A DNA stretch of 64,000 nucleotides, taken from an uncultured delta proteobacterium. Lineage in GTDB: Bacteria > Desulfobacterota > Binatia > Bin18. The notes under the pieces are model-generated. The model had not been told where the DNA came from. It did not search any database and was given only the letters and a program-made list of their open reading frames with translations. The translations under genes and the position numbers were made by a program. The stretch covers positions 1 through 64,000 of the forward strand of contig CAVTCR010000012.1 of assembly GCA_963733195.1 (NCBI GenBank), in the 5' to 3' direction. Below, one piece after another: positions 1 to 64,000 of the stretch (within the stretch, counting starts at the first letter, position 1; each line of letters begins with the position of its first letter).

Positions 1-203
1 GTCGCCCGCTTCGAGCCCGCACACGCGGGCGGCGACCGCCGTCGCAGCTGCTCGTCTGCGACGACTGCGGCAAGGTGGAGCCGTTCGAGGACCCCGCGCT
101 CGAGGCGGCGATCGAGCGCGTCGCCGGCGGCACGAGGGCGCCGATCGCGGCGCGCGACGTCGTCCTGCGCGGCGCCTGCGGGGACTGCCGCGAACCCGGC
201 TGA
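1..203 (+). CDS. Fur-family transcriptional regulator, C-terminal part (partial, frameshifted)
   Basis: Manual translation gives ARFEPAH...LVCDDCGKVEPFEDPALE...VVLRGACGDCREPG*, with the two CxxC Zn motifs typical of Fur/Zur/PerR. Confidence 0.75.
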   Translation, partial: RPLRARTRGRRPPSQLLVCDDCGKVEPFEDPALEAAIERVAGGTRAPIAARDVVLRGACGDCREPG

Positions 204-205
204 CG

Positions 206-1407
206 CTACTCGACGAGCTGGAGGAGCTTGAACATCGGCAGGTACATGGCGATCACGATGATCCCGACGACGCGCCGACGCCGATCATCATCAGCGGCTC
301 GACGATCGAGGTCAGCGCCGCGATCGACGTGTCCACCTCGTCCTCGTAGAAGTCGGCGATCTTGTCGAGCATCTTCTCGAGCTCGCCGGTCTCCTCGCCC
401 ACCTTCACCATCTGCGAGACGAGTGGCGGGAAGACCGGGTTCTCGACAAGAGGCTCGGCGATCGGCATCCCTGGTGGACCTTCGCGCGGACGTCCGCGAG
501 CGCGGACTCGACCACCCAGTTGCCGGCCGTTGGGCCGGAGATCTCGAGCGCCTTGATGATGTCGACGCCGGCAGCGACGAGGGTCGCGAGCGTGCGCGAG
601 AAGCGCGCCATCGTGACCTTGAGGACGACCTTGCCGATCCCCGCCGGGCATGCAGCTTGAAGCGATCCCAGACCTGCGCCCGGCGGTCGTGGTCTTCCAG
701 CGGCGGAAGCCGTAGATCGAGCGCGCCGATCGCGGGGAAGACGATGAACCAGTACCCCTTCATGACGTCGGAGGCGGTAGACGATGATCTTCGTCAGGAT
801 CGGGAGCTCGCCGTCCAGGTCCTTGAAGATGTCCTCGAAGATCGGGACGAGGAACATCAGCATCCCGGCGAGCACGAGGAACGCGAAGCAGAGGACGAGC
901 GTCGGATAGATCATCGCGCCCTTGACGCGGCGCTTGATCTTCATCTCCTTCTCGATCTGGAGGGCGACGCGGTCGAGGACCTTGTCGAGGATGCCCGCCG
1001 CCTCACCGGCCTCGACCATCGCGATGTAGAGGCGGTCGAACACCTTCGGATGCCGCGCCATCGCCTGTGAGAGCAACATGCCGCCCTCGACGTCGGCGCG
1101 CACCTCGCGCACGACCTACCGAGAGGGCCTTGTCATCGGTCTGCTGCTCGAGGATCAAGAGCGCCGAGACGACGTTCAGGCCGGCGTCGATCATCGTCGC
1201 GAACTGCCGCGAGAAGACCTGGAGCGACCGCTGCTTGACCTTCTTGCGGCGCCCTCCCGACGCCTCTCGCCGATCTCGCTGAGCTCGACCGGGCGGAGGC
1301 CACGCTGGAGCAGCTGCTCGCGCGCCGACGTGCGGTCCGAGGCCGGTGATCTGACCCTCGGACTCCACTCCGAGCGAGTTGATCGCGTTGTAGGCGAACG
1401 CGGCCAT
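206..1407 (-). CDS. pilC: Type IV pilus platform protein PilC (T2SS F family), frameshifted
   Basis: ORF pieces MAAFAYNAIN..., FSRQFATMIDAGL, AMVEAGEAAGILDKVLDRVA, MVKVGEETGELEKML, AMYLPMFKL across several frames. Confidence 0.9.
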
Positions 1408-1411
1408 GGAG

Positions 1412-2106
1412 CTACGGCTTGTCGGTGGTCGTCGTCCGGCTTCGTTTCCGGCCTCGCCGCCGACCGCGACGAGCAAGAGCCGGTACCGCGCTCCCGTCGT
1501 CGTATTGACGAGAACGAGCGGCTTGCCGACCTGAGCTTCGTCGCGCCCGCGCCGTTCGCGTACGAGCCGCCGGCGATGCCGACGGCACGGTCTTCGCCTT
1601 CGGGTTCTCCGCGATGAGCACGAAGACCGGATCGGCAGCCGGGAAGACCGCGCCTGCGTCGAGCGCCTGGCGCGTGCCGTTGACGGAGATCACCGTCACC
1701 GCGGGCGCCGCCTTGCCGTCGGTCGAGAATCTCTCGGCGGTGGCGCGTTCTTGCTCCCCGCTCCCGTCGCCGCCGTTGGCTTGCTACCGGCGTCGCCCGT
1801 GCCACCACGCCGTCGCCCGGCTCCTCGGGTCTTTGATCTGCTGGACGAACGGGTCCTTGCGTCGAAGACGCCGGGAACGGAGCTGACTGCCCGCGGCTGC
1901 AGCTCCTCCTGACCGCGACCGGCCGTGAACGGCGCCGCTCGGGACGCCGGGGGTCGGCGTTGTCCTCGCGCCGTGGTCTCGGCGGTCGACGGCTCGCTCG
2001 CGGAACCCGGGAAGCTGGATCGCAAGCAGAGGAGCATGAATCCGCCGACGGCGACGAAGATCTTCTGCTTGCGCTCGCGTGCGGCGCGTGGGTTCGCCTT
2101 TGCCAT
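1412..2106 (-). CDS. Membrane-anchored hypothetical protein of the pil operon, frameshifted
   Basis: N-terminal MAKANPRAARERKQKIFVAVGG TM, internal KDPFVQQI, C-terminal VISVNG...FPAADPVFVL; start overlaps the pilO stop. Confidence 0.55.
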
Positions 2107-2768
2107 CAGGAGGTGCTCCCTGCCGCCGCCGAGCGTGGGCTCGGCTCTCCCCGTCCGCTTCGGGGGATTTCGGCGGGGCTATCGGCCCGTCGTAGACGAA
2201 TGCGTGCAGGACGACGTCGCGTCCAGCAGCGGGAACTTCTCTGGTCGCGGACTCGCCGAGCTCGATGCTCTGCACCGCGAAGAGCCGGCCCTTCGCCTTG
2301 ATCTTCCCGCCCCGCATCTTGACGAGCGCCTGCGTGCTCCGCACGAACCTCGTGATCTTGAAGTACCTACCGCTGACCGTCACGGAGACGGGCATGCGCA
2401 GTCGGCCCGCCCACACTGCTCAGAGGCCCTGCGGCGCGATCACGCGGAGCGTGACGCCGCTCCGCTCGGCGAGCTTGCTCAACTCGAGCACGAGACTCGG
2501 ACTGATCCGCGCGCGCGCGGCATGGCCTTCGCGAGCCGGAACACGTCCGCAACCGGTGCGCCCCCTGTGCTCTTCCCGGACGGCTGGAGGTTGCCCGCGC
2601 TTCCGCGAGGGCGATCTCCGCCGCGGCCACGGCCGCCCCTGCCTCGGCAGCCTCGCCACGCTTCGGCGAGACCATCAGGAGCCAGACGACCGCCGCGTAG
2701 AGCACGACGGCGCCGAAAGCGGCGATCGTCAGCGTCCGCGAGGAGAGGGACTCGACGCGCGCTCTCAT
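2106..2768 (-). CDS. pilO: PilO-like type IV pilus assembly protein, frameshifted
   Basis: N-terminal TM (AVVWLLMVSPKR), coiled coil, LELSKLAERSGVTL, MPVSVTVSGRYFKITRF; lies after pilN. Confidence 0.65.
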
Positions 2769-3443
2769 GGCGTCGCTCCCCGCTTGAGCGAGGCGGACAC
2801 GATGAACGTCACGAAGGGCTTGCGCTTCGCTCTGTTGCTTCTTGCCTTCGCTGCTCCCCACCCGGCGTGGACTTCGGTCGCCTGCGGCTCGACCCGCGCG
2901 CTCGAGGTGAGCCGGACGTTCTCGAGGGACGGGATGACGCTCAGGCGTGCGAGCACGCGGGCGACGGAGCCGTGCGAGTACGTGGCCCCCTCGATCGTGA
3001 CTCCCCCCGGCGGCGCGGTCGTCGCGGGCGGGGGCGGCGCCGCACCGGCGGGGAACCGGGGCGGTGCCTCTTCGGGCGCAATCGCTCGGCTGCGTGAGCC
3101 ACGTGTCCTCGGGGAGCACGTACGAGATCTCGCGCAGCAGGCGGTCGAAAGGAACGCGGGTCGAGAGAGCGGCAGAGAGCGCTGCGGCGCGATCCGTGCG
3201 CTCGCGGACGAGGGAGCCCTGGCTCACAGCGGTGTCCTGGGCCTTGGGCAGCTCTACGATCGCGGCCTCGAGGGCTTCGAGCTCGCCCCGACGATCGTTG
3301 GCCGAGCCCGTCGCGGAGGAGGCGAGGAGCATGGCGAAGGCCGTGACGGCGACGACGCCGCCAGCCGCGATGATGAGCGGAGTGCGCGCGCCCTGGAGGC
3401 GCTCGCGCTGCTCGTCGCGGGGAAGGAGATTGACGGCGCGCAT
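2765..3443 (-). CDS. pilN: PilN-like type IV pilus assembly protein, frameshifted
   Basis: MRAVNLLP motif, TM, LLREISYVLPEDTWLT, LARLSVIPSLENVRL. Confidence 0.85.
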
Positions 3444-3609
3444 GATAGTGCTTCCCGCCGTGGATACGGCCGTCATTCGCCGGCGAGAACCGAGCAGGCC
3501 TAGGACGCAGGGAGCGCCAATGATCTAGAATATTAGCGCGACTGAGGACGACGGCATGCGAAGCGTTCGCAGCCGCGCGAAGGATGGGCGTATCCGCGGC
3601 GGGGAGCAA

Positions 3610-4720
3610 TTAGTCCTCGATTCCGAGGCCGATCGCGATCGCGAGCGAGCCCGCCTGCGTCGTCGTCGGGGACGTTCGCCCGAGACCTTCACGCGCCGGA
3701 AGGGTCACCGAGCCCGGACCGGCGCGCCGATCAGCCGGCCGACCGCTTCCGACGAGCCCGGGCATGTGCGCGGTTCCGCCGGTGAGGACGATCTCCCCGA
3801 TCCCGAGCGCGCCCGGCTGAGCCTGGTAGAAGTGCAGCGAGGCCATGAGCTCGCGCGCGAACGCGGCGAGAGCGCGCTGAATCCCCTCGTGAGCCTTCGC
3901 GCTCTGCTCGATCGAGAGCCCCTCGACCGCGACCGGCTCCGCGAACGAGAGCTGCCGCTTGATCGACTCGACCTCGCTCGGGGCCTTGTCGAGCTCCCGC
4001 GCGACCGCGACGTTGAGCGACCACCGCCCAGTCGAGGACGCGCGTGAACTCGCAGTGCGTCCGCTCGAGACGGCGATCGTGGTGCGGTCGTGGCCGACGG
4101 CGATCGCGACGAGCGCGCCTCCGCCGGCGAGCGGATCGCCGGGCGCGGCGAGGGAGCGGAGAAGCGCGAACGCCTCGAGATCGATGCCGACGATCTCGAG
4201 ACCCGCCCCGCGGCACGCCTGCAGGTAGCGGTCGACGACCTCGCGGTACGCGACGACGAGGAGGATCCGGAGGACGGACGTACCGTCCTCGTTCGTACGG
4301 TCGTCGAGAACGACCCAGTCGAGCACCGCCTCGTCGAGCGGGATCGGGAGCACCTCCTCGGCACGGAAGCGAACCGCGTTCTCGAGCTGGCGGGCGTCGG
4401 CGACGCCTTCGATCTCGAAACGCGGACACCGATGCGGTTGTTGGAGATCCCGAGCCGGATGCCCTTCTTCGGAAGCTTGTGCAGCTCGAAAAACCGCGAG
4501 AGCGCGCTGGAGAGGGCAATCGGATCGCGGATCTCGCCCGAGACCACGACGCCGGGCTCGAGCGGCTCCCGGACGGCCTCGACGAGCTCCGCCACGCCGT
4601 TGTTGACAACGCGCGCCGCCGCGATCTGGGACGCGCCGATCTTGAGGCCGATGAGCTTCTTCGCGCGCTTCGGCTCCTTCGCCCGGGAGAAGCGACGGCC
4701 TTGCGCTTGCGGAGCTCCAT
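3610..4720 (-). CDS. pilM: PilM type IV pilus assembly protein (actin-like), frameshifted
   Basis: LIGLKIGASQI, LPIPLDEAVLDW, IDLEAFALLR, IVLTGGTAHMPGL, LAIAIGLG. Confidence 0.9.
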
Positions 4721-5864
4721 CACGCGCTCCCCGCCAGCCGCAGAGAGGACGACGCGGACTGGGCGGCCGGGGACGGCAGATCCACGGGGATTCCGCTCCG
4801 CTCCAGCATGCCGAGGAGCTGCTCCCTCCGGCTCGTGACCGCGAGGGCGCTCTCGACGGTGACGACGCGCTTGCAGGAGCTCCGTCAGGCCGTGCTCCAT
4901 GGTCTGCATCCCGCGCTGCGTCGACGTCTGCATGACCGAGTAGATCTGCTCGACCTTCCCCTGCCGGATCAGGTTCCGGACGGCGTCGTCCGGGAAGAGG
5001 ATCTCGAGGCATGCGACGCGGCCGGCCCCGTCCGCGGTGGGCAGCAGCGTCTGGGTGACGATGCCCTGGAGCGTGTTCGCGAGCTGCATGCGCACCTGCT
5101 CCTGCTGGGCCGGCGGGAAGACGTCGATGACGCGGTCGATCGTCGAAGGGGCGCTCTGCGTGTGCAGCGTCGCGAGGACCAGGTGGCCCGTCTCGGCGGC
5201 GGTCAGCGCGGTGCCGATGGTCTCGAGGTCGCGCATCTCGCCGAGGAGGATCACGTCCGGGTCCTGGCGCAGCGCCGCGCGCAGCGCCTCGGCGAAGGTC
5301 GGAGCGTCCTGGCCGATCTCGCGCTGGGTGACGACGCAGCGCTTGTGCCGGTGCACGAACTCGATCGGGTCCTCGATGGTGAGAATGTGATGGGGCTTCG
5401 CGCGGTTGACCTCGTCGACCATCGCGGCGAGCGTGGTCGACTTCCCGGAGCCGGTCGGGCCGGTGACGAGGACGAGGCCGCGCGGCTTCATCGCGAGGTC
5501 GCGGAGCGACTCCGGCAGGCCGAGCTCCTCGAGCGTTCGCAGCTCGGCGGGAACGTGCCGGAAGCCGCGGCGAGCGTGCCGCGCTGGAAGTGGACGTTCA
5601 CGCGGAAGCGGCCGAGCCCGGGACGCCGTGGGAGAAGTCGAGCTGGCGCAATACCTCGAGCTGCTTCTGCTGCTCGGTCGAGAGGATGCGGTAGAGGAGC
5701 GTGCGCGAGTCGTCGCTCTTCAGGGACTCCGTGCCCTCGAGCCAGACGACTTCGCCGTGCACGCGAATGGCAGGCGGAGCGCCCGGCACGAGGTGGAGAT
5801 CCGAAGCACCGGCCTCCACCGCGCGCGCCAGCAGGTCGTCGATCGAGATCGGCGGCGCGTCCAT
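4720..5864 (-). CDS. pilT: PilT twitching-motility retraction ATPase, frameshifted
   Basis: GASDLHL, Walker A GPTGSGKSTT, TIEDPIE, ALRQDPDVILLGEMRD, ETGHLVLATLH, AVRNLIRQGK, GMQTME. Confidence 0.93.
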
Positions 5865-5875
5865 GAACAGGGTGG

Positions 5876-5903
5876 CTATCGGCACTCCAAACCCTGACCT
5901 TGA
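5876..5903 (-). promoter_or_regulatory. Putative sigma28/WhiG-type promoter for the pilT operon
   Basis: Minus strand reads TCAAG-N15-GCCGATAG, about 11 nt upstream of the pilT ATG. Confidence 0.55.
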
Positions 5904-6065
5904 GCCGGATCCGGCGGCCGCGCGGACTCCGCCACGCCTCCCCCGCGACATCACTCGCGAATCACCCAATCTGGGGTAGGGCGTGCCCCGCGCTCGCGGC
6001 CGATTACTGTCCGGGCAGCGGCGCAAGACCCAACCAATCCCCCGACTGCGGAAGGAGAACCACCC

Positions 6066-6466
6066 ATGTTCAAGCGGATCCGGCAGCGTCTCGACGGGAA
6101 CACCGAGCAGGGCTTCACCCTGATCGAGCTCCTCGTCGTGATCATCATCATCGGCATCCTGCTCGCGATCGCCGTCCCGTCGTACCTCGGGTTCCGGGGC
6201 CGCGCGGCGGACAGCGCGGCCAAGGCGAACGTGCGTGCAGCCTGCCCGCGGTCGAGGCGTTCTACGCCGACAACGGCACCTACACGGGCATGGACGCGGC
6301 CGACCTCGTGGCCATCGACTTGGGCACTCTCGCCGTCGCTGACCGTGGCGAGCGCCGGCGGCCGGCGGCATGTACTGCATCACGGACACCGTGAGCGGCA
6401 AGACGTGGAGCGTTGCAGGCCCGGCCCGTCGAGCGCGGACTTCCACGCGAGAACAACTGCACGTAA
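6066..6466 (+). CDS. pilA: Type IV major pilin (class III signal peptide), frameshifted
   Basis: QG|FTLIELLVVIIIIGILLAIAVP prepilin motif; continues in other frames as VEAFYADNGTYTG and YCITDTVSGKTWS...ENNCT*; GAAGGAG RBS. Confidence 0.88.
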
Positions 6467-6487
6467 TCCACGGCCTTCGGCCGAGTG

Positions 6488-6523
6488 GAGAAGAGGCGCG
6501 GGAGACCGCGCCTCTTCTCTTTC
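6488..6523 (+). terminator. Intrinsic terminator after the pilin
   Basis: Perfect 14-bp stem GAGAAGAGGCGCGG / CCGCGCCTCTTCTC with a GAGA tetraloop, followed by TTT. Confidence 0.75.
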
Positions 6524-6590
6524 GTCCTTGACGCAAGGAAATCTTCGAAGGCGACCCTGTCGCGGCCCCACCGGTTCCGACAAGTTCCCG

Positions 6591-6617
6591 TAAAGCGGCT
6601 TCGCTGCGTTCCGATAA
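6591..6617 (+). promoter_or_regulatory. Putative sigma28/WhiG-type promoter
   Basis: TAAA-N15-TCCGATAA just upstream of ORF 6625. Confidence 0.55.
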
Positions 6618-6624
6618 GGAGTCC

Positions 6625-7158
6625 GTGATGGCGTCGATCAGTCCTCCCGTGCGCGTGTTCGCGCTCGTGGCCGTCCTCGCGGCGGTCGGCTACGCCGGCT
6701 TCGTGTTCCTCACGGGACGATCACAGGCCGCCGAGCTGACGGCAGCGCCGACGCCCACCGTCGACGCCGGCGCCCGTCAAGCCGGCTCCCGCGGCGCCCG
6801 AGCCCGGCCGGCACACGGAAAGCGCCCGTACGGACGCCCAAGAGCGGCTTTCCCGCGCCAGTCGATCGGCGCTTCCTACAACCGCGTGGTCGTCATCGCG
6901 CTCTACCTGCCGGGCGCGGCCGTCGACGCGCAGGTTCGGGCCGAGGCCCGCGCGGGAGCTGCCCGCGCGCGCGTCGGGTTCGTGGCGCTGAGCGCGCGCG
7001 AGCGAGCGGCTCGTCCGCCCCCTGGGTGTCGCGAAGACCGGGTGCTGCCCGCAGCCGGCCGTCGTCGTCGTCCGCCGTCCCGGCGTCGTGAAGGCGGACG
7101 CTCGGCGGTGACGGACGCCGGCACGGTCGCGCAGGCCGCGCTCCAGGCGAAGTCGTGA
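6625..7158 (+). CDS. Membrane-anchored hypothetical protein (pil-associated)
   Basis: N-terminal TM; VVVIALYLPGAAVD...EARAGA; probably frameshifted. Confidence 0.5.
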   Translation: MMASISPPVRVFALVAVLAAVGYAGFVFLTGRSQAAELTAAPTPTVDAGARQAGSRGARARPAHGKRPYGRPRAAFPRQSIGASYNRVVVIALYLPGAAVDAQVRAEARAGAARARVGFVALSARERAARPPPGCREDRVLPAAGRRRRPPSRRREGGRSAVTDAGTVAQAALQAKS

Positions 7159-7233
7159 GCGAGGCCGCGGCGCTCTCGCCACGGGGCGCGAGCTGTACGT
7201 GCGTCATGCGCGGCTTCGACGGCCGCTAGGATA

Positions 7234-8187
7234 CATCTCAATCTTAATCCTGACTTTTTAGACTCAAACTCAATCGGCGGCTCTTCTTTTGTGTCGCATA
7301 CTGCCCATGCCGCAGCTGCTATTGCCGCTGGCTACTGTAATGTGGCGCTGATTCTCTACGGTAGCAAATGGTCGTCTGACCGGTTCGCCATCGGAACCGG
7401 TGGTGCGAGTGGCGGCGATCCATCAGAACAGTTTGAAAACTGTTACGGCCCCACAACAGTCGGTGACTATGCGCTCGTCGCTCAGCGGCACATGCATGAG
7501 TTTGGCACCACCAGTGAACAACTGGCAGAAATCGCCGTGACCATGCGTAAACATGCATCTTTGAATCCTTTGGCCAAGTTTCGCGATTTGATTACGGTTG
7601 ACGATGTCATGACTTCTCGTATGGTATCGTCACCACTGCATCTGCTTGATTGCTGTATGATTTCCGATGGTGGCGGTGCCGTCGTTGTCACCTCAGCAGA
7701 ACGGGCACGAGATCTCAAAAAGAAACCAGTGAGCATCTTAGGTGCCGCAGAAGCGTGTTATCACACCAGTGCCGGGATGCGCGACTTTACTGACGCTGCG
7801 GCCAAGCAATCCGGTCCAAAAGCATTAGCACGAGCCGGTGTCGCTCACAAAGACATCAACATGGCGATGATCTATGACTCATTTACCATCACTGTCTGTG
7901 TGACACTGGAAAGTCTGGGCTTCTGCAAAAAAGGTGAAGGTGGCTCGTTCGTGCAAAATGGTCGCGTTGGTCTTGGCGGGGCGCTGCCGATTAACACCGA
8001 TGGCGGCGGGCTGTCCTCCAATCATCCTGGCATGCGTGGCATTTTTCTCGTGATCGAAGCAACCAAACAATTACGTGGGGAATGTGGCGAACGGCAAGTG
8101 AAGGACTGCAAGATCGCTATGGTGCACGGCACTGGTGGAACCCTGGGCCTGCGGCATAGTGGCGCGTCGCTAGTTCTCGGAGTGTGA
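7234..8187 (+). CDS. Thiolase-family protein (SCP2-type/non-canonical), 5'-truncated at the junction
   Basis: Frame open from about 7234 (LDSNSIGGSSFVSH); LLDCCMISDGGGA, IYDSFT, NTDGGGLSSNHPG, HGTGG. Confidence 0.88.
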   Translation, partial: HLNLNPDFLDSNSIGGSSFVSHTAHAAAAIAAGYCNVALILYGSKWSSDRFAIGTGGASGGDPSEQFENCYGPTTVGDYALVAQRHMHEFGTTSEQLAEIAVTMRKHASLNPLAKFRDLITVDDVMTSRMVSSPLHLLDCCMISDGGGAVVVTSAERARDLKKKPVSILGAAEACYHTSAGMRDFTDAAAKQSGPKALARAGVAHKDINMAMIYDSFTITVCVTLESLGFCKKGEGGSFVQNGRVGLGGALPINTDGGGLSSNHPGMRGIFLVIEATKQLRGECGERQVKDCKIAMVHGTGGTLGLRHSGASLVLGV

Positions 8188-8279
8188 ACCGTGTTGCGTA
8201 TTGCGTGTTACGTATTGCACAGTCCTGCTCTTTTCTCACGTATCACGTAACACGAATCACGTCTTAGGAGATTTGAATC

Positions 8280-8750
8280 ATGGCCGAAGAGAAAAAATAC
8301 AAAAAACCGATTCCTCGGATTGACGAGGAGAACAAACCGTTCTGGGAAGCCTGCGCTCGACACGAGCTATACGTGCAGAAATGTCGCAGCTGCGGCAAAA
8401 TCTTTTACTACGCCCGCGCCTTCTGCCCAGACGACCTGTCGCAAGATCTTGACTGGGTCAAATGCAGTGGCAAAGGGAAAGTCTATACTTTCACCGTCAC
8501 GCAACAGAATCAGAGTGCAGGGTTTCGCGAAAATTTGCCGTATATCATGGCGTATGTTGAACTGGACGAAGGTGTGCGCATGCTGACGAATATCGTCGAG
8601 TGCAAACCCGAGGATGTAAAAATCGGCATGCCGGTTGAAGTGACATTTGAAGACGCCACGCCGGAAATTTCAATTCCGTTGTTTCGACCAAGCGATGGTA
8701 GAACAGGGAAAAGGGGCAACGCAGGGAAAAGGACTTTCTGTTTTTTGTGA
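8280..8750 (+). CDS. DUF35 Zn-ribbon/OB-fold protein (thiolase partner)
   Basis: FWEA...CRSCG...FCP, GKGKVYTFT, VELDEGVRMLTNI, IGMPVEVTF; C-terminal tail runs into a repeat. Confidence 0.9.
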   Translation: MAEEKKYKKPIPRIDEENKPFWEACARHELYVQKCRSCGKIFYYARAFCPDDLSQDLDWVKCSGKGKVYTFTVTQQNQSAGFRENLPYIMAYVELDEGVRMLTNIVECKPEDVKIGMPVEVTFEDATPEISIPLFRPSDGRTGKRGNAGKRTFCFL

Positions 8751-9169
8751 CTGAGGGATTTGGAGTTGAAATTCAAAGTAACGGCGATGCGTACGTGATA
8801 ACTCTTCTGAAGTGCAATATAACACTCATGTTTGATGTCCTGATGATTAGCTCAAGTCCAGTCGAGGCGTGCTCTTTAGCTCTGTTCTGAATAGTCGAAC
8901 GTTTTGAAAGTACTATGCGACAGTAGAGCGATCGTAAAAAATCTATCACGAAATAGCATATTTCATACCTTTTGAATTTTCTATAGCGTTATGTGCGATG
9001 ATCATTGTGAGAATTTCGTTACAATGAGATAGATATCGAGTTGGACTATCTCAGAAAATTGACCAGTGTTGTTCTGAATATAGACCAAGAGTTGTTTGCT
9101 TCGTTAACGACGAGGTATGAGTTTGCTGGAATATGAGAATAGGTCGCTGGCAAGCTTGCCAATGTATGC

Positions 9170-9783
9170 ATACGTCAAATGCTGGCGTCTGTAAATTATC
9201 AAGCAACGTCTCGAGCTCTCTTCTACTCGAGCAATATAGTAAGTGGGAGTCGGTAAGATACTGTTAGAATGTTCTCGTTTCCTCCGCCATACTTAATCGA
9301 GGTATCTATTAGATCAGAGAACTTTTATGACAATCTCAGCGCAGAGATGTTGTAGCGAAGTCCGTACTTGTATCTCAATCATCTTATCGAGGCAACTCAC
9401 AACTCACGTGGACGGCGCGATATCCATGACTGGGTTGTTGGCGACGGTCGATGATGGTCGTACGTTCAAAGAGGTTCGTGAGAGATTGAATCACTGTCTC
9501 TCTGCTGAGCAATATCAGGTACGATCAATCTGACAACGAGCAATGTCTTGAATTTGAGTGAAGCGGATACTTTCTCTGTGCTATTTCTTAATGATCGATG
9601 AGGTCGATTTTGCTCTGATCTCTCTGTGGGTTCCAGAGCTAACTCGTTGTGTATCTTTCCGATGACAATCTCGAATGCTTCAGCAAATGAACGACGATAC
9701 GTATCGAGTAACCGCAAATCAGCTTCGCTTATTGTACCTTTCTTCAAACGATTGCCTAATCGATCAATTTGCGTTTTACTCAT
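9170..9783 (-). pseudogene. RelA/SpoT synthetase-domain (small alarmone synthetase-like) gene, heavily frameshifted; 3' end approximate
   Basis: MSKTQIDRLGNRL..., then TQIQDIA, HGYRAVHV and IEIQVRTSLQH motifs read manually on the minus strand. Confidence 0.7.
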
Positions 9784-9961
9784 TACTGTTATCATAAATG
9801 TGAAACTATAGGCAATACAAAATAGGATATTGATATTAGTTATGAATTTTAAGAAAAGATTGATATTGTTTTAGTGATAATGTGGTAATAATAGTGGGAA
9901 AGATAATAATAAGTATATTATGAGCACCTTTACTTATATAATAGAAGAGAAGATAAGAACC

Positions 9962-10696
9962 ATGATTAAAGCCGCAAGCTTTCCAGAAGCCCATGCTGGA
10001 CGTTATTTCCTGGCCGACTACCCAGCAGTCTATCTTGACACTTACATTACCAATCTCATCGCTGACTTTCGCGATGCGAAGGACCCAGCCCACCTTGATG
10101 GGGGACAGGCGTTATTCGCTGAATACGGCGAAGGGGTCGCGCTCACGCATGCACATCCAGTAGACCAGTGGCAGGTGTATGTAACAGGCTCGGCACGGCT
10201 GGCCAAAAAGCCAGTGTTACCCGTGACCATTCAATATACCGACGAATGGGTACCGTACGGACCGATCGAAGTGGCGAAAGAAGGTTTTGCTCTCATCGCC
10301 CTGTGGCCTCGTCCGAACGATGCAACTTACGAAATGCCCCAGGATGCGGACACAATCCGCTCCAACCTACGCGGTAAGCCACACCGTATCCTCTTCAATC
10401 ACCTTGAGGTTGCAGATGAGCTTGTCACTGCACCCTCAGAAACGACGCTGATCGAGGAAGATACGATCTGGGCACGTCGCTGGCGTCTACCAGCTGGTAC
10501 GAGCCTTGAAACTCCCGACCCATCCCAGGGCGGAGGACAGTTCTTCATCCCGCTTCAGGGAAGGGTCGATTACGAGAGCCGTCAGTACACCCAGTGGTCA
10601 ACAATCTACGTCGGCCCGCGAGATGGACGAATTGTCTTGCAGGCGGGTGTCGATGGTGCTGACGTACTCGGGATGCAATTCCGACCGCAACACTGA
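9962..10696 (+). CDS. Hypothetical protein, cupin-like
   Basis: HAHPVDQWQ and YTDEWVPYGPI motifs, plus a second cupin-like repeat GQFFIPLQG. Confidence 0.5.
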   Translation: MIKAASFPEAHAGRYFLADYPAVYLDTYITNLIADFRDAKDPAHLDGGQALFAEYGEGVALTHAHPVDQWQVYVTGSARLAKKPVLPVTIQYTDEWVPYGPIEVAKEGFALIALWPRPNDATYEMPQDADTIRSNLRGKPHRILFNHLEVADELVTAPSETTLIEEDTIWARRWRLPAGTSLETPDPSQGGGQFFIPLQGRVDYESRQYTQWSTIYVGPRDGRIVLQAGVDGADVLGMQFRPQH

Positions 10697-10953
10697 ATCG
10701 CCCAGAAGCACCAATAAAGGTGGAGATTTGGAACTTCAGATCTCTCCCATTCTTCAACGCTCGGATTTTCCCGCTGGAGGTAGTTTTTGGCATAAGTGAA
10801 TAACTGGGTTTACCAAAACCCGGGAGGAGTTGAAAAGAAAAGCATCGAAGAACCAACTTCGCTTACACATTGCCATCCTTCGCCCATTCTGGCACCATAG
10901 CTGGGTCCCAAGACTAAAAGCCGAGCCTCGGTGCCGGCTATTTAGGACATCAC

Positions 10954-11622
10954 ATGGCACATATTCTCGATCTACATCTACACTCAGAAGCATCAGACGA
11001 TAGTCGTGCTCCTGTCGAAGCCTACTTAAAATGGCTTGCCCGTAAGCGTGATGAACGTCCGCTTGAAGGTTTGGTCCTGACCGAGCATCGGCAGTTCAAC
11101 ACAGCCGGGGACTATCGTGATCTCGAAGACAAATACGGTATGTTGATCCTCAAAGCGTCGGAAGTCGAAACCGAGTACGGTCATGTTCTAGTCTACGGTG
11201 TAAATGACGACATTCTCAAACGTTACGATTTCAAGAACGTTCGTCTCCCAGCCCAAGAATTGATCACCGAGGTCGCGCGCATGGGCGGTATTGCCATGCC
11301 GTGTCATCCTGGACGGCCAACGATCGGCCTCATTGAGCATTACCAAAGTAAGCCGCCGCTTGAAGGTGTTACAGGTGTCGAGGCGCTCAACGGCGGTAGC
11401 AAGAAGGGCGAGAACGAACGGGTCAAAGCCCTCATTGAGACGTATGGCTATCATGCGTTTGGTGGTAGCGATTCCCACTTGGTGAGTTTCGTCGGACTCT
11501 GCGCCACTGAATTTGATCGCGATATCAACACTATAGAAGATTTAGTCGACGCACTACGAACAGGCGGCTATCGTCCAGTGGATTTTCGTCCCCAGCGTCA
11601 AACAGATCTCCCTGCCCCCTAA
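10954..11622 (+). CDS. PHP-family metal-dependent phosphoesterase
   Basis: DLHLHS...DS, LTEH, GH, CHP, GGSDSH motifs. Confidence 0.88.
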   Translation: MAHILDLHLHSEASDDSRAPVEAYLKWLARKRDERPLEGLVLTEHRQFNTAGDYRDLEDKYGMLILKASEVETEYGHVLVYGVNDDILKRYDFKNVRLPAQELITEVARMGGIAMPCHPGRPTIGLIEHYQSKPPLEGVTGVEALNGGSKKGENERVKALIETYGYHAFGGSDSHLVSFVGLCATEFDRDINTIEDLVDALRTGGYRPVDFRPQRQTDLPAP

Positions 11623-11631
11623 GGATGTGTT

Positions 11632-12075
11632 ATGGCTCTCGACTTTGATAAGTCTATTATTGGACAGGTTTTTGATGAAACAGATTTTCCTCCGGTGACG
11701 AAGGAAGAAATTCTCGAATTTGCGGCTTCCCTTGGGGAGACCAACCCCCTCTATACAGACGAAGCAGCCGCGAGCAAAGGTCCTCACAAAGGGTTAGTTG
11801 CCCCTCCGACCTTCGTGACCAAGCTCCGGGCGAAGAAATTTACTCCCGAGCATTTACCTAAGTTTGGCAAAGTCGGGTTTGACGGCGGACGTGATCTCGA
11901 AGTGCTTGCGCCGGTGCGTCCCGGCGACACACTCACCATGCTCAGCACGATTCATGAGATTTACGAAAAGACTGGGCGTAGTGGCTCGATGTATTTCATT
12001 GTCATCCGCAACGAAGTGAAGAATCAAAAAGGCGAACAGGTTGCGATGATCGACCATAGGATTATGCAACGATGA
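11632..12075 (+). CDS. MaoC/hotdog dehydratase N-terminal-type subunit
   Basis: EFAASLGETNPLY, APPTF, PVRPGDTL, YEKTGRSGSM. Confidence 0.85.
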   Translation: MALDFDKSIIGQVFDETDFPPVTKEEILEFAASLGETNPLYTDEAAASKGPHKGLVAPPTFVTKLRAKKFTPEHLPKFGKVGFDGGRDLEVLAPVRPGDTLTMLSTIHEIYEKTGRSGSMYFIVIRNEVKNQKGEQVAMIDHRIMQR

Positions 12076-12491
12076 GTACTCTGTATTTTGAAGAGATCGA
12101 AGAAGGTGATGAACTCGCACCGATCGATATGCTCTTGAGCAAAGATCACGTGCGGCGCTACGCCAAAACTGCGAATATGTATGTCCCGCGTTTCACCGAC
12201 GATGAAGGGGCGAAAGCAGAGGGGCTTCCAGGAATGATCGCGCCCGGCGTCATGAGCATGGGATTGCTGGCGCGCATGATCAGTGATTGGAATCACGCAG
12301 CAGAAATTAAGCGCATCGGCACAACGTTTCGCAGCCCGGTGTTACCTGACCGCAACATTCACTTGCGCGGTGCTGTAACGCAAAAGAATGAAACTGATCA
12401 CACGGTTGAGTGTGACCTGTGGATGGAAAACGACGACGGCGAGCGCTGGGTCATTGGCACCGCTACTGTGACAGTACCAACGAAAGCGTAG
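12072..12491 (+). CDS. MaoC-family dehydratase
   Basis: FEEIEEGDEL, DDEGAKAEGLPGMIAPG, FRSPVLP; ATGA overlap with the upstream gene. Confidence 0.8.
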   Translation: MSTLYFEEIEEGDELAPIDMLLSKDHVRRYAKTANMYVPRFTDDEGAKAEGLPGMIAPGVMSMGLLARMISDWNHAAEIKRIGTTFRSPVLPDRNIHLRGAVTQKNETDHTVECDLWMENDDGERWVIGTATVTVPTKA

Positions 12492-12667
12492 TTCAGAGAT
12501 CAACGCAACTAGAGAGACGCCCCCCATACAGTCGCCTTTGGATGTATTTCCTCACGCTTTTCTTCTACTTCATCTGAATGAAGATCAGAGAAACAATTGT
12601 TGTGAAGTGAGGGGGCAGGTTGGCAGTCTGCGGTGAATCCACAACCTGCATAAGAGGGGGTGTCTAT

Positions 12668-14071
12668 ATGCAATGGCAATCGAGGTATCGCGCATGGGGG
12701 GTCCAACTCGCCCTCACTGTTTTCGTGCTGCTACTCCTCTCGGGAGTTGTCAGCGTCGCAGCCGAAAATGAAGAATCTGGAGCTACGTTGAAATTAACTC
12801 TGGTCGAGTGCATAAAACGAGCAGTGGAGAATCATCCGTCAGTGCAGGAAGTGAAATGGGAGGTCGCTCTGCGCGAAAGCGATCTGCAGCAAGCGAAGGC
12901 GGGAGCTTACCCCACCGGCGAGTTCACCAGCATATTTGGCGCAGTCAACGATGCAAAAGGTAGCTTAGCGGGCAATCGACCAATCCGGACCGGTGGCATT
13001 GATGAGCTCGGTCCATTCATCCGCCTGGAAGGGCAATTCGTCTACCCTTTATTTACCTGGGGGAAAATTACCAATGGCATCACTGCCGCAACTAAAGGCG
13101 TCGAACAAGAAATTGCCAACGTTGCACAAAAGAAGGATGAAGCAGCTCGTGAGGTCAAAGAGTTTTACTACACCTTACAGTACACCCAACAAGTCAAATC
13201 CCTTTTGGGTGACGTCCGTGACGGGTTCCAGAAAGCAGTGACCACAACAGACGGGCTAATGAAAGAAAGTAAAGGAAAAATCTCTCAGCTTGATGTTCTT
13301 AACCTCAAGATTGGCTACGCTGGCGTTGCTAAGGAAGTGGGAAAACTGGACAACGGTATTGAACTGACCAAAGCGGCGTTGTTGCGGGTGATAGGGGAGC
13401 CACAAACAACCAATTTCATTCCGGCAGAACCGGGACTCACCCCACAATCTGCTCAACTTAAGGAGTTTGATTATTACGTGCAACGGTTATTCGCCAATCG
13501 GCCAGAGTGGCGTCGTTTACTTCTTGGTATCCAAGCGAAAGAGGCGGAACTGGCGTTGACCAGAAGCGATTACTTTCCTGCCTTCTTCCTGGCTGTCCCG
13601 ATTCGCTATGGCTATGCCCCTGGACGTTCACGGCAGACCAACCCATTTGCCTATGATGACTTCAACTTTGGTGCAGCTGGACCAGTCTTAGGGTTACGGT
13701 GGAATTTTGATATTAACGGCACTGCGGCCAAGGTCGCGCGTAGCGAAGCTGAGCTGATGAAGCTACAAACCCAGAAGAAAACCGCAGAGAACAGTTTTCC
13801 AGTCGAGGTCAAAGAAGCCTATCTCAACGTCCAAGAGGCTAAGGAACGGATAAAAATTACCGACGAAGGACGCAAAGCAGGTCGGGCACTCGTCGCCCTC
13901 TCTACCGCCAATTTTGAATTGGGCATTGGTGAACCACAAGATATTTTTCTTGGCCTGGGTAATTACACTCGTGCTGCTAATGATTATTATGAAGCAGTCA
14001 GGGACTACAATATCGCCTTAGCAAAGCTGAGCTTGGTAGTTGGCGAAGAGGTCTCAGACCTGCAGTACTAG
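12668..14071 (+). CDS. TolC-family outer-membrane channel
   Basis: Signal peptide, LTLVECIKRAVENHP, YPLFTWGK, NRPE, YFP, YNIALAKL; two OEP repeats. Confidence 0.85.
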   Translation: MQWQSRYRAWGVQLALTVFVLLLLSGVVSVAAENEESGATLKLTLVECIKRAVENHPSVQEVKWEVALRESDLQQAKAGAYPTGEFTSIFGAVNDAKGSLAGNRPIRTGGIDELGPFIRLEGQFVYPLFTWGKITNGITAATKGVEQEIANVAQKKDEAAREVKEFYYTLQYTQQVKSLLGDVRDGFQKAVTTTDGLMKESKGKISQLDVLNLKIGYAGVAKEVGKLDNGIELTKAALLRVIGEPQTTNFIPAEPGLTPQSAQLKEFDYYVQRLFANRPEWRRLLLGIQAKEAELALTRSDYFPAFFLAVPIRYGYAPGRSRQTNPFAYDDFNFGAAGPVLGLRWNFDINGTAAKVARSEAELMKLQTQKKTAENSFPVEVKEAYLNVQEAKERIKITDEGRKAGRALVALSTANFELGIGEPQDIFLGLGNYTRAANDYYEAVRDYNIALAKLSLVVGEEVSDLQY

Positions 14072-14233
14072 CGATTCCTAAAGGTAGATCAGGGTTAAGG
14101 GCAGTTCACATGTTCATCGTGAGAGGGCAACGCCGCGCCGTAAAATCTGCGGCAGCAAAACTACTCACCTACCCTCGTGTTTAGCTCCGAGAAGGTAACA
14201 TGGGCAATCTGCCTTCGAGTAGAGGAGAAAACT

Positions 14234-14830
14234 ATGAAAAAATGGATTCTCGCACTCACGCTTACGCTATTGACGTTCAGTCTTCCCCTTTTCAGTTGGG
14301 CTGATGGACCGACCTCTACGGTCCAGAAACTGATTGACTCGGTCCGGTCGTTTAAACCCGAGACCTCTTCATCTTCTACGCAAGATCGAGCCGAGAATGG
14401 TAAAGCCCTGAAAGTGGCCGAGGAAACCTTAGCGATTCAGGATCTCTCTAAGCGAATGCTTGGTGATCAGTGGGGAAAGCTGAATGCCAACGAACAAAAG
14501 AATTTCGCACAATTGTTGGTCCAGTTGTTCCAGAAAATCGCCTATCCTAAATCGGCTGAATTCTTTGGCGAACTCCAAATTGACTACACCGGAGAAAAAA
14601 TGAATGGTAGTGGCGCCGTCGTGGAAACCAAGGTCAGCCACCCCAAGGAAGGTCAAGTCGGCATCGATTACCAACTTCACCAGGTGAATGGCAAGTGGAT
14701 GATCGACGACGTCTTGCTTGACGGTGTCAGTTTAGTCACCAACGTCCAGAGTCAGATGCAACAAGTGATTGCCAAAGAGTCATATCAAGGATTGATCAAA
14801 CGCATGCGGGAGAAGCTTGCTGAAAGCTAG
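14234..14830 (+). CDS. HpnM/MlaC (Ttg2D)-family periplasmic lipid shuttle
   Basis: Signal peptide; LGDQW, IDYQL, WMIDDVLLDGVSLV...QM, GLIKRMREK. Confidence 0.85.
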   Translation: MKKWILALTLTLLTFSLPLFSWADGPTSTVQKLIDSVRSFKPETSSSSTQDRAENGKALKVAEETLAIQDLSKRMLGDQWGKLNANEQKNFAQLLVQLFQKIAYPKSAEFFGELQIDYTGEKMNGSGAVVETKVSHPKEGQVGIDYQLHQVNGKWMIDDVLLDGVSLVTNVQSQMQQVIAKESYQGLIKRMREKLAES

Positions 14831-14859
14831 TTTTTTGAGCGCAACAAATAGAGACATGC

Positions 14860-17721
14860 ATGGATTCCAAAGGGATTAAACAGACATTCATTACCAACGA
14901 ACAGCGACTCCTTCAGTTTCTTGCCCATCTCACCACTTCCTCCCCATGGACCATCCTGCTGTGCAGCCTTGTGCTTGCTACGGTAGCGGTGTTCTACACT
15001 GTTCACCACCTTGAATTCATCACCGGCCACAACGACTTGATCGCCTCAAACAAGCGCTATGTGCAGCTTGATGAGGAATATGCTCAGGAGTTCATGGGAA
15101 TCGACCAAGTCGTCGTAGTGGTCGAGCCGCGTGATGTTCAACAAGGCAAAGATTTCGTCACCAAGCTGGGCGAGATTCTGGAGCGTGACACAAAGCACGT
15201 CGCCGAAGTATTTTACCGTATTGATACTTCAACGTTAGAAGGCAAGAAGCTGTTGTATTTGTCCCCTGATGATCTTCGTGCGCTACGGGAGAATCTGGAA
15301 GAGTACCATACCCTTATTCATGATCTGACCACTGCTCCGGGTATCAACCCGCTGTTCCGCGCAATTAATCAACAAGTCAGCTCTGGCATGGTTTCGCACT
15401 TGGTAGTGAATCTCTTTGGTCTCGATTCTCCGGAAACCGAGGAGAGTAAGAGCAAGGAAGAGAAAAACCCTGTCCAAATTGGCTTTCTCAAAGAACTGTT
15501 GCAGGAACTTGATCGAACCCTCACAGACACTACCCATGGGTATCGTTCACCATGGGCCGAATTCTTTGGTGGAACGGAAGAGTGGTCAGACAACGGCTAT
15601 CTGGTCTCCGAGAACCGCAGGTTTGTCTTCTTGATGGTCGAGCCCAAGGATACAGAGGACGATGGGTTTAGCGAACGTCAAGCTTCGATTGCCGCGATTC
15701 GACGAGCCGTTGCCTCGCTTCGTCCGCAGTTTCTTGGCCTCACTGCCGGGGTCACGGGAACCAAAGCCCTCGACAGTGATGAGATGGTCAGTGTGCAAGC
15801 CGATGGTGGTGTTGCAACCGTGACCTGCTTTGTCGGTATTACACTTCTGTATTTCCTCTTTTTCCGTAAGATGCGTCACCCGCTGCTCATTGCATTGACG
15901 CTCGCTATCGGGTTGACGTGGACGATGGGTTTTATCTCGCTCGCAGTTGGTCACCTGACGGTGATCACCATGTTCGTTGGTCCTATGTTGCTTGGTTTAG
16001 CCGACGATTTTGGCGTGCATTTCATGACTCGCTATGAGGAGGAACGCACGCGTGGGCAAAGTCCGCAAGCGGCATTGACAGAAGTTTTTGCACATACAGT
16101 TCCAGGCATTACGGCTGGTGCAGTCACAACGGCGCTTGCATTTTTTGCAGTCATGCTCGCCGACTTCCGTGGCATCCAAGAACTAGGCTTGATCACCAGC
16201 GGAGGTCTGCTCCTCTATCTTGTTGCCACTGTCACTGTCTTGCCTGCGCTGGTTATTCTGGTTGAATCGTATCGTCCGTGGCATGGGGCTGAAGGACGAC
16301 ATACCTTCCTGGGCGGAGCATTTGCGAGACTGGGGTCGGTGTTCGCACAGCGCCATCCAGCACTTGTGTTACTCCTCGCAACAATCACAGTCTGTTCTCT
16401 TGCTGCGCTCCCAACTCTTTCGTTCGATTACAATTTACTGAATCTACAAGCGCGTGGCACCGAATCCGTCAAATGGGAAAAGCGAATTATTGAGAATTCA
16501 GAGCGGTCATCGTGGAACGCGTTAACTACGGCCTCAACTCCCGCGGAAGCGATGCGCAAGGCAGCAGCGTTTCGGCAGCTTTCTTCTGTCGAATCAGTGG
16601 AAAGTGTCGCATCGCTAATTCCCGAGCAACAAGAAGAACGACTCGCTCTGGTGCATGCACTCTCGCCAGCGTTCAGTAATTTGCCACCAGCGCTACCACC
16701 CACTGCACCAGTGGATGTTCGAGACTTGCAAGGAACGCTAGAAAAACTCAAACTCAAAATCCGCACTGACAACACCGAATGGGATCCACAAAGGAAGCCT
16801 GCCGAGCAAGAACTCGCTGAAACCCGACTTGCACTACTCTCCATAATCGAACGTCTGCAAACAATGCCGGAAGGCGAAGCGCAAGCCGCCTTGGTGCGCT
16901 TCCAACAGGCATTACTCCACGATTTCCAAGATAAGTGGAGTCTGTTGCGTAACAATCTCAATCCCTCTGGGCCAATATCCTTTGCTGACGTTCCGCCACA
17001 ATTGAAGAGCCGTTTCGTCAGTCGCGATGAAACAAAATTTCTCTTGCAAATCTATCCAAAGCACAACATTCGTGAACGGGAACAATTAGAAGAATTTATC
17101 TCGCAACTACGCCAGGTCGATCCAGATGTCACTGGGTCACCAGTGATCGGGTATGAAGCCATCGGTGCTATAAAGCAAGGCTATGTTGAAGGCGCAGTGT
17201 ATGCTTTTCTCGCGATCCTGATAGTGACCTTTTTTACCTTACGCCGGACCAGCGACACTTTGCTCGCAGTGCTCCCGCTGGTTCTCGGAGTCATTTGGAC
17301 CGCTGGGCTGATGTGGGTGTTCAATTTACAATTCAACTTGGCGAACCTGGTTGCCGTTCCGTTGATTATTGGCATCGGTGTAGAAAACGGCATTCATATC
17401 GTGCATCGCTTCCGCGAAGCTGGAGAAAGCGGACCAGAGTTGGTCGCAGGTAGTACCGGACAAGCAGTGGCCTTGTTCTCGCTGACGACTATGGTAGGGT
17501 TCGGCAGCCTCATGGTGGCTCGGTATTATGGCATCTTCAGTATGGGGCTGTTGTTAACCGTGGCGGTCGGAAGCGTACTGGTTGCCTCACTCGGAGTGCT
17601 TCCGATGCTGCTGACTCGCCCTGCGGCGCAGGACGCAGAAGTAGCACTGACAGAGTTAGTAGCAAAGAAAGAAAAACGGGTCCAAGAACAAGTCCGACGC
17701 CGTTCGGCGCGACGGCATTAA
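14860..17721 (+). CDS. hpnN: HpnN-like MMPL/RND hopanoid transporter
   Basis: 953 aa with two TM bundles; GLADDFGVHFMTRYEEE, FDYNLLNLQ, VTGSPV, GIGVENGIHIVHR; next to an HpnM-like gene. Confidence 0.8.
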   Translation: MDSKGIKQTFITNEQRLLQFLAHLTTSSPWTILLCSLVLATVAVFYTVHHLEFITGHNDLIASNKRYVQLDEEYAQEFMGIDQVVVVVEPRDVQQGKDFVTKLGEILERDTKHVAEVFYRIDTSTLEGKKLLYLSPDDLRALRENLEEYHTLIHDLTTAPGINPLFRAINQQVSSGMVSHLVVNLFGLDSPETEESKSKEEKNPVQIGFLKELLQELDRTLTDTTHGYRSPWAEFFGGTEEWSDNGYLVSENRRFVFLMVEPKDTEDDGFSERQASIAAIRRAVASLRPQFLGLTAGVTGTKALDSDEMVSVQADGGVATVTCFVGITLLYFLFFRKMRHPLLIALTLAIGLTWTMGFISLAVGHLTVITMFVGPMLLGLADDFGVHFMTRYEEERTRGQSPQAALTEVFAHTVPGITAGAVTTALAFFAVMLADFRGIQELGLITSGGLLLYLVATVTVLPALVILVESYRPWHGAEGRHTFLGGAFARLGSVFAQRHPALVLLLATITVCSLAALPTLSFDYNLLNLQARGTESVKWEKRIIENSERSSWNALTTASTPAEAMRKAAAFRQLSSVESVESVASLIPEQQEERLALVHALSPAFSNLPPALPPTAPVDVRDLQGTLEKLKLKIRTDNTEWDPQRKPAEQELAETRLALLSIIERLQTMPEGEAQAALVRFQQALLHDFQDKWSLLRNNLNPSGPISFADVPPQLKSRFVSRDETKFLLQIYPKHNIREREQLEEFISQLRQVDPDVTGSPVIGYEAIGAIKQGYVEGAVYAFLAILIVTFFTLRRTSDTLLAVLPLVLGVIWTAGLMWVFNLQFNLANLVAVPLIIGIGVENGIHIVHRFREAGESGPELVAGSTGQAVALFSLTTMVGFGSLMVARYYGIFSMGLLLTVAVGSVLVASLGVLPMLLTRPAAQDAEVALTELVAKKEKRVQEQVRRRSARRH

Positions 17722-17786
17722 GAAACAAGCTGAAGAGTTGCAGGGCTGACCCACTGCAGACTTCAAGTGCTCTCGGCTTAATTCTT

Positions 17787-17840
17787 CTGACAACTGATAA
17801 CTGACAATCTGAACACTATTCTTCATTCTTAATTTTTACT
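17787..17840. repeat. Heptamer tandem repeats (CTGAYAA x3; ATTCTTM-like)
   Basis: CTGACAA CTGATAA CTGACAA, then ATTCTTC ATTCTTA ATTTTT directly before the ATG at 17844. Confidence 0.65.
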
Positions 17841-17843
17841 ATT

Positions 17844-18329
17844 ATGGTGACCGGTCCAGATTTTCTTCGATTGCTTCTTGATGCAGGGTTTGACTTCTTT
17901 ACCGGAGTTCCGTGCTCGTTAGCAAAAAGCTTGATCGCCACCTTGGAAGAGCGCGGTGGTTACATCCCTGAGACGCGGGAAGATGCAGCGGTCGGCCTTG
18001 CGGCTGGTGCCTATATGGCTGGGAAACAGCCAACGGTCATTATGCAAAACTCCGGCTTAGGAGTGTGTGTCAATGCGCTGGCCTCGTTGAGCCTCATGTA
18101 TAATTTCCCTTGCTTGCTGCTCATCACCTGGCGTGGGTATCAAGGGAAAGATGCGCCGGAACACTTAATTATGGGAGACATCTCTCCAACGTTACTTTCT
18201 ACTTTGAAGATTCCCCACCAAATGCTTAATGCCGACACCCTCAGAGAATCGATTGACTGGGCGGCAGAAACACTCAAGCACACAAGCAAACCCGTTGCCC
18301 TACTGCTTCCTCCTGGAGTCATGCAGTGA
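17844..18329 (+). CDS. Phosphonopyruvate/sulfopyruvate decarboxylase alpha subunit (ThDP Pyr domain)
   Basis: FFTGVPCS, REDAAVGLAAG, MQNSGLG, WRGYQGKDAPEH. Confidence 0.85.
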   Translation: MVTGPDFLRLLLDAGFDFFTGVPCSLAKSLIATLEERGGYIPETREDAAVGLAAGAYMAGKQPTVIMQNSGLGVCVNALASLSLMYNFPCLLLITWRGYQGKDAPEHLIMGDISPTLLSTLKIPHQMLNADTLRESIDWAAETLKHTSKPVALLLPPGVMQ

Positions 18330-18889
18330 AACTCGCTGAAGCCCTTGCTGTTGTGATCCCGTTACTGCGCGATGAAGTGGTTGTCCATGCCAACGGATTT
18401 ATCTCGCGCGAATCGTTCAACATCAGTGATCGATTAGGAAATTTTTACATGATCGGTTCAATGGGGTTGGCTTCGTCGATCGCGTTGGGAGTAGCGCTCA
18501 ATCGCCCTGACCGTCGCATTGTGGTCTTCGATGGTGACGGCAACGTCCTTATGAATATGGGCTCACTGGCGATGATCGCCGCAACACAACCGAAAAATCT
18601 TGTTCACTTTGTGTTTGACAATGAAGTCTACGGGTCAACGGGAAATCAGCGTACGGTGTCTGGTCAAGTGCCATTAGAAGAGATCGCCCGCGCCAGCGGC
18701 TACCAACGCGCGCAACGTGTAGACAATGAAGCGACACTCCGCACTGCGGCGCAGGAGTTTCTCGCCCAGCCCGGTCCGTCGTTCCTGCTCATTAAGATTG
18801 AACCCGACTACGAAGAGCACAAGATTGGTCGCATCACACATGAACCACCGCAAATAGCCGCGCGGTTTATGAAAGCACTTGGAAAATAG
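18326..18889 (+). CDS. Phosphonopyruvate/sulfopyruvate decarboxylase beta subunit (ThDP PP domain)
   Basis: NGFISRE, FYMIGSMGLASSIALG, DGDG...N ThDP motif, DNEVYGSTGNQ. Confidence 0.85.
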   Translation: MKLAEALAVVIPLLRDEVVVHANGFISRESFNISDRLGNFYMIGSMGLASSIALGVALNRPDRRIVVFDGDGNVLMNMGSLAMIAATQPKNLVHFVFDNEVYGSTGNQRTVSGQVPLEEIARASGYQRAQRVDNEATLRTAAQEFLAQPGPSFLLIKIEPDYEEHKIGRITHEPPQIAARFMKALGK

Positions 18890-19063
18890 TTGTCAGTTGT
18901 CAGCAGGGCAAGGCCAATTAAAAATTAAGAGTTAAGAGTGAAGAAAATGAAAACCAGAGAGAAAGTCATTCGTTTCACCTTCCCTTTTTAATTCTTAATT
19001 ATTCATTTTTAATTCTTCATTGATTCCCCCTACTGACTACTGAGAACTGATCACTGATAACTA
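18887..19063. repeat. Nested inverted heptamer tandem-repeat cassette
   Basis: Outer arms TAGTTGTCAGTTGTCAG ... CTGACTA CTGAGAA CTGATCA CTGATAA; inner arms AATTAAA AATTAAG AGTTAAG AGTGAAG ... TTTTAAT TCTTAAT TATTCAT TTTTAAT TCTTCAT. Confidence 0.8.
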
Positions 19064-19066
19064 CTT

Positions 19067-20143
19067 ATGCGCCAGTATATTTTACTTAACCCCGGCCCAG
19101 TAAACGTCTCACCACGTGTGCAACAGGCATTGCTGCGTGGTGATCTATGCCATCGCGAAGAAGAATTTTCTGACCTCCTCGTCGCGATTCGCACGAAGTT
19201 GCTCCAGGCGTTTGCTCCTTCAGGATACACCGCGGTACCAGTCACCGGTTCTGGCACGCTCGCAGTTGAAGCAATGGTATCATCCGCATTTCCCGACGGA
19301 AAGAAACTCTTGGTGATCAACAATGGTGTCTATGGCGAACGCATGCTGCGCATGGCCGAAGCGCATCGGATTCCGACGGTCGAGGTACGTTACGAGTGGA
19401 CGCAACGGCCAGATCTCGGACAGATTGAGTCAACCCTGCGAGACGATCCTGCCATCCATGCGGTTGCCTTGGTGCATCACGAAACCACCACCGGGCTGTT
19501 GAATCTCGTCACCGAAGTTGGTGCAATCACTCGCCGTGCAGGGCGATGGCTATTGCTTGATGCAGTGAGTTCGCTCGCAGCTGAAGACCTCGATCTCGTT
19601 CGTGATGGTGTCGATCTCTGCGCCTGCACTGCCAACAAATGCATTCAAGGAATTCCTGGAGTTTCGTTTGTTCTGGTGCGTAACGAAGCGATGGCAGCGA
19701 TGCAACAGTATCCACGTCGCTCGTTGTACCTCCACTTGCCATTGCATTGGGAGGCACAAGAAAAGCGAAGCATTCCATTCACTCCGTCAGTGCAGACTTG
19801 GTACGCACTTGATGAAGCTCTCGACGAGTTGCTAGAAGAAACCGTTGCTAAGCGAGTACAACGCCACCATGCAGCTGCACAACTGTTGCGCGAAGGTTTT
19901 GCCCGACTTGGACTCAAAGCCCTTTTACCTGCTGCCCATCAGTCGAACACACTCACGTCCTTATTCCTTCCGGAAGGCATGACTTATCAGCACATTCACG
20001 ACGGCCTCAAGGACCGCGGCTTTGTCATCTACGAAGGGCAAGGCAAACTTCAGACTGGGATTTTCCGCGTCGCCAACATGGGGCATCTGACACTTGATGA
20101 TTTTCGTCGGTTTCTGGGAGCATTAGAAGAAGTGCTCGGGTAG
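19067..20143 (+). CDS. 2-aminoethylphosphonate aminotransferase (PhnW/AepZ-like, class V PLP)
   Basis: LLNPGPVN, DLCHREEEF, NGVYGERM, HHETTTG, DAVSS, ANKCIQGIPG, PFTP, FVIYEGQG. Confidence 0.85.
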   Translation: MRQYILLNPGPVNVSPRVQQALLRGDLCHREEEFSDLLVAIRTKLLQAFAPSGYTAVPVTGSGTLAVEAMVSSAFPDGKKLLVINNGVYGERMLRMAEAHRIPTVEVRYEWTQRPDLGQIESTLRDDPAIHAVALVHHETTTGLLNLVTEVGAITRRAGRWLLLDAVSSLAAEDLDLVRDGVDLCACTANKCIQGIPGVSFVLVRNEAMAAMQQYPRRSLYLHLPLHWEAQEKRSIPFTPSVQTWYALDEALDELLEETVAKRVQRHHAAAQLLREGFARLGLKALLPAAHQSNTLTSLFLPEGMTYQHIHDGLKDRGFVIYEGQGKLQTGIFRVANMGHLTLDDFRRFLGALEEVLG

Positions 20144-20222
20144 GCGACTGGTCCTGCTCGGCTTTCCCTTCAGGATTCCGACCGTCGCGATTTGACCATC
20201 AGGAGATCTACCCTGAGGGCGA

Positions 20223-20375
20223 CGCCAAGGAAAAACACAGGAAGCTCACGAGATGTTAGTCGAGGTTTACGAGTGGTTCACCGAAGGGTTTGATACGGCG
20301 GACTTGAAAGATGCGAAGGTGTTGCTAAAGGCAATATCAAGTGAAAGAGAAATATGGATCAGTCTAGTCTGCTAA
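20223..20375 (+). pseudogene. Orphan C-terminal remnant of a STAND-ATPase/adenylate-cyclase TPR protein
   Basis: Translates to QGKTQEAHEMLVEVYEWFTEGFDTADLKDAKVLL; in-frame stop at 20214 and no credible 5' part. Confidence 0.7.
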
Positions 20376-20668
20376 AACGCGTCAAGCTTCTTCTTAAAGA
20401 TGTCTTCGGTGCCCGCCTCCAAGGAGTGATTCTCTACGGCTCCGAAGCACGAGGAGAGGCAACGGTAGACAGTGATATCGACATCTTGATCCTCCTGACC
20501 GGGCCGGTGGCGTTCGGGCGAGACTTGCGAACACTCATTCACGCCCTGTATTCCCTGGAATTAGAGCTTGAACGGGCAATCGATGCCACCCCTGTTGATA
20601 TGGATGTCTATAAGGCGGGAGAATTCGCGTTGTACCGTAATGTCCAGAGGGAAGGAATTGTTGCATGA
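20354..20668 (+). CDS. Minimal nucleotidyltransferase (MNT) antitoxin
   Basis: ILYGSEARGEATVDSDIDILI (GS...DxD). Confidence 0.88.
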   Translation: MDQSSLLKRVKLLLKDVFGARLQGVILYGSEARGEATVDSDIDILILLTGPVAFGRDLRTLIHALYSLELELERAIDATPVDMDVYKAGEFALYRNVQREGIVA

Positions 20669-21030
20669 ATGCCGACGCTACAGACCTCTGGGCGCGGGCG
20701 CTTCAAGCTCTGCAGACCACGATACTGCTTTTGTCGGCAGATCCAGATGCCGCTGCTTCTCGGGCCTACTACGCTGCTTTTTATGCGGTGTCTGCTTTAT
20801 TTGCCCTCCAAGGAAAGACTTTTGCCAAGCATGCCGCGGTAAGAACAGCCGTCCACCGCGATTTGGTCGAGCCGGGACTCTGGTCACGAAAGCAAGCGGA
20901 GGATTATTAGTTCCTGTTCAAACTCAGCAATACTGGGGACTATGGCGGAGGAATCCATGTGACTGACGACAATGCGACAGAAGCACTCGCGGCGACGCGT
21001 CGCATTCTTCAAGAACCGTTCATGATGCTG
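20665..21030 (+). pseudogene. HEPN-domain protein with an internal stop
   Basis: SRAYYAAFYAVSALF...KHAAV; TAG at 20908 followed in frame by FLFKLSNTGDYGG. Confidence 0.75.
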
Positions 21031-21386
21031 TCCCAACAATCTTCCCAAAGACAAGGAACGTCGAGCCCGACGGTCATCCCTAACGGAAGGACACCGCTCG
21101 AAAGACGTTTCCAGTGAGTGAGGGCTCCTGTTACTGAAAGGGCGCGCTATTCCCTGGCTGCCTTCTTGCAACCTCATGTGGTAAAGGTAAAGGCCGAAGA
21201 AACGGTTGATTCGAGCAAACTGAAACAGAAAGCAACATACGGCGTATCGTGTACCACGCAATACGAAGCACGCACAATGTTTAGCCGACTACCGCGCTCT
21301 CCGACTTCGCCGTTGCACGGCTACGCTCAGAGCAAACGGCCTGTGCTTTCTTACGGTGTCTATTACTGAATCAATCGGTACTAACC

Positions 21387-22829
21387 CTACGGCCGCACAG
21401 CTTCCCACACAGGTGGCAGTTGTGGTTGCTCGGCGTATGCTGTCCACCCTCCACCAAGCGCTCTGTAGAGTTGTACCACCGCAATCAGTTGATCGCGTTG
21501 GGTCTGCGCGAGAGCATTTTCTGCTGGAAAGAGTTGTTGCTGTGCCTCAATCACCTCAAAATAGCCGGCCAAGCCACCGCTGTAACGCAGCGTCGAGAGC
21601 CGTACTGACTCCTGTAGCGCTTTCACCGCTCGCTCTTGGTCTCTTCGTACTTCTGCCAGCTTTTGTTGGTTGATGAGGGCGTTTGATACTTCTTGTAGGG
21701 CAGTAATCACTGACTGTTCGTAGCGTAATTTGGTTTGCTCCCACTCAGTAACAGCAACTTGGTACAAACTTGATAATCGTCCACCTTGTATAATTGGGCC
21801 ACTCAATTGTGCTGCCACAGCCCAAATGGAGCTACTGTTGTTCACGACATTCTCGATGTCCGCACTTGCTCCCCCGAAAAGGCTTGTCAGACCAATACGT
21901 GGAAAGAAGTCCGCCTGCGCTACACCAATGCGAGCATTGGCAGCAATCAGTGTCTGTTCGGCTTGGAGAATATCAGGTCGGCGTTCTAATAGTTGGGATG
22001 GTAACCCAGACGGGGTGGCTGGTGGAAACATATGATCGGTCAGCATCACACCACGCGGAATCGGACCAGGGTTGCGCCCTAAAAGGACATTGATTTGGTT
22101 TTCCTTGGCAACAATAAACCGTTCCAGATTTGGAATCACCGCTGAAGTCGAAGCAAGCGCGGCTTCAGCCCGTGCAGTCTCAAGTTTCGACGCGACACCT
22201 AATTGGAATCGCCGAGAAAACAACTCCAACGTTTTTTGAAAAGATTCCGTCGTCCGTCGCGCGATCTCGAGTTCAAGATCGAGTTCCCGCAACTCAAAGT
22301 ATGCTTGAGCAACGTCGCTGACCAGCGAGAGGATAACACCGCGACGGAATTCTTCACTGGCAAGCAGTTCTGCTACTGCGGCATCAGTCGAATAACGGAT
22401 ACGTCCCCACAGATCGAGTTCCCATGCAAGGTTGAAGATGCCTCTGAAGGCATTATTCTCTTCTCCAACCGGAATCTGCACAGAAAGTTGCGATATATTG
22501 TGCGACCGCCCAATTCCTCCCTCATAGCCAATCTGCGGAAAGAAGTCTGCGCGGGCAACCCCGTAGAGCGCGCGAGACTGCTCAACCCGCGCTGCGGCGA
22601 TGCGCAGATCGTAATTGTTCTCCAATGCTTCATTGATCAATCCAGCCAGGGCTTCATCACGAAACACCTCCCACCAGGCAAGGTCAGCAAAGGAGATTGC
22701 CTCCGGCGTACCAATATAGCTGCGATAACTATCAGGGACATCTAGAGTCGGGCGTTGATACAATGGACCGAAGGTGCAGGACGTTAAGAGCGTCGTTGCC
22801 AATACAGAAATCACTACGAATGTCTTCAT
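21387..22829 (-). CDS. RND efflux outer-membrane lipoprotein (OprM/NodT family)
   Basis: Lipobox LTSC, WWEVFRD, WELDLWG, LLERRPDI, LYRALGGGW. Confidence 0.92.
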   Translation of the reverse strand: MKTFVVISVLATTLLTSCTFGPLYQRPTLDVPDSYRSYIGTPEAISFADLAWWEVFRDEALAGLINEALENNYDLRIAAARVEQSRALYGVARADFFPQIGYEGGIGRSHNISQLSVQIPVGEENNAFRGIFNLAWELDLWGRIRYSTDAAVAELLASEEFRRGVILSLVSDVAQAYFELRELDLELEIARRTTESFQKTLELFSRRFQLGVASKLETARAEAALASTSAVIPNLERFIVAKENQINVLLGRNPGPIPRGVMLTDHMFPPATPSGLPSQLLERRPDILQAEQTLIAANARIGVAQADFFPRIGLTSLFGGASADIENVVNNSSSIWAVAAQLSGPIIQGGRLSSLYQVAVTEWEQTKLRYEQSVITALQEVSNALINQQKLAEVRRDQERAVKALQESVRLSTLRYSGGLAGYFEVIEAQQQLFPAENALAQTQRDQLIAVVQLYRALGGGWTAYAEQPQLPPVWEAVRP

Positions 22830-22831
22830 CG

Positions 22832-25800
22832 TTAATCCGCCACTCCTTCAACCACCACAGCTTCAGTCCTTTGGGGGATATGGGTGCGCTCTTTGCGACG
22901 AGCGATACGCTCGACTGCAACGAACAATACAGGAACAAGAAAGATCCCGATCAGCGTTGCAGTTAACATACCGACGATCACTACTGTGCCAAGAATTTGT
23001 CGTGCAACTGCCCCGGCTCCAAAAGCTCCCCACAACGGCACACAACCCAAAATAAAAGCGAACGACGTCATCAGAATCGGACGTAATCGCAACCGTGCCC
23101 CACTCAGTGCCGCCTCTATCGCAGACTTTCCTTTCTCCATTTCGAGTTTCGCGAACTCGACAATGAGAATGGCGTTTTTTGCTGCCAAGCCAATCAACAT
23201 CACAAGCCCAATCTGGGCATACACGTTGTTCTCGAATTGTCGCATCCACAAGCCAAGAAACGCACCGAACATCGCAATCGGCGTACCAAGTAGCACGCTG
23301 AACGGCAACGACCAACTCTCATACAACGCCGCTAAGATGAGAAAGACGAACAGCAAGGAGAGCGCAAACACACCGGCGGCTCCACCTTCTGCCCGCTTCT
23401 GCTGAAACGAGAGGCTATTCCATGCATAGCCCATCTCTGGAGGCATCACTTCGTGAAACACCTCTTCGAGGGCAGTCATCGCTTGACCGGAACTGTATCC
23501 TGGCGCTGCTGCGCCAATGATCTCTGCAGCGCGGTAGAGATTAAAGTGAATCGTGAATTCAGGACCTGATGTTGCTTCGATCGTCACTAGCGTCGAGAGC
23601 GGAACCATATTGCCCTCGTTATTGCGCACGAAAAACTGACTGATGTCCTCGGCACGGATGCGATACTCTGGGTCTGCTTGCAGGAACACACGCCACTGGC
23701 GACCAAAGCGATTGAAATCGTTCACATAGAATCCGCCCATCAGCGTTTGCAGAGCCGAATAAACCTCACGAATATCAACCCCAACTTCAATGCCTTGTCG
23801 CGATCCACTCGAGCATACACCTGTGGGACGGCAGCACTAAACAAACTGTTCAGTCCTACAAGTTCCGGTCGCTTGCGGGCCGCTTCAAGAAAACGGTTGA
23901 CTTGCCCGGCCAAGAAACTCGACCGACCCACCGCTGCGGTCTTGCAGCATGAAGCTGAATCCCCCTGCGCGACCAAACCCTGGAATAGCAGGAGGCAGGA
24001 TGGCAAACGCCCGTCCTTCTGCGAGTTGGCCAACTTGGCGGTTAACAGCGGCCTGTATGCCTTTGACACTCGTCTCAGGAGTTCGACGTTCCTCCCACGA
24101 CTCAAAGCGCACGAAAATCGTCGCGGAATAAGTTGTCGAAGCGCCAGTTAGCAGATTGAAGCCAGTAAGAGCGTTGGACCCCCGTACGCCGGGGGTTTGC
24201 TTCGACATCTCAACAATCTTGGTGACGACTGCATCAGTCCGTTGAAAAGAGGCGGCATCAGGCAATTGTAAACTCACCACCATGTAACCGTTATCCTCGT
24301 CAGGAAGAAACCCGCCTGGTAACATCCGCCCAATCCACCCCCCTGCTATGGCGACAGCGACAAGCAAGAGCAGACTGAAGAAGGCTTTACGTACCAATCC
24401 GCCAGTGACACGGATATACCCGTTCGTCGCCCCTTCAAATGCTCGATTAAAGCCGCGAAAAAAGTAGCCGAGTGGTCCCCGCGTTCTGCGCGCCGGTCGC
24501 AACAGCTTCGCACTGAGTGCTGGGCTTAACGTCAATGCATTGATGGCCGAGAGCAGCACTGAGATGGCAATCGTCAGAGCGAACTGCTGATAGAGTTGGC
24601 CGGTAATGCCGCCCATAAAAGCAACGGGAATGAAGACCGACGGCAAGAATCAGCGCGATTGCGATCACCGGACCGGAAACTTCTTCCATTGCCTTAAGTG
24701 TCGCCTCTCGTGGAGTAAGTCCACGCTCGATATGATGCTGGACCGCTTCGACAACGACGATCGCATCATCCACCACGATCCCGATCGCTAATACCAGCCC
24801 AAAGAGTGAGAGCGTATTGATGGTAAAGCCCAGCAACGGAAAAATCATGAAAGTGCCGATTAGTGACACTGGAACAGTCAGCAGTGGAATCAACGTCGCC
24901 CGCCAACTTTGCAAGAAGAGGTAGACGACAAGAGTGACCAGCAGGACGGCAATAAGGAGCGTTTTGACAATCTCTTTCAGGCCTTCAGTAACAGGAAGCG
25001 TGGTATCGAGAGACACTTCGTAGGTCGAGATCCTGCGGAAATCGAGTACTCAATTCTGCCATCGCCGCTTTCACCTGATTTGCTACCGCGAGCGAGTTCG
25101 AGCCGGGCAACTGGTTCACGGTAATCACCGCCGCTGGTCTGCCGGTGAGTCGCCCACGCTGGTTATAGTTTTGCGTCCCGAGTTCAACGCGGGCCACATC
25201 CTTGAGCCGAATCGTCGAACCATCGGAATTAAGTCGTACAACAACGTCACCAAACTCCTCGGCATTGACTAATCGGCCCTGCGCGCGGACTGCGTAGGTG
25301 AACTCTTGTCCTGACGGGGCAGGTTCTCCACCTACCTGCCCTGCAGGATTCACCGCGTTCTGCTTCAGAATAGCGTTTTGTAAATCACTCACAGTTAGGC
25401 CAAGCCGAGCGATTTGGTCAGGCTTGACCCAAATACGCATCGCATAATCAGAGGCTCCGCGCGTTTGCACATCACCAACCCCAGGAATCCGCTTGATCGC
25501 GTCGTTAATATTGATCGTCGCGTAGTTGCCAAGAAAGTTGAAATCATAGGTGCCATTGGGTGAAATGATCGAAATAATGAGCAATGGAAATGCGAGCGAC
25601 TTCCTGACACTCACGCCAAAATTTCTTCACATCAAGTGGGAGTGCAGGCGTCGCCTGTGCCACACGATTTTGGATGAGCACGTTGTCGATATCGACGTTG
25701 GTCCCGACTTCAAAATCCACCGAGAGGGTGATGGTTCCATCGTTGGCGTTGGTAGACTTCATGTAGAGCATGTTGTCCACACCATTAACCTGCTGTTCGA

Positions 25801-25993
25801 TCGGTGTGGCCACGGCTTGCTCGACCGTCACAGCGTCGGCTCCAGTGTACGTCGTCGTCACTTGAATTTGCGGCGGAACAATGTCGGGCAATTGCGCAAT
25901 CGGCAGGCGGCTCATCGACACCAATCCACCGATAGTGATGAGAATAGCAATGACCATCGCCACAATCGGGCGATCGATGAAAAACCGCGCCAT
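22832..25993 (-). CDS. HAE1 RND permease (AcrB/MexB/BpeB-like), multiply frameshifted
   Basis: MARFFIDRPIVA, GIVVDDAIVVVE, GLAAKNAILIVEFA, RLRPILMTS. Confidence 0.92.
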
Positions 25994-25994
25994 A

Positions 25995-27251
25995 CTATTT
26001 CTCCCCTAGTTTTGTCGCGGACACTGGCGTCGGCGGGGTAGCCGGCGCTATGCTCACCTGCCCGTTTGATTCAGTCGGAACTGGTTTTGGCACTACGACT
26101 GCTCCGTCCCTCACTTTTTGTAATCCCTCGACCACCACACGATCTCCAGGAGCCAGTCCTTCATCGATCACCCACAACGTCCCGACTCGCGTGCTCGCTT
26201 TCACCACACGGAACTCGACCTTATTCTCTGCATTCACAATGGCAACGCGGCGAGTCCCTTGCAACTCCTGCACTGCGCGTTGGGGAATAAGGAGGGCTCC
26301 CGGCTTTTGGTCCGTCACTGCCCGTACCTTCGCATACAAGCCAGGGCGTAAGATACTCTTCGGATTCGGGAAATAACTCACAACCGTAATCGTCCCAGTC
26401 TTAAGGTCCACCTCACGATCTCGGCAAAGCGAATCCACCTCGCTCAGGGTAAACATTCCCGTCCGCAAGAACCAGCTCGATCGGCGGGCCGTGCTGCTGG
26501 GCACGCTTCTCTGCTTGCATTGCGCTGGCGACCCGATCAGCAAACTTGAGATATTCGCGTTCGCTCATAGGAAAAGTGACTTTAATCGGATCAACCCGAG
26601 AGACGGTAGTGAGAAGAGTGTTCGCCCCAATCAAATCGCCAATCTGTGCAACAGCAATTCCGGCGATGCCGTCGATTGGCGATTTCACCTGCGCCCATTC
26701 TAAGTTGAGTTCAGCCTGCTTGACGGCAGCACGCATGCCTGCCAGGGCAGCCTGGTTACCACGATCGGCTTGAATCGCGTTATCGAGTTCCTGTTGGCTG
26801 ATTGCACCTTCTTTCGCCAGCGGTGTATAACGTGCAACATCAAGGCGAGTCTTTCCCAATGCTGCTTCAGCTCGTCCTAAATCTCCTTTGGCTTGATCAA
26901 GGGCCGCTTGGTATGGGCGTGGGTCAATCGAGAATAAGAGATCGCCAGACTTGACGGATATTCCTTCGCGATAATGTCGCGCCTGAAGGTAGCCCTGGAC
27001 GCGTGCGCGAATCTGGGCATTGATTGCACCGTCTGTCGTCCCCAGCCATTCAGAGTACACCGGCACGTCTTGCTGAATGACTGGAGTCACTAGCACTTCA
27101 GGAGGCGGCGGTGGTGGCGGCGCTGCAGCCGGCGATTTCTCTTTCGTACACGCGAGCAACGTTGTGAAGAGGCGAAGACGCAGAAACGAATGAAGAACTG
27201 TCGAGCGGCAGGCATCCGTACCCAGAAAGACCAAGAAAATTGTATGATCAT
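25995..27251 (-). CDS. RND periplasmic adaptor (MFP), frameshifted
   Basis: IRARVQGYL, LFSIDPRPYQA, SPIDGIAG, FPNPKSILRPG, GDRVVVEGLQK. Confidence 0.9.
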
Positions 27252-27515
27252 CGTATCTTTCAAACTCCTGTACCTCTTTTGCAACACCTCAAGCTTGTGC
27301 GCCCTGTCTGTTTCATCTCTAGACCGTAACAACTGAGAGAAACGACCTTTCGCTGGCAGAACGAACGAATCCTTATAAAAATGAGAAACCTCATCGGAAG
27401 GTCAAAGAAAGGCAATCTAAGACAAGGGTAGATTTTTTCTCTGAATTTGTTTAGCTTCTTCCGCTCTTTAGTTTTCCATGGCGATAAAGTATAGGAAGAT
27501 GAGGGAAGAAAAAAG

Positions 27516-28259
27516 ATGAAAGCGATCATTCTCGCTGCCGGGGTCGGCAAACGGTTTAAGGAAGTCACGGACCATCGCCCTAAGTGCCTGATTGATATTC
27601 AAGGTAAAACGCTCCTTGAACGGACACTCGCAGCTCTCGGAGCAGCGGGAGTTTCGCAGGCGGTCGTGGTGATTGGCTATCGTGGCGAGATGATCAAGCA
27701 GCAGATTGGTTCGACCTGTGGCAGGGTCCAGGTGAAATATGTCCTCAATCCACAGTATGAGAAAGGGGCGATTCTGTCGTTGCTCAGTGCCCGCGAAGAA
27801 TTTGACGACGACATTCTCATCATGGATGCCGATGTCCTCTTTCCCATTGCGATGATTGACCGATTGATTCACTCACCCCATGCAAATTGTTTCCTGCTCG
27901 ACGGCAGTGCCAAAAACACTGGTGAAGAACAGATGCTGCTCACGCGTGACGGGCGCGTACTGAATATCGTCCGTGGCGGATCGGGAAACTTCGACGTGAT
28001 CGGTGAATCTGTGGGCTTTCTCAAAGTCTCTCGCAGTGATGCTCCTCTGTTGCGCTCGATTCTCGAAAATCTTGTTGCGCAAGGTCGTGACACCATCGAA
28101 CATGAAGAAGCATATCCCGTATTTCTCGCCCAACGTGTCGTCGGCTTCGAGCGGGTGGACGACTTACCGTGGACTGAGATCGATTTTCCTGAAGACCTGC
28201 AAAGAGCGGAACAGGAAGTGTTGCCACGGATTGTCGCAATAGATCAGACGAAGGATTAA
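27516..28259 (+). CDS. Phosphocholine/phosphonate cytidylyltransferase family (LicC/PntC-like)
   Basis: ILAAGVGKR, PKCL, MDADV, GEEQM, GESVGFLK, WTEIDFPEDL. Confidence 0.8.
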   Translation: MKAIILAAGVGKRFKEVTDHRPKCLIDIQGKTLLERTLAALGAAGVSQAVVVIGYRGEMIKQQIGSTCGRVQVKYVLNPQYEKGAILSLLSAREEFDDDILIMDADVLFPIAMIDRLIHSPHANCFLLDGSAKNTGEEQMLLTRDGRVLNIVRGGSGNFDVIGESVGFLKVSRSDAPLLRSILENLVAQGRDTIEHEEAYPVFLAQRVVGFERVDDLPWTEIDFPEDLQRAEQEVLPRIVAIDQTKD

Positions 28260-28341
28260 CAATAACGGCGAGAGAGGATTAGTCGAGGCAGTGAGATCGG
28301 CAATAGCTTTACGAGTATATTCCTTGGTCTACATTGTACGC

Positions 28342-28613
28342 ATGAAACGAGTTACCGCATCAGAAGCGCGAAAGCAATGGTTTCGGTTGTTAGATGAAGT
28401 ATGCCTCAGGGGAAGTTGTCGTTTTGGAACGTAAGGGTCGGCGTCTCGTCCTCCGACGCGAAGAAGTGAAACATCGCTCCCACGAGCGACAAGCTACGAC
28501 TGATTACCACAACTTGCTGCAAGGTACCTGATGTGGATAAGGCCGACCAATGGGCTTGGGAGTGGCAAGGGGAAGAAAAAGAGCTTACCCTGGCCAGACG
28601 TGGCACTCGGTGA
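28342..28613 (+). CDS. Phd/YefM-like antitoxin, frameshifted
   Basis: MKRVTASEARKQWFRLLDEV...GEVVVLERKGRRL. Confidence 0.65.
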
Positions 28614-29027
28614 CTAGCGGATACTCGATACGCATTTTCTTATCTGGTTGACGCTTCAATCGCCTCGGGCTTTCCGAGTATTCCCTGGCTTGAACACTAT
28701 CGACCGTGGGGTGTCTCGCCGATCTCTTTCCTCGAAATCCAGTATCTTGCTGAAATCGAGTCGGATCGAGGTTCGGGAATCCAGAATTTACTGAGCATAG
28801 TTCTCAACGACACTCGGTTACATATGTAGGAACGAAATTCCCCTCTCTATCTCTCGTGCGTACATGCTCTTGATTTGTCTTGGAATCCGCGATCACGCCG
28901 TTTGATCGTCTGCTCGCCGCCCACAGTGCAAACCGTCGGATACCCCTTTGTACGACCGACCGGCTCATTCGAGCTCATCACCCTCTGAATCGTACAAGAA
29001 CTGCGCCGAGCAGCAAAGAAGAATTAA
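28610..29027 (+). pseudogene. VapC PIN-domain toxin, heavily frameshifted
   Basis: ILDTHFLIW, VSPISFLEI, PFDRLLAAH, PLCTTDR; GTGA overlap with the antitoxin. Confidence 0.7.
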
Positions 29028-29036
29028 TTATCTCTC

Positions 29037-30770
29037 ATGTTCCCACCTTTACTCACCCCACTGAATCGCCTATCGCCGTTGATTCTTGCAGCGTTACTCT
29101 TCGTTCTTTCCTTTGCGGCCTTTTCCTGGCGGCTGGGTGAAGGACCGATTTATCGCACGATGGAAGGCCGTGAAGCAATGGTGATGCAAGAAATTGCCAA
29201 TACCGACAACTGGATCTTACCGTTGCGTAATGGAGAGACGATTCCTTCAAAGCCACCATTTTTTCATTGGTGTGGAGTGTTGGTTGCGCGACTCACCGGC
29301 GGTGTCTCGCCGTGGAGTGTGCGATTTCCTAATGCGTTTTTCTCAGCACTCAGCATCGCGCTCACCTGTTTGCTAGGATGCCGCCTCTCAGGTCGTGAAG
29401 TAGGCGTGCTTGCTGCCTTACTGCTCTTTACTACTCCAGCAGTCGTTGAAATGGCCCGTGAGGGATGGGTTGATCCAGCACTGTCGTTTTTTGTCCTGAC
29501 CGCGCTCACGAGCTTTACCTTCATGTACGAAAACGAGCAATGGCGCGGATGGCAAATCTGGGTGTTCTACCTTTCCCTCGCCGGTGCAGTACTCAGCAAA
29601 GGTCCGATCGGCTACATTCTTCCGCTTGTTGTGATTGTGGCTTATCTCGCCATTCAGCAACAACTCTCGCGGCTGCGCGCGCTGATATTTCTTCCTGGGC
29701 TCCTCATCGCGATCGGCGTGCCTTTGGTCTGGTATCTCTTAGCATTTTCACAACAAGGGTGGACATTTGTTCACAAACAGATTTGGCAGGAAAACCTGGT
29801 CCGTTTCACTGCGGGTTCTGGCAAGCGTATCCCTTCGGCGACATTTTTCTTCCTACCGTTCTTTGTCGAAGGCTTCCCGTGGAGTCTCTTGTTCTGCCTC
29901 GGTCTCTGGCGTCTTTCTCAACACGCTCCAGTACGAGACCACGGCGTCTTTCCCTTGGTGTGGTTGTTTTCGATCATGATGTTCTTCGCCATCGCCGCCG
30001 GCAAGCGGAGCATCTATCTCCTGCCGATTTATCCAGCGATGGCATTGTTTGCGGTCGAATGGGGATGGTTAACAGTGCCGCATGTATCTCAGCCACTACC
30101 CACGTTACTGCGCGTGCCGCTTCGTCTCCTCGCATGCGTCGTTAGTGGACTGGCAATTTTCGCTGCGTGGTCTGTCGCATTGGGATATTTGACTCTCAAT
30201 ACCCCGTGGATCGATACGCTGATTGGGGAAGACAAATGGAGCAACATTGCACTCTACATTCGCTTCTTTGCCGAACAGCCAGTGTATGGCACAGTGGTAT
30301 TCTCTGTTTTGTGTACTGGCTTAGCCTGGACCGTTTTTCTTGGAACCGCAGGTCGCTGGCGTAGCGCGTTGTGGAGCCTTCTTTTTGTGCTGATCGTTTC
30401 AACTGTTGGCATCTATCCATTCACGCGTGCCTATGCCAAAGAGTTCAAATCGTTCACCGGCTTTGCGACGGCAATCAAAGAGGTAGTCCCGCTCGACGCA
30501 TCATTGCGCTTCTATACACCCCTCCCCTATTCATCTGAATTCGACGAATTCTCTCAGGTCTATTTCTATCTCGGTCGTCACGTGCCGTTAGCCCCTTGTG
30601 CGGAACAGCCAGACTTACGTCGTTGTGAGCCTGGATATTATCTCTTACGCTTTCCTCATTGGCAGAAAGTGAAAGAGTCGGCTCCGGCACAGCTACTTCT
30701 CGATAGTCGCATGTCAGCCGGTCCTGACGCTGAGGCACGCCTAGCACTGATCCAACGCCTTCCCTACTAG
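29037..30770 (+). CDS. ArnT/PMT-family (GT-C) polyprenyl-phosphosugar glycosyltransferase
   Basis: MEGRE, WILPLRNG...SKPPFFHW, LSKGPIG, FPWS, KRSIYLLPIYPA; many TMs. Confidence 0.85.
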   Translation: MFPPLLTPLNRLSPLILAALLFVLSFAAFSWRLGEGPIYRTMEGREAMVMQEIANTDNWILPLRNGETIPSKPPFFHWCGVLVARLTGGVSPWSVRFPNAFFSALSIALTCLLGCRLSGREVGVLAALLLFTTPAVVEMAREGWVDPALSFFVLTALTSFTFMYENEQWRGWQIWVFYLSLAGAVLSKGPIGYILPLVVIVAYLAIQQQLSRLRALIFLPGLLIAIGVPLVWYLLAFSQQGWTFVHKQIWQENLVRFTAGSGKRIPSATFFFLPFFVEGFPWSLLFCLGLWRLSQHAPVRDHGVFPLVWLFSIMMFFAIAAGKRSIYLLPIYPAMALFAVEWGWLTVPHVSQPLPTLLRVPLRLLACVVSGLAIFAAWSVALGYLTLNTPWIDTLIGEDKWSNIALYIRFFAEQPVYGTVVFSVLCTGLAWTVFLGTAGRWRSALWSLLFVLIVSTVGIYPFTRAYAKEFKSFTGFATAIKEVVPLDASLRFYTPLPYSSEFDEFSQVYFYLGRHVPLAPCAEQPDLRRCEPGYYLLRFPHWQKVKESAPAQLLLDSRMSAGPDAEARLALIQRLPY

Positions 30771-30797
30771 ACAGTTTCCTGAAGCAGAGATAAGCCG

Positions 30798-31625
30798 TTG
30801 CCACTGTTCAGGAGAAGTAGAGTGTCGAAGAACTTTGAGCAAGTCGCGGTTACTGTCAGTAAAGACAGGCAGGATGAGGCCAGCGCTCCCCCGCGTCATC
30901 CACCGCACCCTCCTGATGCATCACCTGTGGTGATTTGGTTACGGCGCTACCGTCGCTATCTGCCTATCCCACTGATTCTTGTAACTGTCTTATGGCTTCG
31001 CCCAACCGTCCCATTTGGTAGCCCTTTTTTTGACACCGCAAGTGATATTCTCGGTGTCGGCATCTGTGCGCTCGGCCAGTGGTTACGCATGTGGGCGTGG
31101 GGAAGTAATGCCACCGTCGGGAAATGGGGAGTGCGAGATCGGGGACCATATCAGTTGATGCGCCATCCACTCTACGCAGGGAACTTTCTTATTGTCGTGG
31201 GTCTTGTCGTGATTTTCCACAATCCGTGGGCCTACCCGCTACTGCTGCTCCCGTTTGCGTACCTGTACCACACAATAACCAATATGGAAGAACAACGTCT
31301 GCGCCGGCGGTTCAGTGACGATTACCATGAGTATCGTAAGGATGAAGCCCCACGGTTTCTTCCAGCGTTGGGCAACTTCGGTGCGGCCCTCAACACTACG
31401 CGCCCCTTTAGCTGGGGACTTGCGTGGAGGAAAGAGAGCGAATCGTGCTGTGGCTGGCTGGCTGGTGTTGTCATACTGCAAGTGTATGAAGGAGTACTCG
31501 CGCGTGGCTGGACAGCAAACTGGCCGCACACACAGCGTTGGTTAGTAGTGCTGGGGTTTCTTGGTATTCTCGCACTCGTGTTGCACATTCGCAAACAGAC
31601 ACTGCCTCTGTCACCAAGTCGCTAA
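30798..31625 (+). CDS. Isoprenylcysteine carboxylmethyltransferase/PEMT-family membrane methyltransferase
   Basis: LRMWAWG, GPYQLMRHPLYAGN, EEQRLRRRF...YHEY...PRFLP. Confidence 0.8.
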   Translation: MPLFRRSRVSKNFEQVAVTVSKDRQDEASAPPRHPPHPPDASPVVIWLRRYRRYLPIPLILVTVLWLRPTVPFGSPFFDTASDILGVGICALGQWLRMWAWGSNATVGKWGVRDRGPYQLMRHPLYAGNFLIVVGLVVIFHNPWAYPLLLLPFAYLYHTITNMEEQRLRRRFSDDYHEYRKDEAPRFLPALGNFGAALNTTRPFSWGLAWRKESESCCGWLAGVVILQVYEGVLARGWTANWPHTQRWLVVLGFLGILALVLHIRKQTLPLSPSR

Positions 31626-31663
31626 ACAAGAAAATAAAACGTTCCTTTCGTTTCAGATTGAAG

Positions 31664-32575
31664 ATGTCGGCTATAACTCCCCACCGTTATCTGATCGTTA
31701 ATGGCGACGATTTCGGTCTCTCTCCTCAGGTGAATGCTGGGATCGTTCACGCACATCAGCACGGCATTCTGACTAACACGAGTTTGATGGTGTCCGGCCC
31801 AGCATGGAAAGATGCCATCGCACGTGCCAAAGATATTCCAAGTTTAAGTGTCGGATTACACCTCACGCTTGTGCAAGGCCGAGCGACATTACCTCCGCAT
31901 TTCACATTTGCACTGACTGACTTCGGCGGGAATTTTCTTGATAACCCTATGCATGCCGGGTTGCGCTATTTTTTCCTGCCACGTGCACGTGAGCAGATCC
32001 GGGATGAATGCCGAGCACAAATTGAGAAGTTTCTCGCCACCGGACTCCATTTGGGACATATTGATGGCCATCTCAACATTCACATGCACCCCACCGTCCT
32101 GGATATCCTGATTCCACTGTTGCTGGAATACAACATTCCTGCCATGCGAGTTTCGCATGAACCCCTCGCACTCAGCCTCGCGCTTGATGCTCGCTCCGGG
32201 ATGCGAAAGCGGTGGGAATCGTTAATTTTTACTCGTCTTGCGCTGCGGGCGAAGAAAAAATTGCACGCTGCGAGAATTGCTTTTCCTTCTGTGCTTTTTG
32301 GCCTACACCAAAGCGGAGAGATCACCGAGAGTTATCTCCTCCGCCTTATTCCTCAGCTGACAAGCGGAGTAACGGAGATCTATTGTCATCCTGCTTTCCT
32401 TCCGTGCCTAGAAGTCCAACGCTGGACGCCTACCTACCGTCGCGATGTTGAACTTGACGCGTTGACGCGACGGTCAATCCGTAACGCCCTTGAAGAGCGT
32501 GAAGTGAAGCTCATCAGTTATCGAGAGTTGCCACTCGTATCCGCCAATGAACGTCATGAGGCGTTGAGAGTATAG
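31664..32575 (+). CDS. hpnK: Hopanoid biosynthesis deacetylase HpnK (YdjC/ChbG family)
   Basis: LIVNGDDFG, SLMV, GLHLTLVQG, AGLRYFF, HIDGHLNIHMHP, EIYCHP. Confidence 0.85.
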   Translation: MSAITPHRYLIVNGDDFGLSPQVNAGIVHAHQHGILTNTSLMVSGPAWKDAIARAKDIPSLSVGLHLTLVQGRATLPPHFTFALTDFGGNFLDNPMHAGLRYFFLPRAREQIRDECRAQIEKFLATGLHLGHIDGHLNIHMHPTVLDILIPLLLEYNIPAMRVSHEPLALSLALDARSGMRKRWESLIFTRLALRAKKKLHAARIAFPSVLFGLHQSGEITESYLLRLIPQLTSGVTEIYCHPAFLPCLEVQRWTPTYRRDVELDALTRRSIRNALEEREVKLISYRELPLVSANERHEALRV

Positions 32576-32896
32576 GATAAGCGGTAGTTTATATTGAATG
32601 TGATGATAGGATGTTATGTGATGGCGTGAGGGAAGAAGTGTTGGTAGTTAGGGTTGGATGTTGATATGATTTTCATCTTAAATTTGATGAGAATTAAGCA
32701 GTGGATGGAGTTTTTCTCGATGTTAATGTCTTCTTCTTAGCGGTTTATCGCTTAGATAGCGGTTTGTGGTGGTTGTGGTAACTTTTTGATGTCGGCTCTT
32801 TTTTATGTCTTCTGCTTATGTGGTGGTAGATGATTGGTGGCGTTGGTGGCTTCGAATGAATATAGGAGATAAACAAAAGCGAGAGGAGGAAGGACC

Positions 32897-33696
32897 ATGC
32901 CTTTTGTCACAGCCTCAGATGGAACGGAACTCTACTACGAAGTGGAAGGCGACGGCTTCCGCTCGTCTTTACTCACGGCAACATGGGCTTCGGCCAACAA
33001 TTCTTTTTGCAAACTCGCATTTTTCGCCAGCACTACCGCTGTATCCTGCATGACTCGCGTGGGTGTGGCCTCTCAGGGAAACCTGAAGCTGACATTTATG
33101 ATACGAAAACCTACGCCGCAGACCTGCATACCATCTTGCAAGCACTCGGTGTGCGAAAGGCCGTCATATTGGCCACTCCTTCGGTGGCCCGATCGCGCTG
33201 CAATACTATTTTGACTACCCGGATGAAGTCACTGGGCTTGTGTGTATCGGCTCACATTCGGCTGGTACCCAACTGGCTATTACCGAAGAGCAAGTGCTAC
33301 AGCTCTACGAGACTGTTCAGGGAAGGCGCACAATTTTTGAAACCGTTATCACTCATGAGAAGTTTCGCAAATATCAATCCCTACGGGGCTGACATCGAGG
33401 CGATGCTGCAGCGAGAAGCGTGCAAGCCGCCGATCTACGCGAGTAAAGCGACGTGCCGCGGGTTCTTCCGTCTCGATTTTACTGAGCGCTTACCGACGGT
33501 GAGGGTCCCTGCGCTCATTATCTGTGGGGATACGGATAAACCTGTTCCGCTGGAGACGGCCAGTCGGGTGCTGGCCGAACGTATCCCGGATGCACAGTTA
33601 GTGACTGTGAAGGACACAGGGCACTTCCCACACATGGAAAAGCCTGAGATTGTGAATGAAGCCATGTGGCAGTGGCTGGAAGAGAAGATTAAATAG
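32897..33696 (+). CDS. Alpha/beta hydrolase, frameshifted
   Basis: DGTELYYEVEG, DSRGCGLS, GHSFGG at about 33171, GDTD, GHFPHMEKP. Confidence 0.85.
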
Positions 33697-33920
33697 TAGC
33701 TATAGGGAAGTTAGAGGAGTTACAGGTTTTTGATGTGTTGTATTACGGATTGGTATGAAGTGAATGGGTGTAGTTGGGTGGTAGGTGATTGTATGGAACA
33801 AGTAAGAGGGAAGAAATAGTGATGATTTTTATTACTAACTTCGTTTTTCTCTCACCTGTGCTTTTATATATTTTCTCAGGATGTCGTAATGTAAATATTT
33901 CACCAGATATTAGGAATACG

Positions 33921-34325
33921 ATGTCTGCCGAAGAAAACAAGGCGACTCTGTTACGGTTATTGAACGAACTCAAGAAAGGCAATCTGGACTTTATAGATGA
34001 AGTGTTCTCACCGAACTTTGCGTTTTACTGTCTACCTCTCCGACTGGCCTCGCGGACTCGAAGGTGCACGAAAAATGATCACGCAGACGCGTTCGGTCCT
34101 TCCTGACAGTAAGTGACAGTGGAAGACATTTTCGCCGAAGGAGACAAAGTTGCGATCCGGTGGACCTTTCGCGGGACCTATGAGGGGGAAGCCAGGCCGG
34201 GATTTCCTAATCCAGGAGAGCGTTGTGTCTTGGTCGCATCAGTATGTACCGCTTTGCCGATGGGAAAAATTGAGGACGACTGGGGTGTGACCGCACCTGG
34301 CAGACTGGGAACGCGTGGAGTAAAC
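33921..34325 (+). pseudogene. SnoaL-like ester cyclase, frameshifted; end approximate
   Basis: MSAEENKA...KGNLDFIDEVFSPNF, then TVEDIFAEGDKVAIRWTFRGT, GKIEDDW. Confidence 0.75.
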
Positions 34326-34337
34326 GTATGGGTTGAA

Positions 34338-34760
34338 TTAGCGCCCGGCAGACGCCATACGAGCCGCAACCATCGAGCGCAAGGCAAGGCGGGCCTGGGT
34401 CGGAAGGTCAACAAACTTACAGCCGAGGTGAATGCGATGCCCCTGACGCTTCTCACTGCGCACTATCTCTACAACAACGTGACGAAGCTCGATAGCATCG
34501 AGAAAGAATTCGATGGTAAAACGAGCGCCAAGAAACGGCGGGAGGTAGAGCGAGAACCGTTGGTCCGTCACAAGCTGTATTCCTGAGGCACTGACGTTGG
34601 TGACCATGACAGGAATGACGTCGTCGCTCACCCCAGGCGATGATCGGACCAAGCGTCCTGGCACAGACACTTCAGCACGTTCTTCGCGTGATTTGACAAA
34701 GTCCTCATCGGGTAGGTCATTGTTGAAATCTGTAGAAAAGGATGAGTGCGGTCTCTCCAT
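34338..34760 (-). CDS. Stand-alone PilZ-domain protein
   Basis: REER...NVSASGI, VEIVR, LGCKFVDL. Confidence 0.75.
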   Translation of the reverse strand: MERPHSSFSTDFNNDLPDEDFVKSREERAEVSVPGRLVRSSPGVSDDVIPVMVTNVSASGIQLVTDQRFSLYLPPFLGARFTIEFFLDAIELRHVVVEIVRSEKRQGHRIHLGCKFVDLPTQARLALRSMVAARMASAGR

Positions 34761-34859
34761 AATACCTCTCAGGTCCGGGAAAAAGCCCCGGTTCCTTGAG
34801 CGTATCGGCAGGAGAAGGAAGAGACTTAAGAGAGGCGGCTCGAAGGGCTCAGCGGATCC

Positions 34860-36047
34860 TCACAGCGAGGCCGAATGCTGTGGCGACACGGAGGCGGAAG
34901 ACAATTCTCCCAGGCGGATTATTTTTCCATTACGCTGCACGCGAAAGGTATGCTCTCTCCACTGGACAGTGTTCCCCCACAAGCTCGCACCCCAGATGAA
35001 AAAAGAGAACAGATCAGTGAACGGCACCAGCCACAGCGCCTTGAGGGTGAGGAACGATCGTAAGAAGATACCATTCACGACACTGACAGAAAGCAAACGA
35101 AAAAAGAACGTGCTCCACGAAAGCAGCTGGATCAATGGTGATGCGCCATACAGCAGCCAGCCGAGCATCGCCCAGACGGTACCAAATGTTACTATCGTAC
35201 CAATGTGACCACTGGGGCGACAATTGCGTTGGGTTCGAGCCCATCGGAGTTGATGCTGAAATAACTCACGTACTGAAGCCACTCCAGGGTTGGTTTCAAC
35301 TACATGCGGCACAATCCGTACGTCATACCCAGCTTTGCTCACGAGGTATCCAAGGTAATAATCGTCAGCAAGATAGTCGGCAATTGCTGGAAACCCACCA
35401 ATCGCCTCGACACAGTGGCGCTTCACGGCCATTGTTGCACCAAACGCGTAGGTGGTTTTCTCGACTTGGCTCGCCACTATCACTAGTGGTGAAAAAGATG
35501 TATTGATGATCAGCGATTCGAATAACGTCGGGAGTGACGTTGCGGCCCCGCCTCGATACAGACATGTGACGATACCAACCTGCACATCAGTAAGCGGAGG
35601 AATGATAGCGCGGAGATGCCCAGGCTCTACTCGCACATCTCCATCGCTGATGACAAAAAGGTCGTATGACGCTACGGCAGCCAAGCGATGCAGCGTATCA
35701 ACCTTCGCGTTACTCCCAAGCGGTTCCGGGTTAACGACAAGCATAATATCGTGCGATGGAAAATCTCGCTGCAGACGTTCGACCACCGCAACTGCCGGGT
35801 CAGACGGATCATGCACTCCGCACAGGAGTTGATAGACTGGGTAGTCGAGGCGACAAAAACTGGCGAGATTGTCGTAGAGGTCGGCTGAAGCTCCCTTGAG
35901 GGGTTTGAAGAGAGACACTGGGGGAAGCGCGTCAATAATTACTGGACGAAAGCGAAAAAGCTTCCAGGCGGCATATAGCGTAAAGAGTGAATACCCACAC
36001 GCAATGAGAAGAAGAAAAGAGAGAAAAAAGGAACCATCAGTGATCAT
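34860..36047 (-). CDS. hpnI: Bacteriohopanetetrol glucosamine glycosyltransferase HpnI (GT21)
   Basis: PPVSLFKPLKG, NLASFCRLDYP, GSNAKV, ISDGDV, FGATMA, LADDY, HQLRWART. Confidence 0.9.
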   Translation of the reverse strand: MITDGSFFLSFLLLIACGYSLFTLYAAWKLFRFRPVIIDALPPVSLFKPLKGASADLYDNLASFCRLDYPVYQLLCGVHDPSDPAVAVVERLQRDFPSHDIMLVVNPEPLGSNAKVDTLHRLAAVASYDLFVISDGDVRVEPGHLRAIIPPLTDVQVGIVTCLYRGGAATSLPTLFESLIINTSFSPLVIVASQVEKTTYAFGATMAVKRHCVEAIGGFPAIADYLADDYYLGYLVSKAGYDVRIVPHVVETNPGVASVRELFQHQLRWARTQRNCRPSGHIGTIVTFGTVWAMLGWLLYGASPLIQLLSWSTFFFRLLSVSVVNGIFLRSFLTLKALWLVPFTDLFSFFIWGASLWGNTVQWREHTFRVQRNGKIIRLGELSSASVSPQHSASL

Positions 36048-36067
36048 GGCATGAAGGAAACACACCT

Positions 36068-36091
36068 AGGGGCACGGTTCGCCGTGCCCCT
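36068..36091. repeat. REP-like palindrome
   Basis: AGGGGCACGG TTCG CCGTGCCCCT. Confidence 0.6.
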
Positions 36092-36123
36092 CCATACAAT
36101 CAACCACTTTTCGTCACGAACCC

Positions 36124-37582
36124 TCATGCCGCTGAAGAAGAAGCCACCTGCGGTTTTGCTGCAACGACCTCGCGACGTTTGCGCATCGTGCGGAAGAAGT
36201 CTTTGCCTTCTTGCCACATGCGTTTGCGTTCATCCGAATGTAGGGCCATCTTTTTGAGCGATTTGAAAATATAACGCGGTCGTAAGTAATACGACTTGTA
36301 GAACTTCTCGACTGCCGTATAGATCTCATCACCAGACAAGCCTGGATAGTTAATCACACACCGTTGATAGCCGGTCTCATCAACCATGTCCTCGGGTTTG
36401 ATGTAGCCATGCTCAATTGCGTAGTCGTAAAAAGCCGTCCCTGGGTACGGAGAGGCCAAAGACACCTGGATCGTCTCAGGGTTCATCTCTTTGGCAAAGC
36501 GCATCGTCTGTTGAATGGTTTCGCGCGTCTCTCCTGGTAAGCCGAGAATGAAGGTACCATGAATCAGAATACCCAACTTGTGACAATCTTGGGTAAACCG
36601 ACGAGCAGACTCAAGCGCAACACCTTTCTTAATGTTCTTCAAGATTTCCGCATTCCCTGATTCGTAGCCAATGACGAACAGACGTAGTCCACCGTCTTTC
36701 ATAATTTTGAGCGTCTCGTAATCAACATTTGCTCGTGAATTGGTTGACCAGCATAAGCCGAGCGGCTTCAATCGCTGAGCAATCTCACGGGCACGATTAC
36801 GATCAGCCGTGAAGGTATCATCATCAAAGAAGATCTCTTTCATACCGGGAAAGAGCCGTTTCATCTCTTTGACTTCTTCGATTACGTTGTTCACCGATCG
36901 CGTACGATATGAATGACCAGTCGTCACTTGTGGCCATAGGCAAAAAGTACACCGAGCAGGGCAGCCACGACCAGTGTAGAGGGAGACGTACGGGTACTGG
37001 CAATACGGACTGTTGTATTTGCGAAAGTCGAGATCGCGATCGTAGATCTGTGTGACGAACGGGAAGCTTATCCAAGTCCTCGCTCAGCAGCGGCGCACGG
37101 TCAAGATTGTGGTGAATCTTACCATCTTTCTGATAGCTAATGCCTTGAATTTTCGCCCAATCCCATCCTTCGGCTACTTCCTTCATTGAAAAGTCGAACT
37201 CTTTTCGTGCCGCGATATCGATCGCTGGCGAAGCCTTCAGGGTTTGGTCGGGTATGGCAGTCGCGTGACCACCAACAAAAGCAATAACACAATTGGGGTT
37301 TTCCGCCTTGATCATCTCCGCTGTGCGTACATCCATCTTGAACGACGGCGTACTAGTGTGGAGTACGACGAAATCATATTCCTTGGCGATGGCAACTGTT
37401 TGTACTTGGTTGAGTTTCTCAGGCGGCGCATCAAGTACTCGGCTGTCTTTAATCATCCCGGCTGGATAACACAGCCACGTCGGATACCAGAACGACCACA
37501 CTTCACGCGTGGCTTGATAACGAGACCCCGCACCCCCGTCGAAATTCTCATATGCGGGAGGGTTTAAGAACAACGTCCGCAT
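36124..37582 (-). CDS. hpnJ: Hopanoid biosynthesis radical SAM protein HpnJ, one frameshift near 37060
   Basis: MRTLFLNPP...FDGGAGSRYQATREVWSFWYPTWL, GRGCPARCTFCLWPQ (CxxxCxxC), FFDDDTFT, IHGTFILGLPGET. Confidence 0.93.
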
Positions 37583-37688
37583 TCCCTTCTCCTTCCCAGT
37601 CTGCGTAAAGTTGGCATTATACCTACACTTTTAGAGAAAGAAAGGCGTTAAAGCCTGCGGAATGCAGATCAATTTTCTGCCTCAGCGC

Positions 37689-37737
37689 TGTTCACACTTT
37701 AGGCAATCCCTTTTCCCTTCTGCCGTTCTTCTAGGCA
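37689..37737. promoter_or_regulatory. Tandem 17-bp putative enhancer (bEBP) sites
   Basis: TGTTCACACTTTAGGCA and TGCCGTTCTTCTAGGCA, with starts 32 bp apart, upstream of a sigma54 site. Confidence 0.45.
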
Positions 37738-37797
37738 GCATAGTCCCAGCGAAAAAATAACTCTTTGATTCTTTTACGATTTTTCCCCGCATAACCC

Positions 37798-37813
37798 TGG
37801 TACGCCATTTGCT
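37798..37813 (+). promoter_or_regulatory. Sigma54 -24/-12 promoter (porin-PII)
   Basis: TGGTACGCCATTTGCT (GG-N10-GC). Confidence 0.75.
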
Positions 37814-37879
37814 GCTTCTTTGGCTGACCTAAATTCATTCGCTAGGCAGGGAAGCAAATTTTTCTGAGGGGGTTCATGA

Positions 37880-39185
37880 ATGAAGCGATTTACTACCGTT
37901 CTGTGTGTGAGTCTTGTAATGGCCACGGGAGGCCCCGTATGGGGTGGAGGAGAAGGAGAAGAGGAATCCTTTAAGGACACTATTCGCGCCATGCAGGAGC
38001 GGATTAAACAGCTCGAAGGTGAAGTACAACAACTGAAAGGTGCTCCCCCTGGAGCAGTAGCCGCAGCTCCGAGTAACGGCTATGACGATCGGATCAAAAA
38101 ACTGGAAGACGGCTTAGGACTTCTCAACGGCCTCAAGTTTGGTGGCATGATTTACAGCTCCTACAATTACAACTACAACAGCCCAGATTCTCATAATAAC
38201 GACCTACGTATCTTCGACAACAAAGCTAACAACTTCACCTTCGACCTTGCCCAGATCGTCTGTTTCAAAAGAGGAGGAAGGTGGAGTCGGATTTAAGTTA
38301 CTGCTCGACTACGGTCGCACCGCTAGAGGCATCGCTTCCGATTGGAACGGTGACGGTAGTTTCTCGAACGGAACCGACAACTTTGAAGTCGAGGAAGCCT
38401 ATATCACCTACACTGCCGGTATCGGTAAAGGATTGGGGCTCAAAGCTGGAAAATTCGTGACTTTGCTCGGGCAAGAAGTCATCGAATCACCAAATAACTT
38501 CAACATTTCGCGATCCTTCTTATTTGGGTTTGCCATTCCGTTTACTCATACCGGCATGCTCCTTTCATATCCATTCCTGGATTCTGTCAGTCTCTCTGCT
38601 GGTATCGTCAATGGATGGGATAACGTTATCGATTCTAACAAAGGCAAGACATTCCTTGGCGGTCTGACCTGGAAGCCGCTCGATGCACTGACTTGGACCT
38701 TCAACGGTACCTTCGGTCCTGAGCAACCAAATCGTGGCGGGTCGAAACGCGGCGTATTCGATACGGTTCTCTCTTATAACTGGAACGACAATATCACCCT
38801 CGCAGCCAACTACGATCACGGGTCAGAATCAGACATTGCTTCAGACGGTGGAACTGCCATATGGCAAGGCGTCGCCGGCTACGTCAGCATAGGTGGCGCA
38901 TTATTCCATCCTGATTTGGCCCCTTTCTCATTGTCCCAGCGGCTCGAATGGTTCTCTGATGAGGATGGCGTTCGCACCGGCACAGCCCAAGACCTGTGGG
39001 AAGCCACCACCACTCTCAAATGGAAGATAACGGATCATCTGCATGCGCGCTTTGAGTACCGACATGATGATTCCAGCAAGAAGGTCTTCTCGAAGCAGAT
39101 CTACCATCGTGGTGATGAAACGATCACCCAATTCATAGGTCATCAGAATACCGTCGCCGCTGAGTTATCGTACTTGTTCTATTAG
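37880..39185 (+). CDS. Outer-membrane beta-barrel porin (BBP2/OmpL-like), frameshift near 38255
   Basis: Signal peptide, coiled coil, YNYNSP, GKFVTLLGQEVIES...NFNISRS...FAIPFTHTG, NGWD, EYRHD, terminal YLFY. Confidence 0.82.
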
Positions 39186-39200
39186 GAAGCTCTGTCTTAG

Positions 39201-39605
<405 letters not shown>

Positions 39606-39790
39606 TTATTCGCCTTCCTTCAGAGAAGAGGGGAATGTCCAAGAGCAGGATGATTCCCCGTTTCTTCTTCTCTCTTACCTGACCATACAACCGTCTTGCC
39701 CTTTACTTTTCTCCCGTCCAATCAAAAAGATCTCAATCCCGCCTTACTTTCCCATTGGAAATATAGCGATTCTCAGTTGAGTGAGTCCTG

Positions 39791-39814
39791 GTAGAGCAGG
39801 CATCCTGCCTGTTC
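39791..39814 (+). repeat. GTAG-type REP-like palindrome
   Basis: GTAGAGCAGGCA TCC TGCCTGTTC. Confidence 0.5.
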
Positions 39815-39915
39815 AGCGAGCAACACGACCACGATGACGCAGCCATCGTGAGGATTGAATGATGCAGCCAAGTGAGGACCGCCGGAGCACGACAATTGCC
39901 GAGGCCACCGCGCCC

Positions 39916-39932
39916 TGCCTAGACTGTGAGCA
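39916..39932. promoter_or_regulatory. Putative enhancer site upstream of amtB
   Basis: TGCCTAGACTGTGAGCA; its reverse complement TGCTCACAGTCTAGGCA matches the 37689 site at 14/17. Confidence 0.45.
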
Positions 39933-40193
39933 GATGCTGACTATTTCCTAAGCATCGAGAAGCTGTCGTCCTCTATCTAGTTCCCTTTTCAAGCACCCTT
40001 AACATCGATAGCCAAAAGTCTCAAACCTCATCGCACATATCGTGTGCGCCTGCTCGACCACAAAAGAAAGCCGATTTCATTGTAGATTCTCTCATGTTGC
40101 GACGATCTCCCGAGGCACACGCACTCCTCCCTTTCTCTCGTGGGGTCAATGAAGAAGCCATCTCAGTGTTAAGTTTTTATGTGGTCTGAGCTT

Positions 40194-40209
40194 TGGCGCG
40201 GACTTTGCG
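40194..40209 (+). promoter_or_regulatory. Sigma54 promoter (amtB)
   Basis: TGGCGCGGACTTTGCG. Confidence 0.75.
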
Positions 40210-40301
40210 AAGACATGAGACTGCGGCATCAGAGCGAATTCGTCTTCTCACGACGAATGTTCAGAGGAACAACCAAAGCAAAAGGAAGAAGGAGGTATAA
40301 T

Positions 40302-41738
40302 ATGTTCACGGGATCTCGGCTATTGAGAGTTGGCAGCAACACTATTCGAGCAGCGGCCTTGTTATCGGCGCCTCTCTATAATGCTACGGCCTGGGCAGAG
40401 GAAGCAGCGGCAACAGCCCCGGTTATCGACACCGGTGATACGGCCTGGGTACTCACAGCGTCTGCTTTAGTCTTGATGATGACACTGCCCGGCCTTGCCC
40501 TCTTCTACGGAGGCTTGGTCCGTGCCAAGAATATCCTCAACGTACTGATGCAGTGTTTCCTGTCCGCTGGCGTAGTCGGAGTGCTGTGGATTCTCGTCGG
40601 CTACAGTCTGGCGTTCGGCACTGGCAATGCTTTTATCGGCGACCTCTCGAAACTCGGGCTGAACGGCGTTACTCTTGAATCCGTATCTGCGAACTTCGCA
40701 ACACCACCCCGAAACATTCCCGAATACGTCTTCATCATGTTCCAGGCGATGTTCGCCATCATCACGCCAGCCCTCATCCTCGGTGCTATCGCAGAGCGGA
40801 TGAAATTCAGCGCCTGGATTGCCTTCATCTCGATCTGGTTGCTCCTTGTCTATTGCCCGATCGCCCATATGGTATGGGCTTCCGAAGGATGGATTTTTAA
40901 GGCGAGCGCGATTGACTTCGCCGGTGGACTTGTCGTGCACATGTCGAGCGGATTTTCAGCTATCGTAGCTGCTCTCATGCTTGGCAAACGGCGCGGGTTC
41001 GGTAAGGATCCCATGCCTCCTCATAATCTGCCACTGTGTCTCGTCGGGGCAGGTCTATTGTGGGCCGGATGGTTTGGTTTCAATGCCGGCAGCGCACTGA
41101 GTGCGAGCCCTCTTGCCTCACTCGCTTTCCTGAACACTGGAACAGCTACCTCGACTGCTGTCGTCGTGTGGGCACTGATTGAGTGGATGCATCGTGGTTA
41201 TCCTACCGCACTGGGCGGTGCCACCGCAGCCGTTGCCGGTCTCGTTGCTATTACTCCAGCGTGCGGCAATGTCGGTCCTATGGGGTCGATCTACATTGGC
41301 ATAGGGGTAGCAGTCATCTCTTATGCTGCCTGTACGTTCCTCAAGCCCGCACTTGGTTACGACGATTCACTAGATGTGTTCGGCGTCCATGCCCTTGGTG
41401 GAGCGTGGGGAGCGTTGGCCTCAGGTATCTTTGCGGTCACTCTCGGCTCAGGCATCGAGAGCAACGCCCAACAGATCATGGTTCAATTGAAGGGGATTGC
41501 GTTCGTGGCGATCTTTGCCCCAGTCATGACGTTCGTCATCCTCTCGATTCTGAAACTCGTTTTCGGGTCTCTTCGTGTATCAGAAGAAGAAGAGTTTGAG
41601 GGTCTTGACCTCTCGCAGCACAGCGAGAATGCCTACACATTTGGCGCTGGTGGATCGTCATTCGCAGACGCAGGCTCTCTCAAACGCGAACAGGCAGTTC
41701 CTATGGGAGCCTTCGCTGAATCAACAAAATCTGCCTAG
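40302..41738 (+). CDS. amtB: Ammonium transporter
   Basis: DTAWVL, PGLALFYGG, FQAMFA, DFAGGLVVH, GWFGFNAGS, DDSLDVFGVH, EEFEGLD; GGAGG RBS. Confidence 0.96.
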   Translation: MFTGSRLLRVGSNTIRAAALLSAPLYNATAWAEEAAATAPVIDTGDTAWVLTASALVLMMTLPGLALFYGGLVRAKNILNVLMQCFLSAGVVGVLWILVGYSLAFGTGNAFIGDLSKLGLNGVTLESVSANFATPPRNIPEYVFIMFQAMFAIITPALILGAIAERMKFSAWIAFISIWLLLVYCPIAHMVWASEGWIFKASAIDFAGGLVVHMSSGFSAIVAALMLGKRRGFGKDPMPPHNLPLCLVGAGLLWAGWFGFNAGSALSASPLASLAFLNTGTATSTAVVVWALIEWMHRGYPTALGGATAAVAGLVAITPACGNVGPMGSIYIGIGVAVISYAACTFLKPALGYDDSLDVFGVHALGGAWGALASGIFAVTLGSGIESNAQQIMVQLKGIAFVAIFAPVMTFVILSILKLVFGSLRVSEEEEFEGLDLSQHSENAYTFGAGGSSFADAGSLKREQAVPMGAFAESTKSA

Positions 41739-41769
41739 GTCGTAGCGCGAACGATGATGGTCACAGATA

Positions 41770-41808
41770 CAGCGACATACTCGTGTCCCAAACATGAGTA
41801 TGTCGCTG
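41770..41808 (+). terminator. Long hairpin after amtB (terminator or stability element)
   Basis: 17-bp stem CAGCGACATACTCGTGT / ACATGAGTATGTCGCTG with one G-U pair; no U tract. Confidence 0.5.
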
Positions 41809-41853
41809 CTAGCGACGATCTCCTACTGACAGCTGATAGCTCAAGATTCTGCC

Positions 41854-43044
41854 ATGAACGCATTGCACGATCGGCTCGAAGCTCTATTCTCCATCAGTAG
41901 TGAAATCTCTTCTACCCTCCAACTTGAAGAAGTCCTCAAACGTGTTGTTGCTCATGCCTGCCGACTCATGGAAGCACGTATCGCTTCACTCCTTCTGATC
42001 GATAAAGACGGCGGAGTGCTTCGCCCTGCGGCAACGTACGGAGCAAGTGACGCATATCTCGCTCTTCCAGACCGTGATGTGACCGAAAGTCTGACTGGTG
42101 AAGTCATCAAGAGTGGACGTCCCCTCTATATTCCGGACGTTCGTGCGGAAAGCCAGGTGCGGCTTTCTCAACTGGCCCGTGAGGAGGGCCTGTGTACGCT
42201 GCTCTCAGTACCTCTCCGAACTAAAACTGCTATTATCGGCGCACTTAACGTGTACACGGCAGAGTTACGCCACTTTGATGAGAGTGACATTCACCTCTTA
42301 GCCTTACTCGCGAGCCAATCTGCCATCGCCATCGAAAATGCGCGGCTACATGCTGAAGAAATGGAAGTGCGTGAGCGGTTACGTCAATCAGAAAAGTTAG
42401 CAGCGCTCGGCAAGCTCTCGGCGGGGTTAGCTCACGAACTGCGTAACCCACTGAATACAGTTAGTATGCTTATGTATGCGATGGCTCAGGAACTGCCTGC
42501 GGATGGCTCATGTGGTGCAGACCTCCGTGTCGTACAAGGCGAGTTGCGGCGCATGTCGCTGCTGATTGAACAGTTTCTCGAATTTGCCCGCCCACAACCG
42601 CCCCATTTCCAACGGGATCGTCTCGACGAGATCATGGAGGAAACGCTACTCCTCATTGGCCCCGAAGCACGGACACGCGGGGTCACGATTCACAAAGAGT
42701 GGGAAAAAGTCTTACCTCCGGTCTGGGTCGATGGGGCACAAATCAAGCAGGTTTTCCTCAATCTTCTACTGAATGCTCTGCAGGCGATGTCAAAGGGAGG
42801 GACCTTGACCGTGCGACTACACGTCAGTGGCGGCAGTCTCCTGGCCTCGATCACCGACGAAGGAGAGGGCATTCCGCCCGAGGTGCGTGCAAATCTGTTC
42901 GAGCCATTTTTTACCACTAAAGCTGGAGGTACCGGTCTCGGACTGTCGATCTCGCAACGCATCGTTGAAGGGCATAACGGCCGGCTGCGGCTATTCTCAC
43001 AACCAGACGTGGGAACCACAGCAGTGGTGCGGCTTCCTTTATAA
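41854..43044 (+). CDS. Cytoplasmic GAF-domain sensor histidine kinase
   Basis: GAF (LLSVPL...IGALNV...AIAIENARL), LAHELRNPL, LNLLLNA, DEGEGI, FFTTK, GTGLGL; no TM. Confidence 0.92.
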   Translation: MNALHDRLEALFSISSEISSTLQLEEVLKRVVAHACRLMEARIASLLLIDKDGGVLRPAATYGASDAYLALPDRDVTESLTGEVIKSGRPLYIPDVRAESQVRLSQLAREEGLCTLLSVPLRTKTAIIGALNVYTAELRHFDESDIHLLALLASQSAIAIENARLHAEEMEVRERLRQSEKLAALGKLSAGLAHELRNPLNTVSMLMYAMAQELPADGSCGADLRVVQGELRRMSLLIEQFLEFARPQPPHFQRDRLDEIMEETLLLIGPEARTRGVTIHKEWEKVLPPVWVDGAQIKQVFLNLLLNALQAMSKGGTLTVRLHVSGGSLLASITDEGEGIPPEVRANLFEPFFTTKAGGTGLGLSISQRIVEGHNGRLRLFSQPDVGTTAVVRLPL

Positions 43045-43045
43045 G

Positions 43046-43163
43046 AAAGGGGAAAAGGGTCAACGGCGAAATGGGGAAATGACAAAAAAGGAAAATCAGA
43101 ATCAGATTGATGAAGTACCTTAACATATTTACCCATTTTCCCTTTGCCCCCTTTCCCCTTTTG
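43046..43163. repeat. Inverted octamer tandem-repeat cassette
   Basis: AAGGGGAA AAGGGTCA ACGGCGAA ATGGGGAA ... TTTACCCA TTTTCCCT TTGCCCCC TTTCCCCT. Confidence 0.75.
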
Positions 43164-43175
43164 TCTTAAAAACGT

Positions 43176-44570
43176 ATGGAGAAAATTCTCGTCGTCGACG
43201 ACGAACGCAATGTCCATTACTCGTTTCGCCGAGTGCTGGGAAACGATTATGAGATCGTCTCTGCATTCTCAGGGAGAGAGGCTACCCAGCATTTGCTCGA
43301 CGAGGCTCTCCAGCTTGTGCTGTTAGACGTACGCATGCCCGGGGAAAGCGGACTTGATACACTCCAGGAAATCAAACGCCTGCGACCAGAACTGCCGGTG
43401 ATCATGATGACCGCCTTTGCGTCGGCGGAAACTGCGATTCGTTCAACGACATTCGACGCCGAAGATTACCTCATCAAACCGCTTGATGTTGATAATCTGA
43501 AGCACGTGATCGCCACTACTTTGCAGCGGCGACGACCTCAGCCTACTGTCCCACCATCCTCGCTCGAAATGCCAGTATCCGGTGCCGTCCCTATGCTCGG
43601 TCATAGTCGCGCCATGCAGGAGGTCTATAAAATTATTGGTAAAAGTGCCGCGCGTGATGTGACCGTCCTGATTACAGGAGAAAGTGGAACCGGCAAGGAA
43701 CTCATTGCTCGGGCTTTACATGCATACTCTGATCGGTCGCAAGGGCCGTTTCTCGCCATCAACTGTGCAGCTATTCCCGACACACTGCTGGAAAGCGAGC
43801 TTTTTGGTTACGAGCGAGGGGCATTTTCTGGAGCAGTCGAAGCCCGTCCAGGAAAGTTTGAGATCGCACAGGGAGGTACGCTGTTTCTTGACGAGATCGG
43901 TGACATGCCCATCCTCTTGCAAGCGAAGTTACTCCGGGTCTTGCAAGAACGTGAGTTATACCGGCTCGGTGCCCGTGAATCGCGAAGGGTTGATGTGCGC
44001 ATTATCGCGGCGACGAACCAAGAACCAGAGGGCTTGATTCGTGACGGTCGCTTTCGTGAGGACCTGTATTATCGGCTCAACGTGGTGCGCATTTCCCTGC
44101 CCCCACTACGCGAGCGCGGAGAGGACATTTCCTTACTCGCCGATTATTTTCTTGAGAAACATCATCAAAGCAATCCTCAAGGACCACGTGGATTCTCGGA
44201 GGATGCGCGTCAACAACTGCTTGCCTACTCGTGGCCAGGAAACGTCCGAGAGCTAGAAAACGTCATTGCCCAAGCAGTGATGAATGCCCGTAGCGGAGTC
44301 ATCACGTCTGAGGATCTCACCCTCAACGGCGACCTCCTCCAAGGCGAGAGTCACTCGGCAGAACCTGTCAGTCCATCAGCCGTAACACTTGATACGATCT
44401 TTGACCAGGAGGCAGGGAACGTATTTGCTGCCACCGAACGCTTGCTGATCACCAAAGCCCTCGAACGCACCCGGCAGAATCAAGTGCAAGCTGCACGCCT
44501 CTTGGGTGTCAGTCGCAATGTCCTCCGTGATCGCATGAAGCGATATCAGTTGTTTGACGTTGGCCCGTAG
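43176..44570 (+). CDS. NtrC-like sigma54-dependent response regulator
   Basis: REC domain, GESGTGKE, GAFSGA, FLDEIGD, WPGNVREL, Fis-type HTH. Confidence 0.93.
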   Translation: MEKILVVDDERNVHYSFRRVLGNDYEIVSAFSGREATQHLLDEALQLVLLDVRMPGESGLDTLQEIKRLRPELPVIMMTAFASAETAIRSTTFDAEDYLIKPLDVDNLKHVIATTLQRRRPQPTVPPSSLEMPVSGAVPMLGHSRAMQEVYKIIGKSAARDVTVLITGESGTGKELIARALHAYSDRSQGPFLAINCAAIPDTLLESELFGYERGAFSGAVEARPGKFEIAQGGTLFLDEIGDMPILLQAKLLRVLQERELYRLGARESRRVDVRIIAATNQEPEGLIRDGRFREDLYYRLNVVRISLPPLRERGEDISLLADYFLEKHHQSNPQGPRGFSEDARQQLLAYSWPGNVRELENVIAQAVMNARSGVITSEDLTLNGDLLQGESHSAEPVSPSAVTLDTIFDQEAGNVFAATERLLITKALERTRQNQVQAARLLGVSRNVLRDRMKRYQLFDVGP

Positions 44571-44595
44571 AGATGCCTAGGCGGGGTATCTCTAC
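44567..44595 (+). repeat. GTAG-type REP-like palindrome
   Basis: GTAGAGATGCC-N7-GGTATCTCTAC, overlapping the stop codon. Confidence 0.6.
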
Positions 44596-44754
44596 CTCAT
44601 CCCAGAGTCAGTTGCTTCCCCAGCAACACCTGTTGGCTTCTCTGCCTTTGCCTTAACCAATCTCCACCCCTCACCACTCCCTTCATAATTGAGTAACGAA
44701 CGCTTCCTCTGTTTTTCTCCTGAATTATCCTTCTCCTTCATTGGTCAATATCAT

Positions 44755-44770
44755 CGGCACATCTCTTGCT
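44755..44770 (+). promoter_or_regulatory. Sigma54 promoter (nitrate-type ABC operon)
   Basis: CGGCACATCTCTTGCT. Confidence 0.7.
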
Positions 44771-44840
44771 CTCTCAGAACTGATCGCCACCATTCATAAA
44801 CTAGGGGCTGGTTCACAAGAGAAGGAGGCTGTTGTTGCGC

Positions 44841-46109
44841 ATGAAAAAACCGAAGACGCAATCACTGTCGCGTCGTCAGTTTCTACACGTCTCAGGCATG
44901 ACAGCATTGCTCGCCGGTCTGCCGACAACATGGGCCGGTCGCGTTTTTGCGTCCGATGCTCCCGAAACACCACAGATCCGCATCGGCATTATTGCACTCA
45001 CTGACTGTTCATCAATTGTGATGGCCTATGAAAAAGGCTTCTTCAAACAACACGGTCTCGATGTCACGGTATCGAAAGAGGCCTCATGGGCAGTGATTCG
45101 TGACAAACTTCAGCTTGGGGAAAATCATGCGACTCACATGCTGTACGGCATGCCGTACGCCTCAACCATGGGGCTCTTTGGTGCACCAGTCAAGCCGATG
45201 ATCATCCCATGGGCAATCAACTACAACGGCCAAGCCATCACCCTCAGTAAAGACTTGAAAGAAAAAGGCGTTCGCACTGCCGGTGATCTCAAGAAGTTGC
45301 TGGATGAAGAAAAAAGTGCGGGGAAAGAGCCTCGTACCTTCGCTATGACCTTTCCCCCAGGTACCCACGCCATGTGGATTCGCTATTGGCTCGGGTCTGG
45401 TGGGATCAATCCCGATAAGGACGTTTCGTTGATTACTATCCCTCCTCCACAAATGGTCGCCAATATGAAGGTGGGCAAGATGGACGGGTTCTGTGTGGGT
45501 GAACCGTGGAATGCGCGTGCTATCGCCGATGGGATTGGGTTTACAGCGACGACCACACAGGCGATTTGGCTGAATCATCCTGAGAAAGTGTGTGCATTTA
45601 CCGCCGAGTTTGCCGAAAAGAACCCCAGAACCGTCAAAGCCGTACTGAAAGGGCTCCATCAAGCCAGTGAATTCATTGACAAACTGGAGAATCGGCCCGA
45701 AGTTGCAGAAATCGTCTCTCGTCCTGCGTATATCAACTGTCCCAAAGAAATTATCCTCGGTCGTCTGCTGGGGAAGTATGACCACGGCGACGGTACAGGT
45801 GAGCACGAGGATAAAGACTACATGCGTTTCTTCGAGCGCGGTGTCAATTTTCCGTGGAAATCACATGGAGTGTGGTGGCTGAGTCAGTTTCGCCGCTGGG
45901 GCATGGTAAAAGGCACGCCTGATTACAAAGGCATCGTCGATAAAGTGCACCGCCCGGACATCTACCGGGAGATGGCCAAAGAGATGAGTATTGAAGCATC
46001 AGCCGAAGATTTGAAGTCGGAAAAACTCTTCGACGGCATCGCTTTCGATCCTTCCAAACCGGACGAATACGCTAAGGCGTTTACAGTGAAGAACAGTATG
46101 GAAGCGTGA
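44841..46109 (+). CDS. NrtA/CmpA/CynA-family ABC substrate-binding protein (Tat signal)
   Basis: SRRQFL, IALTDCS, EASWAVIRD, FPPGTHAMW, PPPQMVANM, VGEPWN, HPEK. Confidence 0.92.
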   Translation: MKKPKTQSLSRRQFLHVSGMTALLAGLPTTWAGRVFASDAPETPQIRIGIIALTDCSSIVMAYEKGFFKQHGLDVTVSKEASWAVIRDKLQLGENHATHMLYGMPYASTMGLFGAPVKPMIIPWAINYNGQAITLSKDLKEKGVRTAGDLKKLLDEEKSAGKEPRTFAMTFPPGTHAMWIRYWLGSGGINPDKDVSLITIPPPQMVANMKVGKMDGFCVGEPWNARAIADGIGFTATTTQAIWLNHPEKVCAFTAEFAEKNPRTVKAVLKGLHQASEFIDKLENRPEVAEIVSRPAYINCPKEIILGRLLGKYDHGDGTGEHEDKDYMRFFERGVNFPWKSHGVWWLSQFRRWGMVKGTPDYKGIVDKVHRPDIYREMAKEMSIEASAEDLKSEKLFDGIAFDPSKPDEYAKAFTVKNSMEA

Positions 46110-46173
46110 GAAAAAGTAAGTCAGGTAGTCAGCATTCAGTAGACAGTAGAAAAACTCGGAAAAGTGAAAAGGA

Positions 46174-46956
46174 ATGACAGAGATGACACACGGACAACGA
46201 TTAAAGGCATTGGGGTTTCCTCTCATCGGGATCGCCTGTGTGGTAGCATTGTGGTCGCTGCTCAGCGCTACTGTCGCGCCCGATCTTCCCTCGCCATTGC
46301 GAAGTTGGGACGAGTCCAAGCGTTATATTCTGGACCCATTCTTCAAAGAAGGGGAAATGAATCAAGGAATTGGGAGGCTCGCCTATTACAGTCTCATCCG
46401 CGTCGCTCAAGGCTATTTCCTTGCGATTTTGATCGGGACTCCACTTGGATTTCTTCTTGGGCTGTCTCGCAATTTTACCCAGGCGTTTGATCCCCTCATC
46501 CAGATTCTCCGTCCGATTTCTCCGCTGGCATGGCTGCCACTCGGACTGATTCTCTTCCAACGCTCAGAACCCGCAGCGCTGTTCACCATCGCAGTCTGTG
46601 CCATGTGGCCGACGGTTATTAACACTGCCGTCGGTGTCCGCAATATCAATCAGGACTACTTGAACGTCGGGCGTGTGCTACGGCTCTCACGTTGGCAGAT
46701 GCTTACCAAGATCATTATACCTGCCACAGTTCCCTATCTCTTCACCGGTTATCGATTGAGCCTCGGTATCGCCTGGTTAGTGATCGTTGCCGCAGAAATG
46801 CTTACCGGGGCGGTTGGTGTCGGGGGTTTCCTCTGGCAGGAGTACAACAGCCTTGTCTACTCCCACATTATTCTCGCCATCGTCACAATTGGTTTAATCG
46901 GCTACATCCTCGATCGGCTGATGGCGATGGCCGAACTACGGTTCCAACGGGCATAA
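46174..46956 (+). CDS. nrtB: Nitrate-type ABC permease NrtB
   Basis: DPLIQILRPISPLAWLP, WPTVINTAVGV, AWLVIVAAEML. Confidence 0.9.
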   Translation: MTEMTHGQRLKALGFPLIGIACVVALWSLLSATVAPDLPSPLRSWDESKRYILDPFFKEGEMNQGIGRLAYYSLIRVAQGYFLAILIGTPLGFLLGLSRNFTQAFDPLIQILRPISPLAWLPLGLILFQRSEPAALFTIAVCAMWPTVINTAVGVRNINQDYLNVGRVLRLSRWQMLTKIIIPATVPYLFTGYRLSLGIAWLVIVAAEMLTGAVGVGGFLWQEYNSLVYSHIILAIVTIGLIGYILDRLMAMAELRFQRA

Positions 46957-46961
46957 GAGAC

Positions 46962-47816
46962 ATGAATTTACTTGAACTCAAAAATGTTGAGAAAAGTTTT
47001 CCTGGGCGTGAAGTTCCTGTCCTCGTAGATATCAACCTCAACATCCCGGAAGGACAGTTTACTGCAATTGTCGGATGCTCAGGCGCCGGAAAAACAACCC
47101 TAGTCTCGTTGATCGCGGGACTGACCACTCCCGACCATGGCAAGGTGATCTTCGATGGCCAACCGTCACGCGAGCCGGGGCCAGAACGCGCCATCGTCTT
47201 TCAGAATTACTCATTATTACCCTGGTTCACCGTCCTGGAGAACGTCGCTTTGGCCGTCAGCGCTGCTTCTCCTCGTTTAGGGAAGAAAGAAGTCACTGAA
47301 CAAGCGCAGTATTTTGTTGACCTGGTCAAGCTCTCTGCCGCAATGAGCAAGCGGCCACGAGAACTGTCTGGCGGCATGCGGCAACGCGTTGCGCTCGCCC
47401 GCGCTCTGGCAATGGAACCACGCATGCTGCTGCTTGATGAACCACTCAGCGCACTCGACGCGCTGACACGCGCGACGTTGCAGGATGAGTTAGCCCGGAT
47501 CTGCGGGGAAGCAAAGACTACCGTCATCATGGTCACCAATGACATCGATGAGGCCATCTTACTTGCCGATTGTGTCTATCCGTTAACTCGCGGGCCACGC
47601 GCAACCCTGGGTCACGCGATTCCTGTTGCCTTGCCACGGCCACGCACCCGTACTGGACTCAGTCTCAATCCTGAATATCAACGAGCCCGTCGGGAAATCA
47701 TTCGCTCGCTGGAAGGAACAAAAGAATACGTGGCGCCGGCTGATGCCAAGCACGAACAAACGCATCCTCTCATGGCCAGCGCCCAACCCCTCACCCCTGA
47801 CCCGCAAATTCTATGA
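46962..47816 (+). CDS. Nitrate-type ABC ATPase (NrtC/D-like)
   Basis: GCSGAGKT, VFQNYSLLPW, LSGGMRQR, LLLDEP. Confidence 0.9.
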   Translation: MNLLELKNVEKSFPGREVPVLVDINLNIPEGQFTAIVGCSGAGKTTLVSLIAGLTTPDHGKVIFDGQPSREPGPERAIVFQNYSLLPWFTVLENVALAVSAASPRLGKKEVTEQAQYFVDLVKLSAAMSKRPRELSGGMRQRVALARALAMEPRMLLLDEPLSALDALTRATLQDELARICGEAKTTVIMVTNDIDEAILLADCVYPLTRGPRATLGHAIPVALPRPRTRTGLSLNPEYQRARREIIRSLEGTKEYVAPADAKHEQTHPLMASAQPLTPDPQIL

Positions 47817-48703
47817 GCACCGTAATGATCGATATTTGGCAGCTCCGCAAAGTCTACGACACGCCAACCGGTCCTGCAGTAATTGTTGATGACTTCACCC
47901 TCAAAGCCAAGGAAGGTGAGTTCATCTGTGTTATTGGTCACTCTGGGTGTGGCAAATCGACGGTCCTGTCGATTGTGATGGGTCTCAACGAACCGACCTC
48001 TGGCAACGTCATCGTCGCTGGGAAAGAAGTGACTGGTCCTGGCCGAGATCGTGGTGTCGTTTTCCAATCTGCCGCCCTGCTTCCCTGGATGACGGTTCGA
48101 GATAATTTGTTGTTAGCCATCGACCAAGAAAGTACCCACGCAACAAAGAAAGAACGCGAGCAGCTTGCCGACCGGTATCTGACGCAAGTCGGGCTCGAAG
48201 GACAAGGGGAGCGGATGCCTGAAGAACTGTCTGCAGGGATGCGACAACGAGTAGGGATTGCGCGTGCCTTTGCCGTAGAACCGCGCGTGTTGTTGCTTGA
48301 TGAGCCGTTTAGTTTACTTGATGCCTTTACTCGCATGGAGTTGCAGGATCAACTCATTGACCTATGGGAGCGTACTCGCAAAACCGTGATGATGGTCACC
48401 CATGATGTTGATGAAGCGTTGCTGCTCGCTGATCGTATTGTGATGATGACAACTGGCCCTGCGGCTCGCATCGGTGGCATTCTTGAAGTGCCACTGCCAC
48501 GTCCACGCAAACGCGACCGTCTCCTCGAAGATCCAGCGTATTATCCCGCCCGCGATCAGCTCCTGACTTTTCTCGAGACTGGTGTTCCTCCAGCGCCACC
48601 TACGGACAGAAAGGATGCTAAGGATGAAGTCTCCCAGGTATCTCCTGCTCTCACTGGCCGCACTGTTCGCGACAGTCGTCTCTCCGCACCATGTCAAAGC
48701 TGA
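47813..48703 (+). CDS. Nitrate-type ABC ATPase (NrtD-like)
   Basis: GHSGCGKST, LSAGMRQR, VTHDVDEA, MMTTGPAARIG; C-terminal tail overlaps the next gene. Confidence 0.9.
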   Translation: MSTVMIDIWQLRKVYDTPTGPAVIVDDFTLKAKEGEFICVIGHSGCGKSTVLSIVMGLNEPTSGNVIVAGKEVTGPGRDRGVVFQSAALLPWMTVRDNLLLAIDQESTHATKKEREQLADRYLTQVGLEGQGERMPEELSAGMRQRVGIARAFAVEPRVLLLDEPFSLLDAFTRMELQDQLIDLWERTRKTVMMVTHDVDEALLLADRIVMMTTGPAARIGGILEVPLPRPRKRDRLLEDPAYYPARDQLLTFLETGVPPAPPTDRKDAKDEVSQVSPALTGRTVRDSRLSAPCQS

Positions 48704-50102
48704 AGTCGCACTGCCTTCAATCTCACCAAAACTCTCTGTCAGTGGCAGTCTCCGCATCCGAACCGAGGTGTGGAACTGGTTCGATCCTAGAGGATCTTTT
48801 GACGACGGGTATGTTTTTTCCGCTTTTCTCGGGCGCGGCGCCCTGCAATGGAAAGACGACAGCTTCGACGTGATGGTCGAAGCCCAGAGTTCCTCGCTGC
48901 TGGGCTTGCCGACAAGAGCAAGTGCACCGGCACCACAGGGACTCTTGGGTCTCGGCGCGGTGTACTACGCGCATAATCGGAGTGAGGATGATTCGCATTT
49001 TTTTCTTAAGCAAGGCTTCGTTCTCTTCAAAAATTTGGGCCTGGAAGGATTTACGCTGAAAGGCGGACGTTTCGAGTTTTCCGAAGGAAACGAAATCCTG
49101 ACTAAAGAACCGACGTTGGATTGGTTAAAAAATATCCGACTTTCACAACGTCTGATCGGTCCGTTTGGTTGGTCACATGTTGGTCGTTCGTTCGATGGTG
49201 GTGTTGCCAGTCTCACCAACGGACCTTTGAATCTCACAGTGATGGCGTCTCATCCAACACAAGGCGGGTTTGATTTGCAAGGTATGAAAGAGATGGACGA
49301 AATCGATTTGCTCTACACCTCGTTCAATATTACTCGCCCATCGTTTGCCGAGAATAGCGACGCCCGTTTCTTTTATATCTATTACAAAGACGACCGTGGG
49401 TTGTTGAAATCGGACAATCGGCCACCGGCAGTGCGCCAGGCAGATACCCGCCATATCGATGTACATACCGAAGGCGGCCACATCATTTCCGTGTTCCCAA
49501 CCAGTGCTGGACCAATTGATGTACTGGCGTGGGGAGCATTGCAACAAGGTGATTGGGGAACGCTCGACCACAATGCCTGGGCATGGGATCTGGAAGTTGG
49601 GTGGCAACCGAGCATGCTGCCATGGAAGCCGTGGCTGCGTATTGGTTATGGTCGCTCATCGGGAGATGACAGCCCAGGTGACGGAGACCACGGCACGTTC
49701 TTCCAACTTCTTCCCACTGCTCGCGTTTACTCTTTCTCCACGTTCTATAACTTGATGAATAATGAAGATGGCTTTGTGCAACTGATTCTTCGTCCTATCC
49801 CTGGTCTCGTTTCCCGCACGGATTTTCACAATATTCGCGTCACCGAGGCTCGTGACCTGTGGTACCAAGGCGCAGGTGCGACGCTCTCTGATCGCAACGT
49901 CGGGTTTGGTTTTCCTGGCCGTCCAGCTTTCGGCAAACGCAATTTATTTCAAGTGATCGAGACCTCACTCAGTTATGATCTGAACAAATTTATCAATCTC
50001 AATGTCTACTACGGTCACATCTTCGGTGGAGGTATTGTCCGTTCGATTTTCGCCGGCGATCAGGCTGATTTCGGCTATGTAGAAGTGCTGTTCAAGCTGT
50101 GA
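48624..50102 (+). CDS. Alginate-export (AlgE-like) family outer-membrane porin
   Basis: Signal peptide, SGSLRIRTEVWNWF, RLIGPFGWSHVGRSFDG, SGDDSPGDGDHGTFFQLLPT, terminal beta strand. Confidence 0.75.
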   Translation: MKSPRYLLLSLAALFATVVSPHHVKAEVALPSISPKLSVSGSLRIRTEVWNWFDPRGSFDDGYVFSAFLGRGALQWKDDSFDVMVEAQSSSLLGLPTRASAPAPQGLLGLGAVYYAHNRSEDDSHFFLKQGFVLFKNLGLEGFTLKGGRFEFSEGNEILTKEPTLDWLKNIRLSQRLIGPFGWSHVGRSFDGGVASLTNGPLNLTVMASHPTQGGFDLQGMKEMDEIDLLYTSFNITRPSFAENSDARFFYIYYKDDRGLLKSDNRPPAVRQADTRHIDVHTEGGHIISVFPTSAGPIDVLAWGALQQGDWGTLDHNAWAWDLEVGWQPSMLPWKPWLRIGYGRSSGDDSPGDGDHGTFFQLLPTARVYSFSTFYNLMNNEDGFVQLILRPIPGLVSRTDFHNIRVTEARDLWYQGAGATLSDRNVGFGFPGRPAFGKRNLFQVIETSLSYDLNKFINLNVYYGHIFGGGIVRSIFAGDQADFGYVEVLFKL

Positions 50103-50273
50103 GGCCGAGGAACGGTTTCTTCGCATCCCTCAGCTCTGCCTTGCTCCATCTACGCTCCTTTTCCTAATCCAAAAATTCTTACTCTCCGCAACTGGTTGAC
50201 ACCCAGCCTGCCAGGGGTACCATGTCAGGTACTGGTAGCGATCTGCCAACCAACCAGCAGAGGAGGATGAGCC

Positions 50274-50748
50274 ATGAATGGATCACGAGAAGTGATGAAA
50301 ATGCTCAATGAATTACTCCAAGGAGAACTGGCAGCTATCAACCAATATTTTTTGCATGCTTCCCTATGTAAGAAATGGGGGTATCTGCGTCTTTACAAGA
50401 AGATTTATGATGAATCCATCGAGGAGATGAAGCATGCCGAACAGTTGATCGATCGCATTCTCTTCCTTGACGGGCGCACCAACCGTGAAAGATTCGTTAA
50501 AAATTACGATTGGGAAAAACGTAAAAGAGATTCTTGAGAATGATTTAGCATTAGAGAAAGAGGGATTACCTGAATTGCGAAAAGCGGTTGCGCTGTGCCT
50601 TGAGCACGCTGACACCGGAACACGAGAACTTATCGAACATATTCTCGTCAGTGCGGAAGAGCATATCCAGTGGCTTGAGTCGCAAACATTTTTGATACAG
50701 CAAGTCGGCTACGAGAATTACTGCGCTCAGCACATCCAACCGGCTTGA
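50274..50748 (+). CDS. bfr: Bacterioferritin, frameshift near 50470
   Basis: ELAAINQYFLH, ESIEEMKHA, RILFLDG, DLALE, EEHIQWLE, GYENY. Confidence 0.92.
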
Positions 50749-50751
50749 GAT

Positions 50752-50776
50752 GTAGGCGCGTGCTACGCACGCCTTA
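50752..50776 (+). repeat. GTAG-type REP-like palindrome
   Basis: GTAGGC GCGTGC TAC GCACGC CTTA just after the bfr stop. Confidence 0.5.
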
Positions 50777-50905
50777 TACTTACTCGTTCTTCTTTGCCTG
50801 AAATTTCACCTCTCAACTGTTTCTCCAACAACATCTTTCAATCCCACTGTAATCGGCAAGGTAAAAATCCCCTGACTTTTCCATACGAATCCGGCTCTAA
50901 GGCAA

Positions 50906-50921
50906 TGGCATAGTTCCTGCT
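50906..50921 (+). promoter_or_regulatory. Sigma54 promoter (nirB operon)
   Basis: TGGCATAGTTCCTGCT. Confidence 0.75.
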
Positions 50922-51057
50922 CGATAGGGCTCAGAGCGTACAATGCGCTGATGCCCAAAGGGAGGAAATCCCCTCAATACTCCTCCCATTGTTCAGGAGA
51001 CGGTGTTCCCTCCACCGTCTCCTGCCCTCCTGAAAGGAGGAAAAGGAGCCGTAGGTA

Positions 51058-53568
51058 ATGTCCACTGTCCACCGCGAACGACTGGTTGTGGTTGGGAACG
51101 GCATGGCGGGCGCACGGGTTGTCGAAGAAATCCTGCAACGTGACGCGCAACGTTTCAGCATTACCATGTTCGGCGCGGAACCCTATGGCAATTATAATCG
51201 TATTCTCCTCTCCAACGTGCTGAATGGCTCTCAGAAAATGGAGGAGATCTTCCTTAATCCTCTCGCTTGGTACGAACAGAATTGCGTCACATTACATGCT
51301 GGTGTCAAAGCGACGCTGATCAATCGCTCAAAACGGGTTGTCGCCGGCAATCCTTTACGACGTGAGGCATCTCCGTATGGACTCGATGGCTGCGACCCAC
51401 ACGGGATGGCGATCGAAGAACCATACGATAAAGTCATTATTGCAACCGGCTCGCGTCCGTTCATCCCACCACTCGAAGGGATGGACAAACCAGGAACATT
51501 CCTCTTTCGCACGATCGACGACTGCGAGCAGATCGCGGAATACGCAAAAGGTTGTCGCAAAGCTGTGGTGGTAGGTGGTGGTCTGTTGGGTCTCGAAGCA
51601 GCCCGAGGCCTCCTCACCCACGGGGTCGAGGTAACGGTGATTGAAGCGCTGCCTCAGCTCATGGCCGCGCAACTCGACCCCGAATCGGGTGAGATGTTGA
51701 AGACCACGATCGAGCAGATGGGCATTCGCGTTCTTCTGGCTAAATTCTCTTCGCAGATTCTTGGCGCAGAGCGGGTCACTGGCATACAATTCAACGACGG
51801 CACAACGCTCGACACCGACATGGTCGTAGTCAGTGCGGGCATTCGCCCGATCACGGAAATTGCCAAGGATTCAGGTCTGACCGTCGAGCGCGGTATTGTC
51901 TGTGATGATCAACTTCGTACTAGCGACCCTGACATCTTTGCCGTTGGTGAATGTGTCCAGCATCGTGGAGTGATCTACGGTTTGGTCGATCCCATTTGGC
52001 AACAGGCAAAAACTATCGCCGATGTGTTAACAGGCACCGATCCACGGGCAGCATATCAGGGGTCAAAGCTCGCGACTAAACTGAAAGTGATGGGCGTTGA
52101 ACTCGCGTCGATGGGAGATGCCAAAGCTGTGCAGCCTGACGACGAGGTCGTGATCTACCGCGAACCCTCGCGTGGCGTCTACAAAAAAATGGTCATCCGC
52201 GACAACAAACTGACCAACGCAATTCTCTTAGGAGAAACCGATACGGCTGGCGTCCTAACCCAGATGTTCACGCTCGAAGCCGCAGTACCAGAACGACGTG
52301 CAGACCTCTTGTTTGGCACGTCGAGCGGTGCGCCAATCCTGTCGGTGTTCGATTTGCCGGATCAAGCGCAGATTTGTAACTGCAACGGCGTCGCCAAAGG
52401 CAAGATCAAAGACGCGATCATGATCGGCAAGTGTAAATCAGTCTCGAAAGTCGGCGTGCATACCAAGGCAGGCACCGGCTGTGGGAGTTGCAAAAGTCTG
52501 ATTCTGCAATTGTTGGAGGTCTACGCGGGCGAAGTACAAGACGATCCCAGCGAGCACTACTATGTACCGGGAGTTCCACTCACTAAGCCAGAATTGATTA
52601 CTGCTATCAAAGCGCAAAGCCTCAAGAGTGTGAGTGCGGTGTTTCGTGCACTTGCTGGTGGCAAAGAAGATCCGGGTAGTAAACCTGGACTTGCCTCGTT
52701 ACTCAAATCACTCTGGCCGCATGACTACGAAGACGAGCGTGATGCTCGCTTCATCAACGACCGCGTACACGCAAACATTCAACGCGACGCCACGTTCAGC
52801 GTCGTTCCGCGTATCTACGGTGGAGTCACCTCAGCTGCGGAACTCAAGCGCATCGCCGAAGTCGCGGAAAAATACCACGTCCCGATGGTCAAGTTTACCG
52901 GTGGTCAACGTATCGACCTGCTAGGCATCAAAAAAGAAGACTTGCCAGCAGTATGGAAGGATCTCGGTATACCAAGCGGCCACGCCTACACCAAAGCGTT
53001 TCGTACCTGCAAAAGTTGCGTTGGTACTGATTTTTGTCGCTATGGTCTAGGAGATTCTATCGGTCTCTCGCAGAAAATCGAGCGCCGTTTTCAGGGCATC
53101 GAGTCGCCACACAAGATGAAGCTCGCAACCACCGGCTGTCCGCGTAATTGCTCAGAAGCGTACGTCAAAGATCTCGGCGCGGTCGCGATCGAGGGCGGAC
53201 AATGGGAAATTTATGTTGGTGGTGCAGCCGGCAGTTCGGTACGGAAAGGCGATCTGCTGTGCACGGTCAATACGCATGATGAAGTCTTGAAGTTTATGGG
53301 GCGCTTCATGCAGTACTACCGCGAGAACGGCAAGTACCTGGAACGTAGTTACGGCTTTGTTGAACGTCTTGGAATCGAACGTTTACGTGACGTGCTTGTT
53401 GAAGATACGGAAGGAATCTGCGCACGACTCGATGCGGAGATTGAGGCCGCAGTCGCTGCCTATAAAGACCCGTGGCTGGAAGCAATCGAGCCTGTTCACG
53501 TCAGCCAGTTTGCTGATCCTGTTCCCGTCGCTGCAACAACCAGCCAGTCACAAGAGACGCTTTCATGA
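51058..53568 (+). CDS. nirB: NAD(P)H assimilatory nitrite reductase large subunit (NirB/NasD)
   Basis: GNGMAG, YNRILLS, GGGLLGLE, BFD-type CNCNGV...GTGCGSC, NDRVHANIQ, siroheme/4Fe4S ligands CKSCVGTDFC and GCPRNC. Confidence 0.95.
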   Translation: MSTVHRERLVVVGNGMAGARVVEEILQRDAQRFSITMFGAEPYGNYNRILLSNVLNGSQKMEEIFLNPLAWYEQNCVTLHAGVKATLINRSKRVVAGNPLRREASPYGLDGCDPHGMAIEEPYDKVIIATGSRPFIPPLEGMDKPGTFLFRTIDDCEQIAEYAKGCRKAVVVGGGLLGLEAARGLLTHGVEVTVIEALPQLMAAQLDPESGEMLKTTIEQMGIRVLLAKFSSQILGAERVTGIQFNDGTTLDTDMVVVSAGIRPITEIAKDSGLTVERGIVCDDQLRTSDPDIFAVGECVQHRGVIYGLVDPIWQQAKTIADVLTGTDPRAAYQGSKLATKLKVMGVELASMGDAKAVQPDDEVVIYREPSRGVYKKMVIRDNKLTNAILLGETDTAGVLTQMFTLEAAVPERRADLLFGTSSGAPILSVFDLPDQAQICNCNGVAKGKIKDAIMIGKCKSVSKVGVHTKAGTGCGSCKSLILQLLEVYAGEVQDDPSEHYYVPGVPLTKPELITAIKAQSLKSVSAVFRALAGGKEDPGSKPGLASLLKSLWPHDYEDERDARFINDRVHANIQRDATFSVVPRIYGGVTSAAELKRIAEVAEKYHVPMVKFTGGQRIDLLGIKKEDLPAVWKDLGIPSGHAYTKAFRTCKSCVGTDFCRYGLGDSIGLSQKIERRFQGIESPHKMKLATTGCPRNCSEAYVKDLGAVAIEGGQWEIYVGGAAGSSVRKGDLLCTVNTHDEVLKFMGRFMQYYRENGKYLERSYGFVERLGIERLRDVLVEDTEGICARLDAEIEAAVAAYKDPWLEAIEPVHVSQFADPVPVAATTSQSQETLS

Positions 53569-53933
53569 GTCTGCATACCCTTCAGAGAAGTGGAGGGCAA
53601 GCCATGGCCCTACAGCAACCTTCTCCAAAACGATTAGTAAATCTCGGTTCAGTAGACTTCATTCCGCTTGGCGAAGGGCGCGCATATAAGGTCGGAGACG
53701 TAGGCATCGCAGTCTTTCGTCAACGTGACGGAAAACTGTTCGCGACTCAAAGTCAATGCCCGCATCGTCAAGGGCCTTTGGCTGACGGCATTGTTGGTGC
53801 AGGAACAGTGATTTGCCCGTTTCACGCCTGGAAGTTTGACCTCGCGACCGGTCGTTGTGCTGGGGAAGAAGTCACGTTGCTCACGTTTCCAGTCCACGAA
53901 CTCGAAGGTCGCCTCATCATTGAAATCGAGTAA
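53565..53933 (+). CDS. nirD: Nitrite reductase small subunit (Rieske-type NirD)
   Basis: IPLGEGR, IAVFR, CPHRQGPLADG, CPFHAWKFDL. Confidence 0.88.
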   Translation: MSLHTLQRSGGQAMALQQPSPKRLVNLGSVDFIPLGEGRAYKVGDVGIAVFRQRDGKLFATQSQCPHRQGPLADGIVGAGTVICPFHAWKFDLATGRCAGEEVTLLTFPVHELEGRLIIEIE

Positions 53934-53942
53934 CTCGCAACT

Positions 53943-55172
53943 ATGAATCTACAAAAATCCGCGACTGCTATCGTGTCAATATTGGCCCTCGACCGCACCG
54001 CCGCCACTGCCGCACTAGTGGCCGGTGGACTCGTCACCCTTTTCATCATTATCGGCTCGCAAGGACTCAGACATTTCGACTGGATGCTACTTCACTACGC
54101 ATTAGCAACCGTGTTTGCCATCGCCGCCAGCACCTACCGTATCGTGCTGTGGATACGGCGTCCGCCCACGCTCCGTTATTGGCAGCAAAACTGGCGGCTG
54201 TTTCGCAGCGGTGGAATTATACAGAACAGTATCTATCTCGGTCAGTTGCTGTTCAACAATGTTGGCACCCAGAAATTCATCGCGCAACGTAGCCGCTATC
54301 GTTGGTTTACGCACCTGTGCCTGTCCTGGGGTGGCATGCTGGCTTTTGCCATTACCTTCCCCTTGGTGTTCGGTTGGGTGCATTTCGAGACCCCGCCCGA
54401 CGATCTGGAAAAGTATCATGTCGTGTTCCTAGGTATGCACGTACAAGAGTTCTCGATCCACTCGCTCATCGCGTTTGTCACTTTCAATGCGCTCAACATC
54501 TCCGCCATTATCATGCTGATTGGCGTTTCGATGGCACTCTACCGCCGCCTAACTGATGGCGGAGCCATTGCGTTGCAACGCTTCAGCAATGACATCCTGC
54601 CACTCCTCCTGCTTTTCGTCGTCGCCGCCAGTGGATTAGGACTCACGATTAGTGCGCATTTCATGAATGGACGAGGGTTCCCTTTTATCGCTGCCACCCA
54701 CGCCGCATCAGTCATCATTCTTCTGCTCTCGTTACCGTTCGGTAAGTTGTTTCACATTTTTCAGCGTCCTGCCCATATCGGCGTTGGCTTCTACAAGCGT
54801 GCGGGACAAATGGGGCAGCAGGCTCACTGCGGACGTTGTGGCGAGGCGTTCGCCTCACAAATACATGTCGATGACCTCAAGCAAGTGTTCGCTGAACTCG
54901 GCATGGATTCTCACTTAGACGGTCCGGTAACGCATTATCAAGAGATTTGTCCTCCCTGTCGCCGTCGATTATTAGCGCTCAACCAAGGCAAGACGATGTC
55001 AGGGCTGAAGAATCAATGGACAGGGATAGAGGCGTTGGTGAACCACGAGTTAGAAGCTGAATGGGAGAATGGGCGAACGGGTGATTCGGCGCAAGAAATT
55101 TCGTCTCCTTCCTTCGCCCACTCGCTCAGTCGCCCAGTCGCCCAGTCTCGGGTGGATATTCCAGCAACATAA
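53943..55172 (+). CDS. NarI/DsrM-like polytopic membrane protein with a C-terminal CxxC...CxxC domain
   Basis: RPPT, RWFTHLCLSWG, TM His (THAASV), PFGKLFHIFQRP, CGRCG...CPPCRRR. Confidence 0.7.
   Translation: MNLQKSATAIVSILALDRTAATAALVAGGLVTLFIIIGSQGLRHFDWMLLHYALATVFAIAASTYRIVLWIRRPPTLRYWQQNWRLFRSGGIIQNSIYLGQLLFNNVGTQKFIAQRSRYRWFTHLCLSWGGMLAFAITFPLVFGWVHFETPPDDLEKYHVVFLGMHVQEFSIHSLIAFVTFNALNISAIIMLIGVSMALYRRLTDGGAIALQRFSNDILPLLLLFVVAASGLGLTISAHFMNGRGFPFIAATHAASVIILLLSLPFGKLFHIFQRPAHIGVGFYKRAGQMGQQAHCGRCGEAFASQIHVDDLKQVFAELGMDSHLDGPVTHYQEICPPCRRRLLALNQGKTMSGLKNQWTGIEALVNHELEAEWENGRTGDSAQEISSPSFAHSLSRPVAQSRVDIPAT
55059..55149. repeat. Inverted octamer tandem-repeat cassette
   Basis: GAATGGGA GAATGGGC GAACGGGT GATTCGGC ... 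TCGCCCAC TCGCTCAG TCGCCCAG TCGCCCAG. Confidence 0.75.
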
Positions 55173-55188
55173 GAGGGAAATACAGACG

Positions 55189-57413
55189 ATGGCACTGCTC
55201 CCATTCCCAGAAGAAACGTCATCGACCGTTACGGTCCGCATTTAAACTACGAACCTGCTGGCGGTTGGCAAACCAGTGGAGCGCCAGATCGTTTAGTCAA
55301 AACACATTGTTGCTTTTGCGGCGTGCAGTGTGGCATCCAACTCAAAGTACGTGATGAAAAAGTTGTTGGCTTCGAGCCGTGGACGGATTTTCCGGTGAAC
55401 CAGGGTAAGCTCTGCCCTAAGGGAGTGAAGCGGTATTTACAGAACAATCACCCAGACCGCATTCTTGCGCCCTTGATTCGGACCAACGATGGCTTCCGCG
55501 AGGCGGATTGGAACGAAGCGCTGACGCAGGTGACCGAGAACATTCGCCGTATTCAGCAGACCTACGGTAAAGATGCGTTTGCGCTCCTCGGTGGTGCCTC
55601 ACTTACGAATGAGAAAGCCTATCTGATGGGCAAATTTGCTCGGGTGGCACTGGGCACAGCCAATATCGATTACAACGGTCGCCTGTGTATGGTCTCGGCT
55701 GGGGCAGGCAACAAGATGGCATTCGGCATCGACCGTGCCGCTAATCCCTGGAGCGATATTCCCCTCGCCAAATGCATTATTGTCACTGGCAGTAACATTG
55801 GTGAGTGCTTTCCGATTCTTACGGATTATTTATGGCGGGCACGTGACAACGGTGCCAAACTCATTGTTATTGATCCACGCATAACACCGATTGCGCGTAC
55901 GGCGGATCTGTTTTTGCCAGTGCGACCTGGTCGGGATAGCGCCCTCATGAACGGCATCTTGCATGTAATGATCGAGCGCGACTGGATCGACCATGAATTT
56001 ATCGCTGCACACACGCTCGATTTCGAGAAGGTCCGTGAAGCTGTCGCAACCTACACACCCCAATACACCGCCGAGATTACTGGTGTACCAGCGGTAAATA
56101 TTATAAAAGCCGCGGAACTGTGGGGTGAAGCGCCGACCTCGATGTTGTTACACGCACGCGGTATCGAGCACCACACCAAAGGGGTCGAGAACGTTCTCTC
56201 TTGTATCAACTTGGTGTTGGCAACCGGGCGTATTGGTCGTCCTGGTTGTGGATACGGCACCATCACGGGTCAAGGCAATGGTCAAGGTGGACGCGAGCAC
56301 GGGCAACGTTGCAATCAGCTTCCCGGCGGACGCGACATCGAAAACCCACAGCATCGACAAGAGATCGCCTCGTTTTGGGGGATTCAGGAGCAGGAGCTTC
56401 CACTAAAGGGACTCACCGCAGTCGAGCTATTTGACGCGATCAACGAAGGGAAGATCAAAGGGTTGCTCTCGATCTCTTTTAACCCAATGGTGTCGTTACC
56501 CAACGCTGCCTTAACCCGGTCAGCCTTAGAGAAGCTCGAGTTCTACGCTGCGATTGAACCATTCATGTCGGAGACTGCACGACATGCCAATGTCGTCCTC
56601 GCTGGCTCACTTCAGGAAGAAGATGAAGGAACTGTCACTAATGGTGAAGGACGCGTAATCCGCTTACGACAGTCGGTCAAACCGCCAGCCAATGCTCGGG
56701 TAGATTGGCAGATTATTGTTGAGATCGCGCAACGCTTAGGGAAAGGCGAATTCTTTCCGTATACCCAAGCTGAAGATATGTTCCGTGAACTGAGTCATGC
56801 TTCGGCTGGTGCGCCAATTGACTATGCAGGTATTACCTACAAGCGTATCGAAGAGAACAAAGGCGTCTTTTGGCCTTGTCCAACACCGGAACATCCCGGT
56901 ACTCCGCGTTTATTTGAAGGTGGGAAATTCGCACATCCAGATGGCAAGGCACGCTTCCATGCCATTCAGTACCGTCCACCGGCGGAGGATATCGACACCA
57001 ACTATCCACTGTTCATGACCAGCGGACGTGTGGTGTCACAGTACTTGAGTGGTACACAAACGCGACGGATTGGTCCGCTCGTAGACCAGTATCCCAATCC
57101 GCAGGTCGAGATGCATCCCCAGCTCGCGCAGAAACTCGGAGTGAAATCCGGCGACCAAGTCCGGGTTGAAAGCCGTCGCGGTGAATTAACGTTACCCGCA
57201 CTGGTAGTGAAGACAATTCGCCCAGATACGATCTTTATTCCTTATCACTGGCCGGGCAAGCAATCGGCAAATCTTGTCACTAATCGAGTCCTGGATCCCG
57301 TTTCTAAGATTCCTGAGTTTAAAGTGTGTGCAGTCCGAGTGAGCAAGATCGGTACAATACCATCCTCTCCTCTCAATGGCAGCGGTCACCACTTGGAAAG
57401 AAATAACCTATGA
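55189..57413 (+). CDS. Mo-bisPGD oxidoreductase, assimilatory nitrate reductase (Nas-type) catalytic subunit; frameshift near the N-terminus
   Basis: [12 protein letters not shown]...LCPKG FS0 motif, NGRLCM (Cys Mo ligand), [25 protein letters not shown]; no Tat signal or C-terminal BFD domain. Confidence 0.85.
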
Positions 57414-57997
57414 GCATGGAATTCTTTGTTGACCCATCACGCTGTATTGGCTGTCAAGCGTGTTTCCATGCTTGCGCGGAGTGTGAAAGTCATCGTGGCA
57501 TTTCGATGATCCACCTCGACTTTGTTGACCGCTCCAGTTCTCCACAAACCACACCAACTGTATGCATGCACTGTGAAGATCCAACGTGCGCACGCGTATG
57601 TCCTGCTGATGCGATCAAACAAACCGCAGAAGGTATCGTGCAATCAGCGCTCAAGCCACGCTGCATCGGTTGCTCGAACTGTGTGTTGTCCTGCCCCTTT
57701 GGGGTGCCGCGCTACATGCCAGCGCAAGATCAGATGATGAAGTGCGACATGTGTTACGATCGCACTTCAGTAGGATTAACCCCTATGTGCGCCACAGTCT
57801 GTCCAAGTGGTGCATTATACTACGGCCCTCGCGAGACGGTTGTGCAGACGCGGCGCGAAACATCTACTAACACCTTCGTGTTTGGCCGTCGGGTCGTGAA
57901 GACTAAAGTGAGCATGATGGTCGGACAAGAAGCCGAAGCATTGGATATCGATGTTGCCAGCTTTATGGAGGGGTCTGGGCTAGGAACTGGGAGTTAG
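57410..57997 (+). CDS. 4Fe-4S dicluster electron-transfer subunit (DmsB/NrfC-like)
   Basis: CIGCQAC...[32 protein letters not shown]...P.C..VCP. Confidence 0.9.
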
Positions 57998-58105
57998 GAT
58001 TTGGGATTTAGCAAGGAAAAAGCCAATGGATGCAAACTATCACGCTATGTCACCTTCCGTCTCACACAGCACAGAAAACCAATCCCCAATCCCCAATCCC
58101 CAATC
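57977..58105. repeat. Inverted heptamer tandem-repeat cassette (CCCCAAT, STRR-like)
   Basis: GGGCTAG GAACTGG GAGTTAG GATTTGG GATTTAG ... CCAATCC CCAATCC CCAATCC CCAATC. Confidence 0.75.
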
Positions 58106-58574
58106 TGCTGCCTTCCCCATCCCGTGGGAAGAAGAGCAGACCGTGACACGTCGGACTTTTCTGTCGTTTGTGTTGCTGCTCTCAACCACCCTTCTCGCAA
58201 GTACTGGTCTCCTTGGTCTCGTCGATTGGTTGCGCCGCAGGTCAGTTTCTCAGCTTGCGCCTGCGCTGATCGCATCGGTCCAGGATGTTCCGGTCGGCGG
58301 TGTAAAGCTGTTTTCCTATCCGACTGCTCATGATCCTTGTCTGCTCATTCGTCTCTCACAAGACCAGTTTGTCGCCTACAGCCAGAAGTGCACCCATCTA
58401 TCCTGCCCGGTCACCTACAAAGCACAAGAGAAAGAATTTTTCTGTCCGTGTCACGCTGGGCGTTTTGCGTTAGAGGATGGGCGCGTGCTTGGAGGTCCAC
58501 CGCAACGGCCACTCCCGAGCATTCTCCTCAACATCTCTGGTAACGAGATTTGGGCGACTGGAGTACGAGTATGA
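58026..58574 (+). CDS. Membrane-anchored Rieske [2Fe-2S] protein
   Basis: TRRTFL plus TM, CTHLSC, CPCHAGRF, GPPQRPL. Confidence 0.9.
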   Translation: MDANYHAMSPSVSHSTENQSPIPNPQSAAFPIPWEEEQTVTRRTFLSFVLLLSTTLLASTGLLGLVDWLRRRSVSQLAPALIASVQDVPVGGVKLFSYPTAHDPCLLIRLSQDQFVAYSQKCTHLSCPVTYKAQEKEFFCPCHAGRFALEDGRVLGGPPQRPLPSILLNISGNEIWATGVRV

Positions 58575-58810
58575 ACACTCTTCCAACGACGGCACACCAG
58601 CAACGGAACACTATTTTTTCCTTGGTCGCATTCTCGATGATCGTTTTGTTCAGTCTCCAGCTCTGGCTCTTTATCGAAGTCCTTCACGGGTCGTTAGGTA
58701 GTGAAGGAGGATATTCTTTACTGGCAACACTAGTTTCGGTCCTCTGTGTCGCTGGCAATTGGCAATTGTGGCATCTTCTTCATAGTAGAATTGACAACTT
58801 CAGCCGATAA
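58571..58810 (+). CDS. Small two-TM membrane protein (QLWL motif)
   Basis: ATGA overlap with the Rieske gene; IVLFSLQLWLF. Confidence 0.65.
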   Translation: MNTLPTTAHQQRNTIFSLVAFSMIVLFSLQLWLFIEVLHGSLGSEGGYSLLATLVSVLCVAGNWQLWHLLHSRIDNFSR

Positions 58811-58840
58811 ACAAGGAAAGCCTGCTATTGAGGAGTAAAC

Positions 58841-59083
58841 ATGCAAAAGACCGCCTTCCAACCCGAACATATTGTTGATCAGGTCAAGACTTTTTTTAAC
58901 GGCGTCCACGATATGTCTGATTTCTACTACCGTATGTATATGCTGAGTGGTCTGTGTCGCACCTGTGACGGTCGCGGGTATGTAAATAACGCGGAAGAAC
59001 CATGCCCGACGTGCCACTCCAGTGGCAGCAGTGACGTCTGGCGCAATGCGGCATTGGCAAAGCAGAACGAACCACACCGATAA
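58841..59083 (+). CDS. Small protein with one DnaJ-like Zn-finger pair
   Basis: GAGGAG RBS; CRTCDGRG and CPTCHSSG. Confidence 0.6.
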   Translation: MQKTAFQPEHIVDQVKTFFNGVHDMSDFYYRMYMLSGLCRTCDGRGYVNNAEEPCPTCHSSGSSDVWRNAALAKQNEPHR

Positions 59084-59119
59084 ATGGGCAGAGAAAGGGG
59101 AGGAGTTAGCAGTGTCTTT

Positions 59120-59312
59120 CATGCAGAATGATTGTGATTCGGAGGAAGTTACGGCTGATGCACGGATCCCACTTCGTGAGGCACAAAAGAAACAGCCCGA
59201 GCAGCTGTGGTGGACAGTACTAGATGATCCGTCGTTTCGTCGGCTGCTTCGAGATGGACATCGTGCCGACGCAACTGCATACCTTCTTACCCAGCTAGAG
59301 AAGGAAGAATGA
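59120..59312 (+). CDS. Small protein resembling the C-terminal helical part of SirC/CysG
   Basis: WWTVLDDPSFRRLLRDGHRADATAYLL; ATGA overlap with cobA. Confidence 0.4.
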
Positions 59313-60145
59313 CATATTCACCGGTGTACTTGGTCGGGGCTGGGCCAGGCGATCCAGGGCTCATTACCGTTCGTGGACTGAACGCCGTACGACAAGCGAC
59401 AGTCGTTATATATGATCGTTTGGTTCACCCCTCTCTCGTAGAAGAAGCACCACCCACTGCACAGCGCATCTATGTCGGGAAAGAGTCTGGAATTCACTGT
59501 GTCCCACAAGCGCAGATCAACCAGCTCTTAGTGAAATACGCAGGGCAAGGAGAGCGGGTAGTCCGCCTCAAAGGCGGCGATCCGTTTGTCTTTGGCCGTG
59601 GTGGAGAAGAGGCTGAGGCTTTGGTTGCTATGGGAATCCCTTTCGAGATTATCCCTGGTGTCAGTTCTGCAGTCGCTGTCCCTGCGTATGCAGGCATTCC
59701 AGTCACCCATCGCAAAGTTGCCTCGTCGTTCGCTGTGATCACCGGCCACGAGGAAGGGAGCAAGGAACATACTGCGATTGATTGGCAGCGCCTCGCAACT
59801 TCCGTAGATACTCTTGTCATTCTTATGGGAACAAAAGGGCTGGGACGGATTACGGCGCAGTTGATACAGCATGGTCGCCCCCCAGAGACACCAGTAGCAC
59901 TCATCCGTTGGGGAACAATGAGTGAACAGTTCACCGTAATTGGTACACTCGTAGATATTGTCGATAAAGCTGCAGCAGTTGGCCTAGAGCCACCAGCAGT
60001 CACAGTAGTCGGAGATGTCGTCAATCTCGCCGAGCGGTTGCGTGGTTTTTCCCTCAGGCGCTGCCTTCTTCCTTATCTGTCATCCCTGATGACACGGGGT
60101 TCCTCAATTCGACCGTCAAGGGTTGGCATCTGTGGTTTGATTTAG
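59309..60145 (+). CDS. cobA: Uroporphyrinogen-III C-methyltransferase (siroheme supply)
   Basis: VYLVGAGPGDPGLIT, YDRLV, RLKGGDPFVFGRGGEE, AGIPVTHR. Confidence 0.95.
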   Translation: MTYSPVYLVGAGPGDPGLITVRGLNAVRQATVVIYDRLVHPSLVEEAPPTAQRIYVGKESGIHCVPQAQINQLLVKYAGQGERVVRLKGGDPFVFGRGGEEAEALVAMGIPFEIIPGVSSAVAVPAYAGIPVTHRKVASSFAVITGHEEGSKEHTAIDWQRLATSVDTLVILMGTKGLGRITAQLIQHGRPPETPVALIRWGTMSEQFTVIGTLVDIVDKAAAVGLEPPAVTVVGDVVNLAERLRGFSLRRCLLPYLSSLMTRGSSIRPSRVGICGLI

Positions 60146-60194
60146 TCCAACTACACCTTTGCTGTGACAAGAAGTCACTTGCGGTGTGCCACAA

Positions 60195-60896
60195 TCAACT
60201 GCGCAATACCACCGGAGAGTTGATGACGGACACCTGCTGAAATCCAGCCTGCTCAATTATCACAGCAAAATCCTTCGGGTTCGGAAGATAGGAAACTGAA
60301 CGCGGCAAGTAGGCATACGCTTGACTATCTGAAAGCAGGGCACCGAGGAACGGTACAACTCGATTAAAATAAAACTGATGCCCCCAACGTAAGACCGGGT
60401 TCGCTGGGGTATCGACTTCTAGCAGAGCCAATCTCCCGCCCGGCTTCAATATGCGTGCAGCTTCGGCCAGCACCGTTGGAATCGATACAAAGTTACGCAA
60501 GGCAAAACCAGAAAGTACAACGGTTACCGAAGTGTCTGGTAGCGGAATACAACCCGCATCGGCTTGTACGAACATTGCGTTGATTCCTCGTCGTCGTGCG
60601 CCGGCAAGCATATTCCCGGCAAAATCAACTCCTACAACTCGCGCTCCCGAGTGCGCTGCAAGTTCACTAAGGTCGCCAGTACCACACGCAAGGTCAACGA
60701 CAACATCCTGTGCAGTCACTGCTGCCGCCTGAATCGTCTTGCGTCGCCATGATTGATCAAGTTGGAAGGAAAAGAGGCGGTTAAGAGTATCGTACCGTGG
60801 GGCGATGCGGTCGAACATGGTTCGTACATATACGGCCTTTTCACTTTGTTCAGGAAGTATCTTCTCTAATTGCGGATTAACCATTTCACTCATCAT
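60195..60896 (-). CDS. Demethylmenaquinone/ubiquinone methyltransferase (MenG/UbiE)
   Basis: MFDRIAPRYDTLNR, DLACGTGD, GFALRN, AYAYLPRSV. Confidence 0.9.
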   Translation of the reverse strand: MMSEMVNPQLEKILPEQSEKAVYVRTMFDRIAPRYDTLNRLFSFQLDQSWRRKTIQAAAVTAQDVVVDLACGTGDLSELAAHSGARVVGVDFAGNMLAGARRRGINAMFVQADAGCIPLPDTSVTVVLSGFALRNFVSIPTVLAEAARILKPGGRLALLEVDTPANPVLRWGHQFYFNRVVPFLGALLSDSQAYAYLPRSVSYLPNPKDFAVIIEQAGFQQVSVINSPVVLRS

Positions 60897-60936
60897 TGTG
60901 TCAGTTTGCTCACAAGGAACGTAATCCTGAGGTCAT

Positions 60937-61764
60937 CTAGACGATCTTTTCGCTCGGCGTGGTGATCTTGCGCATCGGCTCGTAACGCGCGGACGGTACC
61001 CGCAGGGGGTAGAGGGTATCGCCGCCATCCCAGTGCGGATCTTCCAAGCTATCGAACACCTCTCGCAAGCGCTGGCCCCAGGTGCTGCGGATCATCTGGA
61101 AATACGGGTTGCCGTCATCGATGCAGACGACCTGGTTGCTGCGCAAGGCGCCCTCGCGGTAGACGAGCAGGTCAAGCGGCAGACCCACGCCCAGGTTGGA
61201 TTTCAGCGTGGAATCCATCGACACCAAGGCGCACTTGGCGGCCGTGTCCAGCGGCGTGGTCGGCACGATGAGACGATCGAGCACGGGCTTGCCATATTTG
61301 GACTCGCCAAGCTGGAAGTAACAGGTTTCGCGCGTGGCCTCGATGAAATTGCCGGCTGAATACACGAGGAACATCCGCATAGCCTCGCCCTTGATCTGGC
61401 CGCCGAGAATCAGCGACGCGTTGAATTCAATGCCGGCGGTCTGGAACGCCGCGCCATCGTCGTGGTGTACCCGGCGCACGGTGGTGCCGAGCACGCGCGC
61501 GGCATCGAACATGTTGGTCGCGTTCCAGATGGTCAGCGGTTCCTCGTCAGGGCCGCGAGCGAGTCTCTCCACTTGCAGCAACTCGCGTATGGACTGCGCC
61601 ACGGACAAGTTGCCGGCCGACAGCATAACCATAAAGCGGTCATCTGGCTTCTCGTAGATCATCATTTTCCGGAACGTGCTAATCTGGTCCATCCCCGCGT
61701 TGGTGCGCGAGTCGGACAGGAAGACCAGCCCAGCATTGAGTCGGATGCCAATGCAATAGGTCAT
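60937..61764 (-). CDS. Proteasome-type protease (Anbu)
   Basis: MTYCIG (N-terminal Thr), SDSRTNAG, AGNL, YSAGNFI, GESKYGKP, STLKSNLGVG. Confidence 0.92.
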   Translation of the reverse strand: MTYCIGIRLNAGLVFLSDSRTNAGMDQISTFRKMMIYEKPDDRFMVMLSAGNLSVAQSIRELLQVERLARGPDEEPLTIWNATNMFDAARVLGTTVRRVHHDDGAAFQTAGIEFNASLILGGQIKGEAMRMFLVYSAGNFIEATRETCYFQLGESKYGKPVLDRLIVPTTPLDTAAKCALVSMDSTLKSNLGVGLPLDLLVYREGALRSNQVVCIDDGNPYFQMIRSTWGQRLREVFDSLEDPHWDGGDTLYPLRVPSARYEPMRKITTPSEKIV

Positions 61765-61817
61765 ATCGAATCTTCAGATCTTGTTTCCCATTTGACAACC
61801 TGTCGGTATGGGCAATT

Positions 61818-61856
61818 GAGACTCCCAGACTCCAGGACTCTCAGACTCCTAGACTA
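61818..61856. repeat. Octamer tandem repeats
   Basis: GAGACTCC CAGACTCC AGGACTCT CAGACTCC TAGACT, overlapping the alpha-E stop. Confidence 0.7.
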
Positions 61857-62874
61857 TTTTTTCCTGCCGTTGCACACTGCCTTCGCTGCTACGTTGACTC
61901 TGAGACTTTACGGTAACAGCTCCACCAATCGGTTGCAAAGCAAAGAAAGTGTTAAAGATGCTCTCTCCAACCAGATTCAGTTTGGTTTGAAATGCATCGA
62001 GGAATTCATGGAGCCCTGAACCAATGATATCGCCTACTTGCGCATACGCTAACTCGGCTCGGAGTTGGCCCAGGTGCTGCTCGGCAGGATTACAGAAACT
62101 CCCAATCGGCGTGCTCGATACCGCATGGAGCGATTCGTCAGCCTTGATCAAGCAGTAGTGGAGCGAGCGAGGAAACTCACGCTCAAGCAGCAGAAATTCA
62201 ACAATGCGATCGGGACTCAGATCCTGGTAACGCTGGCGATACATTTCCAATGCGCTGGTAGAACGCAATACTGCTGCCCACTGAATATCATCGAAAGGAG
62301 TACCAACATCGGCAACCGACGGGAGTAAAAGAAAATACTTAACATCAACCATACGTGACGTTTTGTCAGCACGTTCAAGCAACCGACCCATGCGACAAAA
62401 ATGCCATCCTTCACTATGTGACATGGTTGCATTCGTCAGTCCTTCAAACAGATGACTGGCCATACGGATATCACGAAAGAACTCATATGGGGCTTCGCGA
62501 ACCCGAGTTGCCGCCGCTAAGTCATGGACCATCAGATAAAAGACGTTGACCTGCTCCCACATTTCTGAAGAAATGATTTCCCGCACCGATCGGGCATTTT
62601 CGCGTGCGACTCGGAGACAGGACAGAATTGAGTTAGGGTTCTCCTTGTCGAATGTCAAAAATTCCACGACATTCTCTCGCGTTGCCTCCTTGTACTGTTT
62701 GACAAAAGGGCCGTCATCACCAGTCGTAATGACCAGCGGTTTCCATTGTTCGCTCGCGCCCGCGGGTAAATCTAACATTAAGTGTAGATTGACATCGATG
62801 AAGCGCGCCACATTTTCTGCACGCTCGATATAGCGGCTCAACCAATAGAGGCTATCAGCAACACGCGAAAGCAT
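61849..62874 (-). CDS. Alpha-E domain protein (DUF403)
   Basis: MLSRVADSLYWLSRYIERAEN, ARENARSVRE, LERADKT, FPRS. Confidence 0.93.
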   Translation of the reverse strand: MLSRVADSLYWLSRYIERAENVARFIDVNLHLMLDLPAGASEQWKPLVITTGDDGPFVKQYKEATRENVVEFLTFDKENPNSILSCLRVARENARSVREIISSEMWEQVNVFYLMVHDLAAATRVREAPYEFFRDIRMASHLFEGLTNATMSHSEGWHFCRMGRLLERADKTSRMVDVKYFLLLPSVADVGTPFDDIQWAAVLRSTSALEMYRQRYQDLSPDRIVEFLLLEREFPRSLHYCLIKADESLHAVSSTPIGSFCNPAEQHLGQLRAELAYAQVGDIIGSGLHEFLDAFQTKLNLVGESIFNTFFALQPIGGAVTVKSQSQRSSEGSVQRQEKIV

Positions 62875-62883
62875 ACATCTCTC

Positions 62884-64000
62884 TTATCCGTACAATACCC
62901 AGGTATCTTTACTTCCTCCCCCTTGAGAGGAGTTCACAACTAGAGAGCCTTTCTTGAGTGCAACACGAGTCAGACCGCCGGGAAGTACATAAATGTCAGA
63001 GCCATACAAAATGTACGGTCGCAAATCGACATGCCGCCCTTCAAAATGATCATCAACGATCACCGGCACCCGTGATAAGGATAAGGTCGGTTGCGCGATG
63101 TAGTTGCGTGGATTGGCCCGAATGCGTTCTGCAAACTGTTCACGCTCGGCAGCAGTCGCATGTGGACCGACCAACATTCCGTATCCACCTGATTCGTTGG
63201 CAGCTTTGACGACGAGTTGGTCAAGGTGATCAAGGACATAGGCACGTTCTTTCTCATCCCAGCAGACATAGGTGGGGACATTGGGAATGATACTGTCTTC
63301 ACCGAGATAGTATTTGATGATCTTCGGGACATAGGCATACATGACTTTGTCATCGACAATGCCTGTGCCCGGTGCATTTGCCAACGCGATTCGTCCGGCT
63401 TTGTAGACATCCATCAACCCAGGAACGCCTAAGGACGAATCAGGCCGGAAGGTCAGCGGATCAAGAAAATCATCGTCGATACGCCGATAGAGGACATCAA
63501 CCTGCTTGAGCCCTCTCGTCGTGCGCATTTGGACCAGACCGTCAGCAACAACGAGGTCTCGTCCTTCGACCAGTTCCACTCCCATCTGTTGGGCCAAAAA
63601 CGAGTGCTCGAAGTAGGCCGAGTTGTATGTCCCAGGAGTAAGACACCGCCACGGTCGGGGATTGGATATACTCAGCCGCAAGCGCTTGGAGCATAGCTAA
63701 GAGATGACCAGGATAATCATCAACTGGCCGGACACGGGACTCTCCGAAGACTTGCGGAAACGTCCGCTTGAGAATCTGGCGACTTTCCAAGACATAAGAA
63801 ACTCCAGACGGACAGCGCAGGTTGTCTTCCAGCACATACATTTGTCCGTTACGGTCACGAACCAGGTCCGTACCAGTGATATGACACCACACGCCGCGAG
63901 GCGGGTTGAGCCCAACGCACGCCTGACGAAACGATCGCGCTGAATAGACGATCTCTTCAGGGATGATCTTATCTTTGAGCAGTTTCTGCTCATGATACAT
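62884..64000 (-). CDS. Circularly permuted type 2 ATP-grasp protein (partial, frameshift near 63650)
   Basis: [63 protein letters not shown]. Confidence 0.93.

Follow-up and report, generated by a model that had tools for sequence, protein, structure and literature searches.

The DNA analysed here, the window, is 64 kb of one contig from the Binatia MAG (93% complete) of an uncultured soil bacterium. Searches with Pfam and NCBIfam models find genes for the synthesis and activation of 2-aminoethylphosphonate (AEP) housed within a hopanoid modification and export operon (Table 1). All genes named in a preliminary description of this sequence were recovered where it had placed them or close by.

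Table 1 Genes of the AEP and hopanoid region, with the models that support their family assignment.
Feature	Position	Strand	Supporting model
TolC-like outer-membrane efflux protein	12620..14071	+	Pfam OEP 117.7 bits
MlaC-fold periplasmic lipid-binding protein, HpnM-like	14177..14830	+	Pfam MlaC 87.9 bits
HpnN-like RND (HAE3) lipid transporter	14860..17721	+	TIGR03480 590.4 bits
ThDP decarboxylase alpha subunit (Ppd/ComD type)	17844..18329	+	TIGR03297
ThDP decarboxylase beta subunit (Ppd/ComE type)	18326..18889	+	Ppd/ComE models
2-Aminoethylphosphonate aminotransferase (PhnW/AepZ)	19067..20143	+	TIGR03301
MntA-like nucleotidyltransferase and small ORF without family match	20354..20966	+	NTP_transf_2 35.2 bits
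RND efflux operon (OEP, AcrB, adaptor)	21387..27234	-	Pfam OEP, ACR_tran, HlyD
PntC-like (LicC-family) cytidylyltransferase, proposed CMP-AEP synthase	27516..28259	+	NTP_transf_3 64.2 bits
ArnT-like GT-C membrane glycosyltransferase	29037..30770	+	PMT 59.5, PMT_2 56.9 bits
ICMT/PEMT-family membrane methyltransferase	30798..31625	+	PEMT 36.5, ICMT 28.4 bits
HpnK, BHT-N-acetylglucosamine deacetylase family (YdjC)	31538..32575	+	TIGR03473
HpnI, BHT glucosamine glycosyltransferase	34860..36065	-	TIGR03472
HpnJ, B12/radical-SAM enzyme of cyclitol-ether formation	36124..37582	-	TIGR03471, two ORFs/frames

In Burkholderia and Rhodopseudomonas, HpnI, HpnK and HpnJ lead to BHT-glucosamine and the BHT cyclitol ether, with HpnN as the transporter. 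The window shares these three enzymes and, adjacent to the module, an HpnN-like RND protein and an HpnM-like protein. HpnI (357.5 bits, cut-off 310) and HpnK (307.1 bits, cut-off 232.6; genome search match at 31685-32530) exceed their curated thresholds. A single frame break divides HpnJ: the C-terminal piece scores 382.4 and the N-terminal piece 255.9 bits (cut-off 577.6), homology in the latter stops at residue 175 (about base 37057), and one contig of run X1 has one base fewer at 37060; in relatives the gene is a single intact ORF of about 490 residues. In contrast to the known pathway, the transport proteins fall below their cut-offs. The HpnM-like protein reaches 59.4 bits with TIGR03481 (cut-off 160), and the RND protein falls short of both TIGR03480 (cut-off 751.85) and NF052374 (357.9 against 1100 bits), although the TIGR03480 HpnN model is the best of the nine that match it. 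Its orthologues in relatives are 54-66% identical and unchanged in position. The preliminary description had suggested looking for hopanoid supply in the source genome, which encodes both shc (793 bits) and hpnH (385 bits). The hpnM-hpnN operon is headed here by a TolC-like gene left unnamed in that description; locus L059 carries a 72% identical counterpart at the same position, and in other genera (loci L040 and L047) an MlaA lipoprotein gene replaces it.

Downstream of hpnN lies a ThDP decarboxylase whose alpha and beta ORFs overlap by 4 bases. The split is genuine, as described before, and recurs in every relative; the beta subunit gene was found in 35 of 36 same-family genomes. A frameshift as its cause is excluded by this recurrence together with the solved split enzyme RhiEF. 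RhiEF, which acts as phosphonopyruvate decarboxylase in rhizocticin biosynthesis (PDB 9iz3) and is a verified split Ppd according to PMC12141560, shares the heteromeric, two-subunit ThDP architecture. Its chains are the top PDB matches of both subunits (9iz3_A, RhiE, the Ppd alpha subunit, E 1.4e-32; 9iz3_B, RhiF, E 1e-33), in a ranking that is not one against ComDE, since no ComDE structure is among the matches. The motifs GVPCS and WRG..GKDAPEH, quoted earlier for the alpha subunit, are present and both align to RhiE. What sets the window enzyme apart from RhiEF is that it scores equally well with the NCBIfam models of the sulfopyruvate decarboxylase ComDE: for the alpha subunit TIGR03297 (Ppd) gives 133.8 bits, under its cut-off, and ComD 128.9 (cut-off 147.95), and for the beta subunit ComE gives 186 (cut-off 221.5) and Ppd 185, likewise under its threshold. 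The adjoining aminotransferase reaches 367.7 bits with the AEP-specific equivalog TIGR03301 (cut-off 360.8).

The enzyme that would supply this decarboxylase is encoded outside the window, on contig C62, as a PepM-like protein with a C-terminal NTP_transf_3 domain; this fused domain is without the GxGxR signature. In an alignment to Mytilus PEPM the remaining active-site positions of PEP mutase are retained. The catalytic motif itself is altered. In PMC6697681 and PMC8942020, EDKX5NS serves as the criterion for PEP mutase; the best candidate of the source genome reads EDNIFPKRCS, and no six-frame ORF longer than 200 residues in that genome contains EDKX5NS. The variant, EDNxFPKRCS, has N for K and C for N, with a lyase-like KRC. 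It is unchanged across 6 orthologues, and 119 of 120 close homologues carry it too. Scores with TIGR02320 (279.8-282.3 bits) stay below the equivalog cut-off of 319.55, and none of 41 same-family genomes holds a protein above it, so that a canonical PepM was not found among them. A quick unrooted tree groups the enzyme with other non-canonical motifs, 45 rows in all and lyase-like QCG rows among them; of the 80 canonical rows, 79 are placed elsewhere. The protein is nonetheless fused to a nucleotidyltransferase, and in other genomes its gene context is that of a PEP mutase, with Ppd-type decarboxylase and AEP transaminase genes as neighbours. The gene lies immediately upstream of decA-decB, the decarboxylase genes, in 5/5 loci of other Binatia families and adjoins them in 31 of 50 distant loci. 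The preliminary interpretation is supported in part: the gene set fits a route from phosphonopyruvate via phosphonoacetaldehyde and AEP to CMP-AEP, and its linkage to hpn genes is conserved, but the pepM it proposed to search for is represented in the source genome solely by this fusion with an altered motif.

The altered, lyase-like motif, the position outside the canonical PepM groups and the tie between the ComD/ComE and Ppd models would all fit an enzyme that is no PEP mutase and a head group that is no phosphonate, for example a sulfonate such as taurine, formed via sulfoacetaldehyde, or phosphoethanolamine made from a phosphorylated 2-oxo acid. We consider this improbable. The aminotransferase exceeds an AEP-specific threshold, two phyla keep the PepM-like gene tightly joined to decA-decB, and the other active-site positions of PEP mutase are kept. 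The sulfonate variant is further weakened because no PF02679 match, and hence no ComA phosphosulfolactate synthase, was found in the 93%-complete MAG. By family chemistry a sulfonate would also be unsuitable, since two nucleotidyltransferases and a CDP-alcohol phosphotransferase should need a phosphorus nucleophile.

Activation of AEP is the predicted task of the window's cytidylyltransferase. Its best full-length solved match is PntC of Treponema denticola (6pd1, PntC-AEPT; Rice et al. 2019, PMC6697681), over residues 2-242, at a low similarity of E 6.3e-15; the LicC structure follows at E 7.1e-10. Both enzymes share the GxGxR...PK signature (here AAGVGKRF...RPK) and an association with AEP transaminase, which in T. 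denticola is a fusion and in the window a neighbouring gene. In 13 of 14 same-family loci the cytidylyltransferase gene comes immediately after aepZ, and therefore the block that separates them here is lineage-specific. That block begins with what had been called a toxin-antitoxin pair, of which an MntA-like nucleotidyltransferase stands, below threshold (34.7 bits, cut-off 60), while the partner ORF matches no family; the pair is specific to the source genome and was not seen in the same-genus genome G002, where an OEP gene begins about 150 bases after aepZ. The RND operon that follows is shared with G002, a further genome (G011) has a different RND system there, and 13/14 same-family loci have no RND operon at this position. 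Because other lineages, too, have an RND operon beside the cassette, its insertion here may not be unrelated to the pathway. The AcrB gene of the window's RND operon is broken into 5 ORFs and its adaptor into 2, as is hpnJ; the adaptor frame breaks at 26422, where contigs of two runs have one base fewer. One-base consensus errors are the most likely cause of all these breaks.

Conservation of the linkage to hpn genes had been set beforehand as a refutation test, and the linkage is conserved in relatives. An unbroken run hpnM-hpnN-decA-decB-aepZ, and with it the HpnM-like gene upstream of hpnN, is found in 14/14 same-family loci, hpnK lies downstream of the cytidylyltransferase gene in 13 of the 14, and convergent hpnI-hpnJ in 11 of 13. 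From hpnN to hpnK the genes of locus L047 overlap or are separated by at most 46 bases. In other Binatia families, hpnK, hpnI or hpnJ occurs within the same 20-kb locus in 4/5 cases. Across the class, in a sample of 121 Binatia genomes with counts compiled by hand, 42 encode the decarboxylase; HpnK is present in 39 of these 42 and in 42 of the 79 without it, counts whose independence is overstated by the shared ancestry of the relatives. In 32/42 genomes, from four families (f1, f7, f8 and f10) whose loci vary in gene order, HpnK is encoded no more than 15 kb from the decarboxylase on one contig; in f8 hpnK comes directly after the cytidylyltransferase gene. These data establish gene identities at family level, gene order and co-occurrence; the arrangement, conserved across the bacterial class, is far beyond chance.

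Two genes of the window are accessory to this core. Of 13 same-family loci, 6 have the GT-C gene between the nucleotidyltransferase gene and hpnK, as does locus L053; the methyltransferase gene accompanies it in 6/13, and both are missing from the 7 of 13 clusters that retain all else. Their resemblance to modifiers of lipid A phosphate (ArnT model NF009784, 91.8 bits; LmtA model, 55.3 bits) and their place between the cytidylyltransferase gene and hpnK could suggest that the ArnT-like protein puts AEP or another group on lipid A or a surface glycan, that the LmtA-like enzyme methylates, and that the hopanoid genes are bystanders. This is very improbable: the scores are far under the cut-offs of 567 and 325, the genes are missing from those 7 clusters and from the Nitrospirota loci described below, and the search for LicD found none. 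GT-C enzymes, moreover, use lipid-linked rather than CMP-linked donors. By sequence the glycosyltransferase is only a generic GT-C/PMT_2 protein, and N-methylation of AEP by the ICMT/PEMT-like enzyme, as proposed earlier, is conjecture.

The pathway genes of the source genome are distributed over three contigs. The CDP-alcohol phosphotransferase that the preliminary description had proposed to look for was found on the third, contig C3, adjoining an HpnL-like gene, with no further hpn genes near the pair. The 422-residue protein has Pfam and NCBIfam matches and an intact DxxDGxxARx8Gx3Dx3D motif; its PDB matches are AF2299, IPCT-DIPPS and PIP synthase. Nitrospirota have this cassette as well, for the most part apart from hpn genes, and there it extends into a CDP-alcohol phosphotransferase gene and one for an HpnL-like LPG_synthase_TM protein. 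In distant loci with 5 kb of upstream sequence, decA-decB-aepZ and the nucleotidyltransferase gene are complete in 24 of 33; a CDP-OH transferase occurs in 26 of 50 and any hpn gene in only 3/50, among them two Binatia-type records (L098 and L124). In one Nitrospiria genome hpnI-hpnK lie about 5 kb from the cassette.

These observations bear on the lipid that receives AEP. Transfer from CMP-AEP to diacylglycerol would give an ordinary AEP glycerophosphonolipid, the phosphonate analogue of phosphatidylethanolamine, and proximity to hpn genes would then reflect only shared regulation of envelope lipids and export by HpnN/MlaC. The layout is that of the 'Group 1' or 'Burkholderiales_CDP-OH' clusters, predicted phosphonolipid loci and specifically predicted glycerophosphonolipid makers, whose product is likewise uncharacterised (Li & Horsman 2022, PMC8942020, which cites Yu et al. 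2013). The shared elements are a Ppm-type-NTP_transf_3 fusion, Ppd, AEP transaminase, a second, stand-alone PntC and the CDP-alcohol phosphotransferase. The Binatia module differs in the EDNxFPKRCS motif, the split decarboxylase, the absence of an alpha-ketoglutarate oxygenase from the window and its position between hpnN and hpnK. A diacylglycerol acceptor would also agree with the Nitrospirota cassettes, which are complete without hpn neighbours and whose genomes lack HpnK in 4 of 5 cases (1/5 has it), and with the separate contig of the transferase and HpnL-like genes. We nevertheless regard it as rather unlikely, though it is the main rival to a hopanoid. The hpnK/hpnI/hpnJ linkage survives the rearrangements among the four Binatia families, most closely in f8, and among solved structures the transferase is closest to archaeal AF2299 and to two kinds of enzyme that use inositol phosphate, IPCT-DIPPS and PIP synthases, whereas the diacylglycerol-using CPT1/CEPT1 match it weakly (E 6e-4 and worse). 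A terpenoid tie is seen as well: of 27 close loci that extend far enough, 26 encode a 321-residue protein of the terpene cyclase/mutase family after the PepM-like gene, and in L053 and two Nitrospirota loci a gene of this family lies within the cassette.

Our best reading is that the window holds the middle part of an AEP head-group pathway built into a hopanoid tailoring and export operon. The PepM-like fusion would convert PEP to phosphonopyruvate, an unfavourable step drawn forward by the two-subunit decarboxylase (17844-18889), which would yield phosphonoacetaldehyde; AepZ would form AEP and the PntC-like enzyme CMP-AEP. The C3 transferase could then move phosphonyl-AEP onto a hydroxyl of a membrane lipid. 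Outward movement may proceed via the flippase-type HpnL-like protein encoded beside it, and later via the HpnN-like pump, the MlaC/HpnM-like carrier and an outer-membrane partner. That the variant enzyme acts as a mutase, which lipid accepts AEP and what each substrate is are all inferred from these families and their neighbourhoods. We think it quite probable that CMP-AEP is the product of the module and serves a membrane lipid. As acceptor we tentatively favour, at slightly less than even confidence, an extended hopanoid, either bacteriohopanetetrol or its HpnI/HpnK/HpnJ glucosamine or cyclitol head group.

We know of no phosphono-hopanoid and of no described hpn cluster with phosphonate genes within the operon, and a literature search returned no paper tying phosphonates to hopanoids in this way. 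Clusters called 'phosphonate-terpene' by antiSMASH have been flagged in print before, in Nitrosococcus (PMC7285500; GCF 731 in PMC8942020) and Acetobacteraceae (PMC8776678), and were never characterised; a phosphonoterpene product is speculated on there. Judged by these published descriptions, AEP-type phosphonate genes are likewise co-located there with squalene/hopene genes, but the link is to squalene synthase and a cyclase and not to hpnN/K/I/J. The mutases were found by homology, and of these papers only PMC8942020 states the EDKX5NS filter, which a mutase-like enzyme with EDNxFPKRCS would not pass. If our reading is right, the locus indicates a membrane lipid with a phosphonate group that is yet to be described, and the PepM-like variant an overlooked type of C-P-bond enzyme.

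Genes of the window, which belongs to a Binatia metagenome-assembled genome of 6.9 Mb (87 contigs, 93% complete), were assigned by Pfam and NCBIfam scans. These scans recovered the gene order and bore out the set of hopanoid (hpn) and phosphonate genes proposed in the preliminary description.

Features of the hpn–phosphonate region and associated loci (window positions unless a contig or locus is named)
Feature	Position	Strand	Remark
TolC-like outer-membrane protein	12620-14071	+	Pfam/NCBIfam
MlaC/HpnM-like protein	14177-14830	+	Pfam/NCBIfam
HpnN-like RND transporter	14860-17721	+	Pfam/NCBIfam
ThDP decarboxylase, two overlapping genes (decA, decB)	17844-18329, 18326-18889	+	Pfam/NCBIfam
PhnW/AepZ aminotransferase	19067-20143	+	367.7 bits, passing the equivalog cut-off of 360.8
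MntA-like nucleotidyltransferase and unassigned small ORF			after aepZ, before the RND operon
RND efflux operon	21387-27234	-	pump in five ORFs, adaptor in two ORFs
NTP_transf_3 nucleotidyltransferase (NT)	27516-28259	+	Pfam/NCBIfam
GT-C glycosyltransferase	29037-30770	+	Pfam/NCBIfam
ICMT/PEMT-like methyltransferase	30798-31625	+	Pfam/NCBIfam
HpnK	31538-32575	+	above NCBIfam cut-off
HpnI	34860-36065	-	above NCBIfam cut-off; convergent
HpnJ, two ORFs	36124-37582	-	convergent
Metatranscriptome matches	30337-30555, 34883-35180, 36130-36716, 37255-37391		GT-C, hpnI, hpnJ
Terpene cyclase/mutase-family protein, soluble, 321 aa	contig C62 69953-70915 (locus L009 11954-12919); locus L112 1845-2831

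For 20 relatives, the window proteins were mapped onto 20-kb regions that surround the decarboxylase genes, using GC3-weighted ORF calls and tblastn at high-GC loci. The genes hpnM-hpnN-decA-decB-aepZ are contiguous and co-directional in all 14 same-family loci; the PntC-like cytidylyltransferase gene NT lies directly 3' of aepZ in 13 of the 14, hpnK follows NT in 13 of the 14, and hpnI-hpnJ are convergent in 11 of 13. From hpnN to hpnK, the genes of locus L047 overlap or are separated by at most 46 bases, as in one operon. Because NT adjoins aepZ in 13 of 14 loci, the block between them in the window is lineage-specific. At the same site, a genome of the same genus (G002) carries OEP-AcrB genes without the MntA-like pair, and another relative (G011) a different RND pump. 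The GT-C and methyltransferase genes stand between NT and hpnK in 6 of 13 same-family loci and are missing from the other 7; they are optional extras, with N- or O-methylation of the head group as a possible role.

Efflux genes are also found elsewhere. In Nitrospirota a TetR-adaptor-AcrB operon stands directly 3' of the PepM-like gene discussed below (for example in loci L093, L111 and L117, at about 11.8-17 kb, and in 19 of 50 distant loci), and two Binatia genera carry RND operons inside the cluster. Because of this recurrence in Nitrospirota and two Binatia genera, the pump previously described as inserted may belong to the system.

Several features of the surrounding DNA deserve mention. 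The spacer between NT and the GT-C gene (28260-29036) measures 778 bases in the window versus about 24 in L040, a relative's locus. Two short, overlapping ORFs in this spacer encode what resembles, by eye, a broken Phd/YefM-type antitoxin, and one relative's contig has five 1-base deletions there. The G+C content is 64-70% in the first 8 kb versus about 44-54% elsewhere in the window. A thiolase-like gene at 7291-8187 encodes only 298 residues versus 383 in L040, and because it is so short the junction appears to cut it; a chimeric join in the assembly, or else a recent insertion, may explain positions 1-7300. This gene heads a set just upstream of hpnM-hpnN (window 7291-12491; L040 1515-4890) that continues with ChsH2-type OB-fold/zinc-ribbon, PHP_C and two MaoC-type hydratase genes. 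The set is reminiscent of steroid side-chain degradation genes and also occurs just 5' of hpnM-hpnN in the genome of a relative, G017. Downstream (39267-59000) lie ordinary nitrogen genes, namely P-II, an ammonium transporter and an NtrC-type two-component pair, along with an NMT1-type ABC transport set, a NirB-like nitrite reductase and a molybdopterin oxidoreductase.

The split hpnJ of the window is a single ORF of about 490 residues in relatives. Homology of its N-terminal piece ends at residue 175, around base 37057, and one short-read contig from a relative lacks a base at 37060; at 26422, the site of the adaptor frame change, a base is missing in contigs from two runs. These observations fit long-read consensus errors as the source of the frame breaks. 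The contigs from relatives, 92-99% alike, show that an intact frame exists, not that this strain has it. At most 0.18 of the sampled words occur in any one sequencing run, and the runs yield only short contigs of relatives, such that uncovered stretches carry no meaning and the contigs are too short for any operon-length transcript. Seven contigs from a sediment metatranscriptome (RNA) library match the region, five of them at 99% or above. They weakly suggest that a near-identical strain expresses these genes, or reflect DNA carry-over.

The two-gene decarboxylase with its 4-base overlap recurs in every relative examined. Its best solved relatives are RhiE for decA (E 1.4e-32) and RhiF for decB (E 1e-33; PDB 9iz3), and the decarboxylase motifs quoted in the preliminary description align to RhiE. 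A 2025 review (PMC12141560) presents RhiEF as a heteromer, homologous to ComDE, that has been verified to be a phosphonopyruvate decarboxylase. NCBIfam scores for the alpha and beta subunits are 133.8 and 185 bits with the Ppd models versus 128.9 and 186 bits with those for ComDE, all below cut-off and without separating the two, and the assignment as Ppd type rests on context.

Which enzyme would supply the phosphonopyruvate? No canonical PEP mutase (PepM) was found in the own genome: a six-frame regular-expression search of the whole assembly returned no ORF over 200 residues with the motif EDKX5NS, and an HMM search found no PepM over cut-off in any of 41 same-family genomes, many of them single-contig. 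The best candidate of the own genome is a protein of 571 residues on contig C62 (L009 10032-11747), whose N-terminal PepM-like domain scores 280-282 bits, below the cut-off of 319.55, and is fused to a C-terminal nucleotidyltransferase domain. Such fusions, at 274-296 bits, occur in 38 of the 41 same-family genomes, and NCBI names the family only 'isocitrate lyase/phosphoenolpyruvate mutase family protein'. The candidate reads EDNIFPKRCS, with Asn for Lys and Cys for Asn of the canonical motif, and keeps the positions that we take to be catalytic, namely the loop Asp, DxD, Glu, the Lys of FPK and the later Arg and His. In aligned structures, PEP mutases read EDKRFPKVNS (5unc) and EDKLFPKTNS (Mytilus, 1m1b), and phosphonopyruvate hydrolase reads EDKTFPKDTS.

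All six aligned orthologues share the variant motif, as do 119 of 120 close homologues. A census of the best 150 representatives of 50%-identity clusters gave 86 with EDK..NS, 23 with EDN..CS and 15 with EDN..NS, the remainder having other motifs. In a quick maximum-likelihood tree, unrooted and drawn from the 133 rows whose alignments are long, the own protein falls in a nine-row Cys subclade within a group of 45 (SH-aLRT 93). Nearly all of the non-canonical motifs are found in this group, three lyase-like QCG/QCA rows among them, and 79 of 80 canonical rows fall outside it. From this unrooted placement, the own enzyme appears as a sister lineage to the canonical mutases, not nested among them. 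The fused nucleotidyltransferase domain of the own genome reads AAGFEENLLPL, and GxGxR is lacking around residues 312-335 in all six aligned orthologues; the domain may be degenerate, and catalytically dead or regulatory. A 326-residue protein (P0072) carrying the source name of a fungus, Aspergillus violaceofuscus, is 73% identical to the PepM-like domain, probably through contamination of that assembly, or transfer.

The genomic neighbourhood ties the fusion to AEP (2-aminoethylphosphonate) genes. In five of five loci from other Binatia families it sits directly 5' of decA-decB. Searching species genomes by means of the orthologue alignment yielded 421 confirmed loci, of which the best 80 are from Binatia and Nitrospirota. 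A decarboxylase gene is present in 31 of 50 distant loci; 33 of the 50 extend 5 kb or more upstream, and in 24 of those a decA-decB-aepZ-NT array runs divergently from the fusion gene. These operons then continue with a CDP-alcohol phosphotransferase of 450-496 residues (26 of 50) and an LPG_synthase_TM (HpnL-like) protein (22 of 50). It is because of this context that we read the C62 fusion as the first enzyme of the pathway.

Candidates for the later steps are present as well. The stand-alone NT of the window carries the GxGxR signature and matches Treponema denticola PntC best among solved structures, over its full length (E 6.3e-15). On contig C3 of the own genome, a CDP-alcohol phosphotransferase (422 residues, full DxxDGxxARx8Gx3Dx3D motif) lies beside an HpnL-like gene (TIGR03476, 179.5 bits versus a cut-off of 195.65). 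Among solved structures this transferase is closest to AF2299 and to the IPCT-DIPPS and PIP synthases, which use inositol phosphate; this is a weak pointer to an enzyme that would suit a cyclitol or polyol acceptor. A LicD-type transferase was not found in the own genome, nor was ComA, which a sulfonate route would employ. Because the two nucleotidyltransferases and the CDP-alcohol transferase require a phosphorus nucleophile, a phosphonate is favoured over a sulfonate.

Among the membrane lipids of bacteria, hopanoids are a major class, and they serve as geological biomarkers. The own genome encodes shc (793 bits, contig C19) beside hpnD and dxr, and also hpnH. HpnG was not found there, probably through incompleteness: of the 41 family genomes, 37 have an HpnG-like gene, though a divergent one (99-138 bits against a cut-off of 187). 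Among 121 genomes sampled across the class, in which decarboxylase and HpnK searches were compared by hand, the decarboxylase occurs in 42 (14/14 in family f1, 3/3 in f7, 10/14 in f8, 12/14 in f10, 1/13 in f11, 1/5 in f12 and none in others). HpnK is found in 39 of the 42 genomes with the decarboxylase versus 42 of the 79 without, counts in which relatives are non-independent samples. Of the 42 with the decarboxylase, 32 have HpnK on the same contig no more than 15 kb away, at distances of 2.4 to 13.4 kb and in an order that varies by family. Three further genomes, fragmented assemblies, have the two genes on different contigs, and in another three the distance is 21.7 kb, 1.4 Mb or a whole contig. 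In Binatia the cassette has been held next to the HpnI/K/J branch through several rearrangements. An HpnL-like gene follows hpnJ in several same-family genomes. Of the 27 close loci long enough to include it, 26 have the 321-residue terpene cyclase/mutase-family gene 3' of the fusion gene; its product is 55% identical to that of a gene inside a Nitrospiria cassette, and two Nitrospirota loci as well as L053 carry such a gene within the cassette itself.

Outside Binatia, shc was detected in five of five Nitrospirota genomes tested and HpnK in one of the same five; any hpn gene accompanies only 3 of the 50 distant loci, and in one Nitrospiria genome hpnI and hpnK, both above cut-off, lie about 5 kb beyond the cassette. 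Given these low HpnK and hpn counts, the cassette as such does not need the HpnI/K/J branch. With or without the cassette, shc is probably common in these groups. This bears on the lipid that accepts the phosphonate: for a hopanoid we would give a little under even chances, and diacylglycerol seems an unlikely but serious rival.

The proposed pathway would run as follows. The variant mutase, to which we ascribe this activity, would convert PEP to phosphonopyruvate, which would be decarboxylated to phosphonoacetaldehyde, transaminated to AEP and cytidylylated to CMP-AEP. The CDP-alcohol phosphotransferase would then move the phosphonyl group to a lipid hydroxyl. For export, the HpnL-like protein would flip the lipid, and the HpnN-like pump would deliver it outward together with the MlaC-like carrier and a partner in the outer membrane, either MlaA or TolC-like.

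Parts of this system resemble known ones. In layout the Nitrospirota cassette matches the clusters predicted to make phosphonolipids and named 'Burkholderiales_CDP-OH' or 'Group 1' (PMC8942020), with their second PntC beside the mutase-fused one, and the pathway module is a variant of this known, itself uncharacterised, cluster type. Rice et al. 2019 (PMC6697681) report nucleotidyltransferase fusions for about 60% of motif-bearing Ppm; among 905 fused proteins, just 22 were discarded for want of the motif. The same EDKX5NS filter is applied by Li and Horsman 2022 (PMC8942020). They remark on the squalene synthase and cyclase genes of Nitrosococcus cluster GCF 731, which 'hint at a possible phosphonoterpene', citing a source with an antiSMASH 'phosphonate-terpene' call (PMC7285500). 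An Acetobacteraceae survey proposes 'an undiscovered terpene-phosphonate' (PMC8776678), and KEGG-called pepM in Nitrospirota is listed by a lake metagenome study (PMC10734540). No publication was found on a link to hpnN/K/I/J, the motif change or a phosphono-hopanoid in a search of main texts outside subscription journals; the supplements of the surveys may list cluster members bearing on novelty. Pairing phosphonopyruvate decarboxylase with hopanoid, phosphoenolpyruvate mutase with Nitrospira, Binatia with hopanoid, or aminoethylphosphonate with bacteriohopane gave no relevant publication.

Two aspects are new: the operonic fusion of an AEP module with hopanoid tailoring and export genes across Binatia, and a non-canonical mutase-like enzyme common to Binatia and Nitrospirota. 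The finding is real, conserved and so far unexplained in print, and its product is predicted. Taken together, it is rather doubtful that both of the following hold: that the Cys/Asn PepM-like clade is a working C-P bond-forming mutase, abundant in Binatia and nitrifying Nitrospirota and screened out of every motif-based phosphonate survey, and that Binatia esterify AEP via CMP-AEP onto bacteriohopanetetrol or its aminocyclitol head group. The PepM-like enzyme fails the EDKX5NS filter behind published phosphonate-producer inventories (PMC6697681, PMC8942020), yet stands within a complete AEP-type cassette in both Binatia and Nitrospirota. Should it be a true mutase, soil and nitrifying communities make more phosphonate than has been counted, and the 'defining' motif will have to be revised; otherwise new chemistry is hidden in the cassette. 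A phosphono-hopanoid, if true, would be a lipid class never described before and a new phosphorus sink in soil.

Follow-up and report, generated by a model that had tools for sequence, protein, structure and literature searches.

A widespread five-gene module probably encodes a membrane-bound, quinol-linked nitrate reductase with a NasC-type active site

Results

A five-gene module lies within a nitrate-assimilation cluster

Five tightly packed genes span positions 53943-58810 of the window, as we call the whole 64,000-nucleotide stretch of DNA analyzed here, and encode a cytochrome b, a molybdenum (Mo) enzyme, an iron-sulfur (FeS) protein, a Rieske protein and a DUF6755 protein, all of which were found where a first-pass annotation made from the sequence alone had placed them (Table 1). 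They belong to a nitrate-assimilation cluster with the order nrtABCD, porin, nirBD, five-gene module and cobA, in which NirB matched TIGR02374 above cut-off (842.8 bits), while NirD, a Rieske_2 protein, scored just under the nirD_assim_sml cut-off (68.5 bits versus 74.65).

Table 1. Features of the cluster, by position in the window
Feature	Coordinates	Strand	Basis or detail
nrtABCD-type nitrate ABC transporter (context)	44832..48703	+	Pfam NMT1_2, BPD_transp_1, ABC_tran
NrtA	44832-46109	+	
NrtB	46174-46956	+	
NrtC	within 46692-47816	+	
NrtD	47813-48703	+	
Outer-membrane porin, Alginate_exp family (context)	48582..50102	+	Pfam PF13372, E 4.7e-26
Weak sigma54-like -24/-12 element, TGGCAT-N5-CTGC	50907..50922	+	read from sequence
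nirB+nirD, NADH-dependent assimilatory nitrite reductase	51058..53933	+	nirB 51058-53568, nirD 53565-53933
Gamma-like subunit, NarI/EtfD-type 6-TM cytochrome b, 409 aa	53943..55172	+	motifs, model, fold match
Alpha subunit, NasC-like Mo-bisPGD nitrate reductase	55189..57413	+	NF047855, 824.7-840.9 bits, cut-off 1100
Beta subunit, DmsB/FdnH-like four-cluster (4x[4Fe-4S]) protein	57410..57997	+	domain searches, predicted docking
bc-type Rieske protein with twin-arginine signal-anchor	58026..58574	+	TRRTFLSF + TM, CTHLSC, CPCH
DUF6755 two-helix membrane protein	58550..58810	+	Pfam PF20540, E 1.6e-8, above cut-off
cobA/cysG-type uroporphyrinogen-III methyltransferase, sirohaem supply for NirB (context)	59309..60145	+	TIGR01469, 321.8 bits

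The gene row behind nirBD starts with spacers of 9 nt and 16 nt. Its last junctions had been described as overlapping, which holds for the Mo and FeS genes (4 nt, ATGA) and for the Rieske and DUF6755 genes (4 nt from the ATG at 58571, the likely DUF6755 start, which overlaps the Rieske stop, or 25 nt from the TTG at 58550), but not for the FeS and Rieske genes, which lie 28 nt apart. The sigma54 promoter proposed before nirB does exist as a site 136 nt 5' of the gene, but it carries two mismatches to the consensus, and the window shows no enrichment of the pattern (6 matches with at most one mismatch versus 5.18 expected); a second sigma54-like element (CGGCAC-N5-TTGC, one mismatch) lies near nrtABCD at 44755-44769. 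The operon contains no narJ. Since the module is packed behind nirBD, since nrtABCD and cobA are nearby and since neither NarG nor NapA was found above cut-off in this 93%-complete genome, the gene context fits a role of the module in nitrogen assimilation in this organism.

The membrane subunit resembles NarI and EtfD

The first gene had been read as a NarI/DsrM-like membrane protein with transmembrane (TM) histidines and C-terminal cysteine pairs, and all these elements were present: six predicted TM helices, PFGKLFH at residues 265-271 and C296xxC299...C336xxC339, the protein ending in a predicted cytoplasmic Cys4 domain and a low-complexity tail. All its sequence matches to NarI-family models fall under the curated cut-offs, including Pfam Nitrate_red_gam (E 0.0039, 17.3 versus 22.9) and NCBIfam narI TIGR00351 (17.2 versus 105.55); qmoC (E 5e-5) and TcuB were further weak NCBIfam matches, NarI was the top PDB sequence match (E 0.05), and the Pfam search gave no PF00033 (Cytochrome_B) match. 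The structure model (pLDDT 87.1) was compared with solved structures using VIA-align, where the top matches were di-haem cytochromes b, led by EtfD (9ojn_A, Z 12.2, rmsd 3.5, 206 residues aligned), followed by NarI (1q16_C, Z 11.1, rmsd 5.5, 175 of 224 aligned) and CybB (Z 10.2, rmsd 4.1, 136 aligned), although Z values of 11-12 can arise among helical bundles. Foldseek gave a probability of 1.00 for both EtfD and NarI, with weak E-values (0.013-0.1). The model thus points to a NarI/EtfD-type di-haem fold and not to the transporter fold that would have spoken against the first-pass annotation.

Haem binding is suggested by conserved histidines: H124, H253, H271 and the four cysteines are invariant in 53/53 sequences, and in the alignment with NarI, H253 and H271 fall on its haem ligands H187 and H205. 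H147, a putative fourth ligand, is kept in 39 of the 53 and missing in the other 14. As candidate ligands, H124 and H271 would lie on the cytoplasmic side and H253 (with H147) on the outer side.

The Mo subunit is NasC-like and carries a Cys-Met ligand motif

The second protein contains Molybdopterin, Molydop_binding and Molybdop_Fe4S4 domains, an N-terminal CxxCxxxC...C 4Fe-4S motif and an RLCM ligand motif, with neither a Fer2_BFD domain nor a twin-arginine N-terminus; domain search and N-terminus thus agree with the Nas-type enzyme lacking a Tat signal and a BFD tail that had been described. NasC was its top NCBIfam model, under the equivalog cut-off. The gene, treated earlier as intact, is frameshifted as assembled: the conserved start MALLPFPEE (ATG 55189) lies in a different frame from the remainder of the protein, with one base missing between 55218 and 55219 by comparison with related loci L002 and L001. 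This is probably an assembly error, but as the sequence stands the organism may not make an active enzyme.

A grouping with formate dehydrogenases (FDHs) had been named as evidence against a nitrate reductase, and two kinds of result bear on it. On the one hand, the top PDB sequence matches were FDHs (E 2e-153) and then NapA (E 5e-111), with no Nas structure among these matches, and a 34-row quick tree, which leaves out B. subtilis NasC and cyanobacterial NarB, placed the Mo clade as sister to cytoplasmic FDHs and not with proteobacterial NasA/NapA. On the other hand, the RLCM motif was found in 24/24 module Mo subunits, and its Cys-Met pair is common to NasA and NapA, whereas four aligned FDHs have Sec/Cys-His instead. 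Published trees, in the portions available of PMC7331816 and PMC10100899, place Bacillus-type NasC in the same region. In our tree, the nirB-linked loci L001, L003, L004, L005 and L012 group with the window in a single clade (SH-aLRT 96).

Modelling places the FeS subunit against the cytochrome b

The third protein, with FDH-beta and DmsB as top family matches, carries sixteen cysteines in four groups plus C25, all invariant, and has neither a signal peptide nor a TM helix, in line with the DmsB-like 4Fe-4S subunit recognized earlier. Four of the five proteins were modelled as a complex (cytochrome b residues 1-350, Rieske, DUF6755 and FeS as the scored partner). In three runs, the ipSAE for the FeS subunit was 0.81, 0.81 and 0.82, compared with 0.00 for the best of three controls; among solved complexes 58 of 80 attain this mark, and among mismatched pairs 2 of 110. 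Contact agreement between runs was at least 85% and partner pLDDT at least 80. The model was built on custom alignments, which lie outside the tool's calibration, and this docking may partly mirror likeness to NarH-NarI, a comparable complex that is already solved. In the model, the FeS subunit sits against the cytoplasmic side of the cytochrome b, with contacts at residues 70-79, 112-116, 206-211, 268-284 (including ligand H271) and 298-350, and it also touches residues 30-37 of the Rieske tail.

The Rieske protein is exported and is followed by DUF6755

The Rieske protein with its Tat-like RRxFL anchor and the small QLWL membrane protein were both recovered as described earlier (TRRTFLSF, a TM helix and CTHLSC...CPCH in the former; SLQLWLF, with a conserved QxWL motif, in the latter). 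The RR motif and the two boxes, which bear disulfide cysteines, are kept in 58/58 Rieske sequences, indicating that the protein is exported; ahead of the RR motif lies a conserved N-terminal tail. The protein also hits the NCBIfam model of the arsenite-oxidase small subunit (E 3e-13). In its CPCHxGxF box, Gly and Phe are invariant, at positions where bc1 Rieske proteins have Ser and Tyr, which are hydrogen-bond donors.

The gene set is widespread and linked to NarK

The cytochrome b family occurs in at least 578 species genomes (one genome per species; 600 candidate stretches). We surveyed the loci of the best 80 of these matches, in 62 of which the sequence continues for 4.8 kb or more from the cytochrome b start. 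By ORF calling, the Mo, FeS and Rieske genes follow the cytochrome b in 59 of these 62 loci, and DUF6755, detected behind the Rieske gene with an HMM built here, completes the set in 56. The accessory genes thus emerge from the co-occurrence survey, a check proposed earlier, as conserved partners, and a gene order that recurs in 59/62 related loci spread over many phyla lies well outside what chance would give. The loci come from more than ten phyla; record titles include Acidobacteriota, Verrucomicrobiota, Planctomycetota, Chloroflexota, Gemmatimonadota, Acidimicrobiia, Armatimonadota, Obscuribacterales, Dormibacterota and Deltaproteobacteria, and the set is also found on a plasmid of Deinococcus sp. 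NW-56. The module had been called atypical, and it does depart from canonical Nas, but a design this widespread makes the label only relative.

Among the same best 80 loci, 58 hold a NarK-family gene, which in 45 lies immediately 5' of the cytochrome b and on its strand; in 32 of those 45, NarK and cytochrome b form one ORF (for example L037 7690-9972, 760 aa), which probably explains why databases label the cytochrome b relatives "MFS transporter". This fusion puts the cytochrome b N-terminus, and with it the Cys4 domain, in the cytoplasm. The assimilatory reading fits this genome, but only 5 of the 80 adjoin nirB, and context in most other carriers does not tell assimilation from respiration. 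Hemerythrin, DUF2249/DUF1858 and Rrf2 genes lie near some relatives, and other neighbours differ between loci.

Discussion

We consider it likely that the five genes encode one membrane-bound, quinol-linked, NarGHI-like nitrate reductase with a NasC-type cytoplasmic active site, which is assimilatory here. Those parts of the first-pass annotation that computation can check were borne out. The direct results behind this reading are gene content, conservation, motifs, predicted fold and predicted docking, and from these we infer haem binding, quinol as donor, which way electrons flow and with what energetics, and what the Rieske protein does. Quinol would be oxidized at the outer face of the NarI-type di-haem cytochrome b, and electrons would pass across the membrane via its two haems to the four-cluster FeS subunit, docked where the cytochrome b exposes its loops and Cys4 domain to the cytoplasm, then to the Mo subunit, where nitrate would be reduced to nitrite in the cytoplasm and handed directly to NirBD. 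Nitrate as the substrate is suggested by the Cys-Met motif, by NasC as best family model and by the adjacent or fused NarK, which would supply it in most relatives as NrtABCD would here. The Rieske protein would be inserted by Tat, with its cluster domain outside and its conserved tail inside, contacting the FeS subunit, and together with DUF6755 it would most likely form part of an outer-face quinol-oxidizing or electron-entry site.

Such an enzyme would share with NarGHI (E. coli type, PDB 1Q16) a NarI-fold di-haem cytochrome b that carries a Mo and a four-cluster FeS subunit on its cytoplasmic side, an alignable helix with two haem-ligand histidines and the PF(G/S)(K/R)L.H motif, and an associated NarK transporter. 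Unlike NarG, which has an Asp ligand, its Mo subunit is NasC-like, about 730 aa long, with a Cys ligand, and scored only 44.9 bits against the NarG model TIGR01580 (cut-off 1084). Moreover, all four FeS groups have four cysteines, the cytochrome b is extended by a helix at its N-terminus, a beta-hairpin inserted on the outer side and the Cys4 domain, and the operon adds Rieske and DUF6755 and has no narJ. The electron donors of known Nas enzymes are NAD(P)H diaphorases, NirB/NasG or ferredoxin. Like soluble NasC/NarB/NasA, the Mo subunit has the Cys-Met motif and, at its N-terminus, the 4Fe-4S motif but no signal peptide, and in this genome the module is likewise linked to nirBD and to genes for nitrate uptake and for making sirohaem. 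The subunit stays, however, under the NasC equivalog cut-off (825-841 versus 1100). Four-cluster and membrane-anchor subunits are its conserved partners, whereas the Nas clade is stated, in the part available of PMC7331816, to have neither. Like bc1/b6f, the module encodes a Tat-inserted Rieske protein with disulfide-bearing boxes together with a di-haem cytochrome b, which is however NarI-type and not of the Cytochrome_B family, with no cytochrome c1/f. EtfD, DsrMK, HdrDE, TcuB and QmoC likewise exchange electrons with a cytoplasmic iron-sulfur partner, but here the partner is a molybdoenzyme, and the CCG-type domain is replaced by a four-Cys module of only about 55 residues.

We found no paper on the full five-gene set and no biochemical or genetic work on any member, in keeping with the earlier impression of an uncharacterized architecture; a 2012 paper, as far as its available text goes, noted the linkage of nasC, FeS and Rieske genes in Bacillus bataviensis and read it as "an alternative assimilatory system" (PMC3475470). 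The module would thus be a widespread nitrate reductase design, mislabelled in databases and seemingly unstudied.

The Rieske protein is a point against a Nar-like chain, in which an exported high-potential-type Rieske has no obvious role, and the operon encodes no re-oxidant for it. By analogy with arsenite oxidase, hitch-hiking export would also fit a set in which the Rieske protein bears a Tat signal while the Mo and FeS subunits have no leader: these two would cross the membrane folded, on the Rieske signal, in the manner of AioA with AioB. Nitrate reduction would then take place on the outside, with the cytochrome b as a quinol dehydrogenase feeding the Rieske cluster. NrtABCD-type transporters, which are said to import nitrite too, would suit such a periplasmic enzyme, as would the invariant twin-arginine motif, the bc/Aio-type boxes and the arsenite-oxidase match. 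Published trees make AioA an offshoot of the Nas lineage (PMC7331816, portions available). Unlike AioA, the Mo subunit retains a Cys ligand and a four-Cys cluster motif, and the module has an additional four-cluster subunit and cytochrome b. We regard periplasmic reduction as improbable: the FeS subunit is predicted to sit on the cytoplasmic loops and Cys4 domain, by the Rieske tail and opposite the Rieske domain; the four cysteines of that cytoplasmic domain are all invariant; NirBD draws on cytoplasmic nitrite; and an importer such as NarK would be unexpected for a periplasmic enzyme.

Less probable still than periplasmic reduction is an ordinary soluble NasC with the FeS protein as a ferredoxin-like donor, the cytochrome b, Rieske and DUF6755 being neighbours with a separate job such as nitrite/NO handling or transporter regulation. 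NasC as best family match, the published reading of the Bacillus linkage and the hemerythrin, DUF2249/DUF1858 and Rrf2 genes near some relatives would agree with it, but the order of overlapping or near-abutting genes is conserved while the remaining neighbours change from locus to locus, and the predicted FeS/cytochrome b interface scores 0.81 versus 0.00 in controls. Finally, another substrate (formate, chlorate, selenate or nitrite oxidation), with the nitrate genes a secondary link, is very improbable: the FDH matches, the sister position to the FDH clade and the sub-cut-off NasC score speak for it, but the ligand motif, the adjacent or fused NarK and the position here between nirBD and cobA, with nrtABCD upstream, argue for nitrate.

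Genomic context and likely role of the module in this genome

The five genes of the module, which encode a cytochrome b, a molybdenum (Mo) subunit, an iron-sulfur (FeS) subunit, a Rieske protein and a DUF6755 protein, are linked in the window to nrtABCD, nirBD and cobA, among them genes for nitrate uptake and an assimilatory nitrite reductase. Only 9 nt separate nirD from the cytochrome b gene and 16 nt the latter from the Mo gene; the Mo and FeS genes overlap by 4 nt, 28 nt lie between the FeS and Rieske genes, and the Rieske and DUF6755 genes overlap by 4 nt if ATG 58571 is taken as the DUF6755 start. We found no cytochrome c gene in the operon, no convincing terminator after position 58810 and no enrichment of the sigma54 consensus within the window. 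Since neither NarG nor NapA was detected above cut-off in the window's genome (93% complete), the module is the only candidate nitrate reductase found there, and it most likely serves nitrate assimilation in this organism.

Features of the nitrogen cluster and its surroundings
Feature	Position	Strand	Basis or remark
nrtA	44832-46109	+	ORF listing and family scans
nrtB, nrtC, nrtD	up to 48703	+	ORF listing and family scans
Alginate_exp-family porin	48582-50102	+	ORF listing and family scans
bacterioferritin-like gene	50274-50748	+	ORF listing and family scans; split in two frames
nirB	51058-53568	+	TIGR02374, 842.8 bits
nirD	53565-53933	+	ORF listing and family scans
cytochrome b	53943-55172	+	409 aa
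Mo subunit	55189-57413	+	
FeS subunit	57410-57997	+	
Rieske protein	58026-58574	+	
DUF6755 protein	58550/58571-58810	+	
cobA	59309-60145	+	downstream of the five module genes
UbiE/COQ5-family quinone methyltransferase	60195-60896	-	directly downstream of cobA
proteasome-beta-like (Anbu-type), Alpha-E domain and circularly permuted ATP-grasp proteins	60937-63681, on to 64000	-	unrelated to the module

Across the related loci, nirB lies at most 9 kb from the module in only 5 of 80. The nirB-adjacent relatives L001, L003, L004, L005 and L012 form one clade with the window in the Mo tree (SH-aLRT 96); L060 is nirB-linked too, yet falls outside this clade. The quinone methyltransferase gene near cobA is consistent with a quinone-using organism and does not say which quinone is used.

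The membrane protein resembles NarI in its predicted fold and its motifs

The first gene of the module belongs to a family of 3194 proteins (E<=0.001 among 8000 scored candidates) that carry source labels such as 'MFS transporter, NNP family', 'hypothetical protein' or 'nitrate reductase gamma subunit'. With a profile of 15 family members, E. coli NarI was the top PDB sequence match (E 0.05), and NarI H187, H205 and PFSRLIH line up with H253, H271 and PFGKLFH of the window's protein. An AlphaFold model built with a 53-sequence alignment (pLDDT 87.1) was then compared by VIA-align with 48,161 chains, which put EtfD of M. smegmatis at the top (Z 12.2, rmsd 3.5, 206 aligned), followed by NarI (1q16_C; Z 11.1, rmsd 5.5, 175/224 aligned) and then by CybB, a cytochrome b561 (Z 10.2, rmsd 4.1, 136 aligned); rows of unrelated proteins reached at most 8.6. 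Foldseek returned EtfD and NarI at probability 1.00 with weak E-values; on an earlier model (pLDDT 64.6), it gave only weak GPCR-like rows. H124, H253, H271, C296, C299, C336 and C339 are kept in 53/53 sequences and H147 in 39/53, so that, of the four His expected in a NarI-type di-haem anchor, three candidates are invariant and the fourth is frequent, all sequence models scoring below their cut-offs. Judged from its modelled fold and its conserved residues, the membrane protein is most probably a cytochrome b of the NarI type and a putative haem binder, in agreement with the first-pass annotation, which had called it NarI/DsrM-like: the structural searches gave NarI and EtfD and not a transporter fold.

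By charge distribution, H147 and H253 lie toward the outside, and the cytoplasmic side has the N-terminus, H124, H271 and the Cys4 domain; natural fusions to NarK, which put the N-terminus of the cytochrome b in the cytoplasm, independently confirm this topology. On the outer side, a beta-hairpin (residues 146-171) that is absent from NarI is conserved, with F148, Y158, G164 and F170 invariant, and it may seat the Rieske head. PF27541 is listed for two relatives; a Pfam scan of P0119 and P0083 gave 0 families.

Fusions to NarK probably explain the transporter label

Among the best 80 loci of at least 578 carriers, 58 contain a NarK-family gene; in 45 loci this gene immediately precedes the cytochrome b in the same orientation, and in 32 of these the two form one ORF. 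The resulting NarK-cytochrome b-Cys4 polypeptide of ~760 aa is encoded at L037, L007, L010, L011, L014, L052 and 26 more loci, its stop often overlapping the Mo start, as for the 760-aa protein of L037 (7690-9972). NCBI and JGI also call unfused cytochrome b proteins 'MFS transporter' or 'NNP family nitrate/nitrite transporter' (L101 7762-8874, P0003, P0014, P0027 and others), despite their lack of an MFS domain, and the label was most likely transferred from the fusion forms. A transporter function for the membrane protein itself was rejected on fold and motifs, the MFS part being a separate N-terminal domain in the fused relatives.

The Mo subunit is closest to NasC among the models scored

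The best NCBIfam model of the Mo subunit was NasC (NF047855; 824.7-840.9 bits, the equivalog cut-off of 1100 not being reached), which also matched the Deinococcus ortholog at 787.4 bits, and an Fdh-alpha model came behind with 614 bits. Scores stayed far lower for NarG (TIGR01580, 44.9 bits vs a cut-off of 1084), for NapA models (262-277 bits vs 904-930) and for arsenite_ox_L (166 bits vs 359). The N-terminus has a 4Fe-4S motif and the stretch LCPKG. No RR motif was found in the window's protein or in the N-termini of 79 relatives examined, and the Mo subunit has no BFD domain. These findings bear out the earlier description of a Nas-type Mo enzyme without Tat signal or BFD tail.

A grouping of the Mo subunit with formate dehydrogenases had been named as evidence against this assignment. 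In a quick IQ-TREE phylogeny of 34 rows, which did not include B. subtilis NasC, cyanobacterial NarB or Erwinia NasA and from which three distant paralogs of the window's genome (contigs C57, C50 and C9) were excluded, the Mo subunits of the module fell together, with an Arthrobacter NasC-like protein as long-branch sister; this group was sister to cytoplasmic formate dehydrogenases (SH-aLRT 99), and proteobacterial NasA and NapA lay on the other side. The Mo-ligand region, on the other hand, reads NGRLCMVSA in 24/24 module sequences (RLCM in the window and 23/23 relatives), a Cys-Met ligand also seen in proteobacterial NasA (SRLCMSS) and NapA (ARHCMAS), whereas Sec/Cys-His is found in the four aligned formate dehydrogenases, one of them the FdsA-like paralog of the window's genome. 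In two published phylogenies (PMC7331816, PMC10100899), Bacillus-type NasC stands apart from NasA/NarB and these families are viewed as diversifications within the cytoplasmic formate dehydrogenases; the placement in our sequence tree resembles theirs.

A base is missing from the Mo gene in the assembly

The longest Mo ORF begins at GTG 55323, which cannot be the true start because it falls past the first Cys of the CxxCxxxC cluster motif. In 79/79 relatives examined, the Mo N-terminus has the form MA(K/T)(L/P)P...(F/Y)GP...THCCFCG; the window has the start MALLPFPEE (ATG 55189) in one frame and the stretch with THCCFCG one base back, and a DNA alignment with its two closest relatives places one missing base between 55218 and 55219. 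Four public runs examined contained only short contigs of relatives, one of which (run X3, 204 nt, 6 differences in 161 aligned bases) has the Mo start region in frame; the window's own sequence was absent from the public runs checked, the highest share of sampled words being 0.30. The bacterioferritin-like gene is likewise broken up, into overlapping ORFs of 87 aa and 93 aa, with a frame change near 50465-50470, a second apparent indel 4.7 kb upstream of that in the Mo gene. Considering this second split gene and that the genome is an 87-contig MAG, we favour an assembly indel error over a mutation. Read-through of the one TAA between the cytochrome b and Mo genes, which share a frame, was rejected as a source of a fused protein: the Mo subunit of relatives starts at the conserved MA(K/T)(L/P)P... 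in any frame. Two formate-dehydrogenase-like Mo subunits of the same genome (contigs C52, 51573-53553, and C72, 4885-5880) contain in-frame TGA codons, which are candidates for selenocysteine or further frameshifts.

A presumably exported Rieske protein and a predicted FeS/cytochrome b interface

The FeS subunit has four Cys groups that are invariant in 53/53 sequences, and it matches the narH model with 36 bits vs a cut-off of 524, so it is not NarH itself. In the Rieske protein, the boxes CTHL(S)C and CPCH are of the bc/Aio type in 58/58 sequences, and a twin-arginine motif (xRRxFxKF) is invariant ahead of a single TM helix (58/58), which means that the cluster domain should be Tat-exported. 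The earlier description of a DmsB-like 4Fe-4S protein, a Rieske protein with a Tat-like anchor and a small membrane protein was correct for each of them.

Both the Mo and the FeS subunits lack a signal, and two layouts are possible: a Nar-like one, with both inside the cell, or an Aio-like one, in which they would be exported together with the Rieske protein. We predicted a complex of cytochrome b (residues 1-350), Rieske, DUF6755 and FeS proteins, the latter as scored partner, with 53-row alignments for each and the Mo subunit left out. Three runs gave ipSAE values of 0.81, 0.81 and 0.82, compared with 0.00 for the best of 3 controls, and they shared at least 85% of contacts with a partner pLDDT of at least 80. 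The ipSAE mark is reached by 58/80 solved complexes and 2/110 mismatched pairs, a calibration that is only rough here, with our own alignments, and the pass may be partly due to likeness to the solved NarGHI. In the predicted complex, the FeS subunit contacts the cytoplasmic loops of the cytochrome b at 70-79 (with an invariant PPT), 112-116 and 206-211, the segment past the last helix at 268-284, where K268 and the candidate ligand H271 lie, and residues 298-350 across the Cys4 domain; it would also touch the Rieske N-terminal tail at 30-37, which is cytoplasmic and ahead of the RR motif, and its own interface residues include the Cys groups 52-65 and 85-98. Together with the NarK fusions, this docking model favours the Nar-like layout, with the Mo and FeS subunits inside the cell.

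Ser and Tyr raise the potential of the cluster in bc1 Rieske proteins. The CPCHxGxF box of the module has invariant Gly and Phe at what we take to be the same positions, and the potential would consequently be lower; by this analogy, the cluster could be an intermediate carrier between quinol and the outer haem. No gene for an acceptor of a bifurcated electron was found in the operon.

The module is conserved across many phyla

At least 578 species genomes carry the cytochrome b family in a scan of one genome per species, and nearly all of the best 80 of these loci show the order cytochrome b, Mo, FeS, Rieske. Counts were made, by ORF calling and a DUF6755 HMM built in this analysis, on those 62 of the 80 loci whose sequence extends at least 4.8 kb beyond the start of the cytochrome b gene: the Mo, FeS and Rieske genes follow in 59/62 loci and DUF6755 in 56/62, being missing from three (L003, L004 and L005). 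Two loci (L006, L009) have the cytochrome b and Mo genes only, and in L038 the Rieske ORF was uncalled and seen by tblastn. A permuted order occurs in L025 (7687-13454), where FeS, Rieske and DUF6755 come first, then the cytochrome b and, after another 1.2 kb, the Mo gene.

Record titles of the related loci span more than 10 phyla, and the module is frequent among Acidobacteriota, Verrucomicrobiota, Planctomycetota, Chloroflexota and further phyla from soil and fresh water. The titles of L001, L004 and L008 (uncultured Enterobacteriaceae, Akkermansia muciniphila and Heliobacteriaceae) seem implausible, their sequences grouping with Verrucomicrobiota, Acidobacteriota or Deltaproteobacteria; these records may be mislabelled bins. 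A cultured carrier is Deinococcus sp. NW-56, on whose 375-kb plasmid (NZ_CP026517, L101) the genes are annotated as 'MFS transporter', 'molybdopterin oxidoreductase family protein', '4Fe-4S dicluster domain-containing protein', 'Rieske 2Fe-2S domain-containing protein' and 'DUF6755 family protein', followed by a true NarK. Other neighbours vary by locus (NarK, hemerythrin, DUF2249/DUF1858, Rrf2, TehA-like proteins, cytochromes c), so that across the family the module may serve assimilation, respiration or both.

A possible further class of nitrate reductase

Our literature search found no paper on the full five-gene set and none on DUF6755, and PMC12342949 does not mention a like system. Heylen and Keltjens (2012, PMC3475470) described a 729-aa nasC of Bacillus bataviensis linked to iron-sulfur and Rieske proteins and suggested 'an alternative, yet functional assimilatory' system; the passages concerned mention no membrane subunit. 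According to Wells et al. (2020, PMC7331816), members of the Nas/Aio/Nap clade have neither four-cluster nor membrane-anchor subunits associated with them, a statement that would need revision if the module is quinol-linked.

We tentatively raise the possibility, which we regard as somewhat doubtful, that the module adds another architectural class to the prokaryotic nitrate reductases Nar, Nap and soluble Nas: a proton-motive, quinol-oxidising system. In it, a cytochrome b of the NarI type, the exported Rieske protein and DUF6755 would form a unit for quinol oxidation or electron entry, unrelated to bc1, and this unit would supply a NasC-type enzyme within the cell. A NarI-type cytochrome b would here be paired for the first time with a Rieske protein of the bc type. 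When nitrate reductases are counted by marker genes, narG and napA stand for respiration and nasA/narB for assimilation, and the module has a NasC-like marker yet respiratory-type wiring. If the proposal is true, much of the 'assimilatory nasA/narB' in surveys of soil bacteria would be a membrane-bound, possibly respiratory enzyme, and the Rieske partnership would point to the ancestral stock of arsenite oxidase (Mo subunit and Tat-Rieske). A link to quinol would also mean that nitrate assimilation in the carriers taps the quinone pool and could conserve energy, and that the many carriers without an adjacent nitrite reductase could have an unrecognised route of nitrate respiration.

Comparison with known systems

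The module shares with NarGHI a four-cluster beta subunit predicted on the cytoplasmic face of the anchor, and the modelled docking corresponds to the NarH-NarI arrangement with the Cys4 clamp in addition. With AioAB it has the Tat-signal Rieske half in common, whereas the Mo of AioAB has no protein ligand and a 3Fe-4S cluster, in contrast to the Cys ligand and four-Cys cluster motif of the module. Only the Rieske part matches bc1/b6f complexes, the membrane protein having no Cytochrome_B (PF00033) match and the operon no c-type cytochrome. Nap has a Tat signal on its catalytic subunit and NapB, NapC or NapGH partners, whereas the Mo subunit of the module shows no RR motif and the operon no cytochrome c gene.

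NasC/NasA/NarB share with the module the Cys-Met ligand, the N-terminal 4Fe-4S motif and a Mo subunit without signal peptide. These enzymes are soluble, draw their electrons from an NAD(P)H diaphorase, from NirB/NasG or from ferredoxin, and have no four-cluster or anchor partner. As judged from gene context and a model, the module departs from this pattern, with four-cluster, cytochrome b, Rieske and DUF6755 partners in 56-59/62 loci and a predicted FeS/cytochrome b docking. On a Persicobacter sp. plasmid (L110, 3929-7498), a NasA-like Mo subunit is fused to the flavin/NAD half from the N-terminus of NirB in one protein of 1189 aa, an arrangement that corresponds to the classical NAD(P)H feeding of Nas and contrasts with the module.
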